The notes under the pieces: generated by a model
What the model was told of the DNA's origin: nothing
Seen by the model: the letters and a program-made list of their open reading frames with translations, nothing else
Databases searched by the model: none
NCBI RefSeq assembly: GCF_001625305.1
Contig: NW_017804120.1
Span: forward strand, 291,553 to 355,552
DNA length: 64,000 bases
Source of the DNA: Branchiostoma belcheri
Taxonomy: Eukaryota
Direction: 5' to 3'
Part shown: positions 1 to 64,000 of the stretch, in pieces
Layout: the number at the start of each line of letters is the position of its first letter
Position numbering within the stretch: the first letter of the stretch is position 1
Position numbers and translations under genes: made by a program

Positions 1-125
1 CTTTAGGATAAATAATGTCATAATGGTCTATTTATGGTTTTAGATTTTGAAGTTTAAAGTAGACCATATTCCTTTGGATTATTTTGCTTTACGTTGAAGT
101 CAAACTTAAAGGATATTATGGCTAA

Positions 126-474
126 GGCCACACCAATTTAATTTCTTGGTTAACGGATTTGCCCGCATCATTTTTTTTCTGATTTGCAAAAAAAAAAAAA
201 AAATTCAGAATCAAGTGCAAAATGCTCATATTTTGCCCTGAACAGTTGAAAACAGCCCTTTTCTTCCTAATTGTTACAGTTATTCCATCTTTCAATGCAG
301 TGGTATCATTAAAAGTTCAAAACTCATTGTTTAAATTTTGAACCAGCCTGGTGTGTTGACTTCATGGCTCTTATCGTACCTTTTTGGGCCATAATAGGAT
401 GCCTAGGCCTGTTTTTATTTTTTTTTTTTTCTAGAAAAATCCGTTAACCAAGAAATTAAATTATTGGTGTCGCC
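126..474 (+). mobile_element. MITE family A, copy 1, about 350 bp. TIR is GGCCACACCAATTTAATTTCTTGGTTAACGGATT.
   Basis: About 35-bp terminal inverted repeats. TAA flank at both ends (PIF/Harbinger-like TWA target-site duplication). Near-identical copies elsewhere in the window. Confidence 0.8.
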
Positions 475-835
475 TAAAATTTAAAAAAAAGAAGAAAGTT
501 CATACCTACGGTAGTACCGACCCAAGTTTTTTTCAGGACTGAAGCTTAAACACACCAATTTTCCTAGGCCTTAGAAAGTCTATTCTACATCAATGACAGC
601 TTTTGCTATACACTCTTCCATAGTATTCACAATGTATACTTGAAATTTCGTTCTTTCATGGCCATTAACAATGTTGCATGCAACGCACATAAATGCCACT
701 TGCTATTTCTCAACCCTATGTAGGCATTAATAACAGGAGCTTGATACTAATGCTGTCGCCAATTGATGTTTGTGGTCTGAATAGGGCTTAAATATGTCCA
801 ACGTGGGACGAATAAGAAATGCACATGTACAATAT

Positions 836-1590
836 GTGGAACAGCGAGCAGATTATTATTGGAATGAGCAGAGCACTTTGGACTAATGCCTCTGACTATT
901 TACAGCGTAGAGGTACATATCCAATCTTTTGTCAAAAACGTCTCTGTTACATAGTGGATCATAATGACCCCCAGCGGGGGTCTTCACGCTTCGTTAAAAA
1001 TCGAAAAATATCAAGATTTATTCCAAAGATCTCAATATTTTAGACGAAATCTTGAGATGTTATAAGACAATCTTGAGATTTTTCATGACAATATCGAGAT
1101 CTTTCAGAAAATCTTGAGATGAAAACAAAAGGTCTCAAGATCTTTCCAAATGTTTCCATAGCATCTCGATATGCTTTAAAAAATATCAAGATTGTTTAAA
1201 AGATCTCAGGTTTTTTCAATATTGCTTTTAAAATCTTGATATTTTTTAAAGCATCTCGAGATGCTATGGAAAAATCTTAAGATGCTTTGAAAACATTTGG
1301 AAAGATCTTGAGACCTTTTGTTTTCATCTGAAGATTTTCTGAAAGATCTGGAGATTGTCATGAAAAATCTCAAGATTGTCTCATTAGATCTCAAGATTTT
1401 GTCAAAAATATTGAGATTTCTCAATTTTTAACGAAGCGTGAAGACCCCCACTGGGGGTCATTATGATCCGCTATGCAACAGAGAAGTTTTTGACAAAAGA
1501 TTGGACATGTACCTCTACGCTGTAAATAGTCAGAGGCATTAGTCCAAAGTGCTCTGCTCATTCCAATAATAATCTGCTCGCTGTTGTGGG
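836..1590. mobile_element. Foldback (long-palindrome) element. About 190-bp inverted arms flank an internal array of a 10-bp palindromic motif (A)TCTCAAGAT / ATCTTGAGAT.
   Basis: 836-1015 is the reverse complement of 1425-1590 at about 95 percent identity. More than 20 copies of the tctcaagat/atcttgagat motif lie between the arms, arranged symmetrically around about 1210. Confidence 0.75.
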
Positions 1591-2189
1591 TCATTTTGCC
1601 TGAAGGAACAGTCTGATATGCCTCATTTGAAGCAGAAATTTACTCTTAATCAGAATTGATAATGATAGTAAAATGACTCCGTGTATGTCATTTTTTAAAA
1701 CTTGAAATAGATTTTGATGTTTTTCTTTTTTTGGATTGACGCAATAGAACAAAACTCACAATAATCGAGTTTCAGGAAAATAGGGATTCATAGATTCTAG
1801 ATTTTTAGTTTGTCATTTCCTCTAAGAACTATTTGATATGATATTATCATTGACAAATCAATAGCACTACTCTCTTAATCTTACCTACATGTACATGTAG
1901 CATTCATCAAAATTCAATAAAACATCTGATTCAGTACTAGTCAAAACTGCTTCATACAAATGTAGATAATTCTTCTAAGAAACTGGTTACAAAAATTGGT
2001 TACATCATTCTATAATCAAACAATGACTGTATAAAAGGACCATTATACCACCAACTCCTTATTGTCTTCGTCAGAAGGACTATGAAATTGTCTCGCCGGA
2101 GTGTGGGGAACTGCGGATTTTGCGATATAACTCTGGAAGGCATGATTCGACGTCCATGATTTTTGGCAGGCTTATTACCGCTGTTGAGG

Positions 2190-2570
2190 CCAAAGTCAAG
2201 TACAAGTTTCGGCTTCGTGGGGGGTCCGTGCGTCACGTTAGTGCACCTTTTGTGTTTGTGGCTTGTTAGCAAGATAACTCAAGTATTTGTAAAATGTTGA
2301 TTATAATTCTTGGTGTGGTGCTTACTATTGTCGGAACCAAGGTTAAGTTCGTTACTGAGCTTCGTGGGAGGTTTCGTTGTGACTACAGGGGGCATTTTGT
2401 TAATTTTTCTTGTGAGCAGGATAACTTTTGTATGTGTGGATGGAAGTTAACGAAATTCGAAAGGCATATTACTGTCGTGGTCTCCAAGATTGAGTTCAAA
2501 GATGAGAGTCGTGGAGGTCGTTATGTCCCGTAATAGGACCTTTTGTGTTTAGAAATCCCCCACCTACATC
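2190..2570. repeat. Degenerate tandem repeat, about 3 units of roughly 120 bp.
   Basis: Recurring blocks aag.t.aagt.c...cttcgtgg.gg...ccttttgtgttt. ORFs 2000..2272 and 2294..2533 overlap it. Confidence 0.5.
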
Positions 2571-2708
2571 TGCTTGGAGACAGCCGACAGCTGGATATAG
2601 CCGGGGAACCCCATAATGGGATGGGATCAAATGACTTAACATTGAGGGATTGTACTATAAATTCAGCAGGGGGAGGATAGGTTGGACATATGTCAGGTTA
2701 TTTTCTAC

Positions 2709-2940
2709 GGCCACACCAAGTAATTGCTATGGATGACGTCCACTGGAGACCTTAAATCTAATTACCTCAAATTTAAGGCAAGCGCGCAATAAAAACACGA
2801 AGGGCCGAAAAACGAGATGCCTAGATTTGGAATATACTAACTGTAGAAGTACAAATGTTAGGACACAAAGAACACAATAAACAAGTCTTCTATTTGTCAT
2901 AAAGACAAATTAAGAAAACAGCAGTAGTCACCCTGTTTTG
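2709..2940 (-). mobile_element. Truncated family C MITE (one terminus plus about 230 bp).
   Basis: GGCCACACCAAGTAATTGCTATGGATGACGTCC terminus and internal homology to the C right half. No second TIR. Confidence 0.5.
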
Positions 2941-3272
2941 ATTCTTTCCTTTATAACATCTTCTCTTATTATATTTTGTGGCGCTGTCGTGACACTTTCA
3001 ACACAGTAAGAATTTCTTGAACGTTTTTTTTTCCAGTAACAGTCCAAACTCAAATAACGTAGGGGGGGGGGCTAACACGGGTGACGACGCATCTGTATAA
3101 TCTGCGGCAAACCGTTTCAGGGTTTTCTGTACCATAAAAATAGTACAGAGATTCTTTTGTTCTTTAGACCAAATTGATTATAAAAAGAGTGAAGAATACG
3201 CATGTTAATTTCTCTAGAACGATGTACCTCTGACGAAGACATGAGATCTCCGACCTCTAGTTTGGGTAGTGT

Positions 3273-3308
3273 GTTTGTTTGTTTGTTTGTTTGTTTGTTT
3301 GTTTGTTT
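3273..3308. repeat. (GTTT)n microsatellite.
   Basis: 9 units, read directly. Confidence 0.95.
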
Positions 3309-3665
3309 AGGATCTCCATTAGTGTGAATTTCACACTACTCTTCCTGGAGTCAGTAGAGAATTATCAGATATTAATTATATATTTGGACCATCGCACACT
3401 GCGGCATACCCCCTACTCTTTTCCAAAAAGTGTGGTGGGTTCTTTAACATGCGTGGGGTGTGGCTCTTCCCAAACAAGGGACCTCCATTTAATGTGCTAT
3501 CCGAGGGTGTCCCTAACCAAAGCTAGATACATGTACTCATTTTCACCTGAGTGAAGTGAGGAAAGTCGTGTTAAGTGCCTTAAGGGCACAAAATCAGTGA
3601 TAAGGTAGGAATCGAACTCAACTTCTTGGTTCAAGGCCGAACACGCTACCGCTATGCCACACGGC
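3290..3665 (-). mobile_element. tRNA-derived SINE on the minus strand. Same family as 51938-52490, with a microsatellite tail.
   Basis: The reverse complement shows a tRNA-like head (ggggccgtgtggcatagcggtagcgtgttcggcc...gagttcgattcc) followed by the conserved core gtgcccttaaggcacttaacacgactttcctcacttcac. Confidence 0.6.
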
Positions 3666-3900
3666 CCCACGTAAGTGCAGGGAGTACCTCCAAAATTCAG
3701 AATATGATTGACAGGTGGTCGTTAAATATCAAATGCCACCAGGTGTTTTTGAAGGTCTTTTACGACAGCCAATTTATGACTGCTTTGTTTTCGCAATAAA
3801 GGTTACAGCTACTCAACCTTGCAGGCCGGATTTTATGATACCACTCTTTCCACTTGTCTTTCATTTTGTTGACTGAAATGTCTAGCTCCGGTAGTGCTTA

Positions 3901-4381
3901 GGCCACACCAAGTAAATTTTATGGATGACGTCCGCGCGCGCATTGATTTTGGCCTGTTCCTAGAAAAAAGAACAAGAAATTCTGCTTCCTGTAACTTTGA
4001 CCAAATAGTCAAGACAGTGCTGAAATAGGTTTGTACGGACCAAAGCAATATGAAGCATCAAGCAAGACTTCCATTAGGAATTCAGTTTGGTACATGCTGC
4101 CACATTTGAAGAAACTTGCTGACCGCTCCATCTATCTCCCCAAAGCACAGGATGACAACTGCTGTTCCGCCTGATTTATTGCTGTTTTGATAATGAATAA
4201 GACTTCTTGCTTGTTACACTGTGTCACCTCATTCAATTTGTGTCCTAACATTTGTCGTCTCTTAGTATATTTCTAATCTAGGCATCTTGTTTTTAGGGCC
4301 CTTCTTCTTTTTATTTCGCCCTCTCGCATTAGATTTAGGGTCGCCAAAGGACGTCATCCATAAAATTTACTTGGTGTGGCC
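3901..4381 (+). mobile_element. MITE family C, about 480 bp. TIR is GGCCACACCAAGTAAATTTTATGGATGACGTC.
   Basis: About 32-bp TIRs. TTA flanks at both ends. Multiple copies in the window. Confidence 0.8.
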
Positions 4382-6164
4382 TTATATATACCATTGTAAA
4401 TCAAAACAGAAGGTGGAAAGTAGACCTCACACTTTCAAGGTACAGATGTCTTTCTGGGAACAAAGCATGATACTTTTCATTGGGGCCTGCATTCCCTTTT
4501 TCCTAATGCGTAATCAGGCCTTTTCAGTCTTCATAATCTGTAGGCAGCCTCCCCCAAAATCAGCATAATTTGTAATAGTACATTAGCCGCAAAGCTTCCA
4601 AAACTTCTATGAAATTAGAATACTTCGTATGTATTTTGCATGCTTACAATGTGTGCTGCAGCTGCTTTTGAAATATTGGATTTGGACGTTAGAAGAATGA
4701 TTATGTATATATTACAATATTTTGTTCAGGGACACCATTAAGTTTCTAAATTTCAAGCAGATTTTGCATTGAAGTGTGTGTTTTCTTGGTTGGGTATGAC
4801 ATAAGCGGTCCTCGTCAACCTGACGGACGAACGACATGACATAAATAGGATTCTACAGGGTTCATTCTGTGTCATCCATTGTTAGGCTGATACCTTTAAT
4901 AATACGGAATAGTCATCCTCGAAGTAAAGCCGACATTCTATTTTTTTGTCCAAATTGCAGTAGACCCTGGGATCGAATGTTCCATATGGCTAAACAGTGG
5001 GATCATTGTATTACTGCTTGCACCATAGGGACAAGATACTTGTACCTGGGCGGTCTGTTATCACATTATTTATCCTCCTTTGTTTGTGGATTTGCGGACA
5101 AGTGGTCTAAGACGCCATCTGGTCACCCTTATCTGTAAGCATTGTTTTTCCACCCCTATTTTTTTCTTCAAGTGGGACTGGCTTATTACTGTATATGCTC
5201 CAATAATTGCACTTGCAAATTATTCAAAATCCTCAAAGTCTTGAATTTTAGTTAGGATCATTCAAATGTTTCTCACATGAGAAATGACTGTTTATTAGAT
5301 AAAATATTTTGGTTAATTACTGTAAATGCAGAAACTTTTGCACTGGTTTATTTTCATGATTTTAGTGGTTCTACCTTAAAAAATATAATTACTACATTGA
5401 ATTGTTTCAACCATATATTGACAACACACCAAAAACATTATTTTTCATTCTACCACGAGAAATAACCGACACAAAATTAAATGAATTTACAGTATATTAT
5501 GATAATCCAAGACTCAAGGACCAACCTAAAAACAATGTTAAAAGCTTAGTTTGGTGGAGGAAAAATAAACAGTACGCTAATTTGGGTGTGCCTTATTGGT
5601 TTGGTTTATCTCAATGATAATCTCCCTTATTTATAGACCACTTATGTACCCATTAGTAGGGCTTATACCTCCCATATCAATTGTAGCCAGGGCTGAAAAT
5701 ACCACCTGCATATAGCACTTGGTACAGATAAAATTGCAGCTTAAAGACATCCAATGTGATTTCAGAGCAGCAAAACTGGAAATATTCTGAATAAGGCAAT
5801 CTTTATGATATTGGCATGCTTCACATTAGCGCATTTCAATCATTATTTCATACTTTGGGTACTTAAAACTGCAGAAACAAGCCCCAAGATGAGTCCTTTA
5901 TTTTATGGGAGGTACCCTAAAAATCAGCCCAGGGCCCTTCCAGTAACCATTTTCTGTCAGAATTTTGGGTATTTTTGCTCCACGAGGGTCAATATACATT
6001 GGGAGAGTGTGGTTTCAACTCAGTATGTAAGATAAATGACTATTTATTGACTTTGAAAAATCGGGTTTCCAAGCCCTAAAAACTGCACTGGATGCCTTCA
6101 ATATACAAATGTATGTACAATGGCAAGCTATTTGAATTTCCAGAAAACTGTTTTTTCCTCATAA

Positions 6165-6448
6165 GGCCACGCCAATTTTTAATTTGTTGGTTCACAGATT
6201 CACCCGCTTCATTTTGTTCCGATTTGAAAAAGAAACAACAACATTTTGGCCTCTGAATCAACTCCAAAATGCGCATATTTTGGCCCAAACAATTGAAGCA
6301 ATTCCCTTCTCTTCAGAGATGTTACAGTTTTTCCATCTATCATCTATCATAATTGTAGGATGCATAGGTCTGTTTGTTTTTTTTCGCCCTGTCGCTTAAT
6401 TTGTTTTTCTGAAAAAATCTGAAAACCAACAAATCAAATTGGTTTGAC
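6165..6448 (+). mobile_element. Degenerate, internally deleted A'-like MITE.
   Basis: Diverged GGCCACGCCAATTTTTAATTTGTTGGTT termini and homologous internal blocks. Confidence 0.5.
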
Positions 6449-6850
6449 CTAATTTGTCAAATTTGTGGTAATGTGAAGAACTGTAACCCCCCCCCCATGG
6501 AGACCCTCTTCAAATGTGATGTAAACCCCCATGGAGACCCTTGTCAAATGATTCAAGGGGAATGTATCCATAGGATATAGTAAACTGCATCAAACCATTT
6601 TCTAAAATCCCAGTGCACTTGTGTTCTTGTTCTGTGCAACATTACTGTGTCTCAAGCTCAGTTCAATCATACACACGTGCACATATACGGTTCTCTGTGG
6701 TGTGATTATCATAGCCAAAAACACTCCCAACCTTTTGACTCGGGTTTGCAAGTGCCGTGCTGCATAACTCTGGCACAATAAACACGCAAAGAATTACAGA
6801 GTGGTCTCTGTACCTGATTGGCAGTGTGCAATGATGTAAGCTCTGTAAGT

Positions 6851-7209
6851 CAATACATTGAAGGCCTGGGGAAAAAATGTTGTGTTTCCTGACAGACCCT
6901 AGAAAAAACTGCCGACCTAAGCCCTTTTTTGGGTGGACCACTGCAAGGGACATAAATTTTTTTTGCTGAACGACCTTTTCTAGCTCCATAATATTCGACC
7001 CGAGTGATGAAACATTGTACAATAGGTTTTCCAACATTGACGTTTAAAATATAAGTGTCCTCATGCAAGTTTTACTTGGTTAAACTATTATATATAAGTT
7101 GGATCACAAGTCAAGAGAAGTGTAATAAAAAAAAAGAAAGAAAAAGATATGTTAATCCCTATCCAGTGATCAAGACTGAAACAGGAAAAAAACATTTTTT
7201 CTAGGCCTT
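6851..7209 (+). mobile_element. MITE family I, with TIR AAGGCCTGGGGAAAAAATGTTGTGTTTCCTG. Solo-end copies occur at about 21000-21050, 21600-21705, 30500-30680, 32010-32100 and 33290-33360.
   Basis: About 30-bp TIRs. The shared end motif (caggaaacacaacattttttcctaggcc) recurs at least 6 times. Confidence 0.55.
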
Positions 7210-7434
7210 ATATTTTGGGTTCAACTTGATGGTTGTATACAGGGTGTTCATTGCCACTTGGTCAACGGAGTCACGATTCTGTAAATCTTGTCAGAAAATA
7301 ATGAATAAGACTAGACATGAGACGAGATGACATTGCTTCTTAGGCTGAAGGTGAAACGGGAAAAAGAAACTGACACAAGAAATCACGTCCCAGAAGTATT
7401 TAGAGTTGTTGTAGATTTCTTGTTTCATTTGTTA

Positions 7435-8227
7435 GGCCACACCAAGTAATTTTTAATGGATGACGTCCGCACGCACATTGAAATTGGCACGCAGACCAAG
7501 AACCAAGAAATTCAACTTGTAACTAGTGCTGCATACCAGTTCACTGGACTTGGATCCGGACTTGTAAGAATGTTTAGGTTCAAGTCCAAAAGAACCTAAA
7601 AGTCAAGAACCGAGTCCGGACTTATTACCATAAAAGACCATTTCACAGACCCCTTTTCTTTCCAAACCACCTAAAACCTTCCATAGATTGCAAAATCTTT
7701 GCTGCAAAATTAAGAAAAATTGCCATCGGGCATCGTCAAGTACCGGCCTCCATGTTATATGGCCAAAGTTTCACCCAGACAACATTGCAAGGTTGCCAAC
7801 ATGCAATTTTGTATATGCCATGGGTTTAGGTCCGGACTTATAAGTCCGGAAAATTTAATCCTCTGGACTTGAATCCGGACCTGAACCTGAATGTGGGTTT
7901 AGGTACTATGCAGCACTAGTTGTAACTATGACCAAAGAGTCACGACAGTGGGATAAGGGAAGATGTGATGAAAGGAAAGAAACAGGACAGGACGACAACT
8001 GCTGTTCCACTGATTTATTGCCGTTTCCATGACGAATAAAAGACTTGGTTGGTTTTTACGCTGTGTTCTCTCATTTAATGTGTCCTATTTATAACATTTG
8101 TCATCCCAAGTAAATTTCAAATTTAGACGTCTTGCTTTTTTTTGCATTTCTTGTTTTTTTTTTATCTGGCATTAGATTTATGGTTTCCAGAGGATGTCAT
8201 CCATAAAAATTACATCTTGGTGTGGCC
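7435..8227 (+). mobile_element. MITE family C copy carrying a nested family B hAT-MITE at 7524-7918.
   Basis: C termini and TTA flanks. Body is interrupted at 7523/7919 by the B element, which has an 8-bp target-site duplication. Confidence 0.75.
7524..7918 (-). mobile_element. hAT-like MITE family B, about 395 bp, termini TAGTGCTGCATACC...GGTATGCAGCACTA. Nested inside a family C MITE.
   Basis: 8-bp flanking direct repeat cTTGTAAC/gTTGTAAC (7 of 8 match). Termini begin with TAG, as in hAT elements. Confidence 0.75.
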
Positions 8228-8389
8228 TTATTGCGAATTTCTCGCCGAATTTGTATAATTTGCATTTTCCTACTTCTTGAGTAACTTGGACGTCAACATA
8301 CCTAGACAACCTTTAAATTCTAAGACAACAAATTTGTTACCTTTACTACAACTGGCCACCTAGTGGTGTCTCTTCTCTCTGTGTGTGGT

Positions 8390-8655
8390 GTCAGGTGGCA
8401 TAGTGGTAGATCATTCGACTATGAAGTGGGGAGACCCGGGTTCGATCCCGAGTCGTACCCGGGACATGTCTGGACATGGGCCTCAACGTTGTACCCTTGG
8501 GAAAAGCACTTTACACGACTTTCCTCACTCCACCCAGGTGTGAATGGGTACCTAACTTTGGTTGGGGAAGGTCGTATTAAGGTCGCCTTGTGGTGCCGAA
8601 TGGCAGCCGCACAGACCCTTGCGACAGTTCCACAAAAATGTGTGGAGCAAATATG
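8390..8655 (+). mobile_element. tRNA-derived SINE. A tRNA-like head with A and B boxes is followed by the conserved core cccttgggaaaagcactttacacgactttcctcac.
   Basis: Sequence ggtggcatagtggtag...ggttcgatccc. The core is shared with the SINEs at 3290, 46805 and 51938. It abuts the family F element. Confidence 0.6.
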
Positions 8656-8700
8656 TGTTATTACCTTCGCCAAGAAGGTTATGTTTTCGTAGGCGTTCGT

Positions 8701-8739
<39 letters not shown>

Positions 8740-9579
8740 AGCACGATAACTCAAGAAGGCTAAGATGGATTGTCTTGATATTTGGTAGGTGGATAGGTCT
8801 TTATGAGACGTGGAACTGATTAAATTTTGGGCCCCCTAGCGGCTTGTTATGGTACTGCAGCTGAACTTCCGGTTTTGATATCTCGTGATCTAGACATGCT
8901 AGGGTGACGAAATTTGGATGGTAGGTAGCTCTTGTGCTGGGGAAGAAGTGATGTGAGTTTGGCCTCCCTAGCAGCTTGCTCTGGAACTGCAGGGGCGTTA
9001 GTTGAAAAATATTTAAAGGCGGATAACTCTAGAACCGATTGATGGATCGTCGTGATTTTTGGCATGTAGGTAGCTGAAGTGATGCTTAACATAATGATAT
9101 TATAATTATGCATATATTATTGTAATTTGCATAATTAATGAGGAAATTCTATAAATCAGCTGCATTCCATGATAGGACTATTCAAGCTTGTGACATATGT
9201 AATTAAGAACGGCAGAAATACAGGCAGATATCGATTATGCAAATGAAGACTTAATTTGCATAATTAATGAGAAAATGTTATATTTACATAGTGGTAACTG
9301 CCTGGAATTTCATACTTGGGATATTTGAAAGTTATGTGAAGGTGAACATAATTAAACATAACTTATTCAAATAAGGACCTCATTTGCATAATTTATGAGG
9401 AAATGCTATAATGGCATCCTTTGATAAGATAAGACTGTCTTCTGGTGTAGAATATGATCAACAGATATAATTGATGCAAATATAGGATCCTATTTGCACA
9501 ATCAGGGGGATTAATCTATAATTTCTTACTCATAAAGGCTAACATCATTTGGCGAAGGTATGAGATCGTGGAACTCTAG
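8656..9579 (+). mobile_element. Family F non-autonomous element, about 920 bp. It has an internal (TG)n tract and about 125-bp AT-rich subrepeats. Its ends are CCTTCGCCAAGAAGG...CATTTGGCGAAGGTATGAGATCG.
   Basis: Four copies in the window share both ends. Short inverted termini (CCTTCGCCAA/TTGGCGAAGG). Its ORFs (8847..9113 and so on) are repeat artefacts. Confidence 0.65.
8701..8738. repeat. (TG)n microsatellite inside the family F element.
   Basis: About 17 units. Confidence 0.95.
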
Positions 9580-9734
9580 TCATTGTGTATAATTTGATTG
9601 TTGTGATTTGTATTGATTATTATGTGATACCCTGCATCAATTCAGTCCTTAAAAGGCTGCGACCGCACGGGTACTGTTCGGCTAATAAAAAAAAACACTT
9701 GTTTCGTTAGTCTAATAAACTTTCACTGTTGCAG

Positions 9735-9872
9735 GTAAAAGTGGGGTTCCTTGGCCTGAGTGACGGGAAGCGTGATCCTGAGATAGTCCGTGTGCAGCTG
9801 ACAGACGACAGTCTGGTACTACAGAGAGAGGAGACAGTCTACGGGAACTCACTGGCCGCTATAAGCTCACAG
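9735..9872 (+). CDS. Internal coding exon, 138 nt, phase 0 to 0, encoding VKVGFLGLSDGKRDPEIVRVQLTDDSLVLQREETVYGNSLAAISSQ. First exon of the plus-strand PDZ gene visible in this window.
   Basis: Pyrimidine tract plus AG acceptor (ttcactgttgcag|gt) and a GT donor (cacag|gtgtgt). Only one open frame. Joins in frame to the exon at 10918. Confidence 0.45.
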
Positions 9873-10917
9873 GTGTGTGTTATACGCTAACAACCACCTG
9901 TTCAGGTCTTTATATTTGTAGATTAAATTGCCTTTTTTTAGTTATTATTGGGTGCTTTTGGGTATACAGAAGCTGGGCTTGAAATTCACTTTTCGGGAAT
10001 AGGTGCACTGGTGTACCAAGCCTAAAAAATTACCCTATTCTTGTGTGTTCTTACATACCACAGTCCTATCCACTTCATCACTTAGTGATGACTACCCAAC
10101 TGTGGTAATCATTTGTCCTCTAGCAGGGAGCAGGGCTTGAAAACTAAACAATACTTCTACAGGGCTCGAAATACTGGGTGCATGTGCACCTTAGTGCACC
10201 CAAAAATTTTATAATTTGTAGGTTTATGTACGAAAAGATATCAAATGTATACTAGTATACTGTATATTCTTGACATCTAACTGTCAGAAAAATCTTTCTT
10301 ATTTACATAGTACATACAGTACACAATCCCCCAATTGCTGAGGTCTGCATATAAAGATATGCAACATGCTACGAGGATTTATAAAGTGTTCATCCATTCA
10401 TGAGTTAAGCTTGCAGATATCTGGTAGCACGGCCTGTTTTTCCGGTGCTGCGTTTGTGAAGCCAGCAGATTTGAATCTGTTTGTGCTGCTAGCTTCATCA
10501 ACAAGTCAAAACGATAAGGTTTTGGCAGCTGCAATTGTTTGATAAGCTTGATGAACGACACCGTAAAAATCCTTTGTCAGCTTAAGAGCGTACATGTAGT
10601 TTGATGCTCAGATACAGCCTTAATAGAGCCATGCGTCAGTTTAACTGTCAAAATGTCTTTTCTTGTACATGTCAAACATATTCTAAAAGCTTTTTTTCTG
10701 TTACAGGTCAACAACTTTGATATTGACAGCAACAGAGTAAGTGGCTTTTCTAAAAGTTTTACTTTAATAAGTAAAATTTCCTTTGAATTAGATTGCTTTG
10801 AGGTTGTTTTTTGCATTTAATTTTTTAACCACAAATTCTGTACCTTTGGAAAATGTATTATATTAAAAATTATCATTCATAACAGAACTAAATGTTGACT
10901 GTCTTTTTTTTCTTCAG

Positions 10918-10974
10918 GAAAGATCAGTTATTCTGAGAAGACAAAAATCTGGAGGTCTGGGGTTGAGTATCATG
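10918..10974 (+). CDS. Coding exon encoding the start of a PDZ domain (ERSVILRRQKSGGLGLSIM).
   Basis: Acceptor ttttcttcag|g and donor atcatg|gtaggt; 57 nt in phase 0. The R-x-V-x-L-x-K-x-GLG-S-I motif is the PDZ beta-A/beta-B signature. Confidence 0.55.
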
Positions 10975-11619
10975 GTAGGTTCACCATTTCCACCCCTGAG
11001 TCCTCTTTTATTCATATAATACCTTCTCCAAGAAGGTTAATACGATTTTGGTTGAAGTTCTAGCTTGCCTGAAATTTGTGTTGTGTCATCTCAATTCTGT
11101 TTCAGGTAATATTATGTTAGGGGGAGAATGTTTAGCCTATAAAATGCTTTTTCCTGCATTTTGAGGGGCAAATTTTGCTGCTAGACTAAATGAATTTATT
11201 TTAATGATCTCTTTCCATATCTTTATATGCCAATTTTGGTCTGTCAAAGATGACGGATTGTCCAAAATTTTTTCCAGCGGCAAAATTCCATCAAAATTAA
11301 TGATACAAAGACGGACGGTGGTTAGAACCCAGGTTTTGGTATTACTAAGCAGTTTGTGGTTGAACACCATAACTCAAGAATATGGATATAGATTGTCGGA
11401 TTTTTCAAATCAGAAAAAGTAGTGGAATAAGAGCCGAAAACCAAGAAAATAATTTGGTTTGGCCTGCCGCCATACGTGCTCAGTTTCTCCGCTGATGTGG
11501 AAATGATCCGGTCGTTTTCGTGCCCGCCGTCCGAAGCGTTGCTCTATCACTCTGTTAATCCCCGTGGAATGGACACTACCAGCCCAAACAGGTTTATTAT
11601 GGACTCAGGGTCCACGTTA

Positions 11620-12220
11620 TTTGGCGCACATGTCAGTACAATGCCGCAGGGGGAAGGGGGTGGCTTGGGTGAAGAATTTCAAGACTCGAAAGACTTTGTA
11701 CAGATTTGGTTTCCAGGTTGTGGACAGAAAATTAAAGTGACAGTGACAGTAAGAGAAGACATACTTCAGCATTCAAGATTTGGATTTGAATTTATATCGT
11801 AATTTGATGGACATGTCCGTACAATGCCGCAGGGGGAAGGGGGTGGCTTGGGTGAGGAATTTCAAGACTTGAAAGACTTTGCACAGATTTGGTTTCCAGG
11901 TTGTGGACAGAAAATTAACGTGACAGTTGTAGAAGACATACATTTTGTACTTAAGGATTCAAGATTTGGATTTGAATTAGGTGGTTATTTGGTGGACATG
12001 TCAGTACAATGAAATAGGGGGAAGGGGTGTCTTGCTTAAAGAATTTCAAGCCTCAAATTAAAGTTTCTAAGATTTTAGATTTTCACATTATTAGAATTAG
12101 ACTTTGATTTTTATCAATAATGAATTTTTAGTCCTCCTGATTTGGTGCACATGTCAATGCAATGTTAAGGGGAAGGGGTCTGAGGCTTGAATGAAGAATT
12201 TCAAGCCTCAAATGTATAGA
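11620..12220. repeat. Tandem repeat, about 3.2 units of roughly 185 bp.
   Basis: Repeated gtcagtacaatgccgcagggggaagggggtggcttgggtgaagaatttcaagac... ORFs 11476..11802 and 11824..12012 are artefacts. Confidence 0.75.
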
Positions 12221-12691
12221 TTTTCTTGTTAAAGAAATTGCAATGTTTTCTTAGCTCTTATGAGAAAGAGTTACTATTATATGATTCAGGAATTGAACAC
12301 ACTACTCCACTACTGGTGGACTAGCCCTATCTGGCACTGTGTGGCCCAAGAGGTACAGAAACAAAGATGGGCACTGCCCCTATTTACCAAAAGTTGTGAG
12401 AAGAATTGCAACATATAATGTATGATTGTAAGTCATGCATGTGTTATGTTACAACCATAATAATTACAGTACTATGAGTATTGATATGAATTCATCTTCT
12501 TCCTCCAAAATGCACATTAGCACACTCAAGGTCAATAAGCACAACCTTGTTATCATGAAGGTCATGATTGACGATGTTCAAGTACACCTGTAGATGATGG
12601 ATATTGGGGGGTGAATTTTACTGTTAGCAATAAAAGTATTTAAGCAGATCAATTCTTGAAACCCTATTACGTTTTATTGTACATCGTAAAG

Positions 12692-13125
12692 TAGGGCTGC
12701 GTACCTAAACGCAACATCAGGTACAGGTACAGGTACCGGTACAGAGGTTTAGGTACAGGTCCGGACCTGTACCTGTACCTGAACAATTTGACAAATTAAC
12801 ACGTGTTCTTCACTTTTTCAATCATGACACAAACAATAATAAAGTGTTGACAACTTGTCAGTATCTTCCAATCACAACCCTGGATCAGCCACACTCTCGC
12901 GATGTCTCGTGAGACTGAGGATCTCAAATCAATCGACGGTGTTTACGTCTTTTCCAGTGCTAATTTTTCGTCTTTGTGGTAGGATTTACCTATCTTTAGT
13001 CATATACATGGTGTAAACTAGCTATTTCGGTATATACTCGTTACTTCATGATCCGGTATTTTGGACCTGTACCGAAACGATTTTTACGGTATTGGACCGG
13101 TACAGTGTACCGGTCCGCAGCCCTA
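12692..13125 (+). mobile_element. hAT-like MITE family D, about 435 bp, termini TAGGGCTGCGTACCTAAAC...GCAGCCCTA. It is related to family B.
   Basis: Perfect 8-bp target-site duplication TCGTAAAG. The second copy lies 1.45 kb away in inverted orientation. Confidence 0.8.
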
Positions 13126-13407
13126 TCGTAAAGCCATATTACTGGCTGGTTCCTCAATGGTTTACAAGCAGAATTCTGCCCAATTTCGATTCTTCTATGT
13201 CTTCTCTTAAAGGCATTCAATGCAACTTTAGGGAAGCAAAACAAATATTTTGGATGAGGAAATCTGTATGATATTGACATTACAGAGAAGCAAGTGATGT
13301 GAGGCATCTTTTTTATTTTTTGGGTACCACTCATACATGTAATTAGCTAGAACCAGCCTAGTAATAGTAGTATGATACAAAACAACCAACCGTTTTCTGT
13401 CAGTAAC

Positions 13408-13791
13408 TAGTGATGCATTACCTAAACCCAATTTTAGGTTCAGGTCCGGATTCAAGTCCAGAGGTGGACTTGTAAGTCCAGACCTAAACCCATGGCATAT
13501 ACAAAATTGCATGTTGGCAACCTTGGAATGTTGTCTGGGTGAAACTTTGGCCACATAACATGGAGGCCGGTACTTGACGTCGATGCCCGATGGCAATGTT
13601 TTCTTCATTTTGCAGCAAATATGTTGCAATCTACGGAAGGTTTTAGGTGGTTTGGAAAGAAAAGGGGTGTGTGAAATGGTCTTTTATGGTTGGTATAAGT
13701 CCGGACTCGGTTCTTTTAGGTTTTTTTGGACTTGAACCGAAACATTCTTACAAGTCCGGATCCAAGTCCAGTGAACCGATATGCAGCACTA
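13408..13791 (+). mobile_element. hAT-like MITE family B copy.
   Basis: Flanks TCAGTAAC/TCAGTGAC (7 of 8 match) around the B termini. Confidence 0.7.
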
Positions 13792-14577
13792 TCAGTGACA
13801 TCACATTTTTGCCTCACAGATATCAGTATGCTATGGGATAGGATTGCTACATCAAAAGAATGACCAGAAAATTGATGTTGAAAATCCAGTTTTGCCGCCC
13901 TGAAATTGCAATTTGGATGCCTTTAAGATTAAGAAACTGCCTTAGACATTCAGTCTAGACTTTCTTAGAAATTTGACTGGGAAGGGCTATATCTAGATGT
14001 CTTATCACATTTACATGATTGTACCTCTAGACTTCTTTTGAATGGAATATCCATTTGACAAATAGCTGCACACCTTCAAAACATTTTAGCTATGAAATTA
14101 AAAGCCTCATTCTATAGCTAGCTCATATGAAAGTGCAATTAATATCAAAGTGTCGTGCATTCTTTGATTCAACACTGTAAATCTATTCAAGGAAATCCCA
14201 TGAGAAGTAAAATCAAGTACATTGAAATGGGGAGAGAAATCTTCAAGATTATTCAAATATGCACCAACAACCACCTTGTCAATGTCATTTTTCTTAATTC
14301 ATGTAATATATGTAATTTTATGTCATTATAAACCATCATGGTAACAGCCTTCTATTCGCCATATATTACTAACTGTTATTGAGCACTACACATGCCAAAT
14401 AGTCATAAATCCACAGCCAATTTGGCTGCCATCATCACATACTTTTATTTGACTGTCACAGCAAATAAAACTCAAATTACATGGTGTAAAAGTTATGATT
14501 TTCTACACGTACATGTTCTTATAAGCCCCTTTTATTAGAGATTATGTAGTGCGTCATACTTGTACATGTATCTGAAC

Positions 14578-15013
14578 TAGGGCTGCGGACCGGTACACTG
14601 TACCGGTCCAATACCGTAAAAATCGTTTCGGTACAGGTCCAAAATACCGGATCATGAAGTAACGAGTATATACCGAAATAGCTAGTTTACACCATGTATA
14701 TGACTAAAGATAGGTAAATCCTACCACAAAGACGAAAAAATAGCACTGGAAAAGACGTAAACACCGTCGATTGATTTGAGATCCTCAGTCTCACGAGACA
14801 TCGCGAGAGTGTGGCTGATCCAGGGTTGTGATTGGAAGATACTGACAAGTTGTCAACACTTTTTTATTGTTTCTGTGTCATGATTGAAAAAGTGAAGAAC
14901 ACGTGTTAATTTGTCAAATTGTTCAGGTACAGGTACAGGTCCGGACCTGTACCTAAACCTCTGTACCGGTACCTGTACCTGTACCTGATGTTACGTTTAG
15001 GTACGCAGCCCTA
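14578..15013 (-). mobile_element. hAT-like MITE family D copy 2, inverted relative to 12692-13125.
   Basis: Perfect 8-bp target-site duplication ATCTGAAC. Confidence 0.8.
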
Positions 15014-15339
15014 ATCTGAACCAAAGCATAGAAAGATGTGCCAAGCAATTCCCACTTGGCCTTCCTACACTAATACTATCTCAAAGCTGTAGGTATTGTC
15101 ATGTCGTAACTTCATGATACAAAGTAAACGTGACATTACAAAATGTTACAATTTCATACACGTATGCATTCTTTGATTCCTTTCGTTTCATACATGTAGG
15201 TATTTCGCAGTGCGTCATTTTTTATTTTAGCCAAAGGGTGGAACGATGATTGTGCCAAGCGATTCCCAGTTGGCTTCCCTAGACTGGTCTATCTCAAAGC
15301 TTTGCTGTCACCATGCCATAGCTTTATTTGATACCAAAC

Positions 15340-16272
15340 TAGAGTTCCCCGATCTCATACCTTCGCCAAATGATGTTAATCTTTATGACGTACGCGACTG
15401 ACAAAGTTTAGATTAGATTATCCCCCCCTGATTTAAGAAATAGGAACCTAATTTTCATGAATTATATTGTTTTATCATAATCTCAACCAAAAGACAAAAA
15501 GTCTTATATTAACAAAGAATGCATTCTAGCATTTCCTAATAAATTATGCAAATGAGGTCCTGATTTCAATAAATTATGTTTAATGATGTTCACCTCAATT
15601 TAACTTTCAAATACCACAAGTATGAAATTCCAGGCAGTTATCATTACATAATTATAAAATTTTCTCATTAATTATGCAAATTAAGTTCTTTTTAACATGA
15701 TCAATATCTTCCTGTGTTTCTCTCGTTGTCAATTACCAATGTCACAAGCTTCAATTGTCCTATCATGGAATGCAGCTGATTTATAGAATTTCCCCATAAA
15801 TTATGCAAATTACATCCATATTTGCATAATTGTCACATAATTATATTAAGCATCACGTAAGCTACCTACATACCAAAAATCACGACGATCCGTCAACCGG
15901 TTCTTGAGTTATCCCCTTTTGAATATTTTCAAGAATTTATCCCTGCAGTTCCAGAGCAAGCCTCTAGGGGGCCTAAACTCACGCCACTTCTTTCCCAGCA
16001 CAAGAGCTACCTACCATCTAAATTTCAATACCATAGCATGTCTAGATCATGAGATATCAAAACCGGAAGTTCAGCTGCAGTACCATAATAAGCCGCTAGG
16101 GGGCCCAAAATCTAATCATTTTGAGGTCTCGTCAAGACCTACCCACCTACCAAGTATCAAGACAATCCATCAAGGCCTTCTCAAGTTATCGTGTTTACAG
16201 ACAGACACACACACACACAAACACACACATACACGAACGCCCCTGAAAACATAACCTTCTTGGCGAAGGTAA
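15340..16272 (-). mobile_element. Family F element, inverted copy. Together with 8656-9579 it forms a roughly 7.6-kb inverted pair.
   Basis: Reverse complement of the 8656-9579 copy along its full length, including the (CA)n tract at 16201-16234. Confidence 0.65.
16201..16234. repeat. (CA)n-rich microsatellite inside the inverted family F element.
   Basis: Read directly. Confidence 0.9.
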
Positions 16273-16451
16273 TAAAAATGAAATTACCGACTGACTGAAT
16301 TTACAATAATAAAAAAATTGTATTGCCTACATTCACTCAAATTCTTAAATCACTCGTGCATCATTTTTGTATCTTTAGCCAAACTATAGAATGATTTTGT
16401 GTCTTAGACCATGTTGATTTAATTATATTTATTATTAGATATAACATGTAG

Positions 16452-16691
16452 GAACCCCAAAACTGATGCGAGCTTGCGAATTAAAAAAATTATTGGCAAA
16501 AAAATTGCCTTCATAGAGTATAGTGTGGCGAATAATAGCCTCCTCGTTTTTATTTCTTTATATTTTCTTCTGTACCTTTGGAGTTGCTTAAATGTACAAT
16601 TTACAGTATGGTCGAAAACTTTTTTTGGAAACAGACATCTGAAAATTCATGCGGGCTGAGATGTCGTCCATATAATGAAATCAACATGGCC
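16452..16691 (+). mobile_element. 3' partial copy of family E MITE.
   Basis: Right TIR and about 200 bp homologous to 56900-57122. Confidence 0.5.
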
Positions 16692-16699
16692 TTACCCAA

Positions 16700-17140
16700 A
16701 ATATAGCATGAAGATTCAGACAATTCCCGGTGGCCAGTCCTACACTAACTCTATCTCCGGGCCACGCTGTCATCATGATCAGTCACTTAGTCATCAGCTA
16801 TTGCCACAAGAAAGTGCCGTGCCAAGCCGACAAGATGATACCTACTGTAACTGACAGGGGACAACAAATTTTTGTGTTTACTAAAGGAAAACATATTGTT
16901 TTTTGCTCTGTTTCATCTCCATTCCAAACACTGACCTCTGATCTGGTCAATGACCTGAACCAGACAGTCTCTCACCATGGTAACTGGTGTTGGGTAACAT
17001 AATGTTGCAATTTTATAGTAAGAGGGATTTATACTCCTGTCACCATATATGTGAATGTGTTTAAGTAAGAATTAACAGATCAGACCATATGTGGAGGTAA
17101 ACATTATGCATTTGTAAATGTTAACTTTCTTGTTTTACAT
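16700..17140 (+). repeat. Interspersed repeat family G, about 300-450 bp. Further copies at 17200-17350, 31075-31375, 33360-33680 and 33700-33990.
   Basis: Shared blocks cagacaattcccagtggccagtcctacactaac and gttgcaattttatag...gaattaacagagcagaccatatg. ORF 16730..17002 is an artefact. Confidence 0.55.
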
Positions 17141-17661
17141 TGTTTTGTATTTTTTTTCAAGATTGGGCAAAAATCTTATGTCATCCTTAAAAATTCAGCT
17201 CTAGAAATTACATGACCAGCCAGACAATTCCCAGTGGCCAGTCCTACACTAACTGTATCTCCAAGCCATGCTGTCATCATGATCAGTCACTTACTCATCA
17301 GACAGTCCCAAAATAAAGCGCCGCCAGGGTGATTCCAACTGTAACTGACGGGGGGCTTTTCTTCCGAAATGAGCGGTAAATCCCCAGCCGGCGCGCAGAT
17401 CAAATGACAGGGAACGAACGTGGCACCAAGGGCACCCTGGGTAATCCCTCAGGCTGATAGGGTCTGAAGTCTGTCAATGCCGGAGGGTCGGAGTTAAGGA
17501 CACGGTTCGGAGACAGGAAATATCAGCTTTATTGACGCAGCAAAAGTATTGCAACTTTAGTATGCAAGCACGTCTAACCCTTGGGAGATGGGAAACAACA
17601 GGTACTTAACTGTGTGGATAGTAAGGATGTATGAGTGTATGGTCAACTAAACACTAAAAAC

Positions 17662-18016
17662 TAGTGCTGCATACCTAAACCCAATTTTAGGTTCAGGTCC
17701 GGATTCGGGCCAGAGGTTTAGGTTCAGTTCCGGACTTGTAAGTCTGGACCTAAACCCATGGCATATACAAAATTGCATGTTGGCAACCTTGCAATGTTTT
17801 CTGGGTGAAACTTTGGCCACATAACAATTGGAGGCCGGTACTTGACGATGCCCGATGGCAATGTTTTAGGTGGTTTGGAAAGAAAAGGGGTATGTGAAAT
17901 GGTCTTTTATGGTAATAAGTCCGGACTCGGATCTTGACTTTTAGGTTTTTTTGGACTTGAACCTAAACATTCTTACAAGTCCGGATCCAAGTCCAGTGAA
18001 CCGGTATGCATCACTA
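17662..18016 (+). mobile_element. hAT-like MITE family B copy.
   Basis: Perfect 8-bp target-site duplication CTAAAAAC. Confidence 0.75.
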
Positions 18017-18294
18017 CTAAAAACTATAATTTTATACAATATATGATATACAATAAATAAATTGTACTCAAACTATAAGCCTATTACAATCACATGGGGC
18101 TAATCATGGGTTTAAAAATGATTTTAGAGTAATGATAGATTAATTACTAAATAATGACTGAGTGTATGTACATAAAAAAAATTACAAGGACTTGAAAAAG
18201 ACAAACAATGAAGAGCAATTAAAAATGACATATACATGTAGCAATTTGAATGTAACGTCACTTCTCTAGTCTGAATAGTATATTATACATGTAA

Positions 18295-18470
18295 GTCACT
18301 GAATGAAAAGACTCCTTTTACGCAACTTTTATTCAGCCCAACGTTTTGGTGACTGTCTGTCACCTTCCTCAGGGCAATTCTGAGTCAGACAGAGGGTCAC
18401 CGAAACATCGGCTGCTGAATAAAACATTTAGTTGCGTAACAGAACCCTTTATTCAATGACTAAAGCTGTT
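18295..18470. mobile_element. About 175-bp hairpin-forming repeat, family K. A half-copy lies at 41222-41290.
   Basis: Inverted arms of ...ttattcagc.ga.gtttcggtgac..tctgtca... around the centre agggcaattctgag. Sequence ggtgaccgtctgtcaccttcctcagggcaattctga is shared with 41235-41285. Confidence 0.5.
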
Positions 18471-19079
18471 TCCAAAGCCTGATCAAAATTTTCATTTTTA
18501 TCATTCCACTGCCCGATTCAAAATATGCAAATCAAGTTGATATGAGTTCTGGAATTACCGCCCCAGGGACCTAATACGATAATGCGCTAGTTCTCAATTA
18601 AGGCAAACTCCCAGTAGTCCGATTATGTACAGAAACTGAAATTAAATCTGAGATAAAGTCAGACTGTGTGACAGATTGACACGTCAAACGCAGATTTAAG
18701 TGCCCGTCTTGCTCTTGGGCAGCGGCGGATCCTCCCGGTAATTTATCTTAAGGTTGCGGCAAACCTTAAGGCTTCTTCTTTCAACAACTACTCTTCCAAG
18801 AAAAATGATCAAGAGAGATATTGGTGACAGTTTTGGCACACTTCACTATCTTTATCTTATAATATGTTTTGATTTTTTGTTGCCGGCACGTTTCTTGCCT
18901 TCTAATTTCTAGGACAGGACTTAATGTGATAATCATCATGATAGCTCTCGAAAAGGTGAGACATATTTAGTATTAATATCAAAATAGATATTTGGCAGTC
19001 CACCCATTTCAATAACACAAATGTCAAATTTTTTATGTTTGTGCATTTTGTCGTCTTTTAAATCATGGTCCATGCATCA

Positions 19080-19910
19080 CAATTTCCATTTATAAATTAA
19101 ACCAAGTCAGACGGAGTTACACATTCCAGTCCAATTTTGGTTGCTCAAAAGTTCTGTAGTGATCACTAATTTTGGTTGCTCAAAAGTTCTGTAGTGATCA
19201 CTATCTAAAACAGAAATGCTTCGAGTGTGTCTTTGGGACTAAAATTAAAAAGTGAAAGGCACCCTACATGACAGCTTTGATGGACCGTGCATAAAATTTC
19301 TGTTCATAAAACCAAGAGTTACACATTCAAGTCCTATTCTGGTTGCTCAAACTTCAAAGTTCCTTAAAGCGATCACTATATCTACAGGATGAAGAGGCCT
19401 AACACAGAAACATTTCGAGTGTAACTTTGGGACTTTTAAGTAAAAGGCACCTGACATGACAGCTTTGATGGACCGTGCATAAAATTTCTGTTCATTAAAA
19501 CAATGCTTCAAGTATGACTTTGGGACTATCAAGTAAAAGGCACCCTACATGACAGTTTTGATGAACCGTGCATAAAATTTCTGTTCATAAACAAAGAGTT
19601 ACACATTCAAGTCCTATTCTGGTTGCTCAAACTTCAAAGTTCCATGTAGCGATCACTATCTAGAGCATGAAGAGGCCTAACACAGAAACATTTCGAGTGT
19701 GACTTTGGGACTTTTAAGTAAAAGGCACCTGACATGACAGCTTTGATGGACCGTGCATAAAATTTCTGTTCATAAAACCAAGAGTTACACATTCAAAAAC
19801 GTCAAAGTTCCACAGAGATCGCTATCTAGAGCAAGAAGAGGCCTAACACAGAAACATTTCGAGTGTGACTTTGGGACTATCAGGTAAAAGGCACCTGACA
19901 TGACAGCTCT
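19080..19910. repeat. Satellite-like tandem array, about 4.5 units of roughly 180 bp.
   Basis: Repeated gacagctttgatggaccgtgcataaaatttctgttcataaaaccaagagttacacattcaagtcctattctggttgctcaaa... Confidence 0.75.
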
Positions 19911-19979
19911 TAGCACTCTATCAAGCGTTTCATATCGATTGCCGCCTGGTATGATATATAATCCGTTATGATAAGCCGC

Positions 19980-20240
19980 CTTGCTGCGTGACCCTTTCTA
20001 TACTCCCGCGGGCGCCGCTAGCCAAGGAACGCTCAACCGTCATCGCTTGAGGAGTCACGATAACGGGATTTTTTGCCACGCGAATGCTTCAAAGTCGCCG
20101 TCGGTTGGCGGTAAATATCGTTTGTCGTGATCCGTGTCGTGAGGGACGCGGTGTTCCGAGTAAGTGGACAAGAGAGGGATGGCCGAACTACGGACAGTTT
20201 GGCAGGGGCGGCGCGAGGGTAATGGGATGTCTGGTTTGGT
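19980..20240. promoter_or_regulatory. CpG-rich island of about 260 bp in an otherwise CpG-poor, AT-rich intron. It may be an unmethylated regulatory element or an internal promoter.
   Basis: I counted more than 25 CpG dinucleotides in about 250 bp (cccgcgggcgccgctagcc, gtcgccgtcggttggcgg, ccgtgtcgtgagggacgcggtg, ggcggcgcgaggg). Flanking sequence has very few. Confidence 0.35.
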
Positions 20241-20660
20241 AACATATAATATCCCACGGGTCAAAACTGTAAATGTGAATAGAACACTTAACTGCAATGA
20301 ATCACCTTGTTGATGGATATAAAAAAATGGCCCAAACTCATATATGACATTGGGAGTGCAAGATACCTAAGTGAGAGCCTACATGTAAGTTGTTGCAATT
20401 TGCACTCTCTAAATGCAGACTCCTTGTATCTGTACTGTCTGGTTTGGTAACATATAATATCCCACGGGTCAAAACTGTAAATGTGAATATAACACTTAAC
20501 TGCATTGAATCAGCTTGTTGATAGAGGTAAAAAATGGCCCAAACTCATATGACATGGGGAGTGTTGTACAAGATGCCTAACTGAGAAAGTTGAATCAGAT
20601 GCAATTTGCACTCTCTAATATTAAATAAATGCAGACTCCCTGTACAACCTGATTGTCTGT
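20228..20660. repeat. Two tandem copies of a roughly 210-bp unit.
   Basis: Sequence ctggtttggtaacatataatatcccacgggtcaaaactgtaaatgtgaata.aacacttaactgca occurs twice. It lies just downstream of the CpG-rich segment. Confidence 0.7.
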
Positions 20661-22318
20661 ACTGTCTCAACATCTCAACCAGAAGGAGATCCAAGCTTCA
20701 AAGACTTCTCAAGAGGTTTGTATCAAAATAAAAATGTCTTATTAGGAATCATAACAATCTCACGAGTCCACCTAACCTAGGAGGATCTGCATGGGGGAGT
20801 AGTGGTTACGAATTACGCAAAATTCTCACAGCCCATTACAAATTACATTTAACACTCAATGACATTTCTACCTGAGTCAGGTGAGGAAATACCTATAGGA
20901 GCCAGAAAAGGTCCTTCAGCCCCCAAAATTTATGCCCCTTTCAACCAAACCAACCCAAAAAAAAGGCAATTAGCAAGGGTCTGCAGTTTTTTCTAAGGTC
21001 GGTTGGAAAACAGGAAGCACAACATTTTTTTTCCTAGGCCTTACACGAATAGGACTGTGCCTGTTGCAGACTATATTTTTCCGACACAACATTTGGAAAC
21101 TACAGACTGGATGTTAACCTTATACAATGTATGTGCAAATATGACCTTATATGAGACGTTCTGCCGAAGTGCTATGCACAATACATTATAGGTTTTGCGC
21201 AGGTGCAGTACGTTATGCCGACGTGCTTATACATGTATGAAGAGACCAATAAAATTTGGTTATATACATAATTATGTATATTATAGATTTTACATGCCCG
21301 AAGCAGTTTTATCTTGGCATTGGGGGTCACAGCTAAATGCCACATTTTGCAAACACAGGAAAACCCATCACCTTAGAAACTCTCCAGAGAGCCAATGTCT
21401 TGACAAAACATTCAATATCAGTTCACTTCACCTTGCCTGCCCTTTTGTTCGCTGGCGGAGGTCAAATAGCTCTCAAGGTCAAAGGTTTCCACAACGTAAC
21501 AATCTTCCAATCTGCTGGTCGACACTTCACTCAATACATTAGGCTGGGGGAAGGGAGGGTTCTGTTTGTGGGACAGAGCAAGAACAAGAAATGCTTTTGA
21601 AAAAAGAAAGAAGAGAAAAAGATAATCCCTACTTTCCCAACCACAATTTTTTCTGGACTGAAACAGGAAACACAACATTTTTTTTCCTAGGCCTAACCAG
21701 TAACCTTGTTACGTGGTGACCAATGGTTGTTCTGCCATGCTACCCTCTTTCCCCCACAAATTAAAAACAAGACTGGCAATGAAAACATACATTGCCATGG
21801 CGACGGTGGTTGCTGTTAGGGTTATTGTTTGCATGGCACTGCCATAATTTCATGATTTTGAGGAAGACAGATACAGTGCACTCCTCCCCCGAGTGTACAG
21901 TGAACAAGCCCCGGGGTCACAGAAAGTAGGGCCATCGGGCCAGAGAGGTCGTCCCAAGGGTTTCCAGGAATGTGGGCATAGATGTGGGTCAGAGACATGC
22001 CTGTGGACATTCCATTCCTGTGGACAAAATGCCTGTACCATTCCTAGAATTCTAGCAAACTGCACACAATACTGTACCATTAGGCTCCTCCCTGAGATGT
22101 CGCCAAAAATCCCCAAAGAGACTGACTAATATGTTGACATTAGGGTACAGTCTGACTACAGCAAACCCCATCCACAACTTGAAGCATTCCAAGTAATTTG
22201 GTTCCTGATGTCTCAATAATGGTGGTTAAATGGCTGATTTGTCAAGTGACAAAGTGAAACTGACAGGACGGTGGAAAGGAGGGTAATTTACGTGCATGTA
22301 AATATGCTGGCCTGGTAC

Positions 22319-22715
22319 TAGTGCTGCATACCTAAACCCAATTTTAGGTTCAGGTCCGGATTCAAGTCCAGAGGTTTAGGTTCAGTTCCGGACTTGTAAG
22401 TCCAGACCTAAACCCATGGCATATACAAAATTGCATGTTGGCAACCTTGCAATGTTGTCTGGGTAAAACTTTGGCCACATAACATAGAGGCTGGTACTTG
22501 ACGATGCCCGATGGCAATGTTCTTCATTTTGCACCAAAGATTTTGCAATGTACGGAAGGTTTTAGGTGGTTTGGAAAGAAAAGGGGTATGTGAAATTGTC
22601 TTTTATGGTAATAAGTCCAGACTCGGTTCTTGACTTTTAGGTTTTTTTGGACTTGAACCTAAACATTCATACAAGGCCGGATCCAAGTCCAGTGAACCTG
22701 CCAAATGCAGCACTA
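22319..22715 (+). mobile_element. hAT-like MITE family B copy.
   Basis: Perfect 8-bp target-site duplication CCTGGTAC. Confidence 0.8.
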
Positions 22716-23290
22716 CCTGGTACAATACTAGTGGTAGAGTGTGCCATTAACAAATTCCATATTATCATGATAATTCATTTATAACATGCACTGTAAGGTT
22801 TATGAAGCCTTGTACAAGTAAATATTTCTTTTAACATGATGTAGAAGAAAATTACGTGTGGTATTATTATCTAATGGCAAATTCAAAAATCTAAATCATT
22901 TGGTATCTTACTTATTTGTAAGAGTTGTACATACGTTTTATGATAAATTCCGGGTAGCTGCAACACATTATGTATAATCAAAATGGTGAATTACGCTCTA
23001 TGCAAAATGCACCAATAACGCTCTACGTTGAATTAGTCTAAGAGCGGTTTGTCTACGCTCTACATGGAATTAAAACGGCCGATTACGCTCTACGGAAATG
23101 GGCATGTGGGCCCCCCTATCTTTACAAGATTCTTCCAAAAGATAGACACCAGGGAATGACATAATCCACTCGTACAGGATATTATTCTAACATATACCCT
23201 TTGAATGATAGATGGTTAACAGTGTGTAATTTAAAGTTTGTTAGTATTATTAGGAGAGACATTTCTAATATATTGCTGTTGCCCTGCTAG

Positions 23291-23654
23291 GGCGACACCA
23301 ATTTAATTTCTTGGTTAACAGATTCGCCCGCTTCATTTTTTTCTGATTTGCAAAAAACAAAAATCAGAATCAACTGCAAAATGCTGATATTTTGCCCAGA
23401 ACAGTTAAAAACAGTCCTTTTCTTTCTAGTTGTTACAGTTATTCTATCTTTCAATGCAGTGGTATAATTAAAAGTTCAAAATTCATTGTTTAAATTTTGA
23501 ACCAGCCTGGTGTGTTGACTTCAAGGCTCCTATCGTACCATTTTGGACTATAATAGGATGCCTAGGCCTGTTTTTATTTTTATTTTTTTTTGCCCGCCTG
23601 CTTCATTATTTTTCTAGAAAAATCCGTTAAGCAAGAAATTAACTTCGTGTGGCC
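23291..23654 (+). mobile_element. MITE family A, copy 2.
   Basis: Same TIRs and internal sequence as 126-474. TAG flanks. Confidence 0.8.
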
Positions 23655-23850
23655 TAGGTACTCAATACCTAATTTAGAGGCATAAAAACTACTTTGCCTG
23701 TGCAAGAACTAATCGATAAGTCACTGTGCGGAATATAATTACCATCGCACATTAGAATGCCAAGCAAAGTTCACAGAATAGACTATGTATTAGTATGGAG
23801 AGCGGCTGGAAAGTCAAGGAGGCCATAAGCTAAGAAAGTTCATGCATAAA

Positions 23851-24246
23851 TAGTGCTGCATACCTAAACCCAATTTTAGGTTCAGGTCCGGATTCAAGTC
23901 CAGAGGTTTATATTCAGTTCCGGACTTGTAAGTCCAGACCTAAACCCATGCCATATACATAATTGCATGTTGGCAACCTTGCAATGTTGTCTGGGTGAAA
24001 CTTTGGCCGCATAACATGGAGGCCGGTACTTGACGATGCCCGATGGCAATGTTTTCTTCATTTTGCAGCAAAGATTTTGCAATGTACGGAAGGTTTTAGG
24101 TGGTTTGGAAAGAAACGGGGTATGTGAAATGGTCTTTTATGGTAATAAGTTCGGACTCGGTTCTTGACTTTTATGTTTTTTTGGACTTGAACCTAAACAT
24201 TCTTACAAGTCCGGATCCAAGTCCAGTGAACCGGTACGCAGCACTA
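23851..24246 (+). mobile_element. hAT-like MITE family B copy.
   Basis: Perfect 8-bp target-site duplication TGCATAAA. Confidence 0.8.
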
Positions 24247-24643
24247 TGCATAAAGTATTGTGTTTTACAATAGTTGCTGGAACATTGTTATAATAAGACA
24301 TGCATACCCAATTTTACCTTTCTAGTTATATATTTTTTATAGATGTATGTAAAGAAACCAGAACGAAAATATTCAAGAATGTAAAGAACCAGACATTCAG
24401 CACCAAGGACAGAACCTGTATATATTCAGCATTGTATTTTGTGACAAAATTTAACCATATCTCTTTTTAAATGAGGATTTTCTTTATAAAACCATATCTC
24501 TTTTTTGATAAAGAGATACTCTTATCTCTTTTTGATTATCTTAATGACATCAAGATAGCTTTTGTGCCTTCCAATCATTGTAAACTTTTGAAGACAACTA
24601 TAAAATAAAACCACATGATTGTTGACTCTACTCTTGAAGAGCA

Positions 24644-24896
24644 CGTCGGCAGAACGTACTGCACCTGCGTGAAACCCGTAATGTATTGTGTATAGCACTT
24701 CGGCAGAACGTCTCATATAAGGTCGTATTCGCGCATATAAGGTTAACACTCCGTCTGTAGTTATCAAATGTTATGTCGGAAAAGATATCCTCTGCAACAG
24801 GCAAAATTCTGATGCAATGTTGACCAAAAATCTTTCGAAAACCGCAAAAATCCAGGGTTCTGCGCAGGCGCAGTACGTTCTGCCGACATGCTCTCT
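24644..24896. mobile_element. Palindromic MITE family J, about 250 bp, with TIR GAGCACGTCGGCAGAACGTACTGCACCTGCG. A fragment also occurs at 21080-21240.
   Basis: About 30-bp TIRs. The internal sequence is inversely homologous to 21080-21240. Confidence 0.55.
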
Positions 24897-25149
24897 TGAA
24901 GTGAAGTTGGTTGCTCTAAGAGTAATTGCCATCTCATGAAATTGTGGTTGTGTCCTAGAACTAGATTTCCTAGACGTATAAATATCCAATTTGGATTTCC
25001 AGACAATTTCCTACATGTTAAGTTGTTGGTATTTGTCATGTATACAGATTATTTGGTTCAAATGTTATGTACATTGTGTAGTTGAAGTTAAGATGAAATA
25101 TTCTTCCCGTACATTTTGATGTAGCGCTATATGGTAGTGCTCATCCAAT

Positions 25150-25400
25150 TCTATAGCCCTTGAGCCACACAGTTCTAGCTTTAGGATTGTGTGTTCAACT
25201 ACCATTTTGCTGTACAGGGCAGTGCCTCTCCATTTCCATAGCCCTCGGGCCACACAGTTGTAGCAGTGGGGGTGTGCGTTTAACTACCATTTTTTGTATA
25301 CATGTAGGGCAGTGCCTATCCATTGCTATAGCCCCTGGGCCACACATTTGTAGCAGTGTGTGTGTTCAACTACCTTATAGTACCATTTTTCACATACTTG
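25150..25400. repeat. Three tandem copies of about 85 bp. They lie next to a minus-strand tRNA-like fragment at 25435-25520.
   Basis: Repeated ctatagcccttgagccacacagttctagc...caactaccattttg. The adjacent reverse complement contains a B-box-like ggtttgaatcccggc. Confidence 0.55.
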
Positions 25401-25726
25401 TACTGTAAGTGCTGAATGCTAAGCAGAGAAATGTGTATCATGTACATGAATATGTATTCGGCCGGGATTCAAACCCACAACCTTCAGAATACAAAGCAAG
25501 CACTCTATCAAACTTGAGGCACAGGTATTATACCTTAATGGTCCATATGACAATGTTCTAAAAAAGCTCTAAGACTTATCTTTTCTACCCAGGGCGGTGC
25601 TGAACACAACATCCCAGTCCTGATATCAAGTATAGTCAAGGACCAAGCTGGTGAGGACATTATTCTGTACACTCTCAGTGTCACCACAGGGCTCGAAATA
25701 CTTTTTTTTCTGCATACCTTCACTGG

Positions 25727-26121
25727 TAGTGCTGCATACCTAAACCCAATTTTAGGTTCAGGTCCGGATTCAAGTCCAGAGGTTTAGGTTCAGTTCAGGA
25801 CTTGTAAGTCCGGACCTAAACCCATGGCATATACAATATTGCATGTTGGCAAACCTGCAATGTTGTCTGGGTGAAACTTGGCCACATAACATGGAGGCCG
25901 GTACTTGGCGATGCCTGATGGCAATGTTTTCTTCATTTTGCAGCAAAGATTTTGCAATGTACGGAAGGTTTTAGGTGGTTTGGAAAGAAAAGGGATATGT
26001 GAAATGGTCTTTTATGGTAATAAGTCCGGACTCGGTTCTTCACTTTTAGTTTTTTTTTTACTTGAACCTAAACATTCTTATAAGTCCAGATCCAAGTCCA
26101 GTGAACCGGTATGCAGCACTA
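25727..26121 (+). mobile_element. hAT-like MITE family B copy.
   Basis: Perfect 8-bp target-site duplication TTCACTGG. Confidence 0.8.
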
Positions 26122-26329
26122 TTCACTGGTGCAGGTAATATTGGGAAATACCGCTTTGCTTTGAATGTAGGTTTTTTAAAAAAGCAAGTATGCATGAAAC
26201 TGCATAGAAAGAATTTTATTTATTATTTCACTCATTCTGGTAATAATAAAATGTCATTGAGTGAAGTAGATATAACTTGAATCATCAGTGCAACAAAAAT
26301 TTACAAGTATGGATCGGATTCAATGTACA

Positions 26330-26860
26330 TGTAGGTTAGGTGCAGGTTAGACATCAGAAATACCTGCACAGCTCCAATTTTACCTGCATATACCCAGTAC
26401 ATGGCCCAGTGCAGGTTAGGTGCAGGTAGACATCAGAAATACCTGCACAGCTCCAATTTTACCTGCACTAACCTGCATATACCCAGTACATGGACCAGTG
26501 CAGATTAGGTGCAGGTAGACACATCAGAAATACCTGCACAGCTCCAATTTTACCTGCACTAACCTGCATATATACCCAGTACATGGACCAGTGCAGGTTA
26601 GGTGCAGGTAGACATCAGAAATACCTGCACAGCTCCAATTTTACCTGCACTAACCTGCATATACCCAGTACATGGACCAGTGCACATTAGGTGCACGGTA
26701 GACATCAGAATACCTGCACAGATCCAATTTTACCTGCACCTACCTGCATATACCCAGTACATGGACCAGTGCAGGTTAGGTGCAGGTAGACATCAGAAAT
26801 ACCTGCACAGATCCAATTTTACCTGCACCTTACCTGCATATACAGGTGGTATTTCCAGCC
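26330..26860. repeat. Tandem array, about 6 units of roughly 88 bp.
   Basis: Unit gttaggtgcaggtagacatcagaaatacctgcacagctccaattttacctgcactaacctgcatatacccagtacatggaccagtgcag. Overlapping ORFs are artefacts. Confidence 0.8.
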
Positions 26861-27156
26861 CTGCACCATATAAAAGCAACACGCAATAAATTGCCAGGCT
26901 GTATTTCCGTAGGCGATAGCTGCATGAACATTAATTTTCCCTTGCATGAAAAGACCATAACCACATCAGATGCCATTTTCAATAACAAATAACACTTTGT
27001 ATGAATACCTGCAAATGACTAGCCTGGTTACCAAAGCTATTTTAGCTGACTTTCTTCCTCTTTGCAAATAGCTATTTGTGGAGTTTCTTTGACATTCGTC
27101 CTCTATTTGATTGAAAATATTCTGCACCTTAAAATAGTTTTGGTAACCAGGCATAA

Positions 27157-27528
27157 GGCCACAGCAATTTAATTTCTTGGTTAACGGATTTGCCCGCTTC
27201 ATTTTTGTCTGATTTGCAAAAAAAAAAAAAAATTCAGAATCAACTGCATAATGCTCATATTTTGCCCTGAACAGTTGAAAACAGTCCTTTTCTTCCTAGT
27301 TGTTACAGTTATTCCATCTTTCAATGCAGTGGTATCATTAAAAGTTCAAAATTCATTGTTTAAATTTTGAACCAGCCCGGTGTGTTGACTTCATGGCTCC
27401 TATCATACCATTTTGGGCCATAATAGGATTCCTAGGCCTGTTTTGTTCGGCCACCCGCTGCACTATTTTCTATTTGTCTAGAAAAATCTGTTAACCAAGA
27501 AATTAAATTGGTGTGGCCTAAGGCTAGC
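27157..27528 (+). mobile_element. MITE family A, copy 3.
   Basis: Same TIRs and TAA flanks. Lies about 200 bp upstream of PDZ exon 27730. Confidence 0.8.
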
Positions 27529-27729
27529 AAATGACATGTTTTGATACAGTTACTATCATAAGTTTATGATACATTCTAATGTGCATATATCATAGTAGTT
27601 AATAGCAGACACACTTATAAATTCTATACCAGCATGTGCTAATGATTTTTAAAAAGTGCAATTTAATATAGACTCTAGAAAATTATTTGAAGAGAATGAC
27701 AATTTTTCCCCCCTGTTTTTCTAATGTAG

Positions 27730-27773
27730 CTGACCAGACTGGCCAACTTTTCGTTGGTGACGCAATAATCAAG
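27730..27773 (+). CDS. Coding exon for the PDZ middle segment ((A)DQTGQLFVGDAIIK).
   Basis: Acceptor ctaatgtag|c and donor atcaag|gtatgc; 44 nt. Enters with a 1-nt carry and leaves in phase 0. GDxIxxVNG is the PDZ consensus when joined to the next exon. Confidence 0.6.
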
Positions 27774-27995
27774 GTATGCTTGTTACTCATGATGTTTTGC
27801 CCCTGGGTGCTTTATTATTAAATCCTAATCAAACTTAAATCTCTAATTAGAGCAAGTTATCACAAAAGTTTCCAATTAAAAAATGATAATACTGCAGGCA
27901 ATGCATCCTCATGTCTTTTTTATTAGCTACAGTAAAGTGAAATCCCCCCCCCCCAAATCCTTTATGGTTTGTCCCTATGTTCCTGGAATTGGTAA

Positions 27996-28407
27996 GGCCA
28001 CACCAAGTAATTTTTATAGATGATGTCCACGCGCGCATTGATTTTGGCCTGCATGTTTCCAGAAAAAAAGAAGATGAAATTCTGCTCCCTGTAACTATGA
28101 CCAAATAGTCACGACAGTGTCATCGGTAATGAGAAATATGAGCACAAGAAACAGGACAGGACGACAACTGCTGTTCCACTGATTTATTGCTGTTTTCATG
28201 ATTAATAAAAGACTTGTTGATTGTTACTCTGTGCTCTCTCATTCAATTTGTGTCCTAACATTTGTCGTCACTTAGAATTTAAAAATATTTCAAATCTAGA
28301 CATCTTGTTTTGGTTGGCCCTTCTCTGTTTTTTGTTTTTTTTCGCACTCTCGCATTAGATTTAGGGTCTCCATAGAATGTCATACATAAATATTACTTGG
28401 TGTTGCC
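27996..28407 (+). mobile_element. MITE family C copy.
   Basis: TIRs and internal homology to 3901-4381. Confidence 0.75.
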
Positions 28408-28674
28408 TTAAAATCCTACCAGTGTCAGGATAAGCGTCATAAATTTTGAAGATGGAGATTTGTAGGAATACAGCCTAGGATAGACGGTAATCTCTGTTAT
28501 TTCCCTAGCGCGTTGTGATTCCTGAATATATGCGTCGACTCCATCCCGGAAAGCACATCAAAAACTGATCCAGGTGCACTTTACTGAGACACGGTGCTTC
28601 GTCAATTCAGCTGCTGTATTCCTTATGAGTGATAGGGCGCCTGTGTGCATCTTTAACGCTGTTATGTTGAATTT

Positions 28675-29317
28675 CTTAAGGTGTCCTCCCTGGCTAATTT
28701 GGCATTTTAGGTTTCCATCGTTTTCTCACACAGAAATTTAGAAAGAACTGTAGTTGTACTGAATATTGATACCTGGGTACAAAAGGGTTATGAATATGAT
28801 TTTATGGACCATATGGATGACGTCATCACATTTTATTGCCCTAAATGTAATTATCTTTAAAGTTATAATATAGCACTAAGTAACTAAAATAAAAGTATGA
28901 TTTTTATGTGCATAATGGTCAAAGCTACACGTACAAACGTACGTTTGCACAAATTGATATCTACTAATAATCCGTAGTTATTAGAGAATAACCTAATTAC
29001 CTAATTAAAATTTAGTTATTCTCTAATAACTATGGGTAATTAGTAGATATCAATTTGTGCAAACGTACGTTTGTAGCTTTGACCATAATGCACATGAAAA
29101 TCATACTTTTATTTCAGTTACTTGTACCAAAGTGCTATATTATAAATTTAAAGATAATTACATTTGGGGCAATAAAATGTGATGACGTCATCCATATGGT
29201 CCAAAAAATCATATTCATAACCCTTTTGTACCCAGGTATCAATATTCAGTACAACTACAGTTCTTTCTAAACGATGGAAACCTAAAATGCCAAATTAGCC
29301 AGGGAGGACACCTTAAG
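28675..29317. mobile_element. Foldback element, about 640 bp. It is a near-perfect hairpin with roughly 310-bp arms and a centre at about 28995. It contains ATGGATGACGTCATC, which includes a TGACGTCA palindrome.
   Basis: The left arm is the reverse complement of the right arm almost base for base (cttaaggtgtcctccctggc ... gccagggaggacaccttaag). Confidence 0.75.
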
Positions 29318-29412
29318 ATTGTAGAGCGTCAGAGATGTCAGGATGAGAAGACTGATAGGTGATATGTATGTAAATGTGATTAAAGTTTAGTTGGCTTTAT
29401 CTCTTTCTTTAG

Positions 29413-29454
29413 GTTAATGGTGTCAACGTAGAGCATTCGACGCATGATGATGTG
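29413..29454 (+). CDS. Coding exon for the PDZ segment VNGVNVEHSTHDDV.
   Basis: Acceptor ctttctttag|g and donor gatgtg|gtgagt; 42 nt, phase 0 to 0. Classic PDZ VNG..v...H..aV motif. Confidence 0.65.
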
Positions 29455-29917
29455 GTGAGTTTGGTTCACTTTGGTTTCACTTATTCTCAATACAGTTTGT
29501 ATGTGTAATATTACAACGATACAAAAAGTCAATTTTCTGGTTATTTCTTTACAAATAAACTCTCCATTGCGAATAAGTGTCATTCAGGAAGTGGAGGTGT
29601 TAAAATATGACACCTCATAACATAAGTGTGTTTAAAAGCTGGAAACACAGCTGTCAGCCAAGTTTGTTTACATTCTAGTATTTTGTGGTGGTATCACAAA
29701 CTAAGTGCACACTAAGGAACTAAGCAACTAAGGAAAAAGGTTGATTTTTCAAAGGATCCAAAAGTCAGATACATGTGCAATTTGTAATTTGATAAAGCAA
29801 TCAGTGGTCGTCTGACCTCACATAAAAATCTGTTGTTGATGATTTTTTTATTCATTTATTAATAATGACAATTTTCATGATTTAGCCAAAGTTTGATTTT
29901 TTTTGGTTAAAACTCAG

Positions 29918-30002
29918 GTACAACATCTGAAGAACTCCCCTGATGATGTAAAGTTAACTGTTAGATACTACAGAGCAGCAACCCCCTACCTAAGAGCTCC
30001 AG
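29918..30002 (+). CDS. Coding exon for the PDZ C-terminal segment VQHLKNSPDDVKLTVRYYRAATPYLRAP(G).
   Basis: Acceptor aaactcag|g and a strong donor ccag|gtaagt; 85 nt, leaves with a 1-nt carry. The VKLTV beta-strand ends the PDZ fold. Confidence 0.65.
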
Positions 30003-30032
30003 GTAAGTCAAGTCTTTCTGTTGAGGTGCTAA

Positions 30033-30406
30033 GGCCACACCAATTTAATTTCTTGGTTAACGGATTCGCCCTCTTAATTTTTTTCTCATTTGCAAATAAA
30101 AATAAAAATTCAGACTGAATCAACTGCAAAATGCTCATATTTTGCCCTGAACAGTTGAAAACAGTCCTTTTCATCCTAGTTGTTACAGTTATTGCATCTT
30201 TCAATGCAATGGTATCATTTAAAGTTCAAAATTCATTGTTTAAATTTTGACCCAGCCTGGTGTGTTGACTTCATGGCTCCTATTGTACCATTTTGGGCCA
30301 TAATAGAATGCCTAGGCCTGTTTTTATTTATTTATTCTTTTTGCCCACCCGCTCCATTACTTTTCTAGAAAAATCCGTTAACCAAGAAATTAAATTGGTG
30401 TGGTCT
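30033..30406 (+). mobile_element. MITE family A, copy 4. Inserted 31 bp downstream of the 5' splice site of PDZ exon 29918-30002.
   Basis: Same TIRs and TAA flanks. The ORF-track ORF 29903..30118 runs from the exon into the MITE. Confidence 0.8.
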
Positions 30407-30771
30407 AAATAACATTGCAAGAAATTTGCAAGGAAAACCAATCAATACCAGACTAAGTATGCTTATATATCCATCTGCTACTTCCATATTATAATCAGTT
30501 TTTCAACATTGATATTGAAAATATAATTGTCCTCATGCAAGTTTTGCTCTGTTAAACTGTATTGGTTGGATTACTAGAGACAGGCAAAGTCTGATAAAAA
30601 AAGAAAAAAGATAATCCTACCTCCCAACCCTAATTTTTTTCAGAACTGAAACAGGAAATATAACATTTTTTGCCTAGGCCTTTCCTTAAATGTGGTGAAA
30701 TTAATGACTAAAAAGTCATTAACAGTTTGGAGCGCTAGACTAACTGCAGGACTTGTTTCCCGTCGCTGCAG

Positions 30772-30857
30772 CCAAGTGGTCGCGGTACTCGTCTGAACAG
30801 TGTAACGGGAACGCTTCTCCTGCCGATAACGAAACAACCAGCAGCTCGGAATGGAAG
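30772..30857 (+). CDS. Candidate coding exon, 86 nt, encoding (A)KWSRYSSEQCNGNASPADNETTSSSEWK.
   Basis: Acceptor cgctgcag|cc and donor ggaag|gtgtgc. It restores phase from the previous exon (1-nt carry) to phase 0, is open only in this frame, and is locally GC-rich. Weak, because I cannot rule out other exons in the roughly 10-kb gap that follows. Confidence 0.3.
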
Positions 30858-32188
30858 GTGTGCATCATCACTAGTTAACTAACCAGTCTGTTAACTCATT
30901 AACTTATAGATGATACATTTAACTTGATGTTTACAAGCCATTATAAAAATTTGCCTTTTTTGTGTGTGTTTTTTGCAATCCTTGTTAAACTTAGTTTTTA
31001 ATTATACCATATATTTTGGTGTTGTTAGCGAGCTATACATGTACATGCAGTAATTTTATGATGGATCACAATAATCATAATTATGTTTACCAAAGGAAAA
31101 CATAATATTGTTTTTGCTACGTTTCCTCTTCTTCCATTTCAAACACTGACCTCTGACCTAGCCAATGACCTGATTTGTTGACGTCTCTCAGCATGGTAAC
31201 TGCGGTGTTGGGTTAAATAATGTTGCAATTTTATAGCAGGAGGGATTTAGACTCCTGTTGGACCATACATTATATGAATGTGTTTGAATAAGAATTAACA
31301 GAGCAGACCATATGCAAAGGTTAACATTATGCAGTAGCTTTGCAAATGTTACATTTCTAGTTTTCGTTGCTTTTTCAAGGTGCATTTTTGATTTTTGATC
31401 ACTCCAGAGTGAGCCTTTATGTCCCATTCCCCCATTCCCCAATGTACGTTAAAGCTCAGTTGGTTCTTTGCCAGAAAGTCCATTTTCTTCATTAATCCCT
31501 CTCTGAGAATTTGTAGCCAAACTGCTACTTCACTGGGAAACATTAGATATATAACCAGTCCAAAATTAGTCTGGCATCTTGGGTAACGATGCATCACGGC
31601 TTACAGTCACTTTTGGTTTGTGTCTCGTTTCATTAAGTGCTCTGAATCAGGTAGTAAGGCGGAAAGTTTCATCGTCCTTCAACTTGACACCTTGCTCTTT
31701 GCGTAGTGAAAGCAACGATGAAGCCAAAAAAAATGTTGTCTCCGGTTACCCGGTCGACCCTAGCAAAGACCCAAGCCTTTTTTTATCACCCACTGGTATA
31801 AAGCTATAAAATTTTTCATCTGACATTTCAAATCATCTAACACATTTTTAGAAGAAAGTTTCTTCATTCAATAACTTCAGCCGTAGGTGAGATATTTGTC
31901 CACAAGCAAAAAGGTGGACAGGTGCTTGAGACAGTCCCAATGCAGCAAAATTAAACTTTATTTTCTTGATCATTCAGGCCAAAATCTATTTAAAAAATTG
32001 TAAATTTAAAAAAAAAAAACAAGAATAAGAAAATCCCACCCTACCAACCCTGATTTTTTTCAGGACTGAAACTGGAAACACAACATTGCTTTTCCTGGGC
32101 CTAGAATAAGCTGATTCACTGTTGAAACTGTGCATGTGCAATGTGATATGTATTGTTGATAAAATGTCAAAGCTAAAAGCCCTGAGAC

Positions 32189-32573
32189 TAGTGATGCATA
32201 CCTAAACCCAATTTTAGTTTCAGGTCCGGATTCAAGTCCAGAGGTTTAGGTTCAGTTCCGGACTTGTAAGTCCGGGCCTAAACCCATGGCATATACAAAA
32301 TTGCATATTGGCAACCTTGCAATGTTGTCTGGGTGAAACTTTGGCCACATAACATGGAGGCCGGTACTTGGCAATGTTTTCTTCATTTTGCAGCAAAGAT
32401 TTTGCAATCTACAGAAGGTTTTAGGTGGTTTGGAAAGAAAAGGGGTATGTGTAATGGTCTTTTTATGGTAATAAGTCCGGACTCGGTTCTTGACTTTTAG
32501 GTTTTTTTTGGACTTGAACCTAAACATTCTTACAAGTCCGGATCCAAGTCCAGTGAACCGGTATGCAGCACTA
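32189..32573 (+). mobile_element. hAT-like MITE family B copy.
   Basis: Perfect 8-bp target-site duplication CCTGAGAC. Confidence 0.8.
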
Positions 32574-34179
32574 CCTGAGACATAAACAAAACACATCTAG
32601 ACAGCATGTTCTACATAAGAACTGTTCAGGGGCCTTCTCATTTGACCTTGTACATGTCCAGTTTTAACTGTGAACTGGGTTATTGTATGGTAGACAAATC
32701 CAGTCCAACACCAACTCTGTCAGATCTCTCTATATAATATATATACCACATAATTTTGGGAACCTTGCTAAGCTGTGTATTAAGTAGTGTGAATAGAGTC
32801 TGCTAAGGTGAGATTTGGCATTAAGCTGAGACATATTGACCTCTATTATAGAGCTTATGCCTCCAACTCCATAATATCAGACTCTGCAGCATTACAAGGA
32901 AAAGTATGGGTCTATGAAGTACTGTAACTCCGTATTTTTTTACGGTACCTTTATGTTCACACTTTATGTTGACTTCTGTACCATAACCTTATCATTTATT
33001 GTTAATAAATTTTTGTCTTTAGCCCTCCTCCTCCTTTGCCACAACTGGTAAGATTGAGTTCCATATGTGAACATATCCATTTTTTTAGTCAGACCGTGAA
33101 ATTTTGCTACCGTGAAGACAAAGTGAAGTACAGTACCAAGCAGATCAATATCGTGTAATACGGCTTTACCTCTGCACGTATTACAGCCTGCTCTACACAC
33201 AATCACTGGTTTGTGGCCTGGATTACGCTTATATAAGATAGATGCAGCATAACTTTGATGGACAAGAGACATCTCCATCAGGAAAATTTTTATGTAGGGC
33301 CGAGGAAAATTAATGTTGTGTTTTCTATTGTCCTGAAAAATTAGGGTTGGTAAGCATGGTTCCACTTGTTTTATGTTTACTGAAGGAAAACATTGTTGTT
33401 TTTACTCAGTTTCTTCCTCCTCTTCTGCTCCAAACACTAACCTCTGACCTGACCAATGACATGATTTGTTGACGTCTGTCACCATGGTGACTGGTGTTGG
33501 GTTACATAATGTTGCAATTTCATGGTCTGCTCTGCTCCTGTCACCATATACTAGTACTACATGTACATGTATTTGAGAAAGTGTATGTGAATGTGTTTGA
33601 GAAAGAATTAACAGAGCAGACCATGTCCGAAGGTAAACATTATACATTTGCTTTGCAAATGTTACTTCTCTAGTTGTGTTTTCTATTGTCCTGAAAAATT
33701 AGGGTTGGTAGGCATGGTTCTACTTGTTTTATGTTTACTGAAGGAAAGTATTATTGTTTTTGATACGTTTCTTCTTCAGTTCCAAACACCTCTACATCTG
33801 ACCTGGCCCATGACCTGATTTGTTGACATCTCTCACCATGGTAACTGGTGTTAGGTTACATCATGTTGCAATTTTATAGTAGGAGGGATTTATACTCTTT
33901 ATATATGAATGTATCTGACTCAGAGTAAGAATTAACTGAGAGCAGACCATATGCGAACTTTATGCATTTGCTTTGCAAATGTTACCTTTCTAGTTGATTA
34001 GTTTTCTTTATACTATAGCCAAAGCAAGCAAACAAATACAGTTAAATTAAATGTAGCACTGAAATGCATCAGTATTTGGACTTGAACTGGAACGTTAGGT
34101 GACCGTGAGTACCACAAACAAATTGTGATTTACAGTGAAAAAAAATCATGATTTTTCCATCATGTCTTGAAGCAAATGT

Positions 34180-34625
34180 GTTCATGTAACACTCGGGTCA
34201 AGCGAAGAGATTCAGCATTTGATGCAGTCAGAAGTCTTTGTGGATGGGCAGCCAGTGGGATCTGTGAAGGGTAGTGAGGCATTAATAGAGCAGCATGGTC
34301 CAGAATGTAGTCAGAGATTGAGCCATGTACTAAAAACAGTGTGCCACTAGGTTCTCTTCCAGTTATCATTAATACACCGTCAACATACCTGTCTCCAAGT
34401 CATATTACAACAACAGCTTCTTTCCCCGGACTGCAAAATTATGGAACTCTCTTCCAAACAGCTACTTTCCGTCCGATTACAATCCACAAAGCTTCAAAAC
34501 AAAGGTCCGCCGCCATCTCCTGACATAACTACATTATACTCACTCAAGTACCTCTAGCTCTATGCCTAGAAGTGGCCAAAAATAATTGGCCTTGCATTGA
34601 GCGACACTGTTAGAAAAAAAAAAGA
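34180..34625 (+). mobile_element. Retroposon 3'-end fragment (CR1/L2-like LINE or derived SINE) ending in an A-rich tail.
   Basis: One frame encodes ...RTAKLWNSLPNSYFPSDYNPQSFKTKVRRHLLT*. The LWNSLP ... FK.K.K.HLF peptide is, from memory, characteristic of L2/CR1-clade retrotransposon C-termini. Poly-A at about 34610-34625. Confidence 0.4.
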
Positions 34626-35212
34626 AAGAAATTCTACAGGTCTGGACCTGAAACTGTACCTGAACAATTCAACAAATTCAGGATTGTGTTTCTGAACTTT
34701 TTCAATTATTACATGTAAAAACATTCAATTTGATAGACTTTTGTAATTTTTGTTTATGGTGAATTCTCATACAAAAAACATGGGCAAAACTAAAAATGTT
34801 TTAGTTTTCGTTCCCTACATTACTGGCCTCATGTAACACAATTCTGACCAAAGTGACATCTAGAGGGAGCGTAACTAATGTGCAACAGATCTTTCAGGGT
34901 AGTTAACACTGTCAATCTATAACACAAACACACAGTCCTGTCTCTGGGACCCATGGGGGACCAGCTATTTAAGGTCACAAATAAGCATATAATTAATGTA
35001 ACTTCATACACTCAGGTACAATACAGGTACTTAGGGATTAGGTATTTTGGACCTGTACCAAACCAATTTTTGTGATACAGTACCAGTACACAGTACCGCT
35101 ACACAGATCTAGTTATAGACCTTTCACTATCATGGTGATAGCCTGACTGCTGTGTTCACATGATTATCAATTCTGAAAAGTTATAATGCAAGAAAAGGCT
35201 AGAGCTAAAATG

Positions 35213-35549
35213 GCTTGGTAGGTGGGTAGGTCTTGATGAGACCTAGAAATGATTAGATTTTGGGCCCCCTGGTGGCTTGTTGTGGTACTGCAGTGGAATT
35301 TCCGGTTTTGATATCTCAAGGTCTGGACGTGCTAGGGTCACGAAATTTGGATGGTAGGTAGCTCTTGTGCTGGGGAAGAAGTTACGTAGGTTTGGGCCCC
35401 ATAGCAGCTTGCTCTGGAACTGCAGGGGCGTTTCTTTAAAACTATTCGTGATTTTTGGTCTGTAGGTAGCTTAAGTGACGCTTGACATTATTATGCGACA
35501 ATAATTTACAAACATCATTTGGCGAAGGTATGAGATCGTGGAACTCTAG
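35213..35549 (+). mobile_element. Internally deleted family F copy, about 340 bp.
   Basis: Retains both F ends (ggtaggtgggtaggtcttgatgagac ... catcatttggcgaaggtatgagatcgtggaactctag). Confidence 0.55.
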
Positions 35550-35694
35550 TTTTCTCTGAAACACTCACTCAGCTGCTGATGTTATCATCATAAATAGACT
35601 CACACCAAGCTGAAGTAATGCAGGATGATGACTCCCCACACTGATTACATTAGCAGAAGCAAGGTGCCATTTCTAATGACTGAACAGGGCCAAC

Positions 35695-36260
35695 AGACCA
35701 GAAAGAATGAGCTTATTTGGTTGTCATCACATCTATACTCAAAGATATACTTTCTGATTTTCTTTAACTTTATTACAGTAATTGTTAAAAAAAATCTCTT
35801 GAATTGTAGTGAAGAATAATATGTAATTATTGTATTTAAGAAATGAGCTTATTTGGTTGTCATCACATCTAGCTCTACCCAAAGATATACTTTCTTATTT
35901 TCTTTAACTTTATTACAGTAATTGTTTTAAAAAATCTCTTAAATTGTAGTGAAGAATAATAGATAATTATTGTATTTAAGAAATGAGCTTAGTTGGTTGT
36001 CATCACATGTCTACTTGAAGATATGGATCAGATTTATATTTGCTTTTAATTTTTAATTTTAAAAAAATTAATGAATCTGATCTTCTTTGACTGTATAAAA
36101 ACAAGTCTTACATTATACTTTCAGTTTAATGAATTATTTTTTTATAACTAAAAAAGAGCTTATTTGTTTTTCATCGCATGTCTACCTGAAAGATATGAAT
36201 CAGATTTATATTTATTTTCTGGGTTTCTTTATCTTTATTACTGTTTTAGATAAAATATAT
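35695..36260. repeat. Tandem array, about 4 units of roughly 125 bp.
   Basis: Repeated gagcttatttggttgtcatcacatct...aagatatactttct.attttctttaactttattacagtaattgtt. Confidence 0.7.
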
Positions 36261-36855
36261 AAAAACAAGTCTTGAATTGTGAATAACTACAAAATTAATG
36301 ATAGAAAAAGGCTGGAAGATAATATTTATTTATTGTGTCTCAGAGATGAAAGAAAGGACAAAAAAATGTGGGAAACTTATAATTTGGAATCTTTTTTTTA
36401 GATCTTTAAGATGTGAAAAACATCTGTAATGTTAAAAACATCTGTCATATAATGATGTAGATACATACGTTTACATTAAGCTGCCTGACAGGGACCCATT
36501 GTTTATTCAGAAGGTGTTTCTGAACCACCTGCCCTTGCACTTGAAATGCCAAAATCACTCCATGAAATTAGTCCTCAGTTCCATGCATGGTAATGAGGCT
36601 GATGGGTTGTTCCAGACACTAAGTTGGGGAGGGGCAAAACACACTTTGGAAATGCAGACTCTGAGATACAAACTATATCAAACAGTCAACTTACTTCACA
36701 ATCCATTACCTTCACTCAAATACAACACATATGTGTATTAGATGTAAATATAGGATGACATTGTACTGTAAACGACAATTTTTTGTGGTACTTTAACTTT
36801 TTTAAAACTTTTTTATATTCATAGTTTTCACAGTCACTTCTGCACTGCAAACTTA

Positions 36856-37217
36856 GGCCACACCAATTTAATTTGTTGGTTCTCGGATTCGCCTCTTTGT
36901 TTTTTTCTGATTTGCAAAAAAAAAAAATTGATTCTGGTCCTGAATCAACTGAAAAATGCTCATGTTTTGCCCCCCAACAATTGAGGAAAGTCCTTTTCTT
37001 CCTAGTTGTTACAGTTTTCCCATCTATCATTGCAGTGGTTTGATTAAAAGTTCAAAATTCAATGTTTAAATTTTAACCCAGCCTTTTGTGTTGACTTCAT
37101 GGCTCATTTTGTAGCAATAGGATGCCTAGACCTGTTTTTATTTTTATTTTTTTTGCCCTGTCGCTTCATATTTTTTCTGAAAAAATCCGAGAACCAACAA
37201 ATTAAATTGGTGTGGCC
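36856..37217 (+). mobile_element. MITE subfamily A', with TIR GGCCACACCAATTTAATTTGTTGGTTCTCGGATTCGCC.
   Basis: TIRs plus an internal sequence homologous to family A. TTA flanks. Confidence 0.75.
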
Positions 37218-37547
37218 TTAATATCATTACTGTGAACAATTTAATAATTTGCCGACTTTCTTTTTGCTGCACCTGCTGCTACTTCCATTGTATAGTTGCG
37301 CAAACATGTCCATTTTTCTCAGACCACAAACTTTTGCTACCGCACACATACAGTCAGTACAGAATGTACAATAACTTGTACTTTTGAGATGCCTAAATGC
37401 CCAATATATAACTTATGTATAGTATATGTTTGACCTGTAATACATCAATTTTTTAACTTCCTTTAACATATTTCAACCCATCCTTAATACTGGTAGTAAT
37501 ACTTTCAACCTGCTTATTATTTTGACACCAAATTTGTTGTTTTCAGT

Positions 37548-38290
37548 TTTAAAAAACTTGCAGAACTTTCAGTAAAATGTATACAAGTTCAAGGTCTGCT
37601 GTGACTGAACATAGTCAGCCCATTTGTAACATGCATAAAATCCATGTAGGCTCAACATTAATGTATCACAAAATATCCTTTAAAACTCTTTAAACAGGGA
37701 CAACAACTCTCAAAAGTTTCAGTACAATATACAAGTTCAAGGACCGCTGTGACTGAACATACATGTAGTCAGCCCATTTGTAACATGCATGAAAATCCAT
37801 GTAGGCTCAACATTCATGTATGACAAAATATCCTTTAAACCTCTTTAAACAAGGACAACAACTCTCAAAAGTTTCTGTACAATATACAAGTTCAAGGACC
37901 GCTGTGACTGAACATAGTCAGCACATTTGTAACATGCATGAAAATCCATGTACTAGGCTCAACATTCATACATGACAAAATATCCTTTAAACATCTTTAA
38001 ACAGGGACAACAACTCTCAAAAGTTTCAGTACAATATACAAGTTCAAGGACCGCTGTGACTGAACATAGTCAGCACATTTGTAACATGCATAAAATCCAT
38101 GTAGGCTCAACATTAATGTATCACAAAATATCCTTTAAAACTCTTTAAACAGGGACAACAACTCTCAAAAGTTTCAGTACAATATACAAGTTCAAGGACC
38201 GCTGTGACTGAACATAGTCAGCACATTTGTAACATGCATAAAAATCCATGTAGGGCTCAACATTAATGTATGACAAAATATCCTCCAAAT
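37548..38290. repeat. Tandem array, about 5 units of roughly 148 bp.
   Basis: Repeated caactctcaaaagtttcagtacaatatacaagttcaaggaccgctgtgactgaacatagtcagcacatttgtaacatgcat.aaaatccatgtaggctcaacatt.atgta. Confidence 0.8.
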
Positions 38291-38445
38291 CTCTCAGGCA
38301 TAACTATCATTTTGAGGCTGTCAGAATTGTGACACATACACAAAATCAAGATCAGTGGAATTTTCACCATGCACTGTACTCCTAGAAGAGATATGCGCAT
38401 TTTGTATGATATTCTTCAGAGGAGGATTTGAGCTTATCGTTCTAA

Positions 38446-38922
38446 GGCCACAGCAAGTTATTTATATGGATGACATCATGATCAGCGCACGCATTAATTT
38501 TCGCCTGATTTTGGAAAAAAAAAACAAGAAATTTTCTTGCCTTCTGACAGTGGTCAACGTGCCGAAAATGGGCAAAGATGTCTTCTTTCTTCTCCTTGAT
38601 GCCCAATATCATGGTAATGATGTCTGTTGCCATGCCGGAAGGTGAATGGCAGATAACTAATAGTATAAAGAGAGGAGACAAGAAAAGGCTCTGATTTAAT
38701 GTTTTGTTTCTTACTTTGATGCAGTATTATGTGATGTTGGCTGTGTACATGTGATGTTCCCACTGAATCAAAACCATTTGTACAATGATTGAGTCAAATT
38801 TTTAAAATGTAGGAACCTTGTTTTTTTTTAGTGCCTTGTTTTTTTTTTGCCCACTCGCATTAGATTTGGAGTCTGCGGAGGATGTCATCCATAAAATTTA
38901 CTTGCTGTGGCCTAAGGAAGAC
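38446..38922 (+). mobile_element. MITE subfamily C', with GGCCACAGCAAGT termini.
   Basis: About 30-bp TIRs (ggccacagcaagt...atggatgacatc) with TAA flanks. Confidence 0.7.
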
Positions 38923-39909
38923 GGCCGCCTCTCTCTTACATGTACTGCATGACAGATAGCGCACAGAGATGGGCTTTAGTTATAAATGGCATGGATTTTG
39001 GACGGATTTTCAGTCTGTGAAAGGCAATGTATCCCCCCCGCTATCTCCTTATGGATGAGACCACTATCTCTTTCCCAATCATTCTTTATGTCACATCGAG
39101 TCATCAACGATGCCTCAGCCGGCTTTTAACACATTTAGGCATCTCAAAAGTACATTTCAAGTACATCCTTGAAATGGGGTTTCAGTTCTTTAATGGGCAA
39201 AAATGGGTTCTGGCAAAATTCAGCGTGGACAGAAAAAGCGTTTTTAGATCTAGGTTATACTTCAGCAGGATATAGTGGTAGACTGTTTTAGTGTGGAAAT
39301 TTTTTGTGAGGCGAACATTACTTAAAGTTACCCTATGCAATTTCAGGGCGGCAAGACTGGATTTCAGTTTTCAATTTCTTTTGATGTAGTAAGTTGAAAC
39401 AACCCTATCCCATAGCATACTAGTATCTGTGAGGCGAATATGCAATGTCGCTGACGGAAAACGGTTGCTTGTTTTGTATCCTAGGCTGGTTTTAGCTACA
39501 TGACTGTGTATTTATGGGTGGTACCAAAAAATGAAAGAACTTCTCATATAGCTTGTTTTGGGGCTATTTCAAATGTTTCTACTAGTAAAGTAGTAATATA
39601 CAGTATATGACATGACTATAAAAACATGCTAAGAAATGGCAGTATGGAGAAGATTACAAGAAAGAATATAAAAAATGAAGACTTTAGAGATATGTGAAAA
39701 TGTTTCAGCTGCAGATTGAATTACTACAAGTACATGTAGTATTTTGTCAAACCTGAAAATTTTTCAGTTTACTTGTGCAAAGTAATTTTCTCTGTGCAAA
39801 TTCAGCACACTAATTTAAAAGTTTCTGCAAAAACATCAACTTCAGATTACATACAGGTACATGTATACTAGTCAGATTTCTAGGCTCAACCATTTTTTTT
39901 CTTTTATTA

Positions 39910-40200
39910 GGCCACAGCAAGTAATTTTTATGGATGACATCAGCGCACGCATTAATTTTTGCCTGATTTTGAAAAAAAACAAACAAGAAATTTTGTTGCC
40001 TTCTGACAGTGATAAACATGCCGAAAATGCACAAATATGTCTGTTGCCATGCCGGAACGTGGATGGCAGATAACTGAAGAGAGTAGACAAGAAAAGGCTC
40101 TGATTTAATGTTTAAAATTTGTTTCCTACTTTGATGCAGTGATATGTGATGCTGGTTGTGTATAATAATCATGTAGTCATGTTGGTTGAGTGACAAGGCT
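39910..40200 (+). mobile_element. 5'-half fragment of a C' MITE.
   Basis: Left TIR and about 250 bp homologous to 38446-38700. No right TIR. The ORF-track ORFs here are artefacts. Confidence 0.5.
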
Positions 40201-40389
40201 GGGACTCACACATAAAACTTCTTGCTATAATGGACTATACCGACTCATCATCTGAACAGGTACGATATAATATGAAAATGGTGTATTGGACAAGTAACCC
40301 GTTTAAATGGTCAGAATACACTCCATTCAATACATAAAATATCAACAAGACCAGAATTTTTAGATATTATATTGTCCTTGGTTGCACAG

Positions 40390-40459
40390 GCTGAGGTGAC
40401 TGATTATGAAGATATGAGCTGTGAGATGGTCACAGAAATCATGACCTTAGGCTATTCAG
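40390..40459 (+). CDS. Coding exon, 70 nt, encoding AEVTDYEDMSCEMVTEIMTLGYS.
   Basis: Acceptor gttgcacag|g and donor ttcag|gtaaga. Only one open frame. The 1-nt carry matches the next exon exactly. Confidence 0.45.
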
Positions 40460-41024
40460 GTAAGATATTTTCCTTATGTTTGGGTGGTAGGATGTGTTAT
40501 GAGGTCACCAGGATTGTGTATTTCATGATTCCACATTAGCAAAATTAGAGTTAGCGCCCATCCTTTGGAGATAGAGAGAGGCCGGTATAGAAGGCTACCT
40601 GTATGTGAAAGAATTTGTAAATATTGTAGTGCAAAGGCTGTGGAAGACGAAATACACTTTATCTCAAATTGTTCCTTTCATAGCAACGCTCGAAATGAGT
40701 TACATGTAACTATTCAAACTTCTACAATTCATCCCAATTTTACTAAACTTACAGACAAAGAAAAAACTATTCTTCTTTTAACTTCCCAAAACCCACTAAT
40801 TTTAGAAAAGGTGGCACATTACGTCTTCCATAGTCTAAAAAAGAGAAGTCAAACCCCTTAGACATAGTTTTAGACATAGCTAGGGTATAGCTCTAGACAA
40901 CTACCTTTTATCATGTAGATTTTAGTTATTTTATACTACGTTTCATTTTTCTTTAAAAATTTATGTTTGTAATCTGCAATTAGCTCCCCGGGCATGAATT
41001 TGCAATAAACTTCTTCTTTCACAG

Positions 41025-41141
41025 AAGGAGTCCAGAAAATGGCAGGAAAGATCTTAGACTCATCAGTAGAGCTAGAGGAAGAGAGTGAATCAGATGAAGA
41101 CATGGAATTTGGGCTGTTTGATCAAGAAGGTTGGATGGCAG
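41025..41141 (+). CDS. Coding exon, 117 nt, encoding (E)GVQKMAGKILDSSVELEEESESDEDMEFGLFDQEGWMA.
   Basis: Acceptor ttctttcacag|a and donor ggcag|gtcagt. In frame with both the upstream exon (40390) and the downstream giant exon (42102). Confidence 0.5.
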
Positions 41142-42101
41142 GTCAGTAAAAAGACCTGGGAATAATTTCATGACGTTGGTAAAGTCACTTTAAGTTAGTA
41201 AAGAGACTCTTTCTACACAGCCAAGTGTTTTATTCAACCGACATTTCGGTGACCGTCTGTCACCTTCCTCAGGGCAATTCTGACTGGTTCACATTGCACT
41301 GCAGCACAGGTGTCACTGCTATAGAATTGCCAAATGTGCAATATTTACATATCTACACTGTACACATAATTATGCATGTTTACAGGGAACTGTATCTCTT
41401 ATTCTACTATGCGGTCCCAAAGGTACGGGAGTTGGATATATTATACAAAATTGTGGTCAGTGACTACATGTACAGTTCAATAACTATATGTCTTAAAATG
41501 TTTGCGGTTGATTTATTTTTAGAGTGACCTCTCGACCCTCGAGTCAAGACTCTGTGAATAAGTGCTTCCATCCAATGCATTTACAATCCCAAACTTAGAG
41601 CACTGTGAAAAAATCCCTTTCCTATTGCAAAATCAGATCCCCACAAAAATAAAGTAACCAATTTACGGTTTAATATTCAACTTTTCAGTGAATCTGGGTG
41701 TTGGACCAGAAAGTATCGTTTGAGTAAAGGAATAGAAATAGCAAGAAAGTTGATTAAAAAAGCAAAGTCCCTTACTCAAAATGATGCACCAATGAAGTGT
41801 CTTAATACAATCTTCAAACTCAGGCCATTTCTGTCTCATCAATAAACAGGGGACCAAAGAAAAAGACTCTTAGGCAATGCTAGTCTAAGAGTCACATGTT
41901 GTAACTGTCAAATTTGAGTCCCAAATCTCTGACCTTTATATTCTTCATTAAATAAAAAGTAGAAATACCAAAAAGGGACAGTTCTGCAATTGAATATAAT
42001 TTTAAAGTTTATTGCAAATTCATACCCGAGGGCTATAGATACTCTGTGAAGTGGCATTTTTCAAAGACACTAAATCTTGAATTTTTCTATTTCTTTAACA
42101 G

Positions 42102-44475
42102 CAGATGAGGAGAAAGAGATTCTTGCTAAGCCTGAGATGGAGAAAAAGAAGGTTGCTCTCCTAGAGAAATGCAGTCGGTTAGCATCACCTGTAATGTCAA
42201 GGTCAGCTGTGGCAACCTCTACAGCATACAGCCCAACATCACCCACAAAGTTAGTCGCGTATTCAGTATATTCCAAACCTTCACCACAAAAAATGGCACT
42301 AAAGAGGGCTGAGAAAGAACTGGAGGCACCGAGACCTGAAACTGATGAAGTGACTGTTGACGTGACTCTCAAAGCGTCCTTAGACGGAATACAGGCACGT
42401 GGCGATCGTCTCGAGGATCTAATCGAGAAATCGGATACTCTTAGCGCAGAAGCTCCAGTATTCTTTCAAGCTTCAACAGCCATTTCTGAAGAACTCTTTG
42501 CTGCTACAGCAGAACCAACGGTGCACGAAGCTACATTGGTTGAATCCAAGCCAGCCGTCCTCCGAAAATCTGGAAGAGCCCCACCCAAGGGAGCTCGTTT
42601 TGTCAGAGAGGTTGAACCAGAGCCAGTTTCTGAAGAAGTTGCACAGTCTGCACCCTCAGCCGCAAGTCGGTCAGCCCCTGCTTTTGGTTTCATACCTCCA
42701 GGCGCAAGCTTCGGTAAGAAATCTGCTGGGCTTGTTGGAGGTCCTCCTGGAACTACAGCTGAAGAGACTAAGACAAAAGAGGTTGCATTTGGTCAAGGGT
42801 TTGGTTCGGATGCTGTCAGTCAAGGTGCAGGTTTTGGTGCAACCCCATTTGGCGCACCCCCATTGGATGCAACCCCATTTGGTGCACCCCCATTTGGTGC
42901 ACCCCAATTTGGCGCACCCCAATTTGGTGCAGCTAAAACTAAGACACAAGAGGCTCAAAGGTTTGGTTCAGATGCTGTCAGTCAAGGTGCAGGCTTTGGT
43001 GCAACCCCATTTGGTGCACCCCCATTGGGTGCAACCCCATTTGGTGCACCCCTGTTTGGTGCAACCCCATTTGGCGCACCCCAATTTGGTGCAGCTAAAA
43101 TTAAGACACAAGAAGCTGCATTTGGTCAAGGGTTCAGTTCAAATGCTGTCAGTCGAGGTGCAGATGTTAGTACAACCCCATTTGGTGCAACATCATTTGG
43201 TGCAACCCCATCGATTGCAACCCCATTTGGTGGAACCCCATTTGCTTCAACCATAAGCCTTTTTGGCCACAGCACTACAGCAGCAAAGGAGCCAGAGGCT
43301 GCATTGTTTGGTTTCGCTTCCTCTGCCACCCCAAGTGGAGGAGGTGGATTCAGTTTTGGTTCCACGTCATCAGACATACCACTGAAAGATGAAGATAAGA
43401 GTTCAGTCCCAATTGATTCGTCAAAAGGATTGAAGTTTGGGGCCCCTCTTGAAGAGAAAGGAGGAACAACAGGCTTTAGGTTTGGTGGATCCAGTCAGGC
43501 AAAAATGATTCCACAGCAAGGTGGCTTCATCTCTCACCCACAGATGCAACAACAACAACAGGCTCAGAGCAATGTCCCTGATAGAGCTAGAATTCCAGGG
43601 AGGAAGGCACAATCAGCAAGGAAGACAACAGGTGGCAAGGCTTTGAGACCAGCTGCAGATAAGGTTGCATCAGACGGGGTAAAAGCTGACAGTTCCCCCG
43701 ACACTGTCGTCTTTATGGATGAGAGTGATAAAGCAAAAGAGACCAAGACCCCAACATCTGCAAAATCTCCTCTGAAAATGATTCCAGCTACATGTTGTAT
43801 GGTTTGCTATGATATGCCACCCCTCTACCAACAAGGATCCCCTCCTCCACCTGCCCCCTCCCGAGGACCCCCTCCTCTGCCACCCACCTCCCAACAAGAA
43901 CCCCCTCCTCCTCCACCCCCCTGCCCAGCAGGACCCCCTCTTCCAGCTGGTGCCCCTCCCCCACCCCCTCCTCAGTTCCGTAAATCGTTATTATTAGCTC
44001 TGAGTCAAGAAAAACTAAAAGGAAAGTCAGGCCAAAGCCCAACAGAGATGATACAACCCCCTCCCTCACGCGCTCCCCCACCCTCCATGGGGGGGAGACC
44101 CCCTCCCCCACCCTCTATGGGGAGGAGACCCCCTCCTCCTATGATGACAAGGGCTCCCCCACCCAACATGGCAAGGTTGAGAGTGGATGCTGATGCACTG
44201 TACGTGTATGGTCTGGGTGAAACAACCAAGAGAATGGGAGCACGAATTGGAGCACGAATTGGAGCACGTTCTCTCAAAAAAGCAGCAGAGCTACCAAAAG
44301 GAGAAGAAGAAGAACCGATGGAAGTTGAAGAAAGTCCTGCAATCTGCGGTGAACAGGTGGAAGAAGAATCAATGGATTTGAAGTTAAGAAAACTCAAGAA
44401 GAAGAAGGTCTTGGAACTCCGGGCCGAGTTTGAGAAGAAGTACGAATCTTTGCCTGTGGATGAAAGAGAGGAAAG
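42102..44475 (+). CDS. Giant coding exon of about 2.37 kb. Reading 5' to 3' it encodes a Ser/Ala/Pro-rich stretch, then three tandem roughly 57-aa FG repeats (GFGATPFGAPP...), poly-Gln, a Lys/Arg-rich stretch, long poly-proline tracts (PPPPPPPCPAGPPLPAGAPPPPPPQ; MGGRPPPPPSMGRRPPPP), a tandem ARIG repeat (ARIGARIGAR) and an acidic E/K tail.
   Basis: 812-codon open frame in the ORF track (42077..44515). Acceptor tttctttaacag|c at 42100-42101 and donor gaaag|gtatgta at 44476-44477. Frame is continuous with the 41025 exon. The repetitive amino-acid structure is read directly from the sequence. Confidence 0.7.
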
Positions 44476-44835
44476 GTATGTAAGGATAAATCCACAAAAT
44501 TATCATTCCAATTGAGTTTTTAAAAGTTTTGGATCATTGATCAAGAGGGATAACAATTTAACATCATGATGATTCAATGTTATCTGAAGCTTACTACAAT
44601 CATAATTACATTGGGTATTTTCATCATTTTAAGTCACAGGTGCCTGAAATGTGTTTTTTCTCTGTCTTTCAAGGGCAGTCAGTTGAGTAATCATGCATTA
44701 GAGTGTTCTGTCCATTTTTATATGCAAGTAGCATTATGATTGTTCTAGATAGCATAATACTTTTTTAGCCTTTTCATGTGGTAGTAACAAATGAAATGGT
44801 AGAGGTCGAATTGGAAATCAGAAAAAAATGGACAG

Positions 44836-44877
44836 GGCGAATCTGAGAAACTACAAATTAAATTGGTGTGGCCTTAA
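44836..44877 (+). mobile_element. Solo right-TIR fragment of an A' MITE, about 10 bp upstream of the acceptor of exon 44889.
   Basis: Sequence atctgagaaactacaaattaaattggtgtggcctta matches the A' right terminus. Confidence 0.45.
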
Positions 44878-44888
44878 CTTGATTCCAG

Positions 44889-44986
44889 GGATGGTAGGAG
44901 CAGTTTGCTAAACCAGATCATGAGGGGTACAAGTCTGAGAAGAGGTCCAGGTGCATATCATTCTGCCAGCTTTCATCCAACTTCAG
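44889..44986 (+). CDS. Candidate coding exon, 98 nt, encoding (R)DGRSSLLNQIMRGTSLRRGPGAYHSASFHPTS.
   Basis: Acceptor gattccag|g and donor cttcag|gtaggt. It takes the 2-nt carry from the giant exon and passes on a 1-nt carry. Open only in this frame. Confidence 0.4.
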
Positions 44987-45942
44987 GTAGGTTCAATGGA
45001 CCTATACCATTATTACGTCACAGTTTGTTTACCGCAATGAATGCTGGTCAATCGACGTTTATATTGTACAGGGGTGCTTAGGGTGGTGTCTGTTTGTGTA
45101 GCGTTAGCCTAATATAAGGCTTTTAATACAGTACTACTTTCGTCTTATGTCACAACTAAATCACCCATGCGGCATGTAATGCTGTGTCAACACAACTATA
45201 GACGCAGCAAAAATCAAATATACCTTACTTTGAAAACTTTGAAATGATCTTTATTCTTTAACTGACCGTTCTAGAATGTTCTTTAAACAGGTAAACAAAC
45301 TGTGACGTAATAATGGTATAGGTCCATTAAGGGTAATAATAATGACCCTCCCCAAGGTGTATAAGGTGTGACCTACATGTGCTATGATACAAAACCAGCA
45401 ACTGTTTCTGTCAGAGACATCACATTCTATGGAATATTGTTGTAGCTTCAATGTACTAACTTAATTAAACATCTAAAAATGAGCAGAAAATTGATCAGAA
45501 AATCTAGTTATACTGCATTGAAATAGGTTTCATTGTCTTTAAATGCAGATGTTTGAAGAAATACATTTAGAAATGACTGAAAAAAACTCACAAATAATCA
45601 ATCTAAGAGAAGTTCAATTTCTGAAATGGTCACGCGTACAGTATGTAATGACTACAATCTGAATTTTGAACCAGTCTCAAATCTGAGGCCTGTAACAATT
45701 CTTTAATATATTTTTAATATATAAGAATAGAAGTAAAATAGTTACTAGAAAATTGTTTCATCAGTGACAAGTTTTTGAAGGGTAAGAGTACTAACGAGGA
45801 CTTGTAGTCTGAAAATTTGGAGGTTAGTACTGACTTACCCTTCATAAACTTGTCACTGATGAAAGAATTTTTTAGTAACTGTAACTGTGACAAATGAATC
45901 TCTTCAATGGAAGTAAAAAGTTAAAATTGCTTTTTTCCCAAG

Positions 45943-46052
45943 ACTCTGCAGGTTACTTCAGTGGGACAGAAACTGTTGTAGTACCCATTGTGACTACAAG
46001 GGGGAGTGGCCTTACAGAGAAGACTGTTGACCAGCTCTTTGCCTTGCTGAAG
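45943..46052 (+). CDS. Candidate coding exon, 110 nt, encoding (D)SAGYFSGTETVVVPIVTTRGSGLTEKTVDQLFALLK. It may be a cassette exon together with 47285-47396.
   Basis: Acceptor gcttttttcccaag|a (alternative AG at 45950-45951) and donor ctgaag|gtatgta. Phase 1 to 0. Confidence 0.4.
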
Positions 46053-46548
46053 GTATGTAACATCTGTGTCCATAATATCACCAGGGTCCACAATATCACC
46101 ACCTTGAGAAACAGTGTGCTTAAAGATATTTTTACTGCAACATACTTTTGGTATGCACTCCTTCACACCTCAAATGTACATACCTAGGGTATGTTGCAGT
46201 AAAAATATCTTTAAGCACACTGTTTCTCAAGGTGGCGATATTATGGACCCTGGTGATATTATGGACAGAAATGTTAATGATTTTACATAATATTTTGTTG
46301 AAATAGTGAACCTACTAGTAAGTATCTCCAGTTTTTTTTTAGACAATGTGACAGGGAGACCATATATTATCATAGATCATTATGATATTTTTGAAGGTTT
46401 TCAATTATAAGTACTTTACAGTTTGCAACAAATTATCTTTATACCCCATGTATCTTTTCAATAATTATGAACATGGCTCGTATGGAAAAATATTGTGGTA
46501 GATGTCTAGTATATATGTACATGACATTGTATAAATTTAACCTTTATG

Positions 46549-46795
46549 CGCTCATAGTCCAGTGGTTAGCGACCCTGCCTCTATACCAAGAGGTTGGGAG
46601 TTCAAATCCCAGCTGTTGTTGCTCATGCACCCAACATGCACTAGCAGGCTGCTGGAAAGGGTTGTAGTCCTTAGGACGGGACATTAAGCCAATGGTCCAC
46701 TGTTCATTGTGCTTGCCAAAAACAGCAAGGGGAATTTCCCCCCGTACAATGAACCAAATACCAAAATAATGAAACAAAAATTTTGTGTACAGTGA
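46549..46795 (+). mobile_element. tRNA-derived SINE of a different family.
   Basis: tRNA-like head gcgctcatagtccagtggttagcg...gagttcaaatccc, then an A-rich tail. Confidence 0.5.
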
Positions 46796-46804
46796 TGTCT
46801 GTGT

Positions 46805-47112
46805 GGTGTAGTGGATAGAGCGTCCGACTGTCAAGCAAGGGGACCCAGGTTCAATCCCCAGGGTTGAACCCAGACATGTCCGGACATGCACCCAGACATT
46901 GTGCCCTTGGGAAAGGCAGTGTCTTAACATGCATTCAATCCCCCCTCAGTTAGAGGGATCCCAGGCCCTACTAGGGTTTGGGTTGGCGTTAGGAGAGCTG
47001 AACCAGCTGTAAAAATCCTGCTTCAAAAAAAGACTAAGTCTTGTACTTGGTGCAAGCATGTCTAACCCCCGGTTGGGGAAAATGATGTTAAATTCGGTTT
47101 TAAAAAAAAAAT
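46805..47112 (+). mobile_element. tRNA-derived SINE carrying the shared core domain and a poly-A tail.
   Basis: Head gtggtgtagtggatagagcg...ggttcaatcccc, then core cattgtgcccttgggaaaggca, ending in aaaaaaaaaa. Tail fragments of the same family occur at about 17540-17620 (+) and 48440-48515 (-). Confidence 0.6.
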
Positions 47113-47284
47113 TACTTGTAGCATCTCTCTTCTCGATCTCTGTCACAACCAGTGGGAGATTACTCTTCAGTGAGCTACAACTGTATCAAGATTCCCTTCC
47201 TTTCATCAACGTACAACATTTATAATTCTACTTCTAATGATAGCGTAGAGTTTTAACATGATGTTGCCCCCCTCCCCACCCCAG

Positions 47285-47396
47285 CATACTGACCAGGGTT
47301 CTTACTGGGAGTTCAGTCCAGAGCTGGACCAGCTGCTGGGTATTTCCAGTTCAACGTGTGTCCAGATATTCAACACTGCAGGCCTCAGGTCTCTCG
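47285..47396 (+). CDS. Candidate coding exon, 112 nt, encoding HTDQGSYWEFSPELDQLLGISSSTCVQIFNTAGLRSL.
   Basis: Acceptor cccctccccaccccag|c and donor ctctcg|gtaagc. Phase 0 to a 1-nt carry, which fits the 48186 exon. Confidence 0.4.
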
Positions 47397-47598
47397 GTAA
47401 GCCCATCTTCGTCATTACCAGGACCAAGCTAGCTATTTTTCACTTCACATAGCCCTATCAAGCATTGCTTTTTCTAAAATTGTGTTCAATGCCTGTGCCT
47501 TCATGAACTAAAGTGTCAGTAAAAGTCAGTAACTTCCGAAATGCTGACGCTTGGTTTTCAGTATTGCATGTACATGTAGTAGGACAGAAAAACTTTCT

Positions 47599-47670
47599 TC
47601 ACTCACTCGCTCACTCGCTCACTCACTCACTCACTCACTCACTCACTCACTCACTCACTCACTCACTCAC
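47599..47670. repeat. (CACT)n microsatellite, about 18 units.
   Basis: Repeated cactcactcgctcactcgctcactcactcactc... Confidence 0.95.
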
Positions 47671-48185
47671 TATCCATTTGGTTTGGTTAAAAAGCTTGAT
47701 GCCTGGTAAATTTCACTCTAGATCTGGGGTGGGCGAGCTTTTGAGACAGCCACAGGACACTTCAGCTTTCATAAATTGTTTTGAGTGTTGTTACATCAAA
47801 TTTCACATTTACCAATTCATGGGCCAAATACTGTCTCCTAGATGTACAAATTGCTAGTAACGTTACATGTTTGTACACATAGACCATTCACATACTACCG
47901 GTATGAGAAATAAAGATTTTGATACTCAAGTCAACTTTATTGCACAACAGTTACAGTTGCATCGGATACAATGCATGGAAAATAATACTTAATACTACTA
48001 GCTGTAAACTATTTCTACTAAGCCTACTAACTCACCTAACTTTATCAATCAATACTTGTACAACTTGATAACATGACGGAATATTACATTTCACATCTTG
48101 TGAGACAGTTTCTCTTTTAAATTATTAATTTGTATAAGATTTCTGAATGTAAAATTCAGTGATTTTCACCTGTTTTTGTATCCAG

Positions 48186-48361
48186 GTGCAAAGGTAGCCA
48201 AGCAGCTGTTGCAGCTGGTGGCCACCTTGCTGGTGCTGCAGCTGTTGATGCTGCACCTGCCGCAGCTGTTTCCCAGCTGCAGTAGCCTGCTGCACCTGGA
48301 TGTGATGCAGGTGGCTGCAGAATGGCGCAGCGCAGTGCAACAGGTGCTGGCATGGGCCAAG
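48186..48361 (+). CDS. Penultimate coding exon, 176 nt, encoding (G)AKVAKQLLQLVATLLVLQLLMLHLPQLFPSCSSLLHLDVMQVAAEWRSAVQQVLAWAK. It is CAG/CTG-rich and leucine-rich.
   Basis: Acceptor tttttgtatccag|g and donor gccaag|gtaggt. Open only in this frame (the + ORF 48176..48379). Accepts a 1-nt carry from either the 44889 or the 47285 exon. Confidence 0.5.
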
Positions 48362-48815
48362 GTAGGTGATAGCTTTTAGTATTATACAGCCCAGTGTCGT
48401 AACCAGCATCCATCTTTCCATCGTTTGACTGAATTTTGCTTTTATTTAAATCCAATTTTAACGTCATTTTCCCCCCAAACGGGGGTTAGACGTGCTTGCA
48501 TCAGATGCAGGTCTTTTTTTTTTGAGCAAGGTGGCAAATAAGCCAGTGGCTTATTCAATTGAGAATGATGTTTGTTTATTTGTTAATTTTGATTTTTCAC
48601 AAAGTGAAAGGGAGGGCAAAACATATGCACCTTTACAAGTCGCCCCTTCCTCAATACATACAAAAACACATACATGTATATTATACATCAAAATTTGCAT
48701 AGTCCATGACAAAAAGTATAAGAATACACAGAATAATCAATCAATGTAGAAGGTTAAGCATAATTCATAATTCAATGTTAACTCTAATTTTTTGCTTGTT
48801 GATGTTTACTCAATC

Positions 48816-48844
48816 TGTTTGTTTGTTTGTTTGTTTGTTTGTTG
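48816..48844. repeat. (GTTT)n microsatellite forming the polypyrimidine tract of the terminal-exon acceptor.
   Basis: 7 units, directly upstream of ttcccag|g at 48851. Confidence 0.9.
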
Positions 48845-48851
48845 TTCCCAG

Positions 48852-48962
48852 GGTGTTGACACCATGCACCCATCAGTGTACTCCAGGTTAGAGCTGGGGA
48901 AGAGTTGGGATGACCTGACCAAGAAGCTGATTGGTGTTGGTGTCTCTCTTGTACATGAATGA
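48852..48962 (+). CDS. Terminal coding exon encoding GVDTMHPSVYSRLELGKSWDDLTKKLIGVGVSLVHE, followed by a TGA stop at 48960-48962.
   Basis: Acceptor (gttt)n-gttgttcccag|g; 36 codons in phase 0, then a stop. AATAAA motifs lie about 220-250 nt downstream. Confidence 0.5.
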   Translation, partial: GVDTMHPSVYSRLELGKSWDDLTKKLIGVGVSLVHE

Positions 48963-49182
48963 AAATTCAAAAACAATTTGTACTTTTTATTATTATCATT
49001 AATAGTATGTATTATTGTTATTGGTTAGTTACTGTTCCTTTATTATCATTGCCATTATCATTATTTATTGTTTTTTACTGTTAGTATGTGACTGTTGTGT
49101 TTCGTTGTGTAAAACAGGGCCCCATTGAAAATAAGTGTAATCACTTAATGGGCCACCCTGTATAAAAATGACAGAAAATAAG

Positions 49183-49208
49183 AAATAAAATAAATGAAAA
49201 TAAATAAA
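49183..49208 (+). other. Cluster of AATAAA polyadenylation-signal motifs in the 3' UTR of the plus-strand gene.
   Basis: Sequence aataaaataaatgaaaataaataaaat downstream of the 48960 stop. No later plus-strand exon candidate found. Confidence 0.25.
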
Positions 49209-50368
49209 ATCATTATAACTTTGTTGCAAATCTGTGACCGAAGGGCTAATTTTTTCTGTCAAAGCAAAGTTCAATGTTTTACAAAGTTTAACGTGACTAA
49301 TATGTTTAATACATGGGACAGTCCTTTACAGTAAATTACATTGTATGTATTGTTTTTAAATCTTATTTCATACTAGGGGCCGACTATTCATTACAATGAA
49401 TAATTTCTGATCTTATTTGTTTTTAAATCATAATTTTTATGTGAATACTGATCAGATGTAAAGTGTCAGAGCAATTAAGGATCCCTTTGGGAGCCCCGCC
49501 ATACTGTCACTGTTTTTAAAAGAGGAAATAATTATTATTTTTATTATTATAATTTTAAGTGTAAATAAGATACCTTCAATTCAACCAGTGCTACTTTTAC
49601 TATAATGAAAGTTGACCTGTGTTTGGTTTTTACATTGTTTAAAGACACAAGGAATTGTTTTCACCAATAGAGATTTTGACCAGTCAATAGAGAGAACTTT
49701 ATTGCACGACAATTGCGCAAGGTACAATGTATGGCAAACTACATAAAGTGGGTAACAAACAATAAAATAAATGTGTTGAATAAGACCTAATGTCGAATAA
49801 AACCTAACATATCTTTATTATTAAAACAATAAGGGATAGAACAAGTCTTTGATAAAGTGTTACAATCGAGTGGGCTAATCACAAGGTTCTGTATTTTTTC
49901 TAATAACAAAGCATTCCTTTATATATGTATTACTTATTTTGGGGAACCATTGCATGCAAAGATATATTCAAATCTGTCTCCCACATCGAGACTTTTGAAA
50001 TCTGTTGTACTTGATTCGAGAAATGTAAATAGGTTGTTACGCATAACATAGGCTGACCCAGTGAGACTTGTCACGTGGCTTGCTTGATGTGTGATATTGA
50101 CACTGGGTCCCTTTTAGTACTACTTTTTATCTCTTTTCTGTAAAAGTATGGAATTAGCCTGGGTGCCAGGGTTGCCGTTACAAATCGGATGGCACCCAGG
50201 CTACTATGGAATATGATTTAATGATTAATATTTTTAAAGAGATATACTTGTACATGTTGGAAAGTGTAAGCAGGAAGAAAGTTGCTTGTACAATGTAGGC
50301 TGTAAGATTTATAACGTTTGGGGAAAATTTTGGATCTGTATATATTTGGTGGCAACATTATGTGATAA

Positions 50369-50733
50369 GGCCACACCAAGTAATTTTTATGGATGACGTC
50401 CTCTAGAGACCCTAAATATAATGCTAGAGCGCGAAAAAAGAACGGCTAAAAAAAGCAAAAGATACCTAGTTTTGAAATATAACAAGAGGTGACAAATGTT
50501 AGGAGACAAATTGAACAAGAGAACACAGAGTAACAACCAACAAGTCTTTTATTCATCATAAAAACAGCAATAAATAGATCTTCGAACCTTGTGATTTGTG
50601 AATCTGTCGTATACAGTACATGTACACAATCTTTGGTCATAGTTACAAGAAGCGGAATTTACTTTTTTTTCTGGATACAGGCCAAAATCAATGCACGCGT
50701 GGACGTCATCCATAAAATTTACTTGGTGTGGCC
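50369..50733 (-). mobile_element. MITE family C copy (variant) in reverse orientation.
   Basis: Both C TIRs present. The body matches the C right half. Confidence 0.7.
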
Positions 50734-51182
50734 TGATATTCCACTGCTAAAATGTCCATTCGATCAGGGATCATAAAAAGACTGGCCTTTTGCACATTGT
50801 AATAAAGTTGAAATAAATAAATAAATGTTCAGATGCCAATATTAAGTTTCTTTTTGGGTGATTTTCCTTGGTGTTGTAAAACTGAATGTTTCATATCTTT
50901 TATTACAATCATTTTAAAAAATCATGGCATCCTGATATGAAAATGTATACATCAGATTTTTTGTGATGTTCAGAACATTTCTCTTTCTACTTGTACTAGC
51001 ATGTGGAATTAAAAAGATTATTGTTCAAATGATCATGTTGGGCTAAATTTAATTGCACAGTGCTATAACTGTATTGAATGGTTAGCTAAAACGATCAGAT
51101 GCAACCCTGGTAGTAACGTAACACTCAGCTACACAAGCAGTTTTTTTCCTCAAGGAAATATAATGTGTGTCAATATCAACAA

Positions 51183-51340
51183 AAGTTCAGCACCAAGGAC
51201 AGGTTTGCCTGTGTGTGTGGTGTTCAGCACCAAGGACAGGTTTACCTGTGTGTGGAAGGTGTTCAGCACCAAGGACAGGTTTGCCTGTGTGTGTGGTGTT
51301 CAGCACCAAGGACAGGTTTACCTGTGTGTGGAAGGTGTTG
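51183..51340. repeat. 39-bp minisatellite, about 4 units. This is the left part of an array that was split by insertions.
   Basis: Unit gttcagcaccaaggacaggtttgcctgtgtgtggaaggt. Same unit as the array at 52492-52965. Confidence 0.8.
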
Positions 51341-51462
51341 TCCTTGGTGCTGAAATGTATGTTACAATTATGTTTTGTGATACAACAAATATGTGAAGGG
51401 ACTGAAGGAGATAACACTCTATTACAACAAGCTGAAATATGTTTGCCATTGTGCAAGGCTTA

Positions 51463-51906
51463 GGCCACATCAATTTAATTTGTTGGTTCTCGGATTCGCC
51501 TCTTCATTTTTTTCTGATTTTCAAAAAAAAAAGATTTTGGTTCTGAATCAACTCAAAAATGCTCATATTTTGCCCCAACAGTTGAGGGAACTCCCTTTCT
51601 TCCTAGTTGTTACAGTTTCTGTAGTAGTAGTAAATGGTTTATTGATACACAAGGAACAAATCGGCCTTGCAGCAATAGCTGAATTGCGCTGAAGTTGACA
51701 ATTATCAAGTTCAGTAAAACTTATATTTCTGATATTTCCATTTATCAATGCAGTGGTTTCAATAAAAGTTCAAATTTATTATTTAAATATTAGCCCATCC
51801 TTTTGTGTTGACTTCATGGCTCCTACTATAGCATTTTGAGCTATAATAGGATGCCTAGACCTGGTTTTATTTTTAATTTTTTTCGCCCTGTCTCTTCATA
51901 TTTTTG
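51463..51906 (+). mobile_element. MITE A' copy with an internal roughly 120-bp insertion. The 3' end is truncated next to a SINE.
   Basis: The left TIR and body match 36856-37217. The right TIR is missing and the sequence switches to a tRNA-SINE head at about 51938. Confidence 0.6.
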
Positions 51907-51937
51907 ACAAAGTATGGACCAAGGTCGTGTTATGTGG

Positions 51938-52490
51938 GGTCGTGTGGCGCAGTCGGTAGCGCGTTCGGCTCACACCTCAGAGGTTGCGGGTTCGAACCCC
52001 ACCTTGTGCACCGATCTTGTGCCCTTGGGAAAGGCACTTTACACGACTTTCGTCACTTCACTCAGGTGTAAAATGAGTACCTAGCTTCGGTTAGGGACGT
52101 CCCTCAGATAGGACGTAAACTGGAGGTCCCGTGTTTGAGGAGAGCCACACCTCGAGCACGTTAAAGATCCCACCACAACTTTCGAAAAAGAGTAGGGGCA
52201 TGCCCCGGTGTGCGATGGTCCAAACACTACTGTACGGAGTTGGTGATTCACTTCAAATCACCCGGACAGAGGCCTGGCGACCTCCGTCTTGTATAAGCCA
52301 CATGGTGATTTACATCATTCACCCGGACGGAGGCCTGGCGAACCCCGTCTGTATCAGCCAAATCTTGGAGAGGAGATACGCGCCGCCAAGATTATACGCC
52401 TACTGAAACATCATGGCGCAAGTCCAGACATGCTGCTGGCTGCCATGATGCCCCTACGACCGTTCACGGTTATGGGTCTACATACATACA
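51938..52490 (+). mobile_element. tRNA-derived SINE, about 550 bp, with a (CATA)n tail. It is inserted into a 39-bp minisatellite.
   Basis: Head gtggcgcagtcggtagcgcg...ggttcgaacccc. Core gtgcccttgggaaaggcactttacacgactttcgtcacttcac. The minisatellite resumes immediately after the tail. Confidence 0.65.
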
Positions 52491-52491
52491 T

Positions 52492-52965
52492 ACATGGACC
52501 AAGGACAGGTTAGCGTGTGTGTGGAAGGTGTTCAGCACCAAGGACAGGTTTGCCTGCGTGTGGAAGGTGTTCAGCACCAAGGACAGGTTTGCTAGTCTGT
52601 GGAAGGTGTTCAGCACCAAGGACAGGTTTGCTAGTGTGTGGAAGGTGTTCAGCACCAAGGACAGGTTTGCTAGTCTGTGGAAGGTGTTCAGCACCAAGGA
52701 CAGGTTTGCCTGTGTGTGGAAGGTGTTCAGCACCAAGGACAGGTTTGCCTGTGTGTGGATGGTGTTAAGCACCAAGGACAGGTTTGCCTGTGTGTGTGGA
52801 AGGTGTTCAGCACCAAGGACAGGTTTGCTAGTGTGTGGAAGGTGTTCAGCACCAAGGACAGGTTTGCCTGTGTGTGGAAGGTGTTCAGCACCAAGGGCAG
52901 GTTTGCCTGTGTGTGTGGAAGGTGTTCAGCACCAAAGACAGGTTTGCCTGTGTGTGGAAGGTGTT
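52492..52965. repeat. 39-bp minisatellite, about 12 units.
   Basis: Unit aaggacaggtttgcctgtgtgtggaaggtgttcagcacc. ORFs 52517..52768, 52519..53073 and 52677..53000 are artefacts. Confidence 0.85.
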
Positions 52966-53924
52966 TATTCTACCACGGAATCAAGTCCCCGAAAAAATGA
53001 ATTTACAGTTAATAGGAAAATTGGGCAAGAGTGTTATGTTTCATACTGTGGCCACATAACAGCTTATTCTTGAAAACGCTTATTTGTGATGATAGAAATA
53101 CGAATTTAAAGGTGCCCTGTAGCTCCATTTTTATCCATTTTTTTACTGAGATTCACATTAACGTTAGTATTCTTCGTAATTAGATAAATTAAATCTAATC
53201 ACCCTTCTTCTACGCATATAAGTGTCTGCCACCGAAACGGGCCGTCATTGGTCGTCATACTTATTAGATTATCAACTTGACATTAATTATGCAGGGTCTT
53301 TCTGCACACCTGTGTATGTTCCGTTTGGTATAGTCCATTCAAAATGGCGCTTTCGTACGACGGGGATACTCAGGGCTGATTTTTTTTTTACAAATTTCTG
53401 GGAACTTTTCAGGCGTTTTCGTCCGTAGAATGTCTTAGTAAGTGTGCATCAGAATGTATGGGAGTTTCGCTGTGGATTTGTGCCGTTCTGGTGATGTTTT
53501 GAGGAGAAAATGCGGATTTCCTGACCTGACGAATGTTGGAGAGGACAAAAATGGCGAGGCAGTTTGGAAGAGTAGCGTGGTATGGAGACGACTTCGCGCA
53601 TTGTTTCAGGTAAACCAGTACATTGTTTCGCTGACATTATTCCATAGCAACTAGTACGAACATGTCAAGTTATATTCCGTAAGAAATCACCTATTTCTGT
53701 ATTAGGGAGCGACCGTTCCTAATTTTACACAGGCTTAGAAAAGTCTTTCTTCTTCTTCTAAAATCTAGAAAAGTTGCCGCGTTTTCAACTACATTTTCAT
53801 TGTGTGGTGCGCTTGTAGAGTCTTAAATGCATTGTTCATGTCTTTTTAGTCAATTGTTCAGCGTTTTGAGGTTATATTTGTTGAAAGAAATTGTGTATCG
53901 ACCAAACATTTTTCTTTATCTCCA

Positions 53925-54462
53925 CGTGTTTATGTGAAGTCACCCAAACCGCGATTCAGGTAACTCACATTCCTCACATCTGGTCCACGTGCCATACATT
54001 CCTTTTAAAACGTGCCCGATCACGATTTTCCGAAACTACATTCATTGTTGTTTGATGAAAACACGCTAGGTAGCGTGTCATTATTGTCAGAGGTCAACGA
54101 CCTGTTTTCTGGTTCCCCCCTCCCAACGAATGCCGACGTGGTCCCGCCAGAGGCGGTGAAGCTCATCCTAGAACAGACACATTATTTGACCATTAGTACT
54201 CTTTAAGTTGCTGGCACGTAAAATTTGGTATTGCATATAAATAAATACATGTATCTCCCCGTAATCCATGACCAGGCGAAGTCACATTGAAATCACATTG
54301 CGTTCAGACGCAAATCGCGATGCGGGAAAACCGATAACCTCTACAAGTGGTTTGGGATCGAGGTGCTTTTAGTGTGATTTGGAGCGTTCAGATGGAGCCA
54401 CTTGAAACTGGCTTCGGGGTAAACCACATGTAAAGCGCCTTGGGTGACTTCACATAAACATG
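53925..54462. mobile_element. TIR element family H, about 540 bp, with TIR (C)ATGTTTATGTGAAGTCACCCAA.
   Basis: About 22-25-bp inverted termini at 53925-53950 and 54440-54462. Single copy in the window, so confidence is modest. Confidence 0.4.
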
Positions 54463-55320
54463 GCCTTATTGGATGAAATAAATATGGTACATCATGGTTA
54501 ATTTGGTTTATCCTGAATCAAAAGCATTTAGTGAACTTAAAAATTTAATACACATTTAAGCTACTTAAAGAATCAAAACGTTTAATATCAAACCTATAAT
54601 TTAAAACAAAATTGAAGTGAATGAGTCTCTCATGGCCTCTTTTAACAATTGTAACATAACACAACTTTAGATGTATATTTTATTTACAGTTTATTAAAAT
54701 GTAGTCATTGACAAGTAGTATTGGGTTGTAGACACTCCCAACTCAAAATTGACACTGTTGAAGTTGACAAGAGACAAAATGATTATTCTACATACTAAGC
54801 TACGTAAAGAATCTTGATTCTTCACACTACATGACATTTTGTGTTACATTTTTAAGGGAAAAAAATAATTGCAAAAGTTGTTCCTGGAAATTTTTGAGTG
54901 AGAAGCTTTTATTGTGAAACAGTTTGTAACAATTTTACAGATGTTGAATTCAACAATCCATACTGTTCAGGAACAGTCACAGTAACAGTTACTTTTCTTA
55001 CTATAATCATTTTTTTTTCAAAATGAATGTGATTTTGAACAAGTAATATCAACTTAAGTTTTCATTTAGAAGCTGTAATATTGTAACAATTGTTTCAACT
55101 ATTTCTTAACCTTTTTATTAAGGATGATGCCACAGATGTATTTTGGAAAGATTAACTTTAATAGTTGTTCCAACTTTTAATGATTGCCCTACAAAGAACA
55201 GGTAAAGAGCGTTGTCATTCTGTGTAAAGTATAAAATGCAGAAGCATGGACTATCTCAGTCTGGAACTCTAATGGCAGATCAATGTACTGTAGAAAGTAT
55301 ATAAGATGTAAAGTTTCATA

Positions 55321-55731
55321 AGGCCACAGCAAAAAAAATTCATGGATGACATCCTCCCAGACTCCAAATCTAATGCGAGCGAGCTTAAAAAAAACAAGGC
55401 GGGCTGAAAAAACAAGGTTCCTACATTTTAAAAATTTCGGCTCAATCATTGTACAGTCAAATGGTTTTGATTCAATGGGAACGTCACATATACACAGCCA
55501 ACATCACATATCACTGCATCAAAGTAAAAAAACATAATGATAAAGAGCCTTTTCTTGTCTCCTCTCATCACATTTATCTGCCATCCAACTTCCAGCATGG
55601 CACCAAACATCTTTGTCCATTTTCGGCATGGTGACCACCGTCAGAAGGCAATCAAATTTCTTTTTTTTTCCTAAATCAGCGATAATTAATGCGCATGCTG
55701 ATGTCATCCATAAAAATTACTTGCTGTGGCC
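55321..55731 (-). mobile_element. C'-like MITE.
   Basis: TIRs ggccacagcaaaaaaaattcatggatgacatc / gatgtcatccataaaaattacttgctgtggcc. Confidence 0.65.
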
Positions 55732-56067
55732 TTATAAAGGCATCGATGCTGAGCTTAAGAAATGAGTTGTAGTTTTTCATTTTGTTATGAGTTTTAGTAT
55801 AATTGTAACAATTGTGGTAATAAGAAAACAGTTTGCATTATGCAATCAAAAATCCTAACCAATAATGTAGGGGATAGCTATCCAACTGTTGTTACTTCAT
55901 ATTAAAGTAAATTTTAACTGTTATGTCAATGTTAAGAATTGTTTTTCCTTGTATTTCTCCTTCTTTTCCTGCCATGTCGTGAAATGTGGTCAGAAGCCAT
56001 GCTGAATTTGCTCCAAAGCAAATGTCGGCCTTTCTTAGGTTTCATTTTGAATTTTCATTACTATATA

Positions 56068-56123
56068 CTAGTTGTACATCCCTGGGGGAGGGGGTTTGCT
56101 GTCTTCTGGAGCCTGCTGGAGCT
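56068..56123 (-). CDS. Possible terminal exon of the death-domain gene, encoding (E)LQQAPEDSKPPPPGMYN then TAG.
   Basis: Minus-strand acceptor tttttatgtttcag|ag. The frame is correct given the 1-nt carry from the death-domain exon and reaches a stop after 18 codons. No clear AATAAA seen, so this is weak. Confidence 0.25.
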
Positions 56124-56344
56124 CTGAAACATAAAAATGTAAATAGTGACAATTCACATCCTCACATGCTTTAATCCTCTGGGTTTTCAGTTATTAGGTA
56201 GCTAATGAATATCTTTTTAACATGCCAGCACAGAAAATAAGGCACATGCAGATATCATGAAAACAACTGTTCTATTTTTTAAGTCATTAATGCTCACAGT
56301 GCCTACATGCATATGCATACATGCATATAATATAAGATTTATTA

Positions 56345-56713
56345 GGCCACACCAATTTGATTTCTTGGTTAACAGATTTTTGAAGAAAAATAATGAGCGG
56401 GCGGGCGAAATAAAGGTAAAAACAGGCCTAGGCATCCTATTATGGCCCAAAATGGTACGATAGGAGCCATGAAGTCAACACACCAGGCTGGTTCAAAATT
56501 TGAACAATGAATTTTTAACTTTTAATCATACCACTAGCACTACATTGAAAGATGGAATAACTGTAACAACTAGGAAGAAAAGGACTGTTTTCAACTGTTC
56601 AGGGCAAAATATGAGCATTTTGCAGTTAATTCTGAATTCTTATTTTTATTTGCAAATCAGAAAAAAATGAAGCGGGCGAATCCGTTTAACCAAGAAATTG
56701 AATTGGTGTGGCC
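56345..56713 (-). mobile_element. MITE family A, copy 5, in reverse orientation.
   Basis: Reverse complement of the family A consensus. TTA flanks. Confidence 0.75.
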
Positions 56714-56734
56714 TTATCAGTGTTTAACTAATAA

Positions 56735-57122
56735 GGCCATGTTGATTTGATTATATGGATGACATCCTCCGGGAGCCCCAAAATTGATGCGCGCGTGCGA
56801 ATAAAAAAAAAGTTTTGCAAAAAAAAAGTTGTTTTCATTATGAAATCTACGTGGTCATGAGGGTTGAACAAATGGGACAGAATATGGTTTGGCGAATAAT
56901 CTAGTCTTCAAGTTCATTTCTTTACAATTTTGTCTTTTTCCGTTTGATTTTGGCATTCTACGACATTGGTATGGTTTTTTGTAACTTACGGTATGTTTTT
57001 GCTCATTTTGCAACCGTTTTGTACAATTTACAGTATGGTTGAAAACTTTTTTTTTTTGGAAACGGCCGAAAATTCATGTGCGCGCGGATCGATGTCATCC
57101 ATATTATCAAATCAACATGGCC
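56735..57122 (+). mobile_element. MITE family E. TIR is GGCCATGTTGATTTGATTATATGGATGACATC.
   Basis: About 32-bp TIRs, TAA flanks. Shares the GGCCA terminus and ATGGATGAC motif with family C. Lies directly upstream (on the minus strand, inside the intron) of the death-domain exon. Confidence 0.7.
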
Positions 57123-57209
57123 TAATTGTATGTAATATATGCCACATGGAGACTTAAATGCTGCCGCGGTCTTTTGGAATTCATAAAAAAGGACAAAAAA
57201 AACTGTTAC

Positions 57210-57467
57210 CTGGAAACCTACTCTGTAGCTCGTGTAGTGCCTTCAGAAGCTGTAGCTCATTCAGAGCTGCCATGATCTGCCATATAGCATAGCGGCCTGG
57301 AGTTCTACTTCTGAACACTTGTAGCATGTCCTGGCAGCAAGACCTGTAGTCCTTGTTTCTCCCATCAATGTTTTTGATGTCCTCCCAGCTCAGTCCTAGC
57401 TTCAAAGCCAGATCCTTCCACTCATCTGTCACATGTTCAGTGATACAGAGGGTGTACTGGTTGAAAT
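57210..57467 (-). CDS. Coding exon encoding a complete death domain: (D)FNQYTLCITEHVTDEWKDLALKLGLSWEDIKNIDGRNKDYRSCCQDMLQVFRSRTPGRYAIWQIMAALNELQLLKALHELQSRFP.
   Basis: Minus-strand acceptor ttcttcttccag|at and donor ccag|gtaacag; 258 nt. The W-x-x-LA-x-x-LGLS-x-x-I...ML-x-x-W...A-x-x-x-L-x-x-AL pattern is the death-domain helix 1-6 signature. The open frame is also in the ORF track (57181..57525). Confidence 0.7.
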
Positions 57468-58376
57468 CTGGAAGAAGAAAAATTTGCAGTGAGACACATG
57501 ACTTTGTATTAACTAGTGCACACACAAAACCAACAAGAGTTCCACGATCTCATACCTTCGTCAATTGATGTTAACCCTTGCGGGTGACGAATTATACAAT
57601 TTTAATCATTGATTTTGTAAATAAAAGCCTCATTTGCATGGATTGTATCAGTTGATCATATTCTCTATCCAATGACAACCTTATCATAACAAAAAGGCTA
57701 TTATAGCAATTCCTCATAAATTATGCAAATGAGGTCATGATTTGAATAAATTATGTTTATTGATGTTCACCTTCACTTAACTTCTAAATGTGGCAAGTAT
57801 GAAATTCGGGGTGCAGCAGTTACAACTATGGAATTATAAGAATTTGCCATTAATTTTGCAAATTAGGTCCTCATTTACATAATCTATATCCTCAGATGTT
57901 TTTCTCGTTCTCAAGTAGATGTCACAAGTGTTTCATAGTTCTATTATCGAACAAAGCAGATTTATAGATTTCCTCATTAATTATGCAAATTAGCTCCTGA
58001 TTTGCATAATTGCCATCTGCTTATATCAAGCATCACTTCAACTACCTACATACCAAAAATCACAACAATACGTCAACCGTTTCTTGAGTTATCGTCCTTC
58101 AAATTTTTTCAACAAATGCTCCTGCAGTTCCAGAACAAGGCGCTAGGGGACCCAAACTCATGTCACTTTTTCCCTACCCCAAGAGCTATCTACCAACCAA
58201 AATTCGTGACCCTAGCATGTCCAGAACATGAGATATCAAAACCGGAAGTTCAGCTGCAGTACCTAGGAAAGCCGCCAGAGGGCCCAAAATCTAATCATTT
58301 CTAGGTCTCATGAAGAACTACCCTCCTACCAAGTTTCATTCCAATCCATCCACTGCTTCTCGAGTTATCTTGCTAA

Positions 58377-58836
58377 GGCCACACCAAGTAAATTTTATGG
58401 ATGACGTCCTTTGAAGTCACCCTAAATCTAATGCGAGAGGGCGAATAAAAAACAAGAAGGGCCCTAAAAAACAAGATGCCTAGATTAGAAATATACTAAG
58501 AGATGACAAATGTTAGGACACAAATTGAATGAGGTGACACAGTGTAACAAGCAAGGAGTCTTTTATTCATCATCAAAACAGCAATAAATCAGGTGGAACA
58601 GCAGTTGTCATCCTGTCATGTTTTTTTTCATTACATTTTTGCAGGCCTGCAGAAACAAAGCATGTGCTCTTTACTCATTTCGCGTTACGGGTTTCACGTC
58701 AATCTAACGATTTGCGGCACTGTTGTGACTCTTTGGTCATAGTTACAGGAAGAGGAATTTCTTGTTTTTTTTTCTAGGAACAGGCCAAAATCAATGCGCG
58801 CGCGGACGTCATCCATAAAATTTTCTTGGTGTGGCC
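58377..58836 (-). mobile_element. MITE family C copy nested inside the family F element 57536-58926.
   Basis: Both C TIRs with TAA/TAA flanks. It interrupts the F sequence just before F's (CA)n tail. Confidence 0.75.
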
Positions 58837-58838
58837 TA

Positions 58839-58847
58839 AACCACACA

Positions 58848-58886
<39 letters not shown>
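58839..58886. repeat. (CA)n microsatellite at the end of the family F element. A CA-rich stretch continues to about 59060.
   Basis: Read directly. Confidence 0.9.
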
Positions 58887-58887
<1 letters not shown>

Positions 58888-59189
58888 TGCTACTGAAAAC
58901 ATATTATCCTTCTTGGCAAAGGTAACAATGTACTTTTAATTAACCATCAATATAGCTCTAGATCTGCTTCTTCTCCCAATAAATTGATGCAAACACAGTC
59001 ACACACAAACACACAAAAACACATTCATACGCACACACACAAATTCACCCCCACTGCACCTCACACAAACACAAATTAATGAAAATGACATTAATGCCAA
59101 TCAATCAAACACACCACAGAATTTGATACTAAATTTGAAGAAAATTACAAATTGATTTGGAAATAAAAAGAAGAAGAAAAATCTGTTAC

Positions 59190-59223
59190 CTTGATCCCCA
59201 GTTTGGTCATCATCATCAGCCAT
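59190..59223 (-). CDS. First coding exon of a minus-strand death-domain gene, encoding MADDDDQTGDQ plus a 1-nt carry. The exon body likely spans 59190-59285 and includes 5' UTR.
   Basis: Minus strand reads caacATGGCTGATGATGATGACCAAACTGGGGATCAAG|gtaacag. Good Kozak context, in-frame upstream TAA, and an upstream minus-strand acceptor (aaaacag|cc) at about 59285. The 1-nt carry g plus the next exon's at gives GAT, in frame with the death-domain exon. Confidence 0.45.
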
Positions 59224-59839
59224 GTTGAGTTATACACAGTAGACAACGTGCAGTCCACCAACAGTTCTGGGGGCATAGGCCAAGGCTGTTTTTGACATGA
59301 GTAAATTAAATACATGTTTTACATCTAGGGAATTTTGCATGAATTTGTGTGCTGAAATTTCTACAAAATAATGACCCTTCTGTAAAATGTTGGATTTTCA
59401 ATAATTTGTTGCAGAAAGAATGACCGAATATCGACCAAAAATGTAAAACTTTACAGGAAGTGCTGTACTGTGTAATGACAAAGCAAAAACTATGTTCAAC
59501 CATATTTGATAGTAGCAGTTTCCGTGTTGGCAGAGAAAATTATTATAAATACTTAGTTCTTTGTTGTGTCTTGTATCTTGATCCTGGGGTGTTTCAGCTA
59601 TCAATGAAAAGGGGGAAATTCCTTAAGTTTGAACACTTGCATACTCACCTTTCAAAATGGCGGCTTCTTACATGCGGCTCCCTGTGAACCTTAGTTGACC
59701 CCTTCAGGTATGTCTTGACGTCATGGCTAAAGCCAGGTATGTCGGGAAACTTAAACTCACCTTTGTACTGTTGTTAGTAAAACATGGGGTCCATTGTAGT
59801 GTTACCTTGAGTTCTTAAACACCATGTCTTTGTCTTAAG

Positions 59840-61000
59840 TTAGGTGGCTGTTGACTGATGCAGTAGTGGTGAATTCTTCGTAAACCTGACAAGAGAAGAT
59901 TGGACCAGCCCAGGTGATTTGAAGACCGAAGATGACTCTCAGGTGAGAAAAATCTGAATTCTGCATTCAACCTACTATTTACTTTCAAATTGTTATTTGA
60001 GACAAGTGTGTAACTTGTAATGTCTGTATAGTTAGGTGGCTGTTGACTGATGCAGTAGTGGTGAATTCTTCGTAAACCTGACAAGAGAAGATTGGACCAG
60101 ACCAGATGATTTGAAGACCAGAGATGACTCTCAGGTGCATGAGAAAAATCTGAATTTTGCATTCAACCTACTATTTACTTTGTTATTTGAGACAAGTGTG
60201 TGACTTCTAATGTTTTTATAGTTAGGTGGCTGCTGACTGAGTATTGAAGACTACTGTCTGAACTTGACAAGACAGATTTGACCAGACCAGATGATTTGAA
60301 GACCCAAGAGGAATATCAGGTGAGAAAAATCCCAATTCTGCATTTTCTATTTGATGTTATTTGAGACAAGTGTGTAACTTCTAATGTTTGTACCTGGTGG
60401 CTGTTGACTGATGCAGTAGTGGTGAATTCTTCGTAAACCTGACGAGAAGATTGGACCAGACCAGGTGATTTGAAGATTGAAGATGACTCTCAGGTGAGAA
60501 AAATCTGAATTCTGCATTCAACCTACTATTTACTTTGTTATTTGGGACAAGTGTGTAACTTCTAATGTTTTTATAGTTAGGTGACGACTTTTATAGTGAT
60601 GACTCTTGTCTGAACCTGACAAGACAGATTTGACCAGACCAGATAATTTGAAGACCCAAGAGGAATATCGGGTAAGAAAAATCCCAATTCTGCATTTTCT
60701 ATTTGATATTATTTGAGACAAGCGTGTAACTTCTTATGTTTGTACCTGGTGGCTGTTGACTGATGCAGTAGTGGTGAATTCTTCATAAACCTGACAAGAG
60801 AAGATTGGACCAGACCAGGTGATTTGAAGACCGAAGATGACTCTCAGGTGAGAAAAATCTGAATTTTGCATTCAACCTACTATTTACTTTGTTATTTGAG
60901 ACAAGTGTGTAACGTCTAATGTCTGTATAGTTAGGTGGCTGCTGACTGATGCAGTAGTGAAGACTGTCTGATCCTGACATGAGAAGATTGGACCAGATCG
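59840..61000 (+). repeat. Tandem array of about 6 roughly 185-bp units, alternating between two variants. Each unit has the form ag|TTAGGTGGCTG...(ATGACTCTC)AG|gtgag, so it resembles an exon.
   Basis: The unit recurs at about 59840, 60030, 60220, 60400, 60570, 60740 and 60930. It contains an AG acceptor, an internal ATG in the A-type units, and a GTGAG donor. Confidence 0.7.
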
Positions 61001-61780
61001 GGTGATTTAGAGACACAAGTCTAGCAAGATGACAACAAGTCAACATCCACAGGTGAGTCAATACATTAGAAGATCTGTTTGACTTTAGCACTGTTCCCTT
61101 ATGTCTTACACTTTATAAAAATAACACACATGAAGCAAAACATCTTTCACATTTTGCGTTGCCTTACTTGAATAAATGTCTGGTATATTGCACTTCTTTG
61201 AGCACTTGAGCATCTACATTTCTAGGATGAGGCAAAGTACAAGGTCACAATAGTTCATCCTTACCTGGTAGCTAGTTGCCTATTCATACCTGCATCAATT
61301 GTCCTTTTATATAGGTATAATTAGGGTCAGCAGTCCTGATGTTCCTGTCCAAACCAGGCCTGAGTTAAAGACAGACCAAAGTGAAGAGATTGTATACAGG
61401 TGAGACAATGCTAATTAAAATTACAACTTTATTTTTCTATGTGAACATATCTAAGCAAAGGGGTTGTATGATTGAAGGATTTTATCTATTTTATCTTTTA
61501 TGGTCACTCAATGTTGCTTGGAATTTTTTGGGGAGCACCACACTAATTATTCATTATATCATTTAGGTGTGTTGTGATGTTCCTGTCCTGATGTAGTGTC
61601 CTGAGTGGGAGAAACGTGACAATGGACAACTTCTGATGCCGACCTGGAGACTGGACTGCAGCAGGAGGAAGAACCAGACTTTTGTAGGCAGGGCTGTGTG
61701 AAAGAAGATGGGGAGGAGTGAGTATGGTTTCTTTATTAACACGAGACATACACACACTTGCACTTTTTTCATTTAACGTT

Positions 61781-63089
61781 TATAGTAGCCGGCGACTTCA
61801 ATTTCATGTTAAGCAACTCTGAAAAATTCTTCATACTGTATGGTTGAATGCCAAATTGCCCCTAAATTGTTGCTTCTGCCTTTACACTTAAATTCTCCCA
61901 CCGAAAAACTTTGTATCTTAGCCTGCCGCATTAATTGCTTAGTCATCCTTTTTTGTATCGTATGAATCCCGAATTGCCCCCAAAATTGTCACTTTGGACC
62001 TTTCCCACCAAAAACTTAGCATCTAAGCCGGCTGCATGAATTCCACGTTGTTATCCTCTTCATATTGTATGAATCCCAAATTGCCTCCAAAATTGTCGCT
62101 TTGGACCTTTACACTTAAATTCTCCCACCGAAAATCTTTGTATTAATTCCACACTGATGCCTTATTCAGTCCATTTTCCCACCAAAAAAAAATGATTTGG
62201 CACCCTCACCTGGTTAATTAATCGGATTAAGTTTTCCCGCCAAAAAACTTACAGAGCACTCTAATCTTGAACTTGTGCCCCCTCCCCACTCTTCCTGCCC
62301 ACCTCCAACAACTCAGAGTTAGTTACACTGTTCTCTGGACTTCTTCGAACATGTAGTCACCACACTCTCCTACACAAACACTTTGTTAATCGAGTGCAGT
62401 TTTTCCACCACTTAGACTTTAGAATGATCTCTTGTTTTCCTGGTCGGTGACAATGCACTAAGTGTACTCCCGGGGGATGTCTTTTCGGGGACATTGATGC
62501 TTCGACACATCAGTATACCAGTGCAATTGACTGACCAGGAAAACGAGAGATCATTCTAAAGTCTAAGTGGTGGAAAAACTGCACTCGATCAACAAACTGT
62601 TTGTGCAGGAGAGTGTGGTGACTACATGTTCGAAGAAGTCCAGAGAACAGTGTAACTAACTCTGAGTTGTAGAAAGTGGGGAGGGGGGCACAAGTTCAAG
62701 GTTAGAGTGCTCTAACAGTGTAACTAACTCTGAGTTGTAGAAAGTGGGGAGGGGGGCACAAGTTCAAGGTTAGAGTGCTCTATATAGTAAGTTTTTTGGC
62801 GGGAAAGCTTAATCCAATCAATTAACCAGGTGAGGGTGCCGATTAATTTTTTTTGGCGGGGGAATTTAAGTGTGAAGAAAGGTCTAAAGCGACAATTTTG
62901 GGGCCAATTTGGCATTCATACGATACGAAGAGGATGACTAAGGAATTAATGCGACCGGCTAAGATACGAAGTTTTTCGGCAGGAGAATTTAAGTGTAAAG
63001 GTCTGAAGCAACAATTTAGGCATTCAACCATACATATGAAGAATTTTTTAGTGTTGCTTGACATGAAATTGAAGTCGCCGGCTACTATA
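61781..63089. mobile_element. Large foldback element, about 1.3 kb. It has roughly 620-bp inverted arms made of about 115-bp subrepeats, and a central loop at about 62465-62515.
   Basis: Terminal inverted repeat tatagtagccggcgacttcaatttcatgttaagcaa / ttgcttgacatgaaattgaagtcgccggctactata. Symmetric blocks throughout. Confidence 0.7.
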
Positions 63090-64000
63090 ATAGTATAAAC
63101 GAACCCTGGGACAGAAGTTCCTCCTCACCAAGCGACAAGAAGTGTAAGCTTAGGATAGAACATACGGAAAGAGAGGAATTGTGTTTTGTCATGCAGTAAT
63201 TTAAACTCTCGATGAAACTCTGATATCACTGTTAACATACTGGCAACAATTCAAACCTCCTGCTCCAGAGCCCAGACCTACTCTCAAGCTCATCAAATAA
63301 AGTCTGTCAGCGCAAAACATCACTGTCAAACTCTACTAGATCAACATGAGACGAGCCCTGAATTTTCCAACAGGAGGTTAGTATTGCTTCTGAATTAGTC
63401 CATCAACAGTTATAACAAAGTGTGGGGTCTATATATACATGACTTGAAAGAAATCAGCAAAACAAAACTACGTAATTATAACAGTATTGGAATCGTCCGC
63501 AATTTGTGACTAAAAGGACGCTTCTGGCAAAGAAAGTCTTAGATTTTCACAAGTTATGCAATAAAACTGCCATTTGACAGGTCTTAGCAGAGCATTAATT
63601 CGATTAAAAGGGGACCAATCAAATCAACGGATTTCGTCTGATGACGAGACTCAAAAATATGCATACATTACGTCCAGGTGCCGTATTACGTCATGCGAGG
63701 TAGTTACGTAATCCTCCAGGCGAACCAAGCAGATATGCTGGGTGAAATATAGGCAGGAATGCGTTTTAAGTAAAAATGACGCAAACAATTACAGAACTAG
63801 TTGTTGCAATATTTTCTATATGATCCATTCTTCATGTCTAGGTGTTTTCTGGACGCTTAGCACTGATAATAAGAACAAAATCAAGGAAAATATGTTCAGT
63901 AACGAAACATGAAACAAACGCATAAACGCATAAACACATAAACTTTTCGTTCCAGTTTTTCCACCAAACCCTTTCTAGAAGTGTAATAATTCATACCTGA

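Follow-up and report, generated by a model that had tools for sequence, protein, structure and literature searches.

Non-autonomous hAT elements and hAT MITEs, such as maize Ds, Drosophila Mar, Brassica BniHAT and the human MER1/MER5-type Charlie elements, have in common an 8-bp target-site duplication (TSD) and terminal inverted repeats (TIRs) of the YARNG pattern. They are also alike in having subterminal repeats, a length of a few hundred base pairs and no open reading frame, and they are presumed to be mobilised in trans. The hAT TIR is short (about 10-25 bp), its YARNG pattern having a conserved A as the second base and G as the fifth, and local re-insertion has classically been shown for Ac/Ds. 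Branchiostoma genomes are rich in both hAT elements and MITEs; the amphioxus MITEs LanceleTn-1 to -4 and ATE-1 are small, TIR-bounded and non-coding, and they abound in Branchiostoma non-coding DNA. Families of hAT MITEs of the kind considered here are described in two papers (PMC3517528, PMC7385995). The BED domains of Hermes bind subterminal AAG(T/C) repeats, and Hermes prefers nTnnnnAn targets and makes 8-bp TSDs (PMC10368747).

In Branchiostoma belcheri, we find a 25-kb region that carries seven copies of a hAT-type family, B, and two copies of a sister family, D. It lies within the window, the whole 64-kb stretch of DNA that was analysed. We consider it probable that family B is a non-autonomous hAT MITE with D as its sister, that the copies inserted independently over a short period, and that local hopping best explains their clustering. 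A BLAST search with one copy as the query returned exactly seven full-length family B copies in the window (355-397 bp), at the positions and within the 25 kb that an earlier note on this DNA had claimed. The insertions are listed here with their observed boundaries, termini and duplications, together with the family C element that hosts one of them and a relic related to family D.

7435..8227, + strand: family C host element, interrupted by family B copy 1; 33-bp TIR starting GGCCACACCAAGTAAT…; TTA at both flanks
7524..7918, - strand: family B copy 1, 395 bp; nested in the family C MITE; identified by BLAST, TSD and empty site
7516-7523 (CTTGTAAC) and 7919-7926 (GTTGTAAC): TSD of family B copy 1, 7/8
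12692..13125, + strand: family D copy 1 (D1), 434 bp; termini TAGGGCTGCGTACC…GGTCCGCAGCCCTA; TSD TCGTAAAG, 8/8
13408..13791, + strand: family B copy 2, 384 bp; between the two D copies; TSD TCAGTAAC / TCAGTGAC, 7/8
14578..15013, - strand: family D copy 2 (D2), 436 bp; TSD ATCTGAAC, 8/8
17662..18016, + strand: family B copy 3, 355 bp; 42-bp internal deletion; TSD CTAAAAAC, 8/8
22319..22715, + strand: family B copy 4, 397 bp; TSD CCTGGTAC, 8/8; 3' terminus changed to …CCTGCCAAATGCAGCACTA
23851..24246, + strand: family B copy 5, 396 bp; TSD TGCATAAA, 8/8
25727..26121, + strand: family B copy 6, 395 bp; TSD TTCACTGG, 8/8; the sole copy with both 14-bp TIRs perfect
32189..32573, + strand: family B copy 7, 385 bp; 13-bp deletion; TSD CCTGAGAC, 8/8
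34635..35106, + strand: D-like relic, degenerate and 5'-truncated; two blocks 75-78% identical to D1

The family B consensus has a perfect 14-bp TIR, TAGTGCTGCATACC, and this terminus has 14 matches in the window when up to two mismatches are allowed, compared to 0.29 expected. These matches agree with the earlier claim that all copies have their termini in common, but the claim needs qualifying, as six of the seven copies have one to three changes in a terminus. Identity to copy 6 is 84-94% when gaps are counted, and pairwise K2P distances, which take in substitutions only, are 3.3-7.3%.

All seven family B copies are flanked by 8-bp TSDs, five of them perfect and two matching at 7 of 8 positions, so that the count given in the earlier note held on comparison of the flanks. 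With family D included, the 8-bp TSD is found at 9/9 insertions (seven perfect, two at 7/8), and a chance 8/8 match between flanks has a probability of ~2e-5 per pair. The 8-bp TSD and the 20-bp flanks are distinct for every family B copy. Because the 8-bp flanks are all unlike, the copies represent independent insertions and not duplicated segments. An origin of the cluster in the segmental or tandem duplication of one copy-bearing tract would fit the common orientation of the copies (6/7 on the + strand) and the repeat-rich character of the region, given that 49% of it has another copy elsewhere in the window. However, the distinct TSDs refute this origin, and the 20-bp flanks are unrelated, the spacing between copies is irregular (5.9, 4.3, 4.7, 1.5, 1.9 and 6.5 kb), and one family B copy lies inside a family C element while the remaining copies do not. 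We therefore give duplication virtually no credence. Beyond 20 bp, self-BLAST of the flanks of family B copies likewise found no alignment between copies.

The family C host is a MITE unrelated to family B and is not a hAT element. When copy 1 and one TSD are removed in silico, the flanks become colinear across the junction with other family C copies, and these paralogous copies, which represent the empty site, carry the 8-mer once. This comparison confirms the nesting of 7524-7918 in a family C MITE that had been proposed from the letters alone. The host is only ~74% identical to its relatives, and the family B copies are younger than it.

That D is a sister family of B, another earlier proposal, is right. 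The family D TIR, TAGGGCTGCG(T/G)ACC, differs from that of B at 2 of 14 bases, leaving 12/14 alike, and the first 80 bp of the two families are 77-79% identical. D1 and D2 are 98.9% identical to each other and lie in inverted orientation, separated by 1.45 kb. A single 2.3-kb composite element covering 12692-15013 was considered and rejected: its outer flanks would be unlike (TCGTAAAG compared to ATCTGAAC), and each half has a matching TSD of its own.

The TIRs start with TAGTG in family B and TAGGG in family D, with A2 and G5 both present, and the terminus pattern of these elements can be written TAGKGCTGCRTACC. Their target sites lean toward nTnnnnAn, with T2 or A7 present in 12/18 positions compared to 31% expected (P = 0.0018), although this bias is carried more by A7 (8/9 sites) than by T2 (4/9) and comes from a small sample of nine sites. 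The Buster clade reportedly has the target consensus nnnTAnnn, a finding said to be that of Arensburger et al. in 2011. Only 1/9 of the TSDs has TA at positions 4-5, and a Buster-type preference is not seen.

The outer parts of the family B consensus are rich in repeated motifs. TCCGGA occurs five times (positions 37, 69, 83, 300 and 360) and AAGTCC seven times, none of them farther than 100 bp from an end or in the central 200 bp, compared to a chance expectation of about 0.1-0.2, and CCTAAAC is a further repeated motif concentrated in the terminal ~100 bp on both sides. Among the subterminal motifs, AAGTCCGGA is a candidate BED-domain binding sequence. None of the six frames of the consensus is free of stops, and an Rfam scan of the whole window gave no match in the MITEs. 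At 355-436 bp, the elements fall below the size of about 800 bp that bounds MITEs, and they have the expected TIR-bounded, non-coding structure. MITE families also tend to have high and fairly homogeneous copy numbers across a genome; the counts here are seven B and two D copies in the window. Every hAT feature that is readable from DNA alone is present. The earlier note had taken the 8-bp TSD and the TAG start as marks of hAT, and the hAT assignment is supported by the TSDs, A2/G5, the target bias and the subterminal motifs.

An 8-bp TSD does not by itself separate superfamilies, as P, Merlin, Zisupton and some Mutator elements make TSDs of this length too, and no transposase is tied to family B. 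The elements could be MITEs of another such superfamily (P, Merlin, Zisupton, Novosib or an 8-bp Mutator variant) instead of hAT. We consider this highly improbable, because the TAGTG and TAGGG starts fit the A2/G5 positions of hAT (compare maize Ac, TAGGGATGAAA), the 14-bp TIRs are short and accompanied by subterminal repeats, and target choice leans toward nTnnnnAn. Other superfamilies have starts of their own, namely CATGATG in P elements, GG… in Merlin and long G-rich TIRs in MULEs.

Within hAT, families B and D are like the Hermes/Ac clade in the nTnnnnAn target and the 8-bp TSD, and the AAGT in the B subterminal repeats corresponds to the Hermes BED core, AAG(T/C). Members of that clade differ in being autonomous elements of 3-4.5 kb with 11-17 bp TIRs of other sequence, whereas the elements here are non-coding derivatives of 355-436 bp. 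The nine target sites, on which an assignment to the Hermes/Ac clade entirely depends, suggest that family B and D belong there. Among the elements compared, there is no sequence similarity between B or D and described hAT MITEs, and the B and D TIR strings occur in no paper of the full-text literature searched. The likeness to LanceleTn and ATE-1 is one of general description. Families B and D are a real but ordinary type of repeat in a repeat-rich genome, and one that will not surprise transposon specialists. Their practical use is as cleanly bounded entries for amphioxus repeat libraries, as their consensus, TIR, TSD and target preference are now defined.

We propose a model in which B and D supply cis sites only, namely the 14-bp TIR and the subterminal motifs, and the protein would come from elsewhere. 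We infer, as the earlier note did, that its source is an autonomous element elsewhere that would encode a hAT transposase, a protein with a BED finger, an RNase-H-like DDE domain and a hATC dimerisation domain, whose BED finger would bind the B and D end sites. This transposase would pair both ends, excise the element and insert it at a target site whose two strands are cut 8 bp apart, and repair of these staggered ends would give the 8-bp duplication, as at all nine insertions. The seven family B copies inserted independently over a short period, and copies would have been gained through transposition during replication or through gap repair. The short-range re-insertion typical of hAT would account for the confinement of B and D to 25 kb. 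An intact partner transposase would give amphioxus, a key invertebrate chordate model, a native system for cut-and-paste transposition of the kind that Tol2 represents in fish.

Searches for such a transposase covered the window and several larger collections. In window ORFs of at least 88 aa outside the parp4-like exon (42.0-44.6 kb) and the tandem-repeat block (51.1-53.1 kb), Pfam detected no transposase domain, the only domain found being a Death domain. The translated MITE consensus gave no candidate in a 5.8-billion-protein collection, and the TIR or an invariant internal 23-mer had zero matches in viral contigs and zero in prokaryotic genomes. One metagenome match (L002) was dismissed as chance, being only 20 nt long and in a 52%-GC bacterial contig. 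For insertion polymorphism, another B. belcheri assembly locus of 41 kb (L001) was fetched via the parp4-like protein. Its collinearity with the window starts only at 40170, so the cluster region is without a counterpart there, as is the whole of 0-40 kb of the window. No B or D copies were found in these 41 kb, nor in a B. floridae x B. japonicum locus (L003), whose 25 kb are too short to speak to species distribution.

The confinement of all seven family B copies to 25 kb of the 64-kb window has P = 0.017, or P = 0.002 when the calculation also takes in about 31 kb of other, copy-free B. belcheri sequence, both values being post hoc. Both D copies, with their TIR related to that of B, also fall within the cluster. 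The GGCCACACCAA families, by comparison, range from 0.1 to 58.8 kb of the window, and the equally repeat-rich 36-40 kb and 56-64 kb contain no B or D copies. Since clustering is particular to B and D, in contrast to the window-wide spread of other MITE families, it points to hAT local transposition. Local hopping would make the cluster a small natural example of this behaviour in non-autonomous copies, specific to one pair of related families.

The same hAT MITEs could instead have arrived from dispersed sources and be clustered by chance, through a regional insertion preference, or through relaxed selection in an intergenic or intronic tract that tolerates TEs. The seven copies form a star-like tree that lacks the nested common mutations expected from serial in-place seeding, which counts against local hopping and in favour of dispersed sources, as do the overall richness of the region in repeats and the post hoc nature of the clustering P. 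However, other MITE families of similar size are even across the 64 kb, equally repeat-rich parts of the window are devoid of B and D, and the cluster also holds two D copies that are near neighbours and nearly identical. We regard dispersed sources as somewhat unlikely, though a serious alternative, and local hopping as the probable cause of the cluster.

Individual family B copies diverge from their consensus by 1.6-3.6%, and the informative sites of their tree are few and conflicting. Noncoding identity between two B. belcheri haplotypes here is 91-96%, and the divergence of family B is no more than that between the two haplotypes at the locus. The recent burst that had been proposed is upheld by this low divergence, by the star-like tree and by an age below that of the family C host, but "recent" can be taken in a relative sense only. 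Recent activity fares less well for B itself: with altered termini in six of the seven copies, family B is probably past moving. The D1/D2 pair, at 98.9% identity, is a better sign of recent activity. A bolder reading, which we put forward tentatively and consider doubtful, is that the B. belcheri germ line still has an active hAT transposase, by which B and D are moved mainly over distances of a few kb. D1/D2, inverted and 1.45 kb apart, would then be a fresh local hop, and clusters of this sort would be hotspots at which haplotype-specific structure continues to change. Inverted hAT ends that lie close together are the substrate for the rearrangements by alternative transposition known from maize Ac/Ds.

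Elsewhere in the window, a LINE reverse-transcriptase fragment lies at 40529-40858, and a search with it gave only three ENA contigs, all of <1 kb.

The terminus TAGTGCTGCATACC, with up to two mismatches allowed, occurs 14 times in the window against 0.29 expected from shuffles. A BLAST search of the window with 25727-26121 as query returns exactly seven full-length copies of this hAT-type MITE (family B), and besides these only the first 80 bp of its sister family, D.

Family B copies (BLAST)
B1: 7524-7918, minus strand
B2: 13408-13791, plus strand
B3: 17662-18016, plus strand
B4: 22319-22715, plus strand
B5: 23851-24246, plus strand
B6: 25727-26121, plus strand
B7: 32189-32573, plus strand

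Family D copies
D1: 12692-13125, plus strand, perfect 8-bp target-site duplication (TSD) TCGTAAAG
D2: 14578-15013, minus strand, perfect 8-bp TSD ATCTGAAC
Degenerate D-like relic: about 34635-35106

The seven copies in 25 kb are thus those reported in the earlier note, and its count of TSDs also proved exact: the 8-bp flanks are identical at all positions in five copies and at 7/8 in the other two (a chance 8/8 match has a probability of about 2e-5). All nine TSDs of families B and D differ in sequence and homology ends exactly at the termini, which indicates independent insertions and rules out duplicated segments as the source of the family B copies. The nesting of one copy in family C, an older, unrelated MITE, was likewise confirmed. 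When B1 and one 8-mer are removed in silico from the filled site, CTTGTAAC-[B1]-GTTGTAAC, the joined flanks become colinear with other family C elements (27988-28410, 50365-50734 and others), in which the target C(Y)TGTAAC is present once. This empty-site comparison is independent proof of the boundaries.

The family B consensus is 396 bp long with 43% G+C and a perfect 14-bp terminal inverted repeat (TIR); all six frames contain stop codons, the longest open stretch being about 80 codons. Both TIRs are intact only in B6; each of the six other copies has a terminus with one to three alterations. Beyond the TIR the ends are asymmetric and so define an orientation, which is the same in 6/7 copies. 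Three motifs, AAGTCC (seven occurrences), TCCGGA (five) and CCTAAAC (four), lie without exception in the outer 100 bp of either end, with none in the central 200 bp, against a chance expectation of about 0.1-0.2 occurrences per hexamer in the consensus. No Rfam family matches any copy.

All DNA-level features that define a hAT element are present. The TIRs are short, start with TAGTG or TAGGG and carry the conserved A2 and G5; the terminus of Ac, by comparison, is TAGGGATGAAA. P, Merlin, Zisupton and some MULEs also make 8-bp TSDs, but their terminal sequences are different. T2 or A7 occupies 12/18 TSD positions, where 31% would be expected (binomial P = 0.0018), and only one of nine target sites is of the Buster type, nnnTAnnn. 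Hermes, structurally the best-known hAT transposase, prefers nTnnnnAn and produces 8-bp TSDs, and the subterminal AAG(T/C) repeats to which its BED fingers bind cluster close to the tips (PMC10368747). The family B motif AAGTCC contains this core. The classification as a hAT MITE is therefore supported by every testable feature, the earlier assignment being upheld by TSD length, the A2/G5 TIR, subterminal repeats and target bias. Family B is well bounded and represents a new, or at any rate newly delineated, case of a very familiar type of element. It may be an already named repeat family; its TIR strings do not occur in the full-text papers searched.

Among window ORFs of at least 88 aa, excluding the parp4-like exon and a tandem-repeat block, Pfam detects only a Death domain and no transposase. 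A peptide translated from the MITE has no relatives among predicted proteins, and a 20-nt chance hit is the sole match from DNA scans of viral, metagenome and prokaryote collections. No autonomous partner came up in any of these searches. The Death-domain ORF (57184-57549, minus strand, E = 1e-8) is probably an exon of an amphioxus death-domain gene, of which amphioxus has many.

Divergence of the family B copies from their consensus is 1.6-3.6% (substitutions), and pairwise divergence between copies is 3.3-7.3% (K2P). Only a handful of sites, mutually conflicting, are common to two or more copies, so the tree is star-like, the shape that a brief phase of amplification from near-identical sources should leave. 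The decay of the TSDs, with 2 mismatches over 56 compared positions (3.6% pairwise), is consistent with this. In aligned noncoding DNA, identity between the window and another B. belcheri assembly locus (L001, GCA_025402995.1) is 91-96%, and the insertions are thus no older than the deep haplotype divergence in the species. The family B insertions are clearly younger than the family C host, whose identity to its relatives is only about 74%. Family D is younger than family B. The earlier description of the burst as recent therefore stands in relative terms, but family B shows no sign of activity today.

The seven B and two D copies all lie within 25 kb. The other 39 kb of the window contain none, nor do 41 kb of L001 (about 31 kb of it non-redundant) or 25 kb of a B. 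floridae x B. japonicum locus. For seven points, a post hoc test puts the probability that all lie in a span of this size at 0.017 when the window is taken by itself and at about 0.002 when the extra sequence is included. Control families with GGCCACACCAA termini are dispersed over 0.1-58.8 kb, so regional tolerance of transposable elements does not by itself account for the pattern. For hAT elements such as Ac/Ds, re-insertion over short distances is classic behaviour, and it is the most economical explanation for the cluster, particularly for the D1/D2 pair; the star-like tree speaks neither for nor against it. The only features of mild note are this local, family-specific cluster and the inverted pair of near-identical D elements.

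D1 and D2 both have the termini TAGGGCTGCG(T/G)ACC, are 98.9% identical and lie inverted 1.45 kb apart with B2 between them. Their outer flanks differ, which rules out movement of the 2.3-kb unit as a composite. Similarity to family B is confined to the first ~80 bp of D (77-79% identity), and the TIRs differ at 2/14 positions. The 5' ends of the pair (12692-15013) face outward; closely spaced hAT ends like these are known from maize to be subject to alternative transposition, with rearrangements as the result.

Family C has a 33-bp TIR (GGCCACACCAAGTAAWTTTTATGGATGACGTCC) and TTA/TAA flanks.

Family C elements
7435-8227, host of B1
near 2709
3901-4381
27996-28410
38446-38912
39910
50369-50733
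55322-55731
58377-58836

Active Zator-1 elements in B. belcheri have 33-bp TIRs and TAA/TTA TSDs (2026 paper, PMC12905397). Because this architecture, compared by TIR length and flanks rather than TIR sequence, is the same, family C may belong to the Zator type and not to the Harbinger/Tourist type. A second family (126, 27157, 30033, 36856, 56345) has its first 11 TIR bases in common with family C.

L001, located through its parp4-like protein, aligns collinearly with the window only over window positions 40170-50760 (91-98.6% identity). The first 40 kb of the window, which hold the MITE cluster, have no counterpart there (window 1-40170 compared with L001 1-19662), and the window lacks the exons that encode aa 1-338 and 382-476 of the parp4-like model. 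This could reflect a large haplotype or assembly difference, or a truncated paralogue in the window. A TIR-bounded element of about 430 bp at L001 26108-26541 (CATGCCCGTAGCCAGG…CCTGGCTACGGGCATG) is missing at window 44683, a case in which B. belcheri haplotypes are polymorphic for a MITE insertion. Another indel, of about 800 bp, distinguishes L001 22172-22967 from window 41558. The ORF at 40529-40858 (plus strand) is similar to the zinc-knuckle region at the C-terminus of a reverse transcriptase from a non-LTR retrotransposon. At its position L001 has 1.4 kb of different sequence including an exon, and the databases contain only three relatives of the ORF, all short ENA contigs with 59-71% identity.

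The window has about 38% G+C and is very repeat-rich, 39% of its bases having another copy within the same 64 kb. Its sole long ORF (42077-44515, plus strand) is 99-100% identical to the NCBI Branchiostoma belcheri protein model "parp4" (P0001) outside repeat blocks, which identifies the window as nuclear DNA of amphioxus. An Rfam tRNA match at 51938-52010 (plus strand, 37.7 bits), where ARAGORN makes no call, may be a tRNA-derived repeat or pseudogene. Rfam also gives three plus-strand mir-2060 precursor matches, which score 73-79 bits where the gathering score is 54.5.

mir-2060 matches (Rfam)
51203-51290, plus strand
52509-52598, plus strand
52743-52834, plus strand

Two of the three fall within a tandem array of 39-bp period (52459-52954), which can be read as a long ORF of repetitive sequence as well.

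Follow-up and report, generated by a model that had tools for sequence, protein, structure and literature searches.

The locus considered here, lying within a 64,000-nt stretch of amphioxus DNA that was analysed as a whole and is referred to below as the window, raises the question of which gene owns a PDZ domain that is scattered over tiny exons and seemed to lack one of them. A sequence-only reading had joined exons 10918-10974, 27730-27773, 29413-29454 and 29918-30002 in frame into such a domain, and had placed the unfound exon somewhere within 10975-27729, with a phase-0 start and a 1-nt carry at its end. The four exons indeed join as proposed, with AG acceptors, polypyrimidine tracts, GT donors and the translations that had been given, and an exon of the anticipated phases is present at 25593-25650. 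With a probability of about 0.93, the plus-strand interval 9735-30002 comprises six consecutive predicted coding exons, representing the 5' part of a Branchiostoma (belcheri-like) gamma-syntrophin gene. All six are open, are bounded by AG and GT and have compatible phases, and the N-terminal ~141 residues of the protein are encoded in the window (Table 1). The gene, which had been left unrecognised, is an ordinary gamma-syntrophin of an already known kind, and its exon layout is a conserved chordate feature and no oddity.

Table 1. Predicted exons, introns and repeat elements of the locus, in window coordinates.
Feature	Position	Strand	Length and phase	Encoded sequence or remark
PH1 exon	9735-9872	+	138 nt, phase 0 to 0	VKVGFLGLSDGKRDPEIVRVQLTDDSLVLQREETVYGNSLAAISSQ
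PDZ exon 1	10918-10974	+	57 nt, phase 0 to 0	ERSVILRRQKSGGLGLSIM
Intron	10975-25592	+	14,618 nt	repeats at least 52%
Tandem arrays	11609-12212, 19250-19778, 25119-25378			in 14,618-nt intron
Foldback element	12692-15013			in 14,618-nt intron
MITE family A, four copies	13395-13791, 17661-18020, 22319-22716, 23851-24250			in 14,618-nt intron
MITE family B copy	23288-23656			in 14,618-nt intron
PDZ exon 2	25593-25650	+	58 nt, phase 0 in, 1-nt carry out	GGAEHNIPVLISSIVKDQA plus G
Intron	25651-27729	+	2,079 nt	repeats at least 62%
MITE family A copy	25727-26125			in 2,079-nt intron; TSD TTCACTGG
89-bp tandem array	26351-26873			in 2,079-nt intron
MITE family B copy	27151-27524			in 2,079-nt intron
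PDZ exon 3	27730-27773	+	44 nt, phase 1 in, phase 0 out	(A)DQTGQLFVGDAIIK
PDZ exon 4	29413-29454	+	42 nt, phase 0 to 0	VNGVNVEHSTHDDV
PDZ exon 5	29918-30002	+	85 nt, phase 0 in, 1-nt carry out	VQHLKNSPDDVKLTVRYYRAATPYLRAP plus G

Among the 329 splice- and phase-compatible segments of 10975-27729, the one at 25593-25650 reached a score of 82, the runner-up scoring 26, while the controls gave at most 28 on the minus strand and at most 26 in 20 shuffles. Five independent orthologues matched this exon in tblastn searches with E values of 1e-4 to 3e-6, and its splice boundaries read ctacccAG/GGC at the acceptor and CTG/GTGAGG at the donor. It is the sole candidate for the missing PDZ exon in the interval, and supplies beta-C together with the last part of beta-B and the first part of alpha-A. 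Two further tblastn matches, 19300-19371 and 26873-26935, lie in tandem repeats, have E values that range with the probe from ~0.4 to 14, and do not figure among the best-scoring segments with compatible splice sites and phases. The missing segment had been expected to measure ~25 residues and to carry a generic ...PGG motif; it does exist, but it amounts to 19 residues and a split codon, and is of the syntrophin type (...SSIVKDQAAD...). Since an exon lies at 25593-25650, the supposed ~16.7-kb intron, rightly described as filled with repeats, becomes two introns of 14,618 and 2,079 nt.

The same exon has a second phase-compatible donor at 25677, and its use, constitutive or in an alternative isoform, would lengthen the exon to 85 nt (25593-25677) and insert nine residues, GEDIILYTL, ahead of ADQTG. 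Although the longer segment is open, precedes a GT and keeps the 1-nt carry, the insertion is found in no orthologue, KDQAADxTG being contiguous in hemichordate, insect, spider, fish, newt and marsupial proteins; the donor at 25651 is near consensus, whereas TCA/GTGTCA at 25678 is weak, and the corresponding tarpon exon measures exactly 58 nt. Such an extension is considered very improbable, and hardly more can be said for the use of donor 25677 in some tissues only. If it did occur, the nine residues would be placed between beta-C and alpha-A, beside the ligand groove, and the choice of donor would amount to a splice-regulated change of PDZ specificity.

Joined together, the five exons of 57, 58, 44, 42 and 85 nt would encode one complete class-I-type PDZ domain. 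The join scores 67.1 bits against the Pfam PDZ model PF00595 (curated cut-off, 23.2 bits) over model positions 2-81 of 81, compared with 43.5 bits over model positions 37-81 only when 25593-25650 is left out, and its alignment with the PDZ domain of human SNTG2 is gapless across all exon joins (87 residues, E 5e-32), which upholds the earlier recognition of the peptide as PDZ. Exon 10918-10974 accounts for beta-A, the carboxylate-binding GLGL loop and the first part of beta-B, exon 27730-27773 for alpha-A and beta-D, exon 29413-29454 for beta-E and the start of alpha-B with the class-I His, and exon 29918-30002 for the remainder of alpha-B, beta-F and a C-terminal extension. The ligand groove would be shared between exons, with the GLGL loop and beta-B on the first of them and alpha-B with its His on the last two. 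The carboxylate-binding loop G12-G13-L14-G15-L16-S17 and H64 are present and are (nearly) invariant among relatives, and the amphioxus domain has kept all PDZ residues that do not vary among relatives.

The AlphaFold2 model of the joined domain (pLDDT 87), which supersedes an earlier run on a shallow insect-like alignment (pLDDT 65), has strands and helices in PDZ order (E2-7, E16-21, E26-33, H38-42, E50-54, H64-73, E77-83), the DSSP string adding a short strand of two residues (57-58); the predicted structure is that of a six-strand, two-helix PDZ fold. Its Foldseek TM scores to many solved PDZ domains are 0.8-0.9, and 11 of the 11 leading PDB matches are syntrophin PDZ domains, that of human SNTG2 being first (PDB 7qql, 62% identity, TM 0.85).

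In sequence, too, the best matches of solved structure are SNTG2 (113 bits), SNTG1 (95), SNTA1 (86), SNTB1 (81) and SNTB2 (73), syntrophin PDZ domains making up 9/11 of the leading matches. The PDZ domains of alpha-1- and beta-syntrophins (PDB 1qav, 2pdz, 7p70, 2vrf) have the same fold (TM 0.84-0.88), and share with the amphioxus gene the PDZ-within-PH domain logic, yet score 73-86 bits against the amphioxus PDZ, as compared with 95-113 for the gamma class. Alpha- and beta-syntrophins carry the PDZ motif GGRENKMP, which served as a probe, in place of the gamma-type GGAEHNIP that is present in amphioxus. By these sequence scores, the domain has its closest kin in the gamma class and not among alpha- or beta-syntrophins. 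The GGLGLSI loop, GGAEH..P, KDQAADQTG and the alpha-B His are common to amphioxus and human SNTG2, while amphioxus has SIM for SIK and SSIV for SKIF.

Many multi-PDZ proteins with high summed scores were also obtained in a representative search, and could point to some non-syntrophin PDZ protein as the source of the domain. These scores, however, are sums over 5 to 17 separate repeats of ~30-35% identity each, whereas only gamma-syntrophins give single-stretch matches (50-62% identity) that span the PDZ as well as the upstream exon; the predominance of syntrophins among sequence and fold matches and an exon layout equal to that of a fish SNTG2-like gene likewise speak against such a source, which has next to no probability left. 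The nearest full-length relative of the predicted gamma-syntrophin is the gamma-2-syntrophin-like protein of Ptychodera flava (XP_070533553.1, P0095), with 62% identity over query residues 1-139/141 and the architecture PDZ, PH_17, PH, Syntrophin_4th; the other single-stretch matches are named gamma-syntrophins of moth, spider and marsupials. Word-indexed protein database searches retrieved no amphioxus syntrophin protein. Gamma-class syntrophins are older than bilaterians (PMC10293626).

Exon 9735-9872, which has AG/GT boundaries and joins the PDZ exons in phase, represents the N-terminal half of the split PH1 domain of syntrophins and the linker to the PDZ. It was matched in tblastn searches by the Ptychodera protein (E 1.6e-8) and by a spider orthologue (7e-6), and aligns to residues 38-73 of the former as well as to the N-termini of the spider and moth proteins. 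For the Ptychodera N-terminus before VKTG no counterpart was found in the window, and no start-codon exon was identified upstream of 9735 by tblastn homology. By homology, the product should presumably be a dystrophin/dystrobrevin-associated adaptor that recruits partners via their C-terminal tails, with a putative role as a neuronal scaffold.

The exon layout was compared with that of an SNTG2-like gene of the tarpon Megalops atlanticus (L004, P0227), the exons of which measure 138/57/58/44/42/88 nt, as against 138/57/58/44/42/85 nt in amphioxus; the phases are identical, including those of the last PDZ exon, which differs by one codon. Since a teleost has the same exon sizes and phases, the tiny-exon layout is ancestral to chordates. 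The introns, meanwhile, differ in size: the one before the 58-nt exon measures 461 nt in tarpon and 14,618 nt in amphioxus, and the one after it 3,996 and 2,079 nt, respectively. The match between amphioxus and teleost shows an exon architecture that has been stable for >500 million years while intron length varied ~30-fold. Gamma-syntrophins of the insect type (Drosophila Syn2 type; metagenome loci L001 and L002; Glossina P0004) have a PDZ domain 65-67% identical to that of amphioxus, and these loci share 3/5 introns with it (before 'ER', at IIK/VNG and after the PDZ), in L001 also with the same phase. The IIK/VNG intron is thus common to amphioxus, insect-like L001 and tarpon, and L001 has a donor at a position and phase equivalent to the end of exon 29918-30002. 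Both introns flanking the 58-nt exon are absent from the insect-type loci, where a single exon runs from ER... to ...AIIK, a difference that would fit intron loss in the insect lineage.

A search of the remaining 34 kb of the window (30003-64000) yielded no exon for PH2, for the PH1 C-terminal half or for the C-terminal domain, even though the orthologues that served as probes have well-conserved PH2 and C-terminal motifs; the Ptychodera protein carries the corresponding domains PF18012 (PH1 C-terminal half), PF00169 (PH2) and PF23012 (syntrophin C-terminal). On the same strand, this part of the window holds an 11-kb block in which a PARP4-like gene is partly present, its first ~338 codons being absent. 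The segment 40170-51146 shares 90-99% identity with B. belcheri scaffold JALCYT010000026.1, which together with matches of the window to the mir-2060 family (PMC5650284) marks the source as Branchiostoma (belcheri-like); collinearity with that scaffold is limited to this segment and breaks on both sides. In a cross-haplotype check, the PDZ exons were absent from B. belcheri locus L003. The exons described above could be all that a rearrangement has left of the 5' end of a gamma-syntrophin gene, namely the PH1a and PDZ exons, the 3' part having been lost or displaced at the place that the PARP4-like block now occupies; the lack of syntrophin exons downstream, the broken collinearity and the incomplete PARP4-like copy all speak for this. 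On the other hand, the six exons are open, with canonical splice sites and all invariant PDZ residues kept. Vertebrate gamma-syntrophin genes have very large introns and transposons have inflated the introns here, hence a next intron of >34 kb is plausible in this gene. A truncated remnant is regarded as unlikely, and in the preferred reading, that of the 5' part of an ordinary gamma-syntrophin gene, the exons for PF18012, PF00169 and PF23012, the last being the syntrophin-unique domain, presumably lie past the end of the window. That the PARP4-like block is a recent partial duplicate inside the syntrophin gene is a separate and quite improbable proposition.

Several downstream joins and matches were rejected. 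Splicing from the donor after 30002 into the PARP4-like gene, whose first exon here has its acceptor near 40390, would yield a chimera that reads GGC and then TGA, an immediate stop. The match at 52204-52233 ('PGVRWSKHYC') is repeat-like sequence in no usable splice context, and that at 61700-61738 ('ERRWGGVSMVSLL', E 0.72) lies 13 nt downstream of a stop codon, is unfit in phase, has most of its similarity past the only usable donor, and was taken as chance.

The main value of the result is for annotation, and knowledge of syntrophins and PDZ domains is unchanged by it. With transposon copies around it and 14.6 kb of intron between it and the preceding exon, an exon of 58 nt is easily missed by gene predictors and human readers alike, and its omission leaves a broken PDZ domain. 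The repeat shares given in Table 1 are those of matches to other sites of the window or to a B. belcheri locus. Through MITEs, the foldback element and tandem arrays, the intron preceding the 58-nt exon has grown to 14.6 kb; intron size is the lineage-specific trait, exon sizes and phases having come from the chordate ancestor. The MITEs of 10975-27729 bear TIRs and TSDs. MITEs and satellite sequence had been noticed there by the sequence-only reading; the SINEs that it also named were not borne out, there being no tRNA-like head in the interval by ARAGORN or Rfam. ARAGORN detected no tRNA-like sequence anywhere in the window, and the sole tRNA-like Rfam match, at 51938-52010, lies outside 10975-27729.

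A complete PDZ domain is assembled out of five exons in the gamma-syntrophin gene of Branchiostoma belcheri. The sequence-only reading had proposed four of these exons and a missing piece of the domain, and both proposals are borne out, the four exons lying at the proposed coordinates on the + strand. All four have a polypyrimidine tract with AG in front and GT(A/G)(A/T)G behind, and their translation yields ERSVILRRQKSGGLGLSIM and, with the carried G, ADQTGQLFVGDAIIKVNGVNVEHSTHDDVVQHLKNSPDDVKLTVRYYRAATPYLRAP. The four-exon join matches only model positions 37-81 of the Pfam PDZ profile (43.5 bits), which represent its C-terminal half; hence, a piece is truly absent from this join.

The check suggested for the interval 10975-27729, a tblastn search, led to the identification of the exon at 25593-25650. 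Syntrophin PDZ sequences served purely as probes in this search of the window, and the match at 25584-25655 (E 3e-6 with a gamma-type probe) was also obtained with five independent database orthologues (E 1.5e-5 to 5e-3). With slashes marking the exon borders, the sequence reads ...ttttctacccAG/GGC GGT GCT GAA CAC AAC ATC CCA GTC CTG ATA TCA AGT ATA GTC AAG GAC CAA GCT G/GTGAGG, and the carried G forms an Ala codon with CT of the following exon. This is exactly the predicted form (phase 0 start and 1-nt carry within the interval), yet the exon supplies 19 residues and a split codon instead of the anticipated "about 25". Among all AG...GT segments of the interval of 40-100 nt, with a length of 1 mod 3 and open in phase 0 (329 splice- and phase-compatible candidates), the new exon has a BLOSUM62 score of 82 against the orthologue segment, while the next-best candidate scores 26, the best segment of the opposite strand 28 and the best of 20 shuffles 26. 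A phase-compatible alternative donor at 25677 is weak (TCA/GTGTCA), and its use would add nine residues present in no orthologue. The supposed single intron of about 16.7 kb therefore consists of a 14,618-nt intron, the 58-nt exon and a 2,079-nt intron. The exon was hard to spot since the unique sequence around it measures only ∼350 nt and is bounded by an 85-nt tandem array and a MITE.

The peptide of the five-exon join, ERSVILRRQKSGGLGLSIMGGAEHNIPVLISSIVKDQAADQTGQLFVGDAIIKVNGVNVEHSTHDDVVQHLKNSPDDVKLTVRYYRAATPYLRAP, covers positions 2-81 of the 81 of Pfam PDZ (67.1 bits), in agreement with the PDZ assignment made from the sequence. The best match among solved-structure sequences is the PDZ domain of human gamma-2-syntrophin (SNTG2; PDB entry 7qql; E 5e-32 over 87 residues), aligned without gaps at any exon join, and the subsequent matches are to gamma-1- (95 bits), alpha-1- (86), beta-1- (81) and beta-2-syntrophin (73). 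The AlphaFold2 model, built on a 48-sequence alignment, has a mean pLDDT of 87 (>90 for residues 1-80) and the strand and helix order of a PDZ domain; in a Foldseek search of the PDB, its best eleven matches are all syntrophin PDZ domains, the first being SNTG2 (TM 0.85, 62% identity). The first PDZ exon encodes the carboxylate-binding GLGL loop together with strand beta-B, the new one encodes strand beta-C, and helix alpha-B with His64 is spread over the last two. The five-exon join is thus a complete syntrophin-type PDZ domain, and the overall inference of a PDZ domain over tiny exons with one exon missing was correct, the latter now being located.

The upstream exon corresponds in alignment to the first half of PH1, the N-terminal one, of gamma-syntrophins (E 1.6e-8 against the gamma-2-syntrophin-like protein XP_070533553.1 of Ptychodera flava). 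When the 141-residue join was used as query in an exhaustive HMMER search covering 1.8 billion representatives, the best single-stretch match was this P. flava protein (62% identity, query residues 1-139), with the architecture PDZ, PH_17, PH, Syntrophin_4th; the remaining single-stretch matches are gamma-syntrophins of moth, spider and marsupials. Multi-PDZ proteins rank higher in the list because their scores are summed over 5-17 separate repeats with ∼30-35% identity each. By homology with characterised syntrophins, the protein would be an adaptor of the dystrophin/dystrobrevin complex, its PDZ domain probably binding C-terminal tails of partner proteins.

The exon layout was compared with the reconstructed genomic locus of the SNTG2-like gene model (L004) of the tarpon Megalops atlanticus, whose join is identical to its annotated protein, P0227, as far as the final split codon. 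Exon sizes are 138 / 57 / 58 / 44 / 42 / 88 nt in tarpon and 138 / 57 / 58 / 44 / 42 / 85 nt in the window, with entry phases 0,0,0,1,0,0 in both. The species differ in intron length: the intron preceding the 58-nt exon measures 461 nt in tarpon versus 14,618 nt in the window. The tarpon gene has an additional 69-nt first exon ending in a GC donor (2069/2070, TGG/gcaagt). The insect-like metagenome contig L001 has three introns in common with the window at the same position and phase (before 'ER', at IIK/VNG, and 5 codons + 1 nt past TP(Y/F)), but lacks the two bordering the 58-nt exon; introns appear to have been lost in insect-like lineages. In another such locus, L002 (ERZ28569222 scaffold_242388), the IIK/VNG intron is shifted by one base (phase 1 versus 0), a shift that may reflect minor intron sliding or an ambiguous boundary. 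Most intron positions are common to amphioxus and vertebrates. Since tarpon and the window agree, and L001 does in part, the tiny-exon layout is not unusual and dates back at least to the chordate ancestor; cnidarians already had separate beta and gamma classes of syntrophins (PMC10293626). The gene architecture is thus ordinary and conserved in evolution, set in a genome rich in transposons; it is of use for annotation and no novel biological feature.

At least 52% of the 14,618-nt intron and at least 62% of the 2,079-nt intron, both lower bounds, match elsewhere in the window or in the 41-kb B. belcheri locus (L003). MITEs and tandem arrays were found in the interval, whereas the reported "SINE" is unsupported, as neither ARAGORN nor Rfam detected tRNA-like sequence in 10975-27729. 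One ∼395-nt MITE begins 77 nt past the new exon, and one ∼370-nt copy ∼27 nt past the donor of the last PDZ exon; the latter family is abundant in the window and L003 (75-93% identity). The 99% complementarity of its arms suggests a very recent origin of the foldback element, which may be related to the parent of the ∼395-nt family, given the similarity of its ends (TAGGGCTGCGTACCTAAAC) to that family's TIR.

Features of the window
Feature	Position	Strand	Description
Upstream exon	9735-9872	+	138 nt, phase 0 to 0; encodes VKVGFLGLSDGKRDPEIVRVQLTDDSLVLQREETVYGNSLAAISSQ
PDZ exon	10918-10974	+	
New PDZ exon	25593-25650	+	58 nt, phase 0 start, one-base carry (G) at end
PDZ exon	27730-27773	+	
PDZ exon	29413-29454	+	
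PDZ exon	29918-30002	+	
Foldback element	12692-15013		2.3 kb; arms ∼440 nt, 99% complementarity
MITE, ∼395 nt			five copies in the interval; 14-nt TIRs (TAGTGCTGCATACC), 8-bp target-site duplications
MITE, ∼370 nt	121-475, 23288-23656, 27151-27524, 30029-30406, 36851-37222, 56344-56717		TIRs ∼36 nt (AAGGCCACACCAATTTAATTTCTTGGTTAACGGATT); copies in three introns, several in L003
Tandem arrays			periods 89, 85, 183, 278 nt
11-kb block	40170-51146	+	90-99% identical to JALCYT010000026.1
PARP4-like exons	∼40330-48959	+	
Open PARP4-like exon	42077-44515	+	812 codons, FG- and proline-rich
mir-2060 matches	51203-51290, 52509-52598, 52743-52834	+	73-79 bits
tRNA-like sequence	51938-52010	+	Rfam 37.7 bits
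Repetitive ORF	52519-53073		184 codons

Syntrophin exons encoding the second half of PH1, PH2 or the C-terminal domain were not found in 30003-64000, so in an intact gene the intron after 30002 would span 34 kb or more. The 11-kb block encodes approximately the C-terminal three-quarters of P0209, a PARP4-like gene model of 1346 residues, starting near residue 339; the counterpart of the first ∼338 codons is absent from the window. Collinearity with the B. belcheri scaffold JALCYT010000026.1 ends on both sides of the block. The block may be a segmental duplicate, partial and lying within the syntrophin intron; alternatively, it may reflect structural variation between haplotypes or a difference between assemblies. 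Splicing of 30002 onto the first PARP4-like exon would run into an immediate stop. The mir-2060 family is mentioned in a B. belcheri study, which, together with the 90-99% identity of the block, points to B. belcheri or a very close amphioxus as the source. Two of the three matches to the Rfam mir-2060 family fall within a tandem minisatellite, also readable as the repetitive ORF, and these 'miRNA' hairpins are therefore repeat-array units. The tRNA-like sequence, with no ARAGORN call, is flanked by MITE copies; it may represent the relic of a tRNA or the head of a SINE.

Follow-up and report, generated by a model that had tools for sequence, protein, structure and literature searches.

Sequence inspection of the window (the whole analysed stretch, 64,000 nt of Branchiostoma belcheri DNA) identified a three-exon minus-strand gene model, 59223-59190 + 57467-57210 + 56123-56068, that is absent from the annotation. 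Outside a variable repeat, the gene next to it shares 99-100% identity with a B. belcheri protein. The features of the locus are listed below, with the strand where one was assigned; here and in the text, a slash within a codon or peptide marks an exon boundary.

59190 to 59223, minus strand: exon 1, coding part; ATG, 10 codons and the first base of a split Asp codon
57468 to 59189, minus strand: intron 1, 1722 bp, phase 1; ~325 bp minus transposon insertions
57532 to 58372 and 58847 to 58928: dispersed ~920-bp element in intron 1, with a nested MITE inside
58374 to 58839: the nested MITE, with 34-nt inverted ends that are 97% complementary
58842 to 58885: (CA)22 run within the 57532 to 58928 insertion
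57210 to 57467, minus strand: exon 2, 258 nt, phase 1-1, carrying the entire death domain (DD)
56124 to 57209, minus strand: intron 2, 1086 bp, phase 1; ~310 bp minus two MITEs
56730 to 57127: MITE in intron 2 ("family E" of the original prediction), with 37-nt inverted ends that are 95% complementary
56342 to 56719: second MITE in intron 2, with at least 5 copies in the window
56068 to 56123, minus strand: exon 3, coding part; (G/)AG CTC onwards, encoding ELQQAPEDSKPPPPGMYN, and the TAG stop
55827 to 56035: dispersed repeat of ~210 bp in what is presumably the 3' UTR, 31 bp past the stop
55315 to 55738: MITE, either in the presumed 3' UTR or downstream of it

The three exons lie where the original prediction had placed them, with GT-AG sites at both introns and two phase-1 split codons, G/AT and G/AG. 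Exon 1 encodes MADDDDQTGDQ ahead of the split G/AT codon and reads ATG..CAAG/GTAACAG (donor AAG/GTAACA); a TAA stands in frame two codons 5' of its ATG, with no AG between the two. As had been proposed, the exon end at 59190 joins in frame, via the GAT codon, to 57467, where the 86-codon (258-nt) death-domain exon begins. The acceptor of this exon is ...TTCTTCCAG/AT and its donor is CCAG/GTAACAG; read alone in frame 1, exon 2 shows many stops because it is phase 1. Exon 3 follows an acceptor reading TGTTTCAG/AG, and 56068, the predicted end of the terminal exon, is the last base of its TAG stop (56070-56068). The joined coding sequence of 348 nt is open and specifies exactly 115 residues plus stop, in agreement with the earlier estimate of about 115; a short acidic N-terminus leads into the single death domain, and a short tail rich in proline follows it. 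The C-terminal PPPPGMY was considered as a WW-binding PPxY motif and rejected, as its spacing is PPxxY. A likeness between the first 45 nt of both introns (GTAACAG, a T-rich stretch and TTCCAAA) was dismissed as not significant because 2 of 41 controls equal its alignment score of 11 (null -3.6 +/- 9.3).

The coding call rests on evidence beyond the open frame, namely the Pfam Death match and the GC contrast between exons (47-59%) and introns (35-37%); GC3 is 56%, and among random 258-nt windows of the stretch only some 1.6-1.8% are free of stops. Death (PF00531) is the sole Pfam family in the 115-residue product, which contains neither DED nor CARD. The match scores 40.2 bits against a cutoff of 22.6, the curated Pfam gathering score (E 3.7e-10, profile positions 7-84 of 86). 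In the AF2 model of exon 2 (pLDDT 90.3, pTM 0.79), DSSP assigns helices to residues 2-23, 28-37, 41-55, 60-71 and 75-84, with the first two helices merged. Each of the best 36 Foldseek matches in the PDB is a death domain, and none of these entries is of the MyD88 or IRAK type. Thus, by HMM and by fold, exon 2 is a death domain.

The closest PDB sequences are the death domains of TNFR1, RIPK1 and DR3. Those of TNFR1, FADD and RIPK1 (PDB 1ich, 3ezq, 6aci, 9v9e) are the top sequence and fold matches, at 19-28% identity to the window protein; unlike it, they sit in a receptor, an adaptor or a kinase. The TNFR1 death domain matches with an E of about 8e-5 and shares an "...R-x-R-T-P-x-R" stretch, and that of FADD superposes on the window model with a TM of 0.90 and an rmsd of 1.3-1.4 A. 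The arginine of FADD and TNFR1 that is modified by bacterial NleB presumably aligns with a lysine in the window protein.

The locus is rich in MITEs and tandem repeats, and all transposon insertions fall in introns or in the 3' flank, leaving the exons free. The nested insertion originally described at 57536-58926 corresponds to the ~920-bp element at 57532-58928 with its nested MITE. Further copies of this element occur at window 8740-9580 and 15337-16275, the latter running uninterrupted across the insertion point of the nested MITE. In intron 2, the family E MITE first placed at 56735-57122 was recovered at 56730-57127, 83 bp from exon 2, and has a related copy at 16406-16694; the second MITE, at 56342-56719, had been missed. 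The repeat at 55827-56035 has three copies at 82-84% identity in the corresponding locus (L001) of a second B. belcheri assembly, GCA_025402995.1. No canonical poly(A) signal lies within about 880 nt past the stop, and the first such signals past exon 3 are at 55181, 55162 and 55119. Minus the inserted repeats, the distance from stop to signal would be about 250 nt.

Searches for partner exons bear out the description of the product as essentially an isolated death domain. When ORFs of 55 aa or longer within 46.8-64 kb were scanned against Pfam, exon 2 alone carried a domain, and no NACHT appeared in the roughly 9 kb downstream of exon 3. When 96 multi-domain relatives were compared with the entire window by tblastn, exon 2 was the sole match; the CARD-DD protein P0005 and the DED-DD protein P0013 likewise hit the death-domain exon only, with no CARD or DED exon. 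The window, which reaches only 4.8 kb upstream of the gene, holds no second death-domain copy or other family-related exon, and the next gene downstream is convergent. In the same downstream region, Rfam reports a tRNA at 51938-52010 that ARAGORN does not confirm. A word-indexed search of 5.8 billion proteins, including the B. belcheri RefSeq and GenBank models, returned no matching protein, and the unspliced 114-aa ORF has no database record. In GCA_025402995.1, colinearity ends at window 51146; the 6.8 kb past that point lack a death-domain exon and include an SRCR/WSC/CUB gene's 3' end. The idea that a structural-variant breakpoint lies 31 bp after the stop codon was considered and rejected, as its "anchor" at 55827-56035 is the dispersed repeat.

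An exhaustive search of 1.84 billion proteins yielded 95 relatives, 17 of them with E below 1e-10. Every listed relative that was looked up is a Branchiostoma protein, among them the B. belcheri paralogue P0059, and the closest is only 48% identical to the window protein. The original prediction had pointed to death-domain expansions in some invertebrate deuterostomes and cnidarians, and the window is indeed from such a deuterostome, amphioxus. In the four relatives checked, comprising two DD-only proteins (P0010 and P0025), the CARD-DD protein P0005 and a DD-NACHT gene (locus L005), the death-domain exon is exactly 258 nt long and phase 1-1, and the next exon begins "EL", as in the window. 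The downstream split codon is G/AG or G/AA in P0005, P0010 and P0025, again as in the window. The window junction reads RFP/ELQ, and a P/EL counterpart preceded by Y or F was seen in 31 instances among relatives, across the same phase-1 junction; this homology supports the 18-codon terminal exon, which had first been offered only as possible. Many relatives start with "MA" and acidic or Q residues immediately 5' of the death domain, and among relatives with such an N-terminus 20 of the 31 "PEL" instances run on into larger proteins. Without transposons, the window introns (~310-325 bp) are within or near the size range of the relatives' introns.

The window sequence differs at four of 11 nearly invariant subfamily positions (K10T, W52F, G57P and T61A); the 12 invariant alignment columns are kept by definition, the window sequence being part of the alignment. 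From these comparisons, the protein appears to be a divergent member of the lancelet "...KYPEL" death-domain subfamily, and the 258-nt phase 1-1 exon appears to be the standard, shuffle-ready module of this large, lancelet-specific subfamily. In lancelets, exon shuffling is extreme and favours domain exons of phase 1-1 (PMC4284660), and DD, DED and CARD domains have been extensively rearranged (PMC2575513, PMC3196919). The product itself would be a new but ordinary member of a large lancelet death-domain family.

The nearest counterparts in architecture are two annotated small DD-only proteins, XP_066297286.1 of B. lanceolatum (P0010, 114 aa) and XP_035663224.1 of B. floridae (P0025, 120 aa). 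Like the window gene, both have a short start exon, the 258-nt phase 1-1 death-domain exon and a short terminal "EL" exon, and in both Death is the only Pfam domain in a product of similar size (114-120 aa). They are only 39-43% identical to the window protein in the death domain, their first exons lack sequence similarity to exon 1, and the window gene differs in being unannotated and in having far longer, transposon-filled introns. The literature search found no tested function for the annotated small DD-only Branchiostoma proteins and nothing specific on characterised DD-only proteins, lancelet or other. The lancelet FADD-like DED-DD protein (P0013) and the CRADD-like CARD-DD protein (P0005) belong to the same subfamily at 42-48% identity, and the P0005 module matches that of the window down to the G/AT split codon and the G/AG "EL" junction. 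In both, a further death-fold domain provides the coupling to caspases. FADD/CRADD-type bipartite adaptors need a DED or CARD on the same polypeptide; the window product has no such second domain and therefore would not bridge to caspases as they do. In lancelet DD-NACHT-LRR receptors, a large NACHT exon lies 3' of the death-domain exon on the same strand, whereas here exon 3 stops after 18 codons.

The observation behind the original prediction is thus confirmed, and its interpretation is supported in every part that can be tested in silico. The sequence argues strongly for a stand-alone gene; this stays at the level of inference because at least one relative annotated as DD-only, P0101, turns out to be the 5' end of a DD-NACHT gene.

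Among other explanations, the view that the frame is open by chance and the domain match spurious is already refuted. About 1.7% of random 258-nt windows are open, and against this stand the Pfam E of 3.7e-10, the 17 relatives below 1e-10 in 1.84 billion proteins, the fold match at TM 0.90 and exon boundaries identical to those of relatives. It is also quite improbable that exon 2 belongs inside a larger gene as a phase 1-1 cassette, with a fortuitous ATG exon at 59223 and the remaining exons above 64000 or too short to detect. A phase 1-1 exon could be inserted anywhere between phase-1 introns, relatives with a C-terminal death domain exist (P0005, P0006 and P0007), and little upstream sequence is visible. 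Moreover, among 167 upstream candidates that combine an ATG with a phase-1 donor, the exon 1 donor ranks sixth by a generic donor matrix, five scoring above it. On the other side, the window contains no CARD, DED, coiled-coil or family-related coding sequence, and 59838-61019 is a non-coding tandem array. The predicted start has a nearby in-frame upstream stop, the right phase and the family-typical "MA-acidic" sequence. It is the nearest good start candidate after discounting transposons, at ~325 bp from exon 2, and the first introns of two relatives checked measure 58 and 170 bp.

A more serious possibility, though still one that falls well short of being probable, is a gene fragment or young pseudogene, i.e., a partial 5' duplicate of a larger gene with an N-terminal death domain (e.g., DD-NACHT-LRR). 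Such a copy would have landed in transposon-rich, structurally variable DNA, its frame closing by chance 18 codons into exon 3, and the locus would be silent or expressed without function. Many multi-domain relatives are laid out in this way at their 5' end, with an "MA-acidic" start followed by the 258-nt death-domain exon and an "EL" exon, and exons and gene fragments translocate very frequently between lancelet haplotypes (PMC4284660). The density of MITEs and tandem repeats, the four altered residues that are otherwise nearly invariant, the lack of a matching protein in the B. belcheri annotations searched and of the gene in the examined part of GCA_025402995.1 point the same way. However, the reading frame runs unbroken through all three exons, the splice sites are canonical and in the correct phases, the GC contrast between exons and introns is retained, and no transposon has entered an exon. 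The copy is also old, because its nearest relative is only 48% identical, and it has nonetheless kept an open frame (about 1.7% by chance), a Pfam-significant profile and a pLDDT-90 fold, which a copy long dead would not be expected to do. A frame still open and a domain that folds with confidence, at no more than 48% identity to any relative, suggest long-term purifying selection.

On balance, the locus is best read, with modest confidence, as an unannotated three-exon B. belcheri gene for a cytosolic 115-residue DD-only protein that acts as a modulator or adaptor in death-domain signalling. Its most likely origin is a duplication that took in the start exon, the death-domain exon and the "EL" exon at the 5' end of a family member, and the gene is presumably transcribed and translated from the predicted start. 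The product has no enzymatic and no second interaction domain; therefore, its only plausible role would be homotypic death-domain binding, making it a putative modulator of death-receptor/FADD/RIPK1-type assemblies, which would be its binding partners. It may occupy death-domain interfaces without relaying a signal, as a cap or decoy, and would thus act as an inhibitor; a role as nucleator seems less likely.

The decoy role is proposed by likeness to primate CARD-only and pyrin-only proteins (COPs and POPs), each of which, like the window product, has a single death-fold domain. COPs and POPs are thought to derive from larger signalling genes by duplication and truncation. As reviewed with other single death-fold-domain regulators, they compete for homotypic interfaces on inflammasomes (PMC3775265, PMC10803020). 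They belong to the CARD or PYD subfamily and the primate lineage, whereas the window product is a lancelet death domain, so the parallel would be an analogy of mechanism, not membership. It is conceivable, though rather unlikely, that the locus is a functional DD-only decoy present in some B. belcheri haplotypes and absent from others. If true, such a haplotype-variable decoy would be a death-domain counterpart of the COPs and POPs, produced by duplication of the 1-1 phase module, and would tune death-receptor/FADD/RIPK1-type signalling differently between individuals. Single-death-fold inhibitors would then have had repeated, independent origins in chordates, and variation in gene content would extend to core apoptosis and innate-immune wiring.

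The window gene leaves the current understanding of the death-domain family unchanged and extends the lancelet repertoire by one paralogue, unannotated and divergent; if expressed, its product is a candidate natural death-domain decoy. For annotation, the locus carries a double caveat: some catalogued DD-only lancelet proteins, such as P0101, are read-through artefacts of larger genes, and genuine DD-only candidates such as the window gene get missed. It also illustrates cleanly how the 258-nt phase 1-1 death-domain exon serves as a portable module, found in DD-only, CARD-DD and DD-NACHT genes.

Three minus-strand exons, predicted from sequence to form a minimal gene encoding only a death domain (DD), join in phase exactly at the coordinates originally proposed. 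The exons, together with the repeats in and beyond the introns, are as follows:

59223-59190, minus strand: exon 1, start exon (ATG 59223-59221, 11 codons), ending CAAG/GTAACAG
57467-57210, minus strand: exon 2, 258 nt, preceded by a pyrimidine tract and CAG and ending CCAG/GTAACAG
56123 to TAG 56070-56068, minus strand: exon 3, acceptor side TGTTTCAG
Intron 1, 1722 bp: dispersed element (57532-58372 and 58847-58928) with nested MITE (58374-58839)
Intron 2, 1086 bp: MITEs 56730-57127 and 56342-56719
55827-56035: dispersed repeat of ~210 bp, presumed 3' UTR
55315-55738: MITE, presumed 3' UTR

The joined coding sequence (348 nt) is open and encodes 115 aa (by exon, MADDDDQTGDQ / DFNQY...SRFP / ELQQAPEDSKPPPPGMYN), with split codons G/AT (Asp) and G/AG (Glu). 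Because both introns are in phase 1, exon 2 shows many stops when read by itself from the first base. The exons have a GC content of 47-59% and the introns one of 35-37%; GC3 is 56%.

The predicted gene model is supported chiefly by its conserved structure, as compared at the genomic loci of four relatives.

Gene structures at the loci of four relatives (slashes mark splice junctions)
P0010 (XP_066297286.1), B. lanceolatum: 114 aa, DD-only; 15-codon start exon ending C/AT; DD exon 258 nt; next exon G/AA CTG ('EL...'), 13 codons to the stop
P0025 (XP_035663224.1), B. floridae: 120 aa, DD-only; phase-1 start exon; DD exon 258 nt; next exon G/AA CTG CAG ('ELQDVC', then stop)
P0005, B. lanceolatum: 262 aa, CARD-DD; preceding exon ends G/AT, like the window gene; DD exon 258 nt; next exon G/AG CTT ('ELR', then stop)
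P0101 locus (L005), B. belcheri-derived hybrid assembly: DD-NACHT gene; first exon 'MAEEQT' plus G/; DD exon 258 nt; next exon 'EL...', 264 bp downstream, opens the NACHT gene

In the window gene and all four relatives, the DD exon is 258 nt long and phase 1-1, and the next exon begins Glu-Leu. The motif (Y/F)(P/Q)EL, found 31 times among relatives, independently supports the join of exons 2 and 3, and with it a terminal exon that had been proposed only as possible. For exon 1, the nearest plausible start-exon candidate, the case is weaker but real. It has the correct phase, with a stop directly upstream; since this in-frame TAA is two codons before the ATG with no AG between them, 59223-59190 can, in the ATG frame, be a start exon only. 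Its 'MA plus acidic/Gln' beginning resembles those of the related proteins P0068, P0063, P0011 and P0101, and with a generic donor matrix it ranked 6th of 167 candidates combining an ATG with a phase-1 donor in the 6.5 kb upstream.

The identity of exon 2 as a death domain is beyond reasonable doubt. As anticipated, the 115-aa product matches Pfam Death (PF00531) with 40.2 bits (E 3.7e-10; profile positions 7-84 of 86), above the curated cutoff of 22.6 bits. Among sequences of solved structures, its best matches are TNFR1 death domains (E ~8e-5), followed by RIPK1 and DR3. An AlphaFold2 model of exon 2, built on an alignment including 14 Branchiostoma homologues, reached a mean pLDDT of 90.3 and a pTM of 0.79. 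A Foldseek search of the PDB with this model listed only death domains among its first 36 matches, the closest fold being that of FADD (TM 0.90, rmsd 1.3-1.4 A).

Database searches place the gene in a family. Exhaustive phmmer against 1.84 billion cluster representatives gave 95 matches to exon 2, 17 of them below 1e-10, and all those looked up were Branchiostoma proteins; a word-indexed search across 5.8 billion proteins gave no match to the 115-aa product, nor did any B. belcheri protein model in the database match it. The relatives include CARD-DD (P0005), DED-DD (P0013) and coiled-coil-DD (P0006, P0007) proteins, multi-death-domain proteins (P0001, P0002), proteins of 300-2000 aa with an N-terminal DD, and a group of small proteins (76-175 aa) with no domain other than Death. 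In a 16-sequence family alignment that includes the window sequence, the latter keeps all invariant columns and differs at four (K10T, W52F, G57P, T61A) of the 11 positions that are nearly invariant, which marks it as divergent. The gene adds a new, divergent and unannotated member to a well-known lineage-specific expansion, a finding that will not surprise a specialist.

Small DD-only models in databases are not uniformly reliable precedents, because RefSeq P0101 (104 aa, 'DD-only', L005 6001-6960) reads through the donor of its own 258-nt DD exon; the true gene there is probably a DD-NACHT-LRR gene split into two models. The terminal exons of P0010 and P0025 are properly spliced. The P0025 gene (L003 3001-3659, B. 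floridae) is followed 2.2 kb downstream by a same-strand gene (L003 5896-6659) that combines two Death domains with SEFIR and TIR, and small death-domain genes seem to adjoin larger immune-type genes.

The surroundings of the gene are rich in transposons. The nested insertion predicted in intron 1 is evident from an uninterrupted copy of the element at 15337-16275. Without insertions, introns 1 and 2 would measure ~325 and ~310 bp, compared with 58-475 bp in relatives, and the first canonical poly(A) signals, ~880-950 nt beyond the stop, would lie ~250 nt from it; the coding sequence is untouched by any insertion. Four MITEs (~380-470 bp) fall within 3.6 kb (55315-55738, 56342-56719, 56730-57127, 58374-58839) and share related inverted ends (AGGCCACACCAA... 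/ ...GATGTCATCC), with many further copies in the window; this family is very active in the region. A tandem array at 59838-61019 (174-bp units, 352-bp higher-order period, 77-89% matches) begins ~600 bp upstream of the predicted start codon.

Whether the domain stands alone was addressed within the window. The Death exon is the sole Pfam match among stop-to-stop ORFs of at least 55 aa on both strands of 46.8-64 kb, and tblastn of 96 relatives, including their other domains, matched the 64-kb window at exon 2 only, with no second death domain. These searches exclude a CARD, DED or NACHT partner inside the window and uphold the isolated domain; a partner may sit beyond position 64000. The downstream neighbour is a convergent gene resembling P0097, a GenBank B. 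belcheri protein, with its last exon at 48846-48959.

The gene appears to have arisen by duplication of the three 5' exons of a family member with an N-terminal DD. Such an origin would fit the extreme exon shuffling of lancelets, biased to phase 1-1 (PMC4284660), and the extensive DD/DED/CARD rearrangements described in them (PMC2575513, PMC3196919). In the main rival explanation, this duplicate is an unexpressed fragment. The missing match among B. belcheri database models, the unreliable P0101 precedent and a structural difference from a second B. belcheri assembly, GCA_025402995.1, with no death-domain exon in the 6.8 kb compared, all count against a working gene. However, the best relative of exon 2 is just 48% identical, so the copy is old, and yet its frame is still open, its splice sites are canonical and its domain is well formed. 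The original observation is confirmed, and its interpretation as a DD-only gene is supported at the sequence level.

The predicted product consists of one confidently folding death domain and no other domain. Death domains are known to act solely through homotypic interactions that yield oligomeric signalling complexes. CARD-only and pyrin-only proteins, single-domain members of the death fold, regulate assemblies by occupying interfaces (PMC3775265, PMC10803020). By analogy, we infer that the protein would bind death domains of the death-receptor/FADD/RIPK1 type, its nearest neighbours in sequence and fold, and would modulate the assembly of their complexes; a cap or decoy would be the simplest role. 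The predicted gene has value for annotation and can reasonably be put forward as a candidate natural DD-only regulator.

The convergent neighbour contains an 812-aa single-exon ORF (42077-44515, plus strand) with FG repeats and a poly-proline region, and further exons to 48959. The ORF is 99-100% identical to P0097 (named 'PARP4' in GenBank) outside a copy-number-variable FG-repeat block, and the P0097 model skips 19 aa of it. None of the 5' exons of P0097 (encoding aa 1-338, with a 14-3-3 match) lies in the window, either because that model is a fusion of two genes or because the window has undergone rearrangement upstream of 41030. From 41030 to 51146 the window runs colinear with the GCA_025402995.1 locus (L001) at 91-98.6% identity, the level of reported B. 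belcheri allelic divergence (4.39% SNPs plus 0.98% small indels; PMC4284660), and the window is B. belcheri DNA. Colinearity stops at 51146 (window 51146-64000 compared with L001 34575-41375), and over these 6.8 kb of L001 the assemblies differ structurally: L001 carries the 3' end of an SRCR/WSC/CUB gene and no death-domain exon, and the window carries tandem repeats, MITEs and the death-domain gene, with no SRCR, WSC or CUB exon. A breakpoint 31 bp past the stop codon was rejected, its apparent anchor being a repeat.

Just past 51146, an Rfam tRNA match at 51938-52010 (plus strand; 37.7 bits, gathering score 29), for which ARAGORN makes no call, is probably a tRNA-derived SINE or pseudo-tRNA. 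Three plus-strand matches to mir-2060, which we take to be a Branchiostoma miRNA family, lie at 51203-51290, 52509-52598 and 52743-52834 (73-79 bits; gathering score 54.5). All fall within tandem arrays of 37-39-bp period (51185-51339 and 52498-52965), and represent either a tandemly amplified miRNA locus or a miRNA family built on a repeat.
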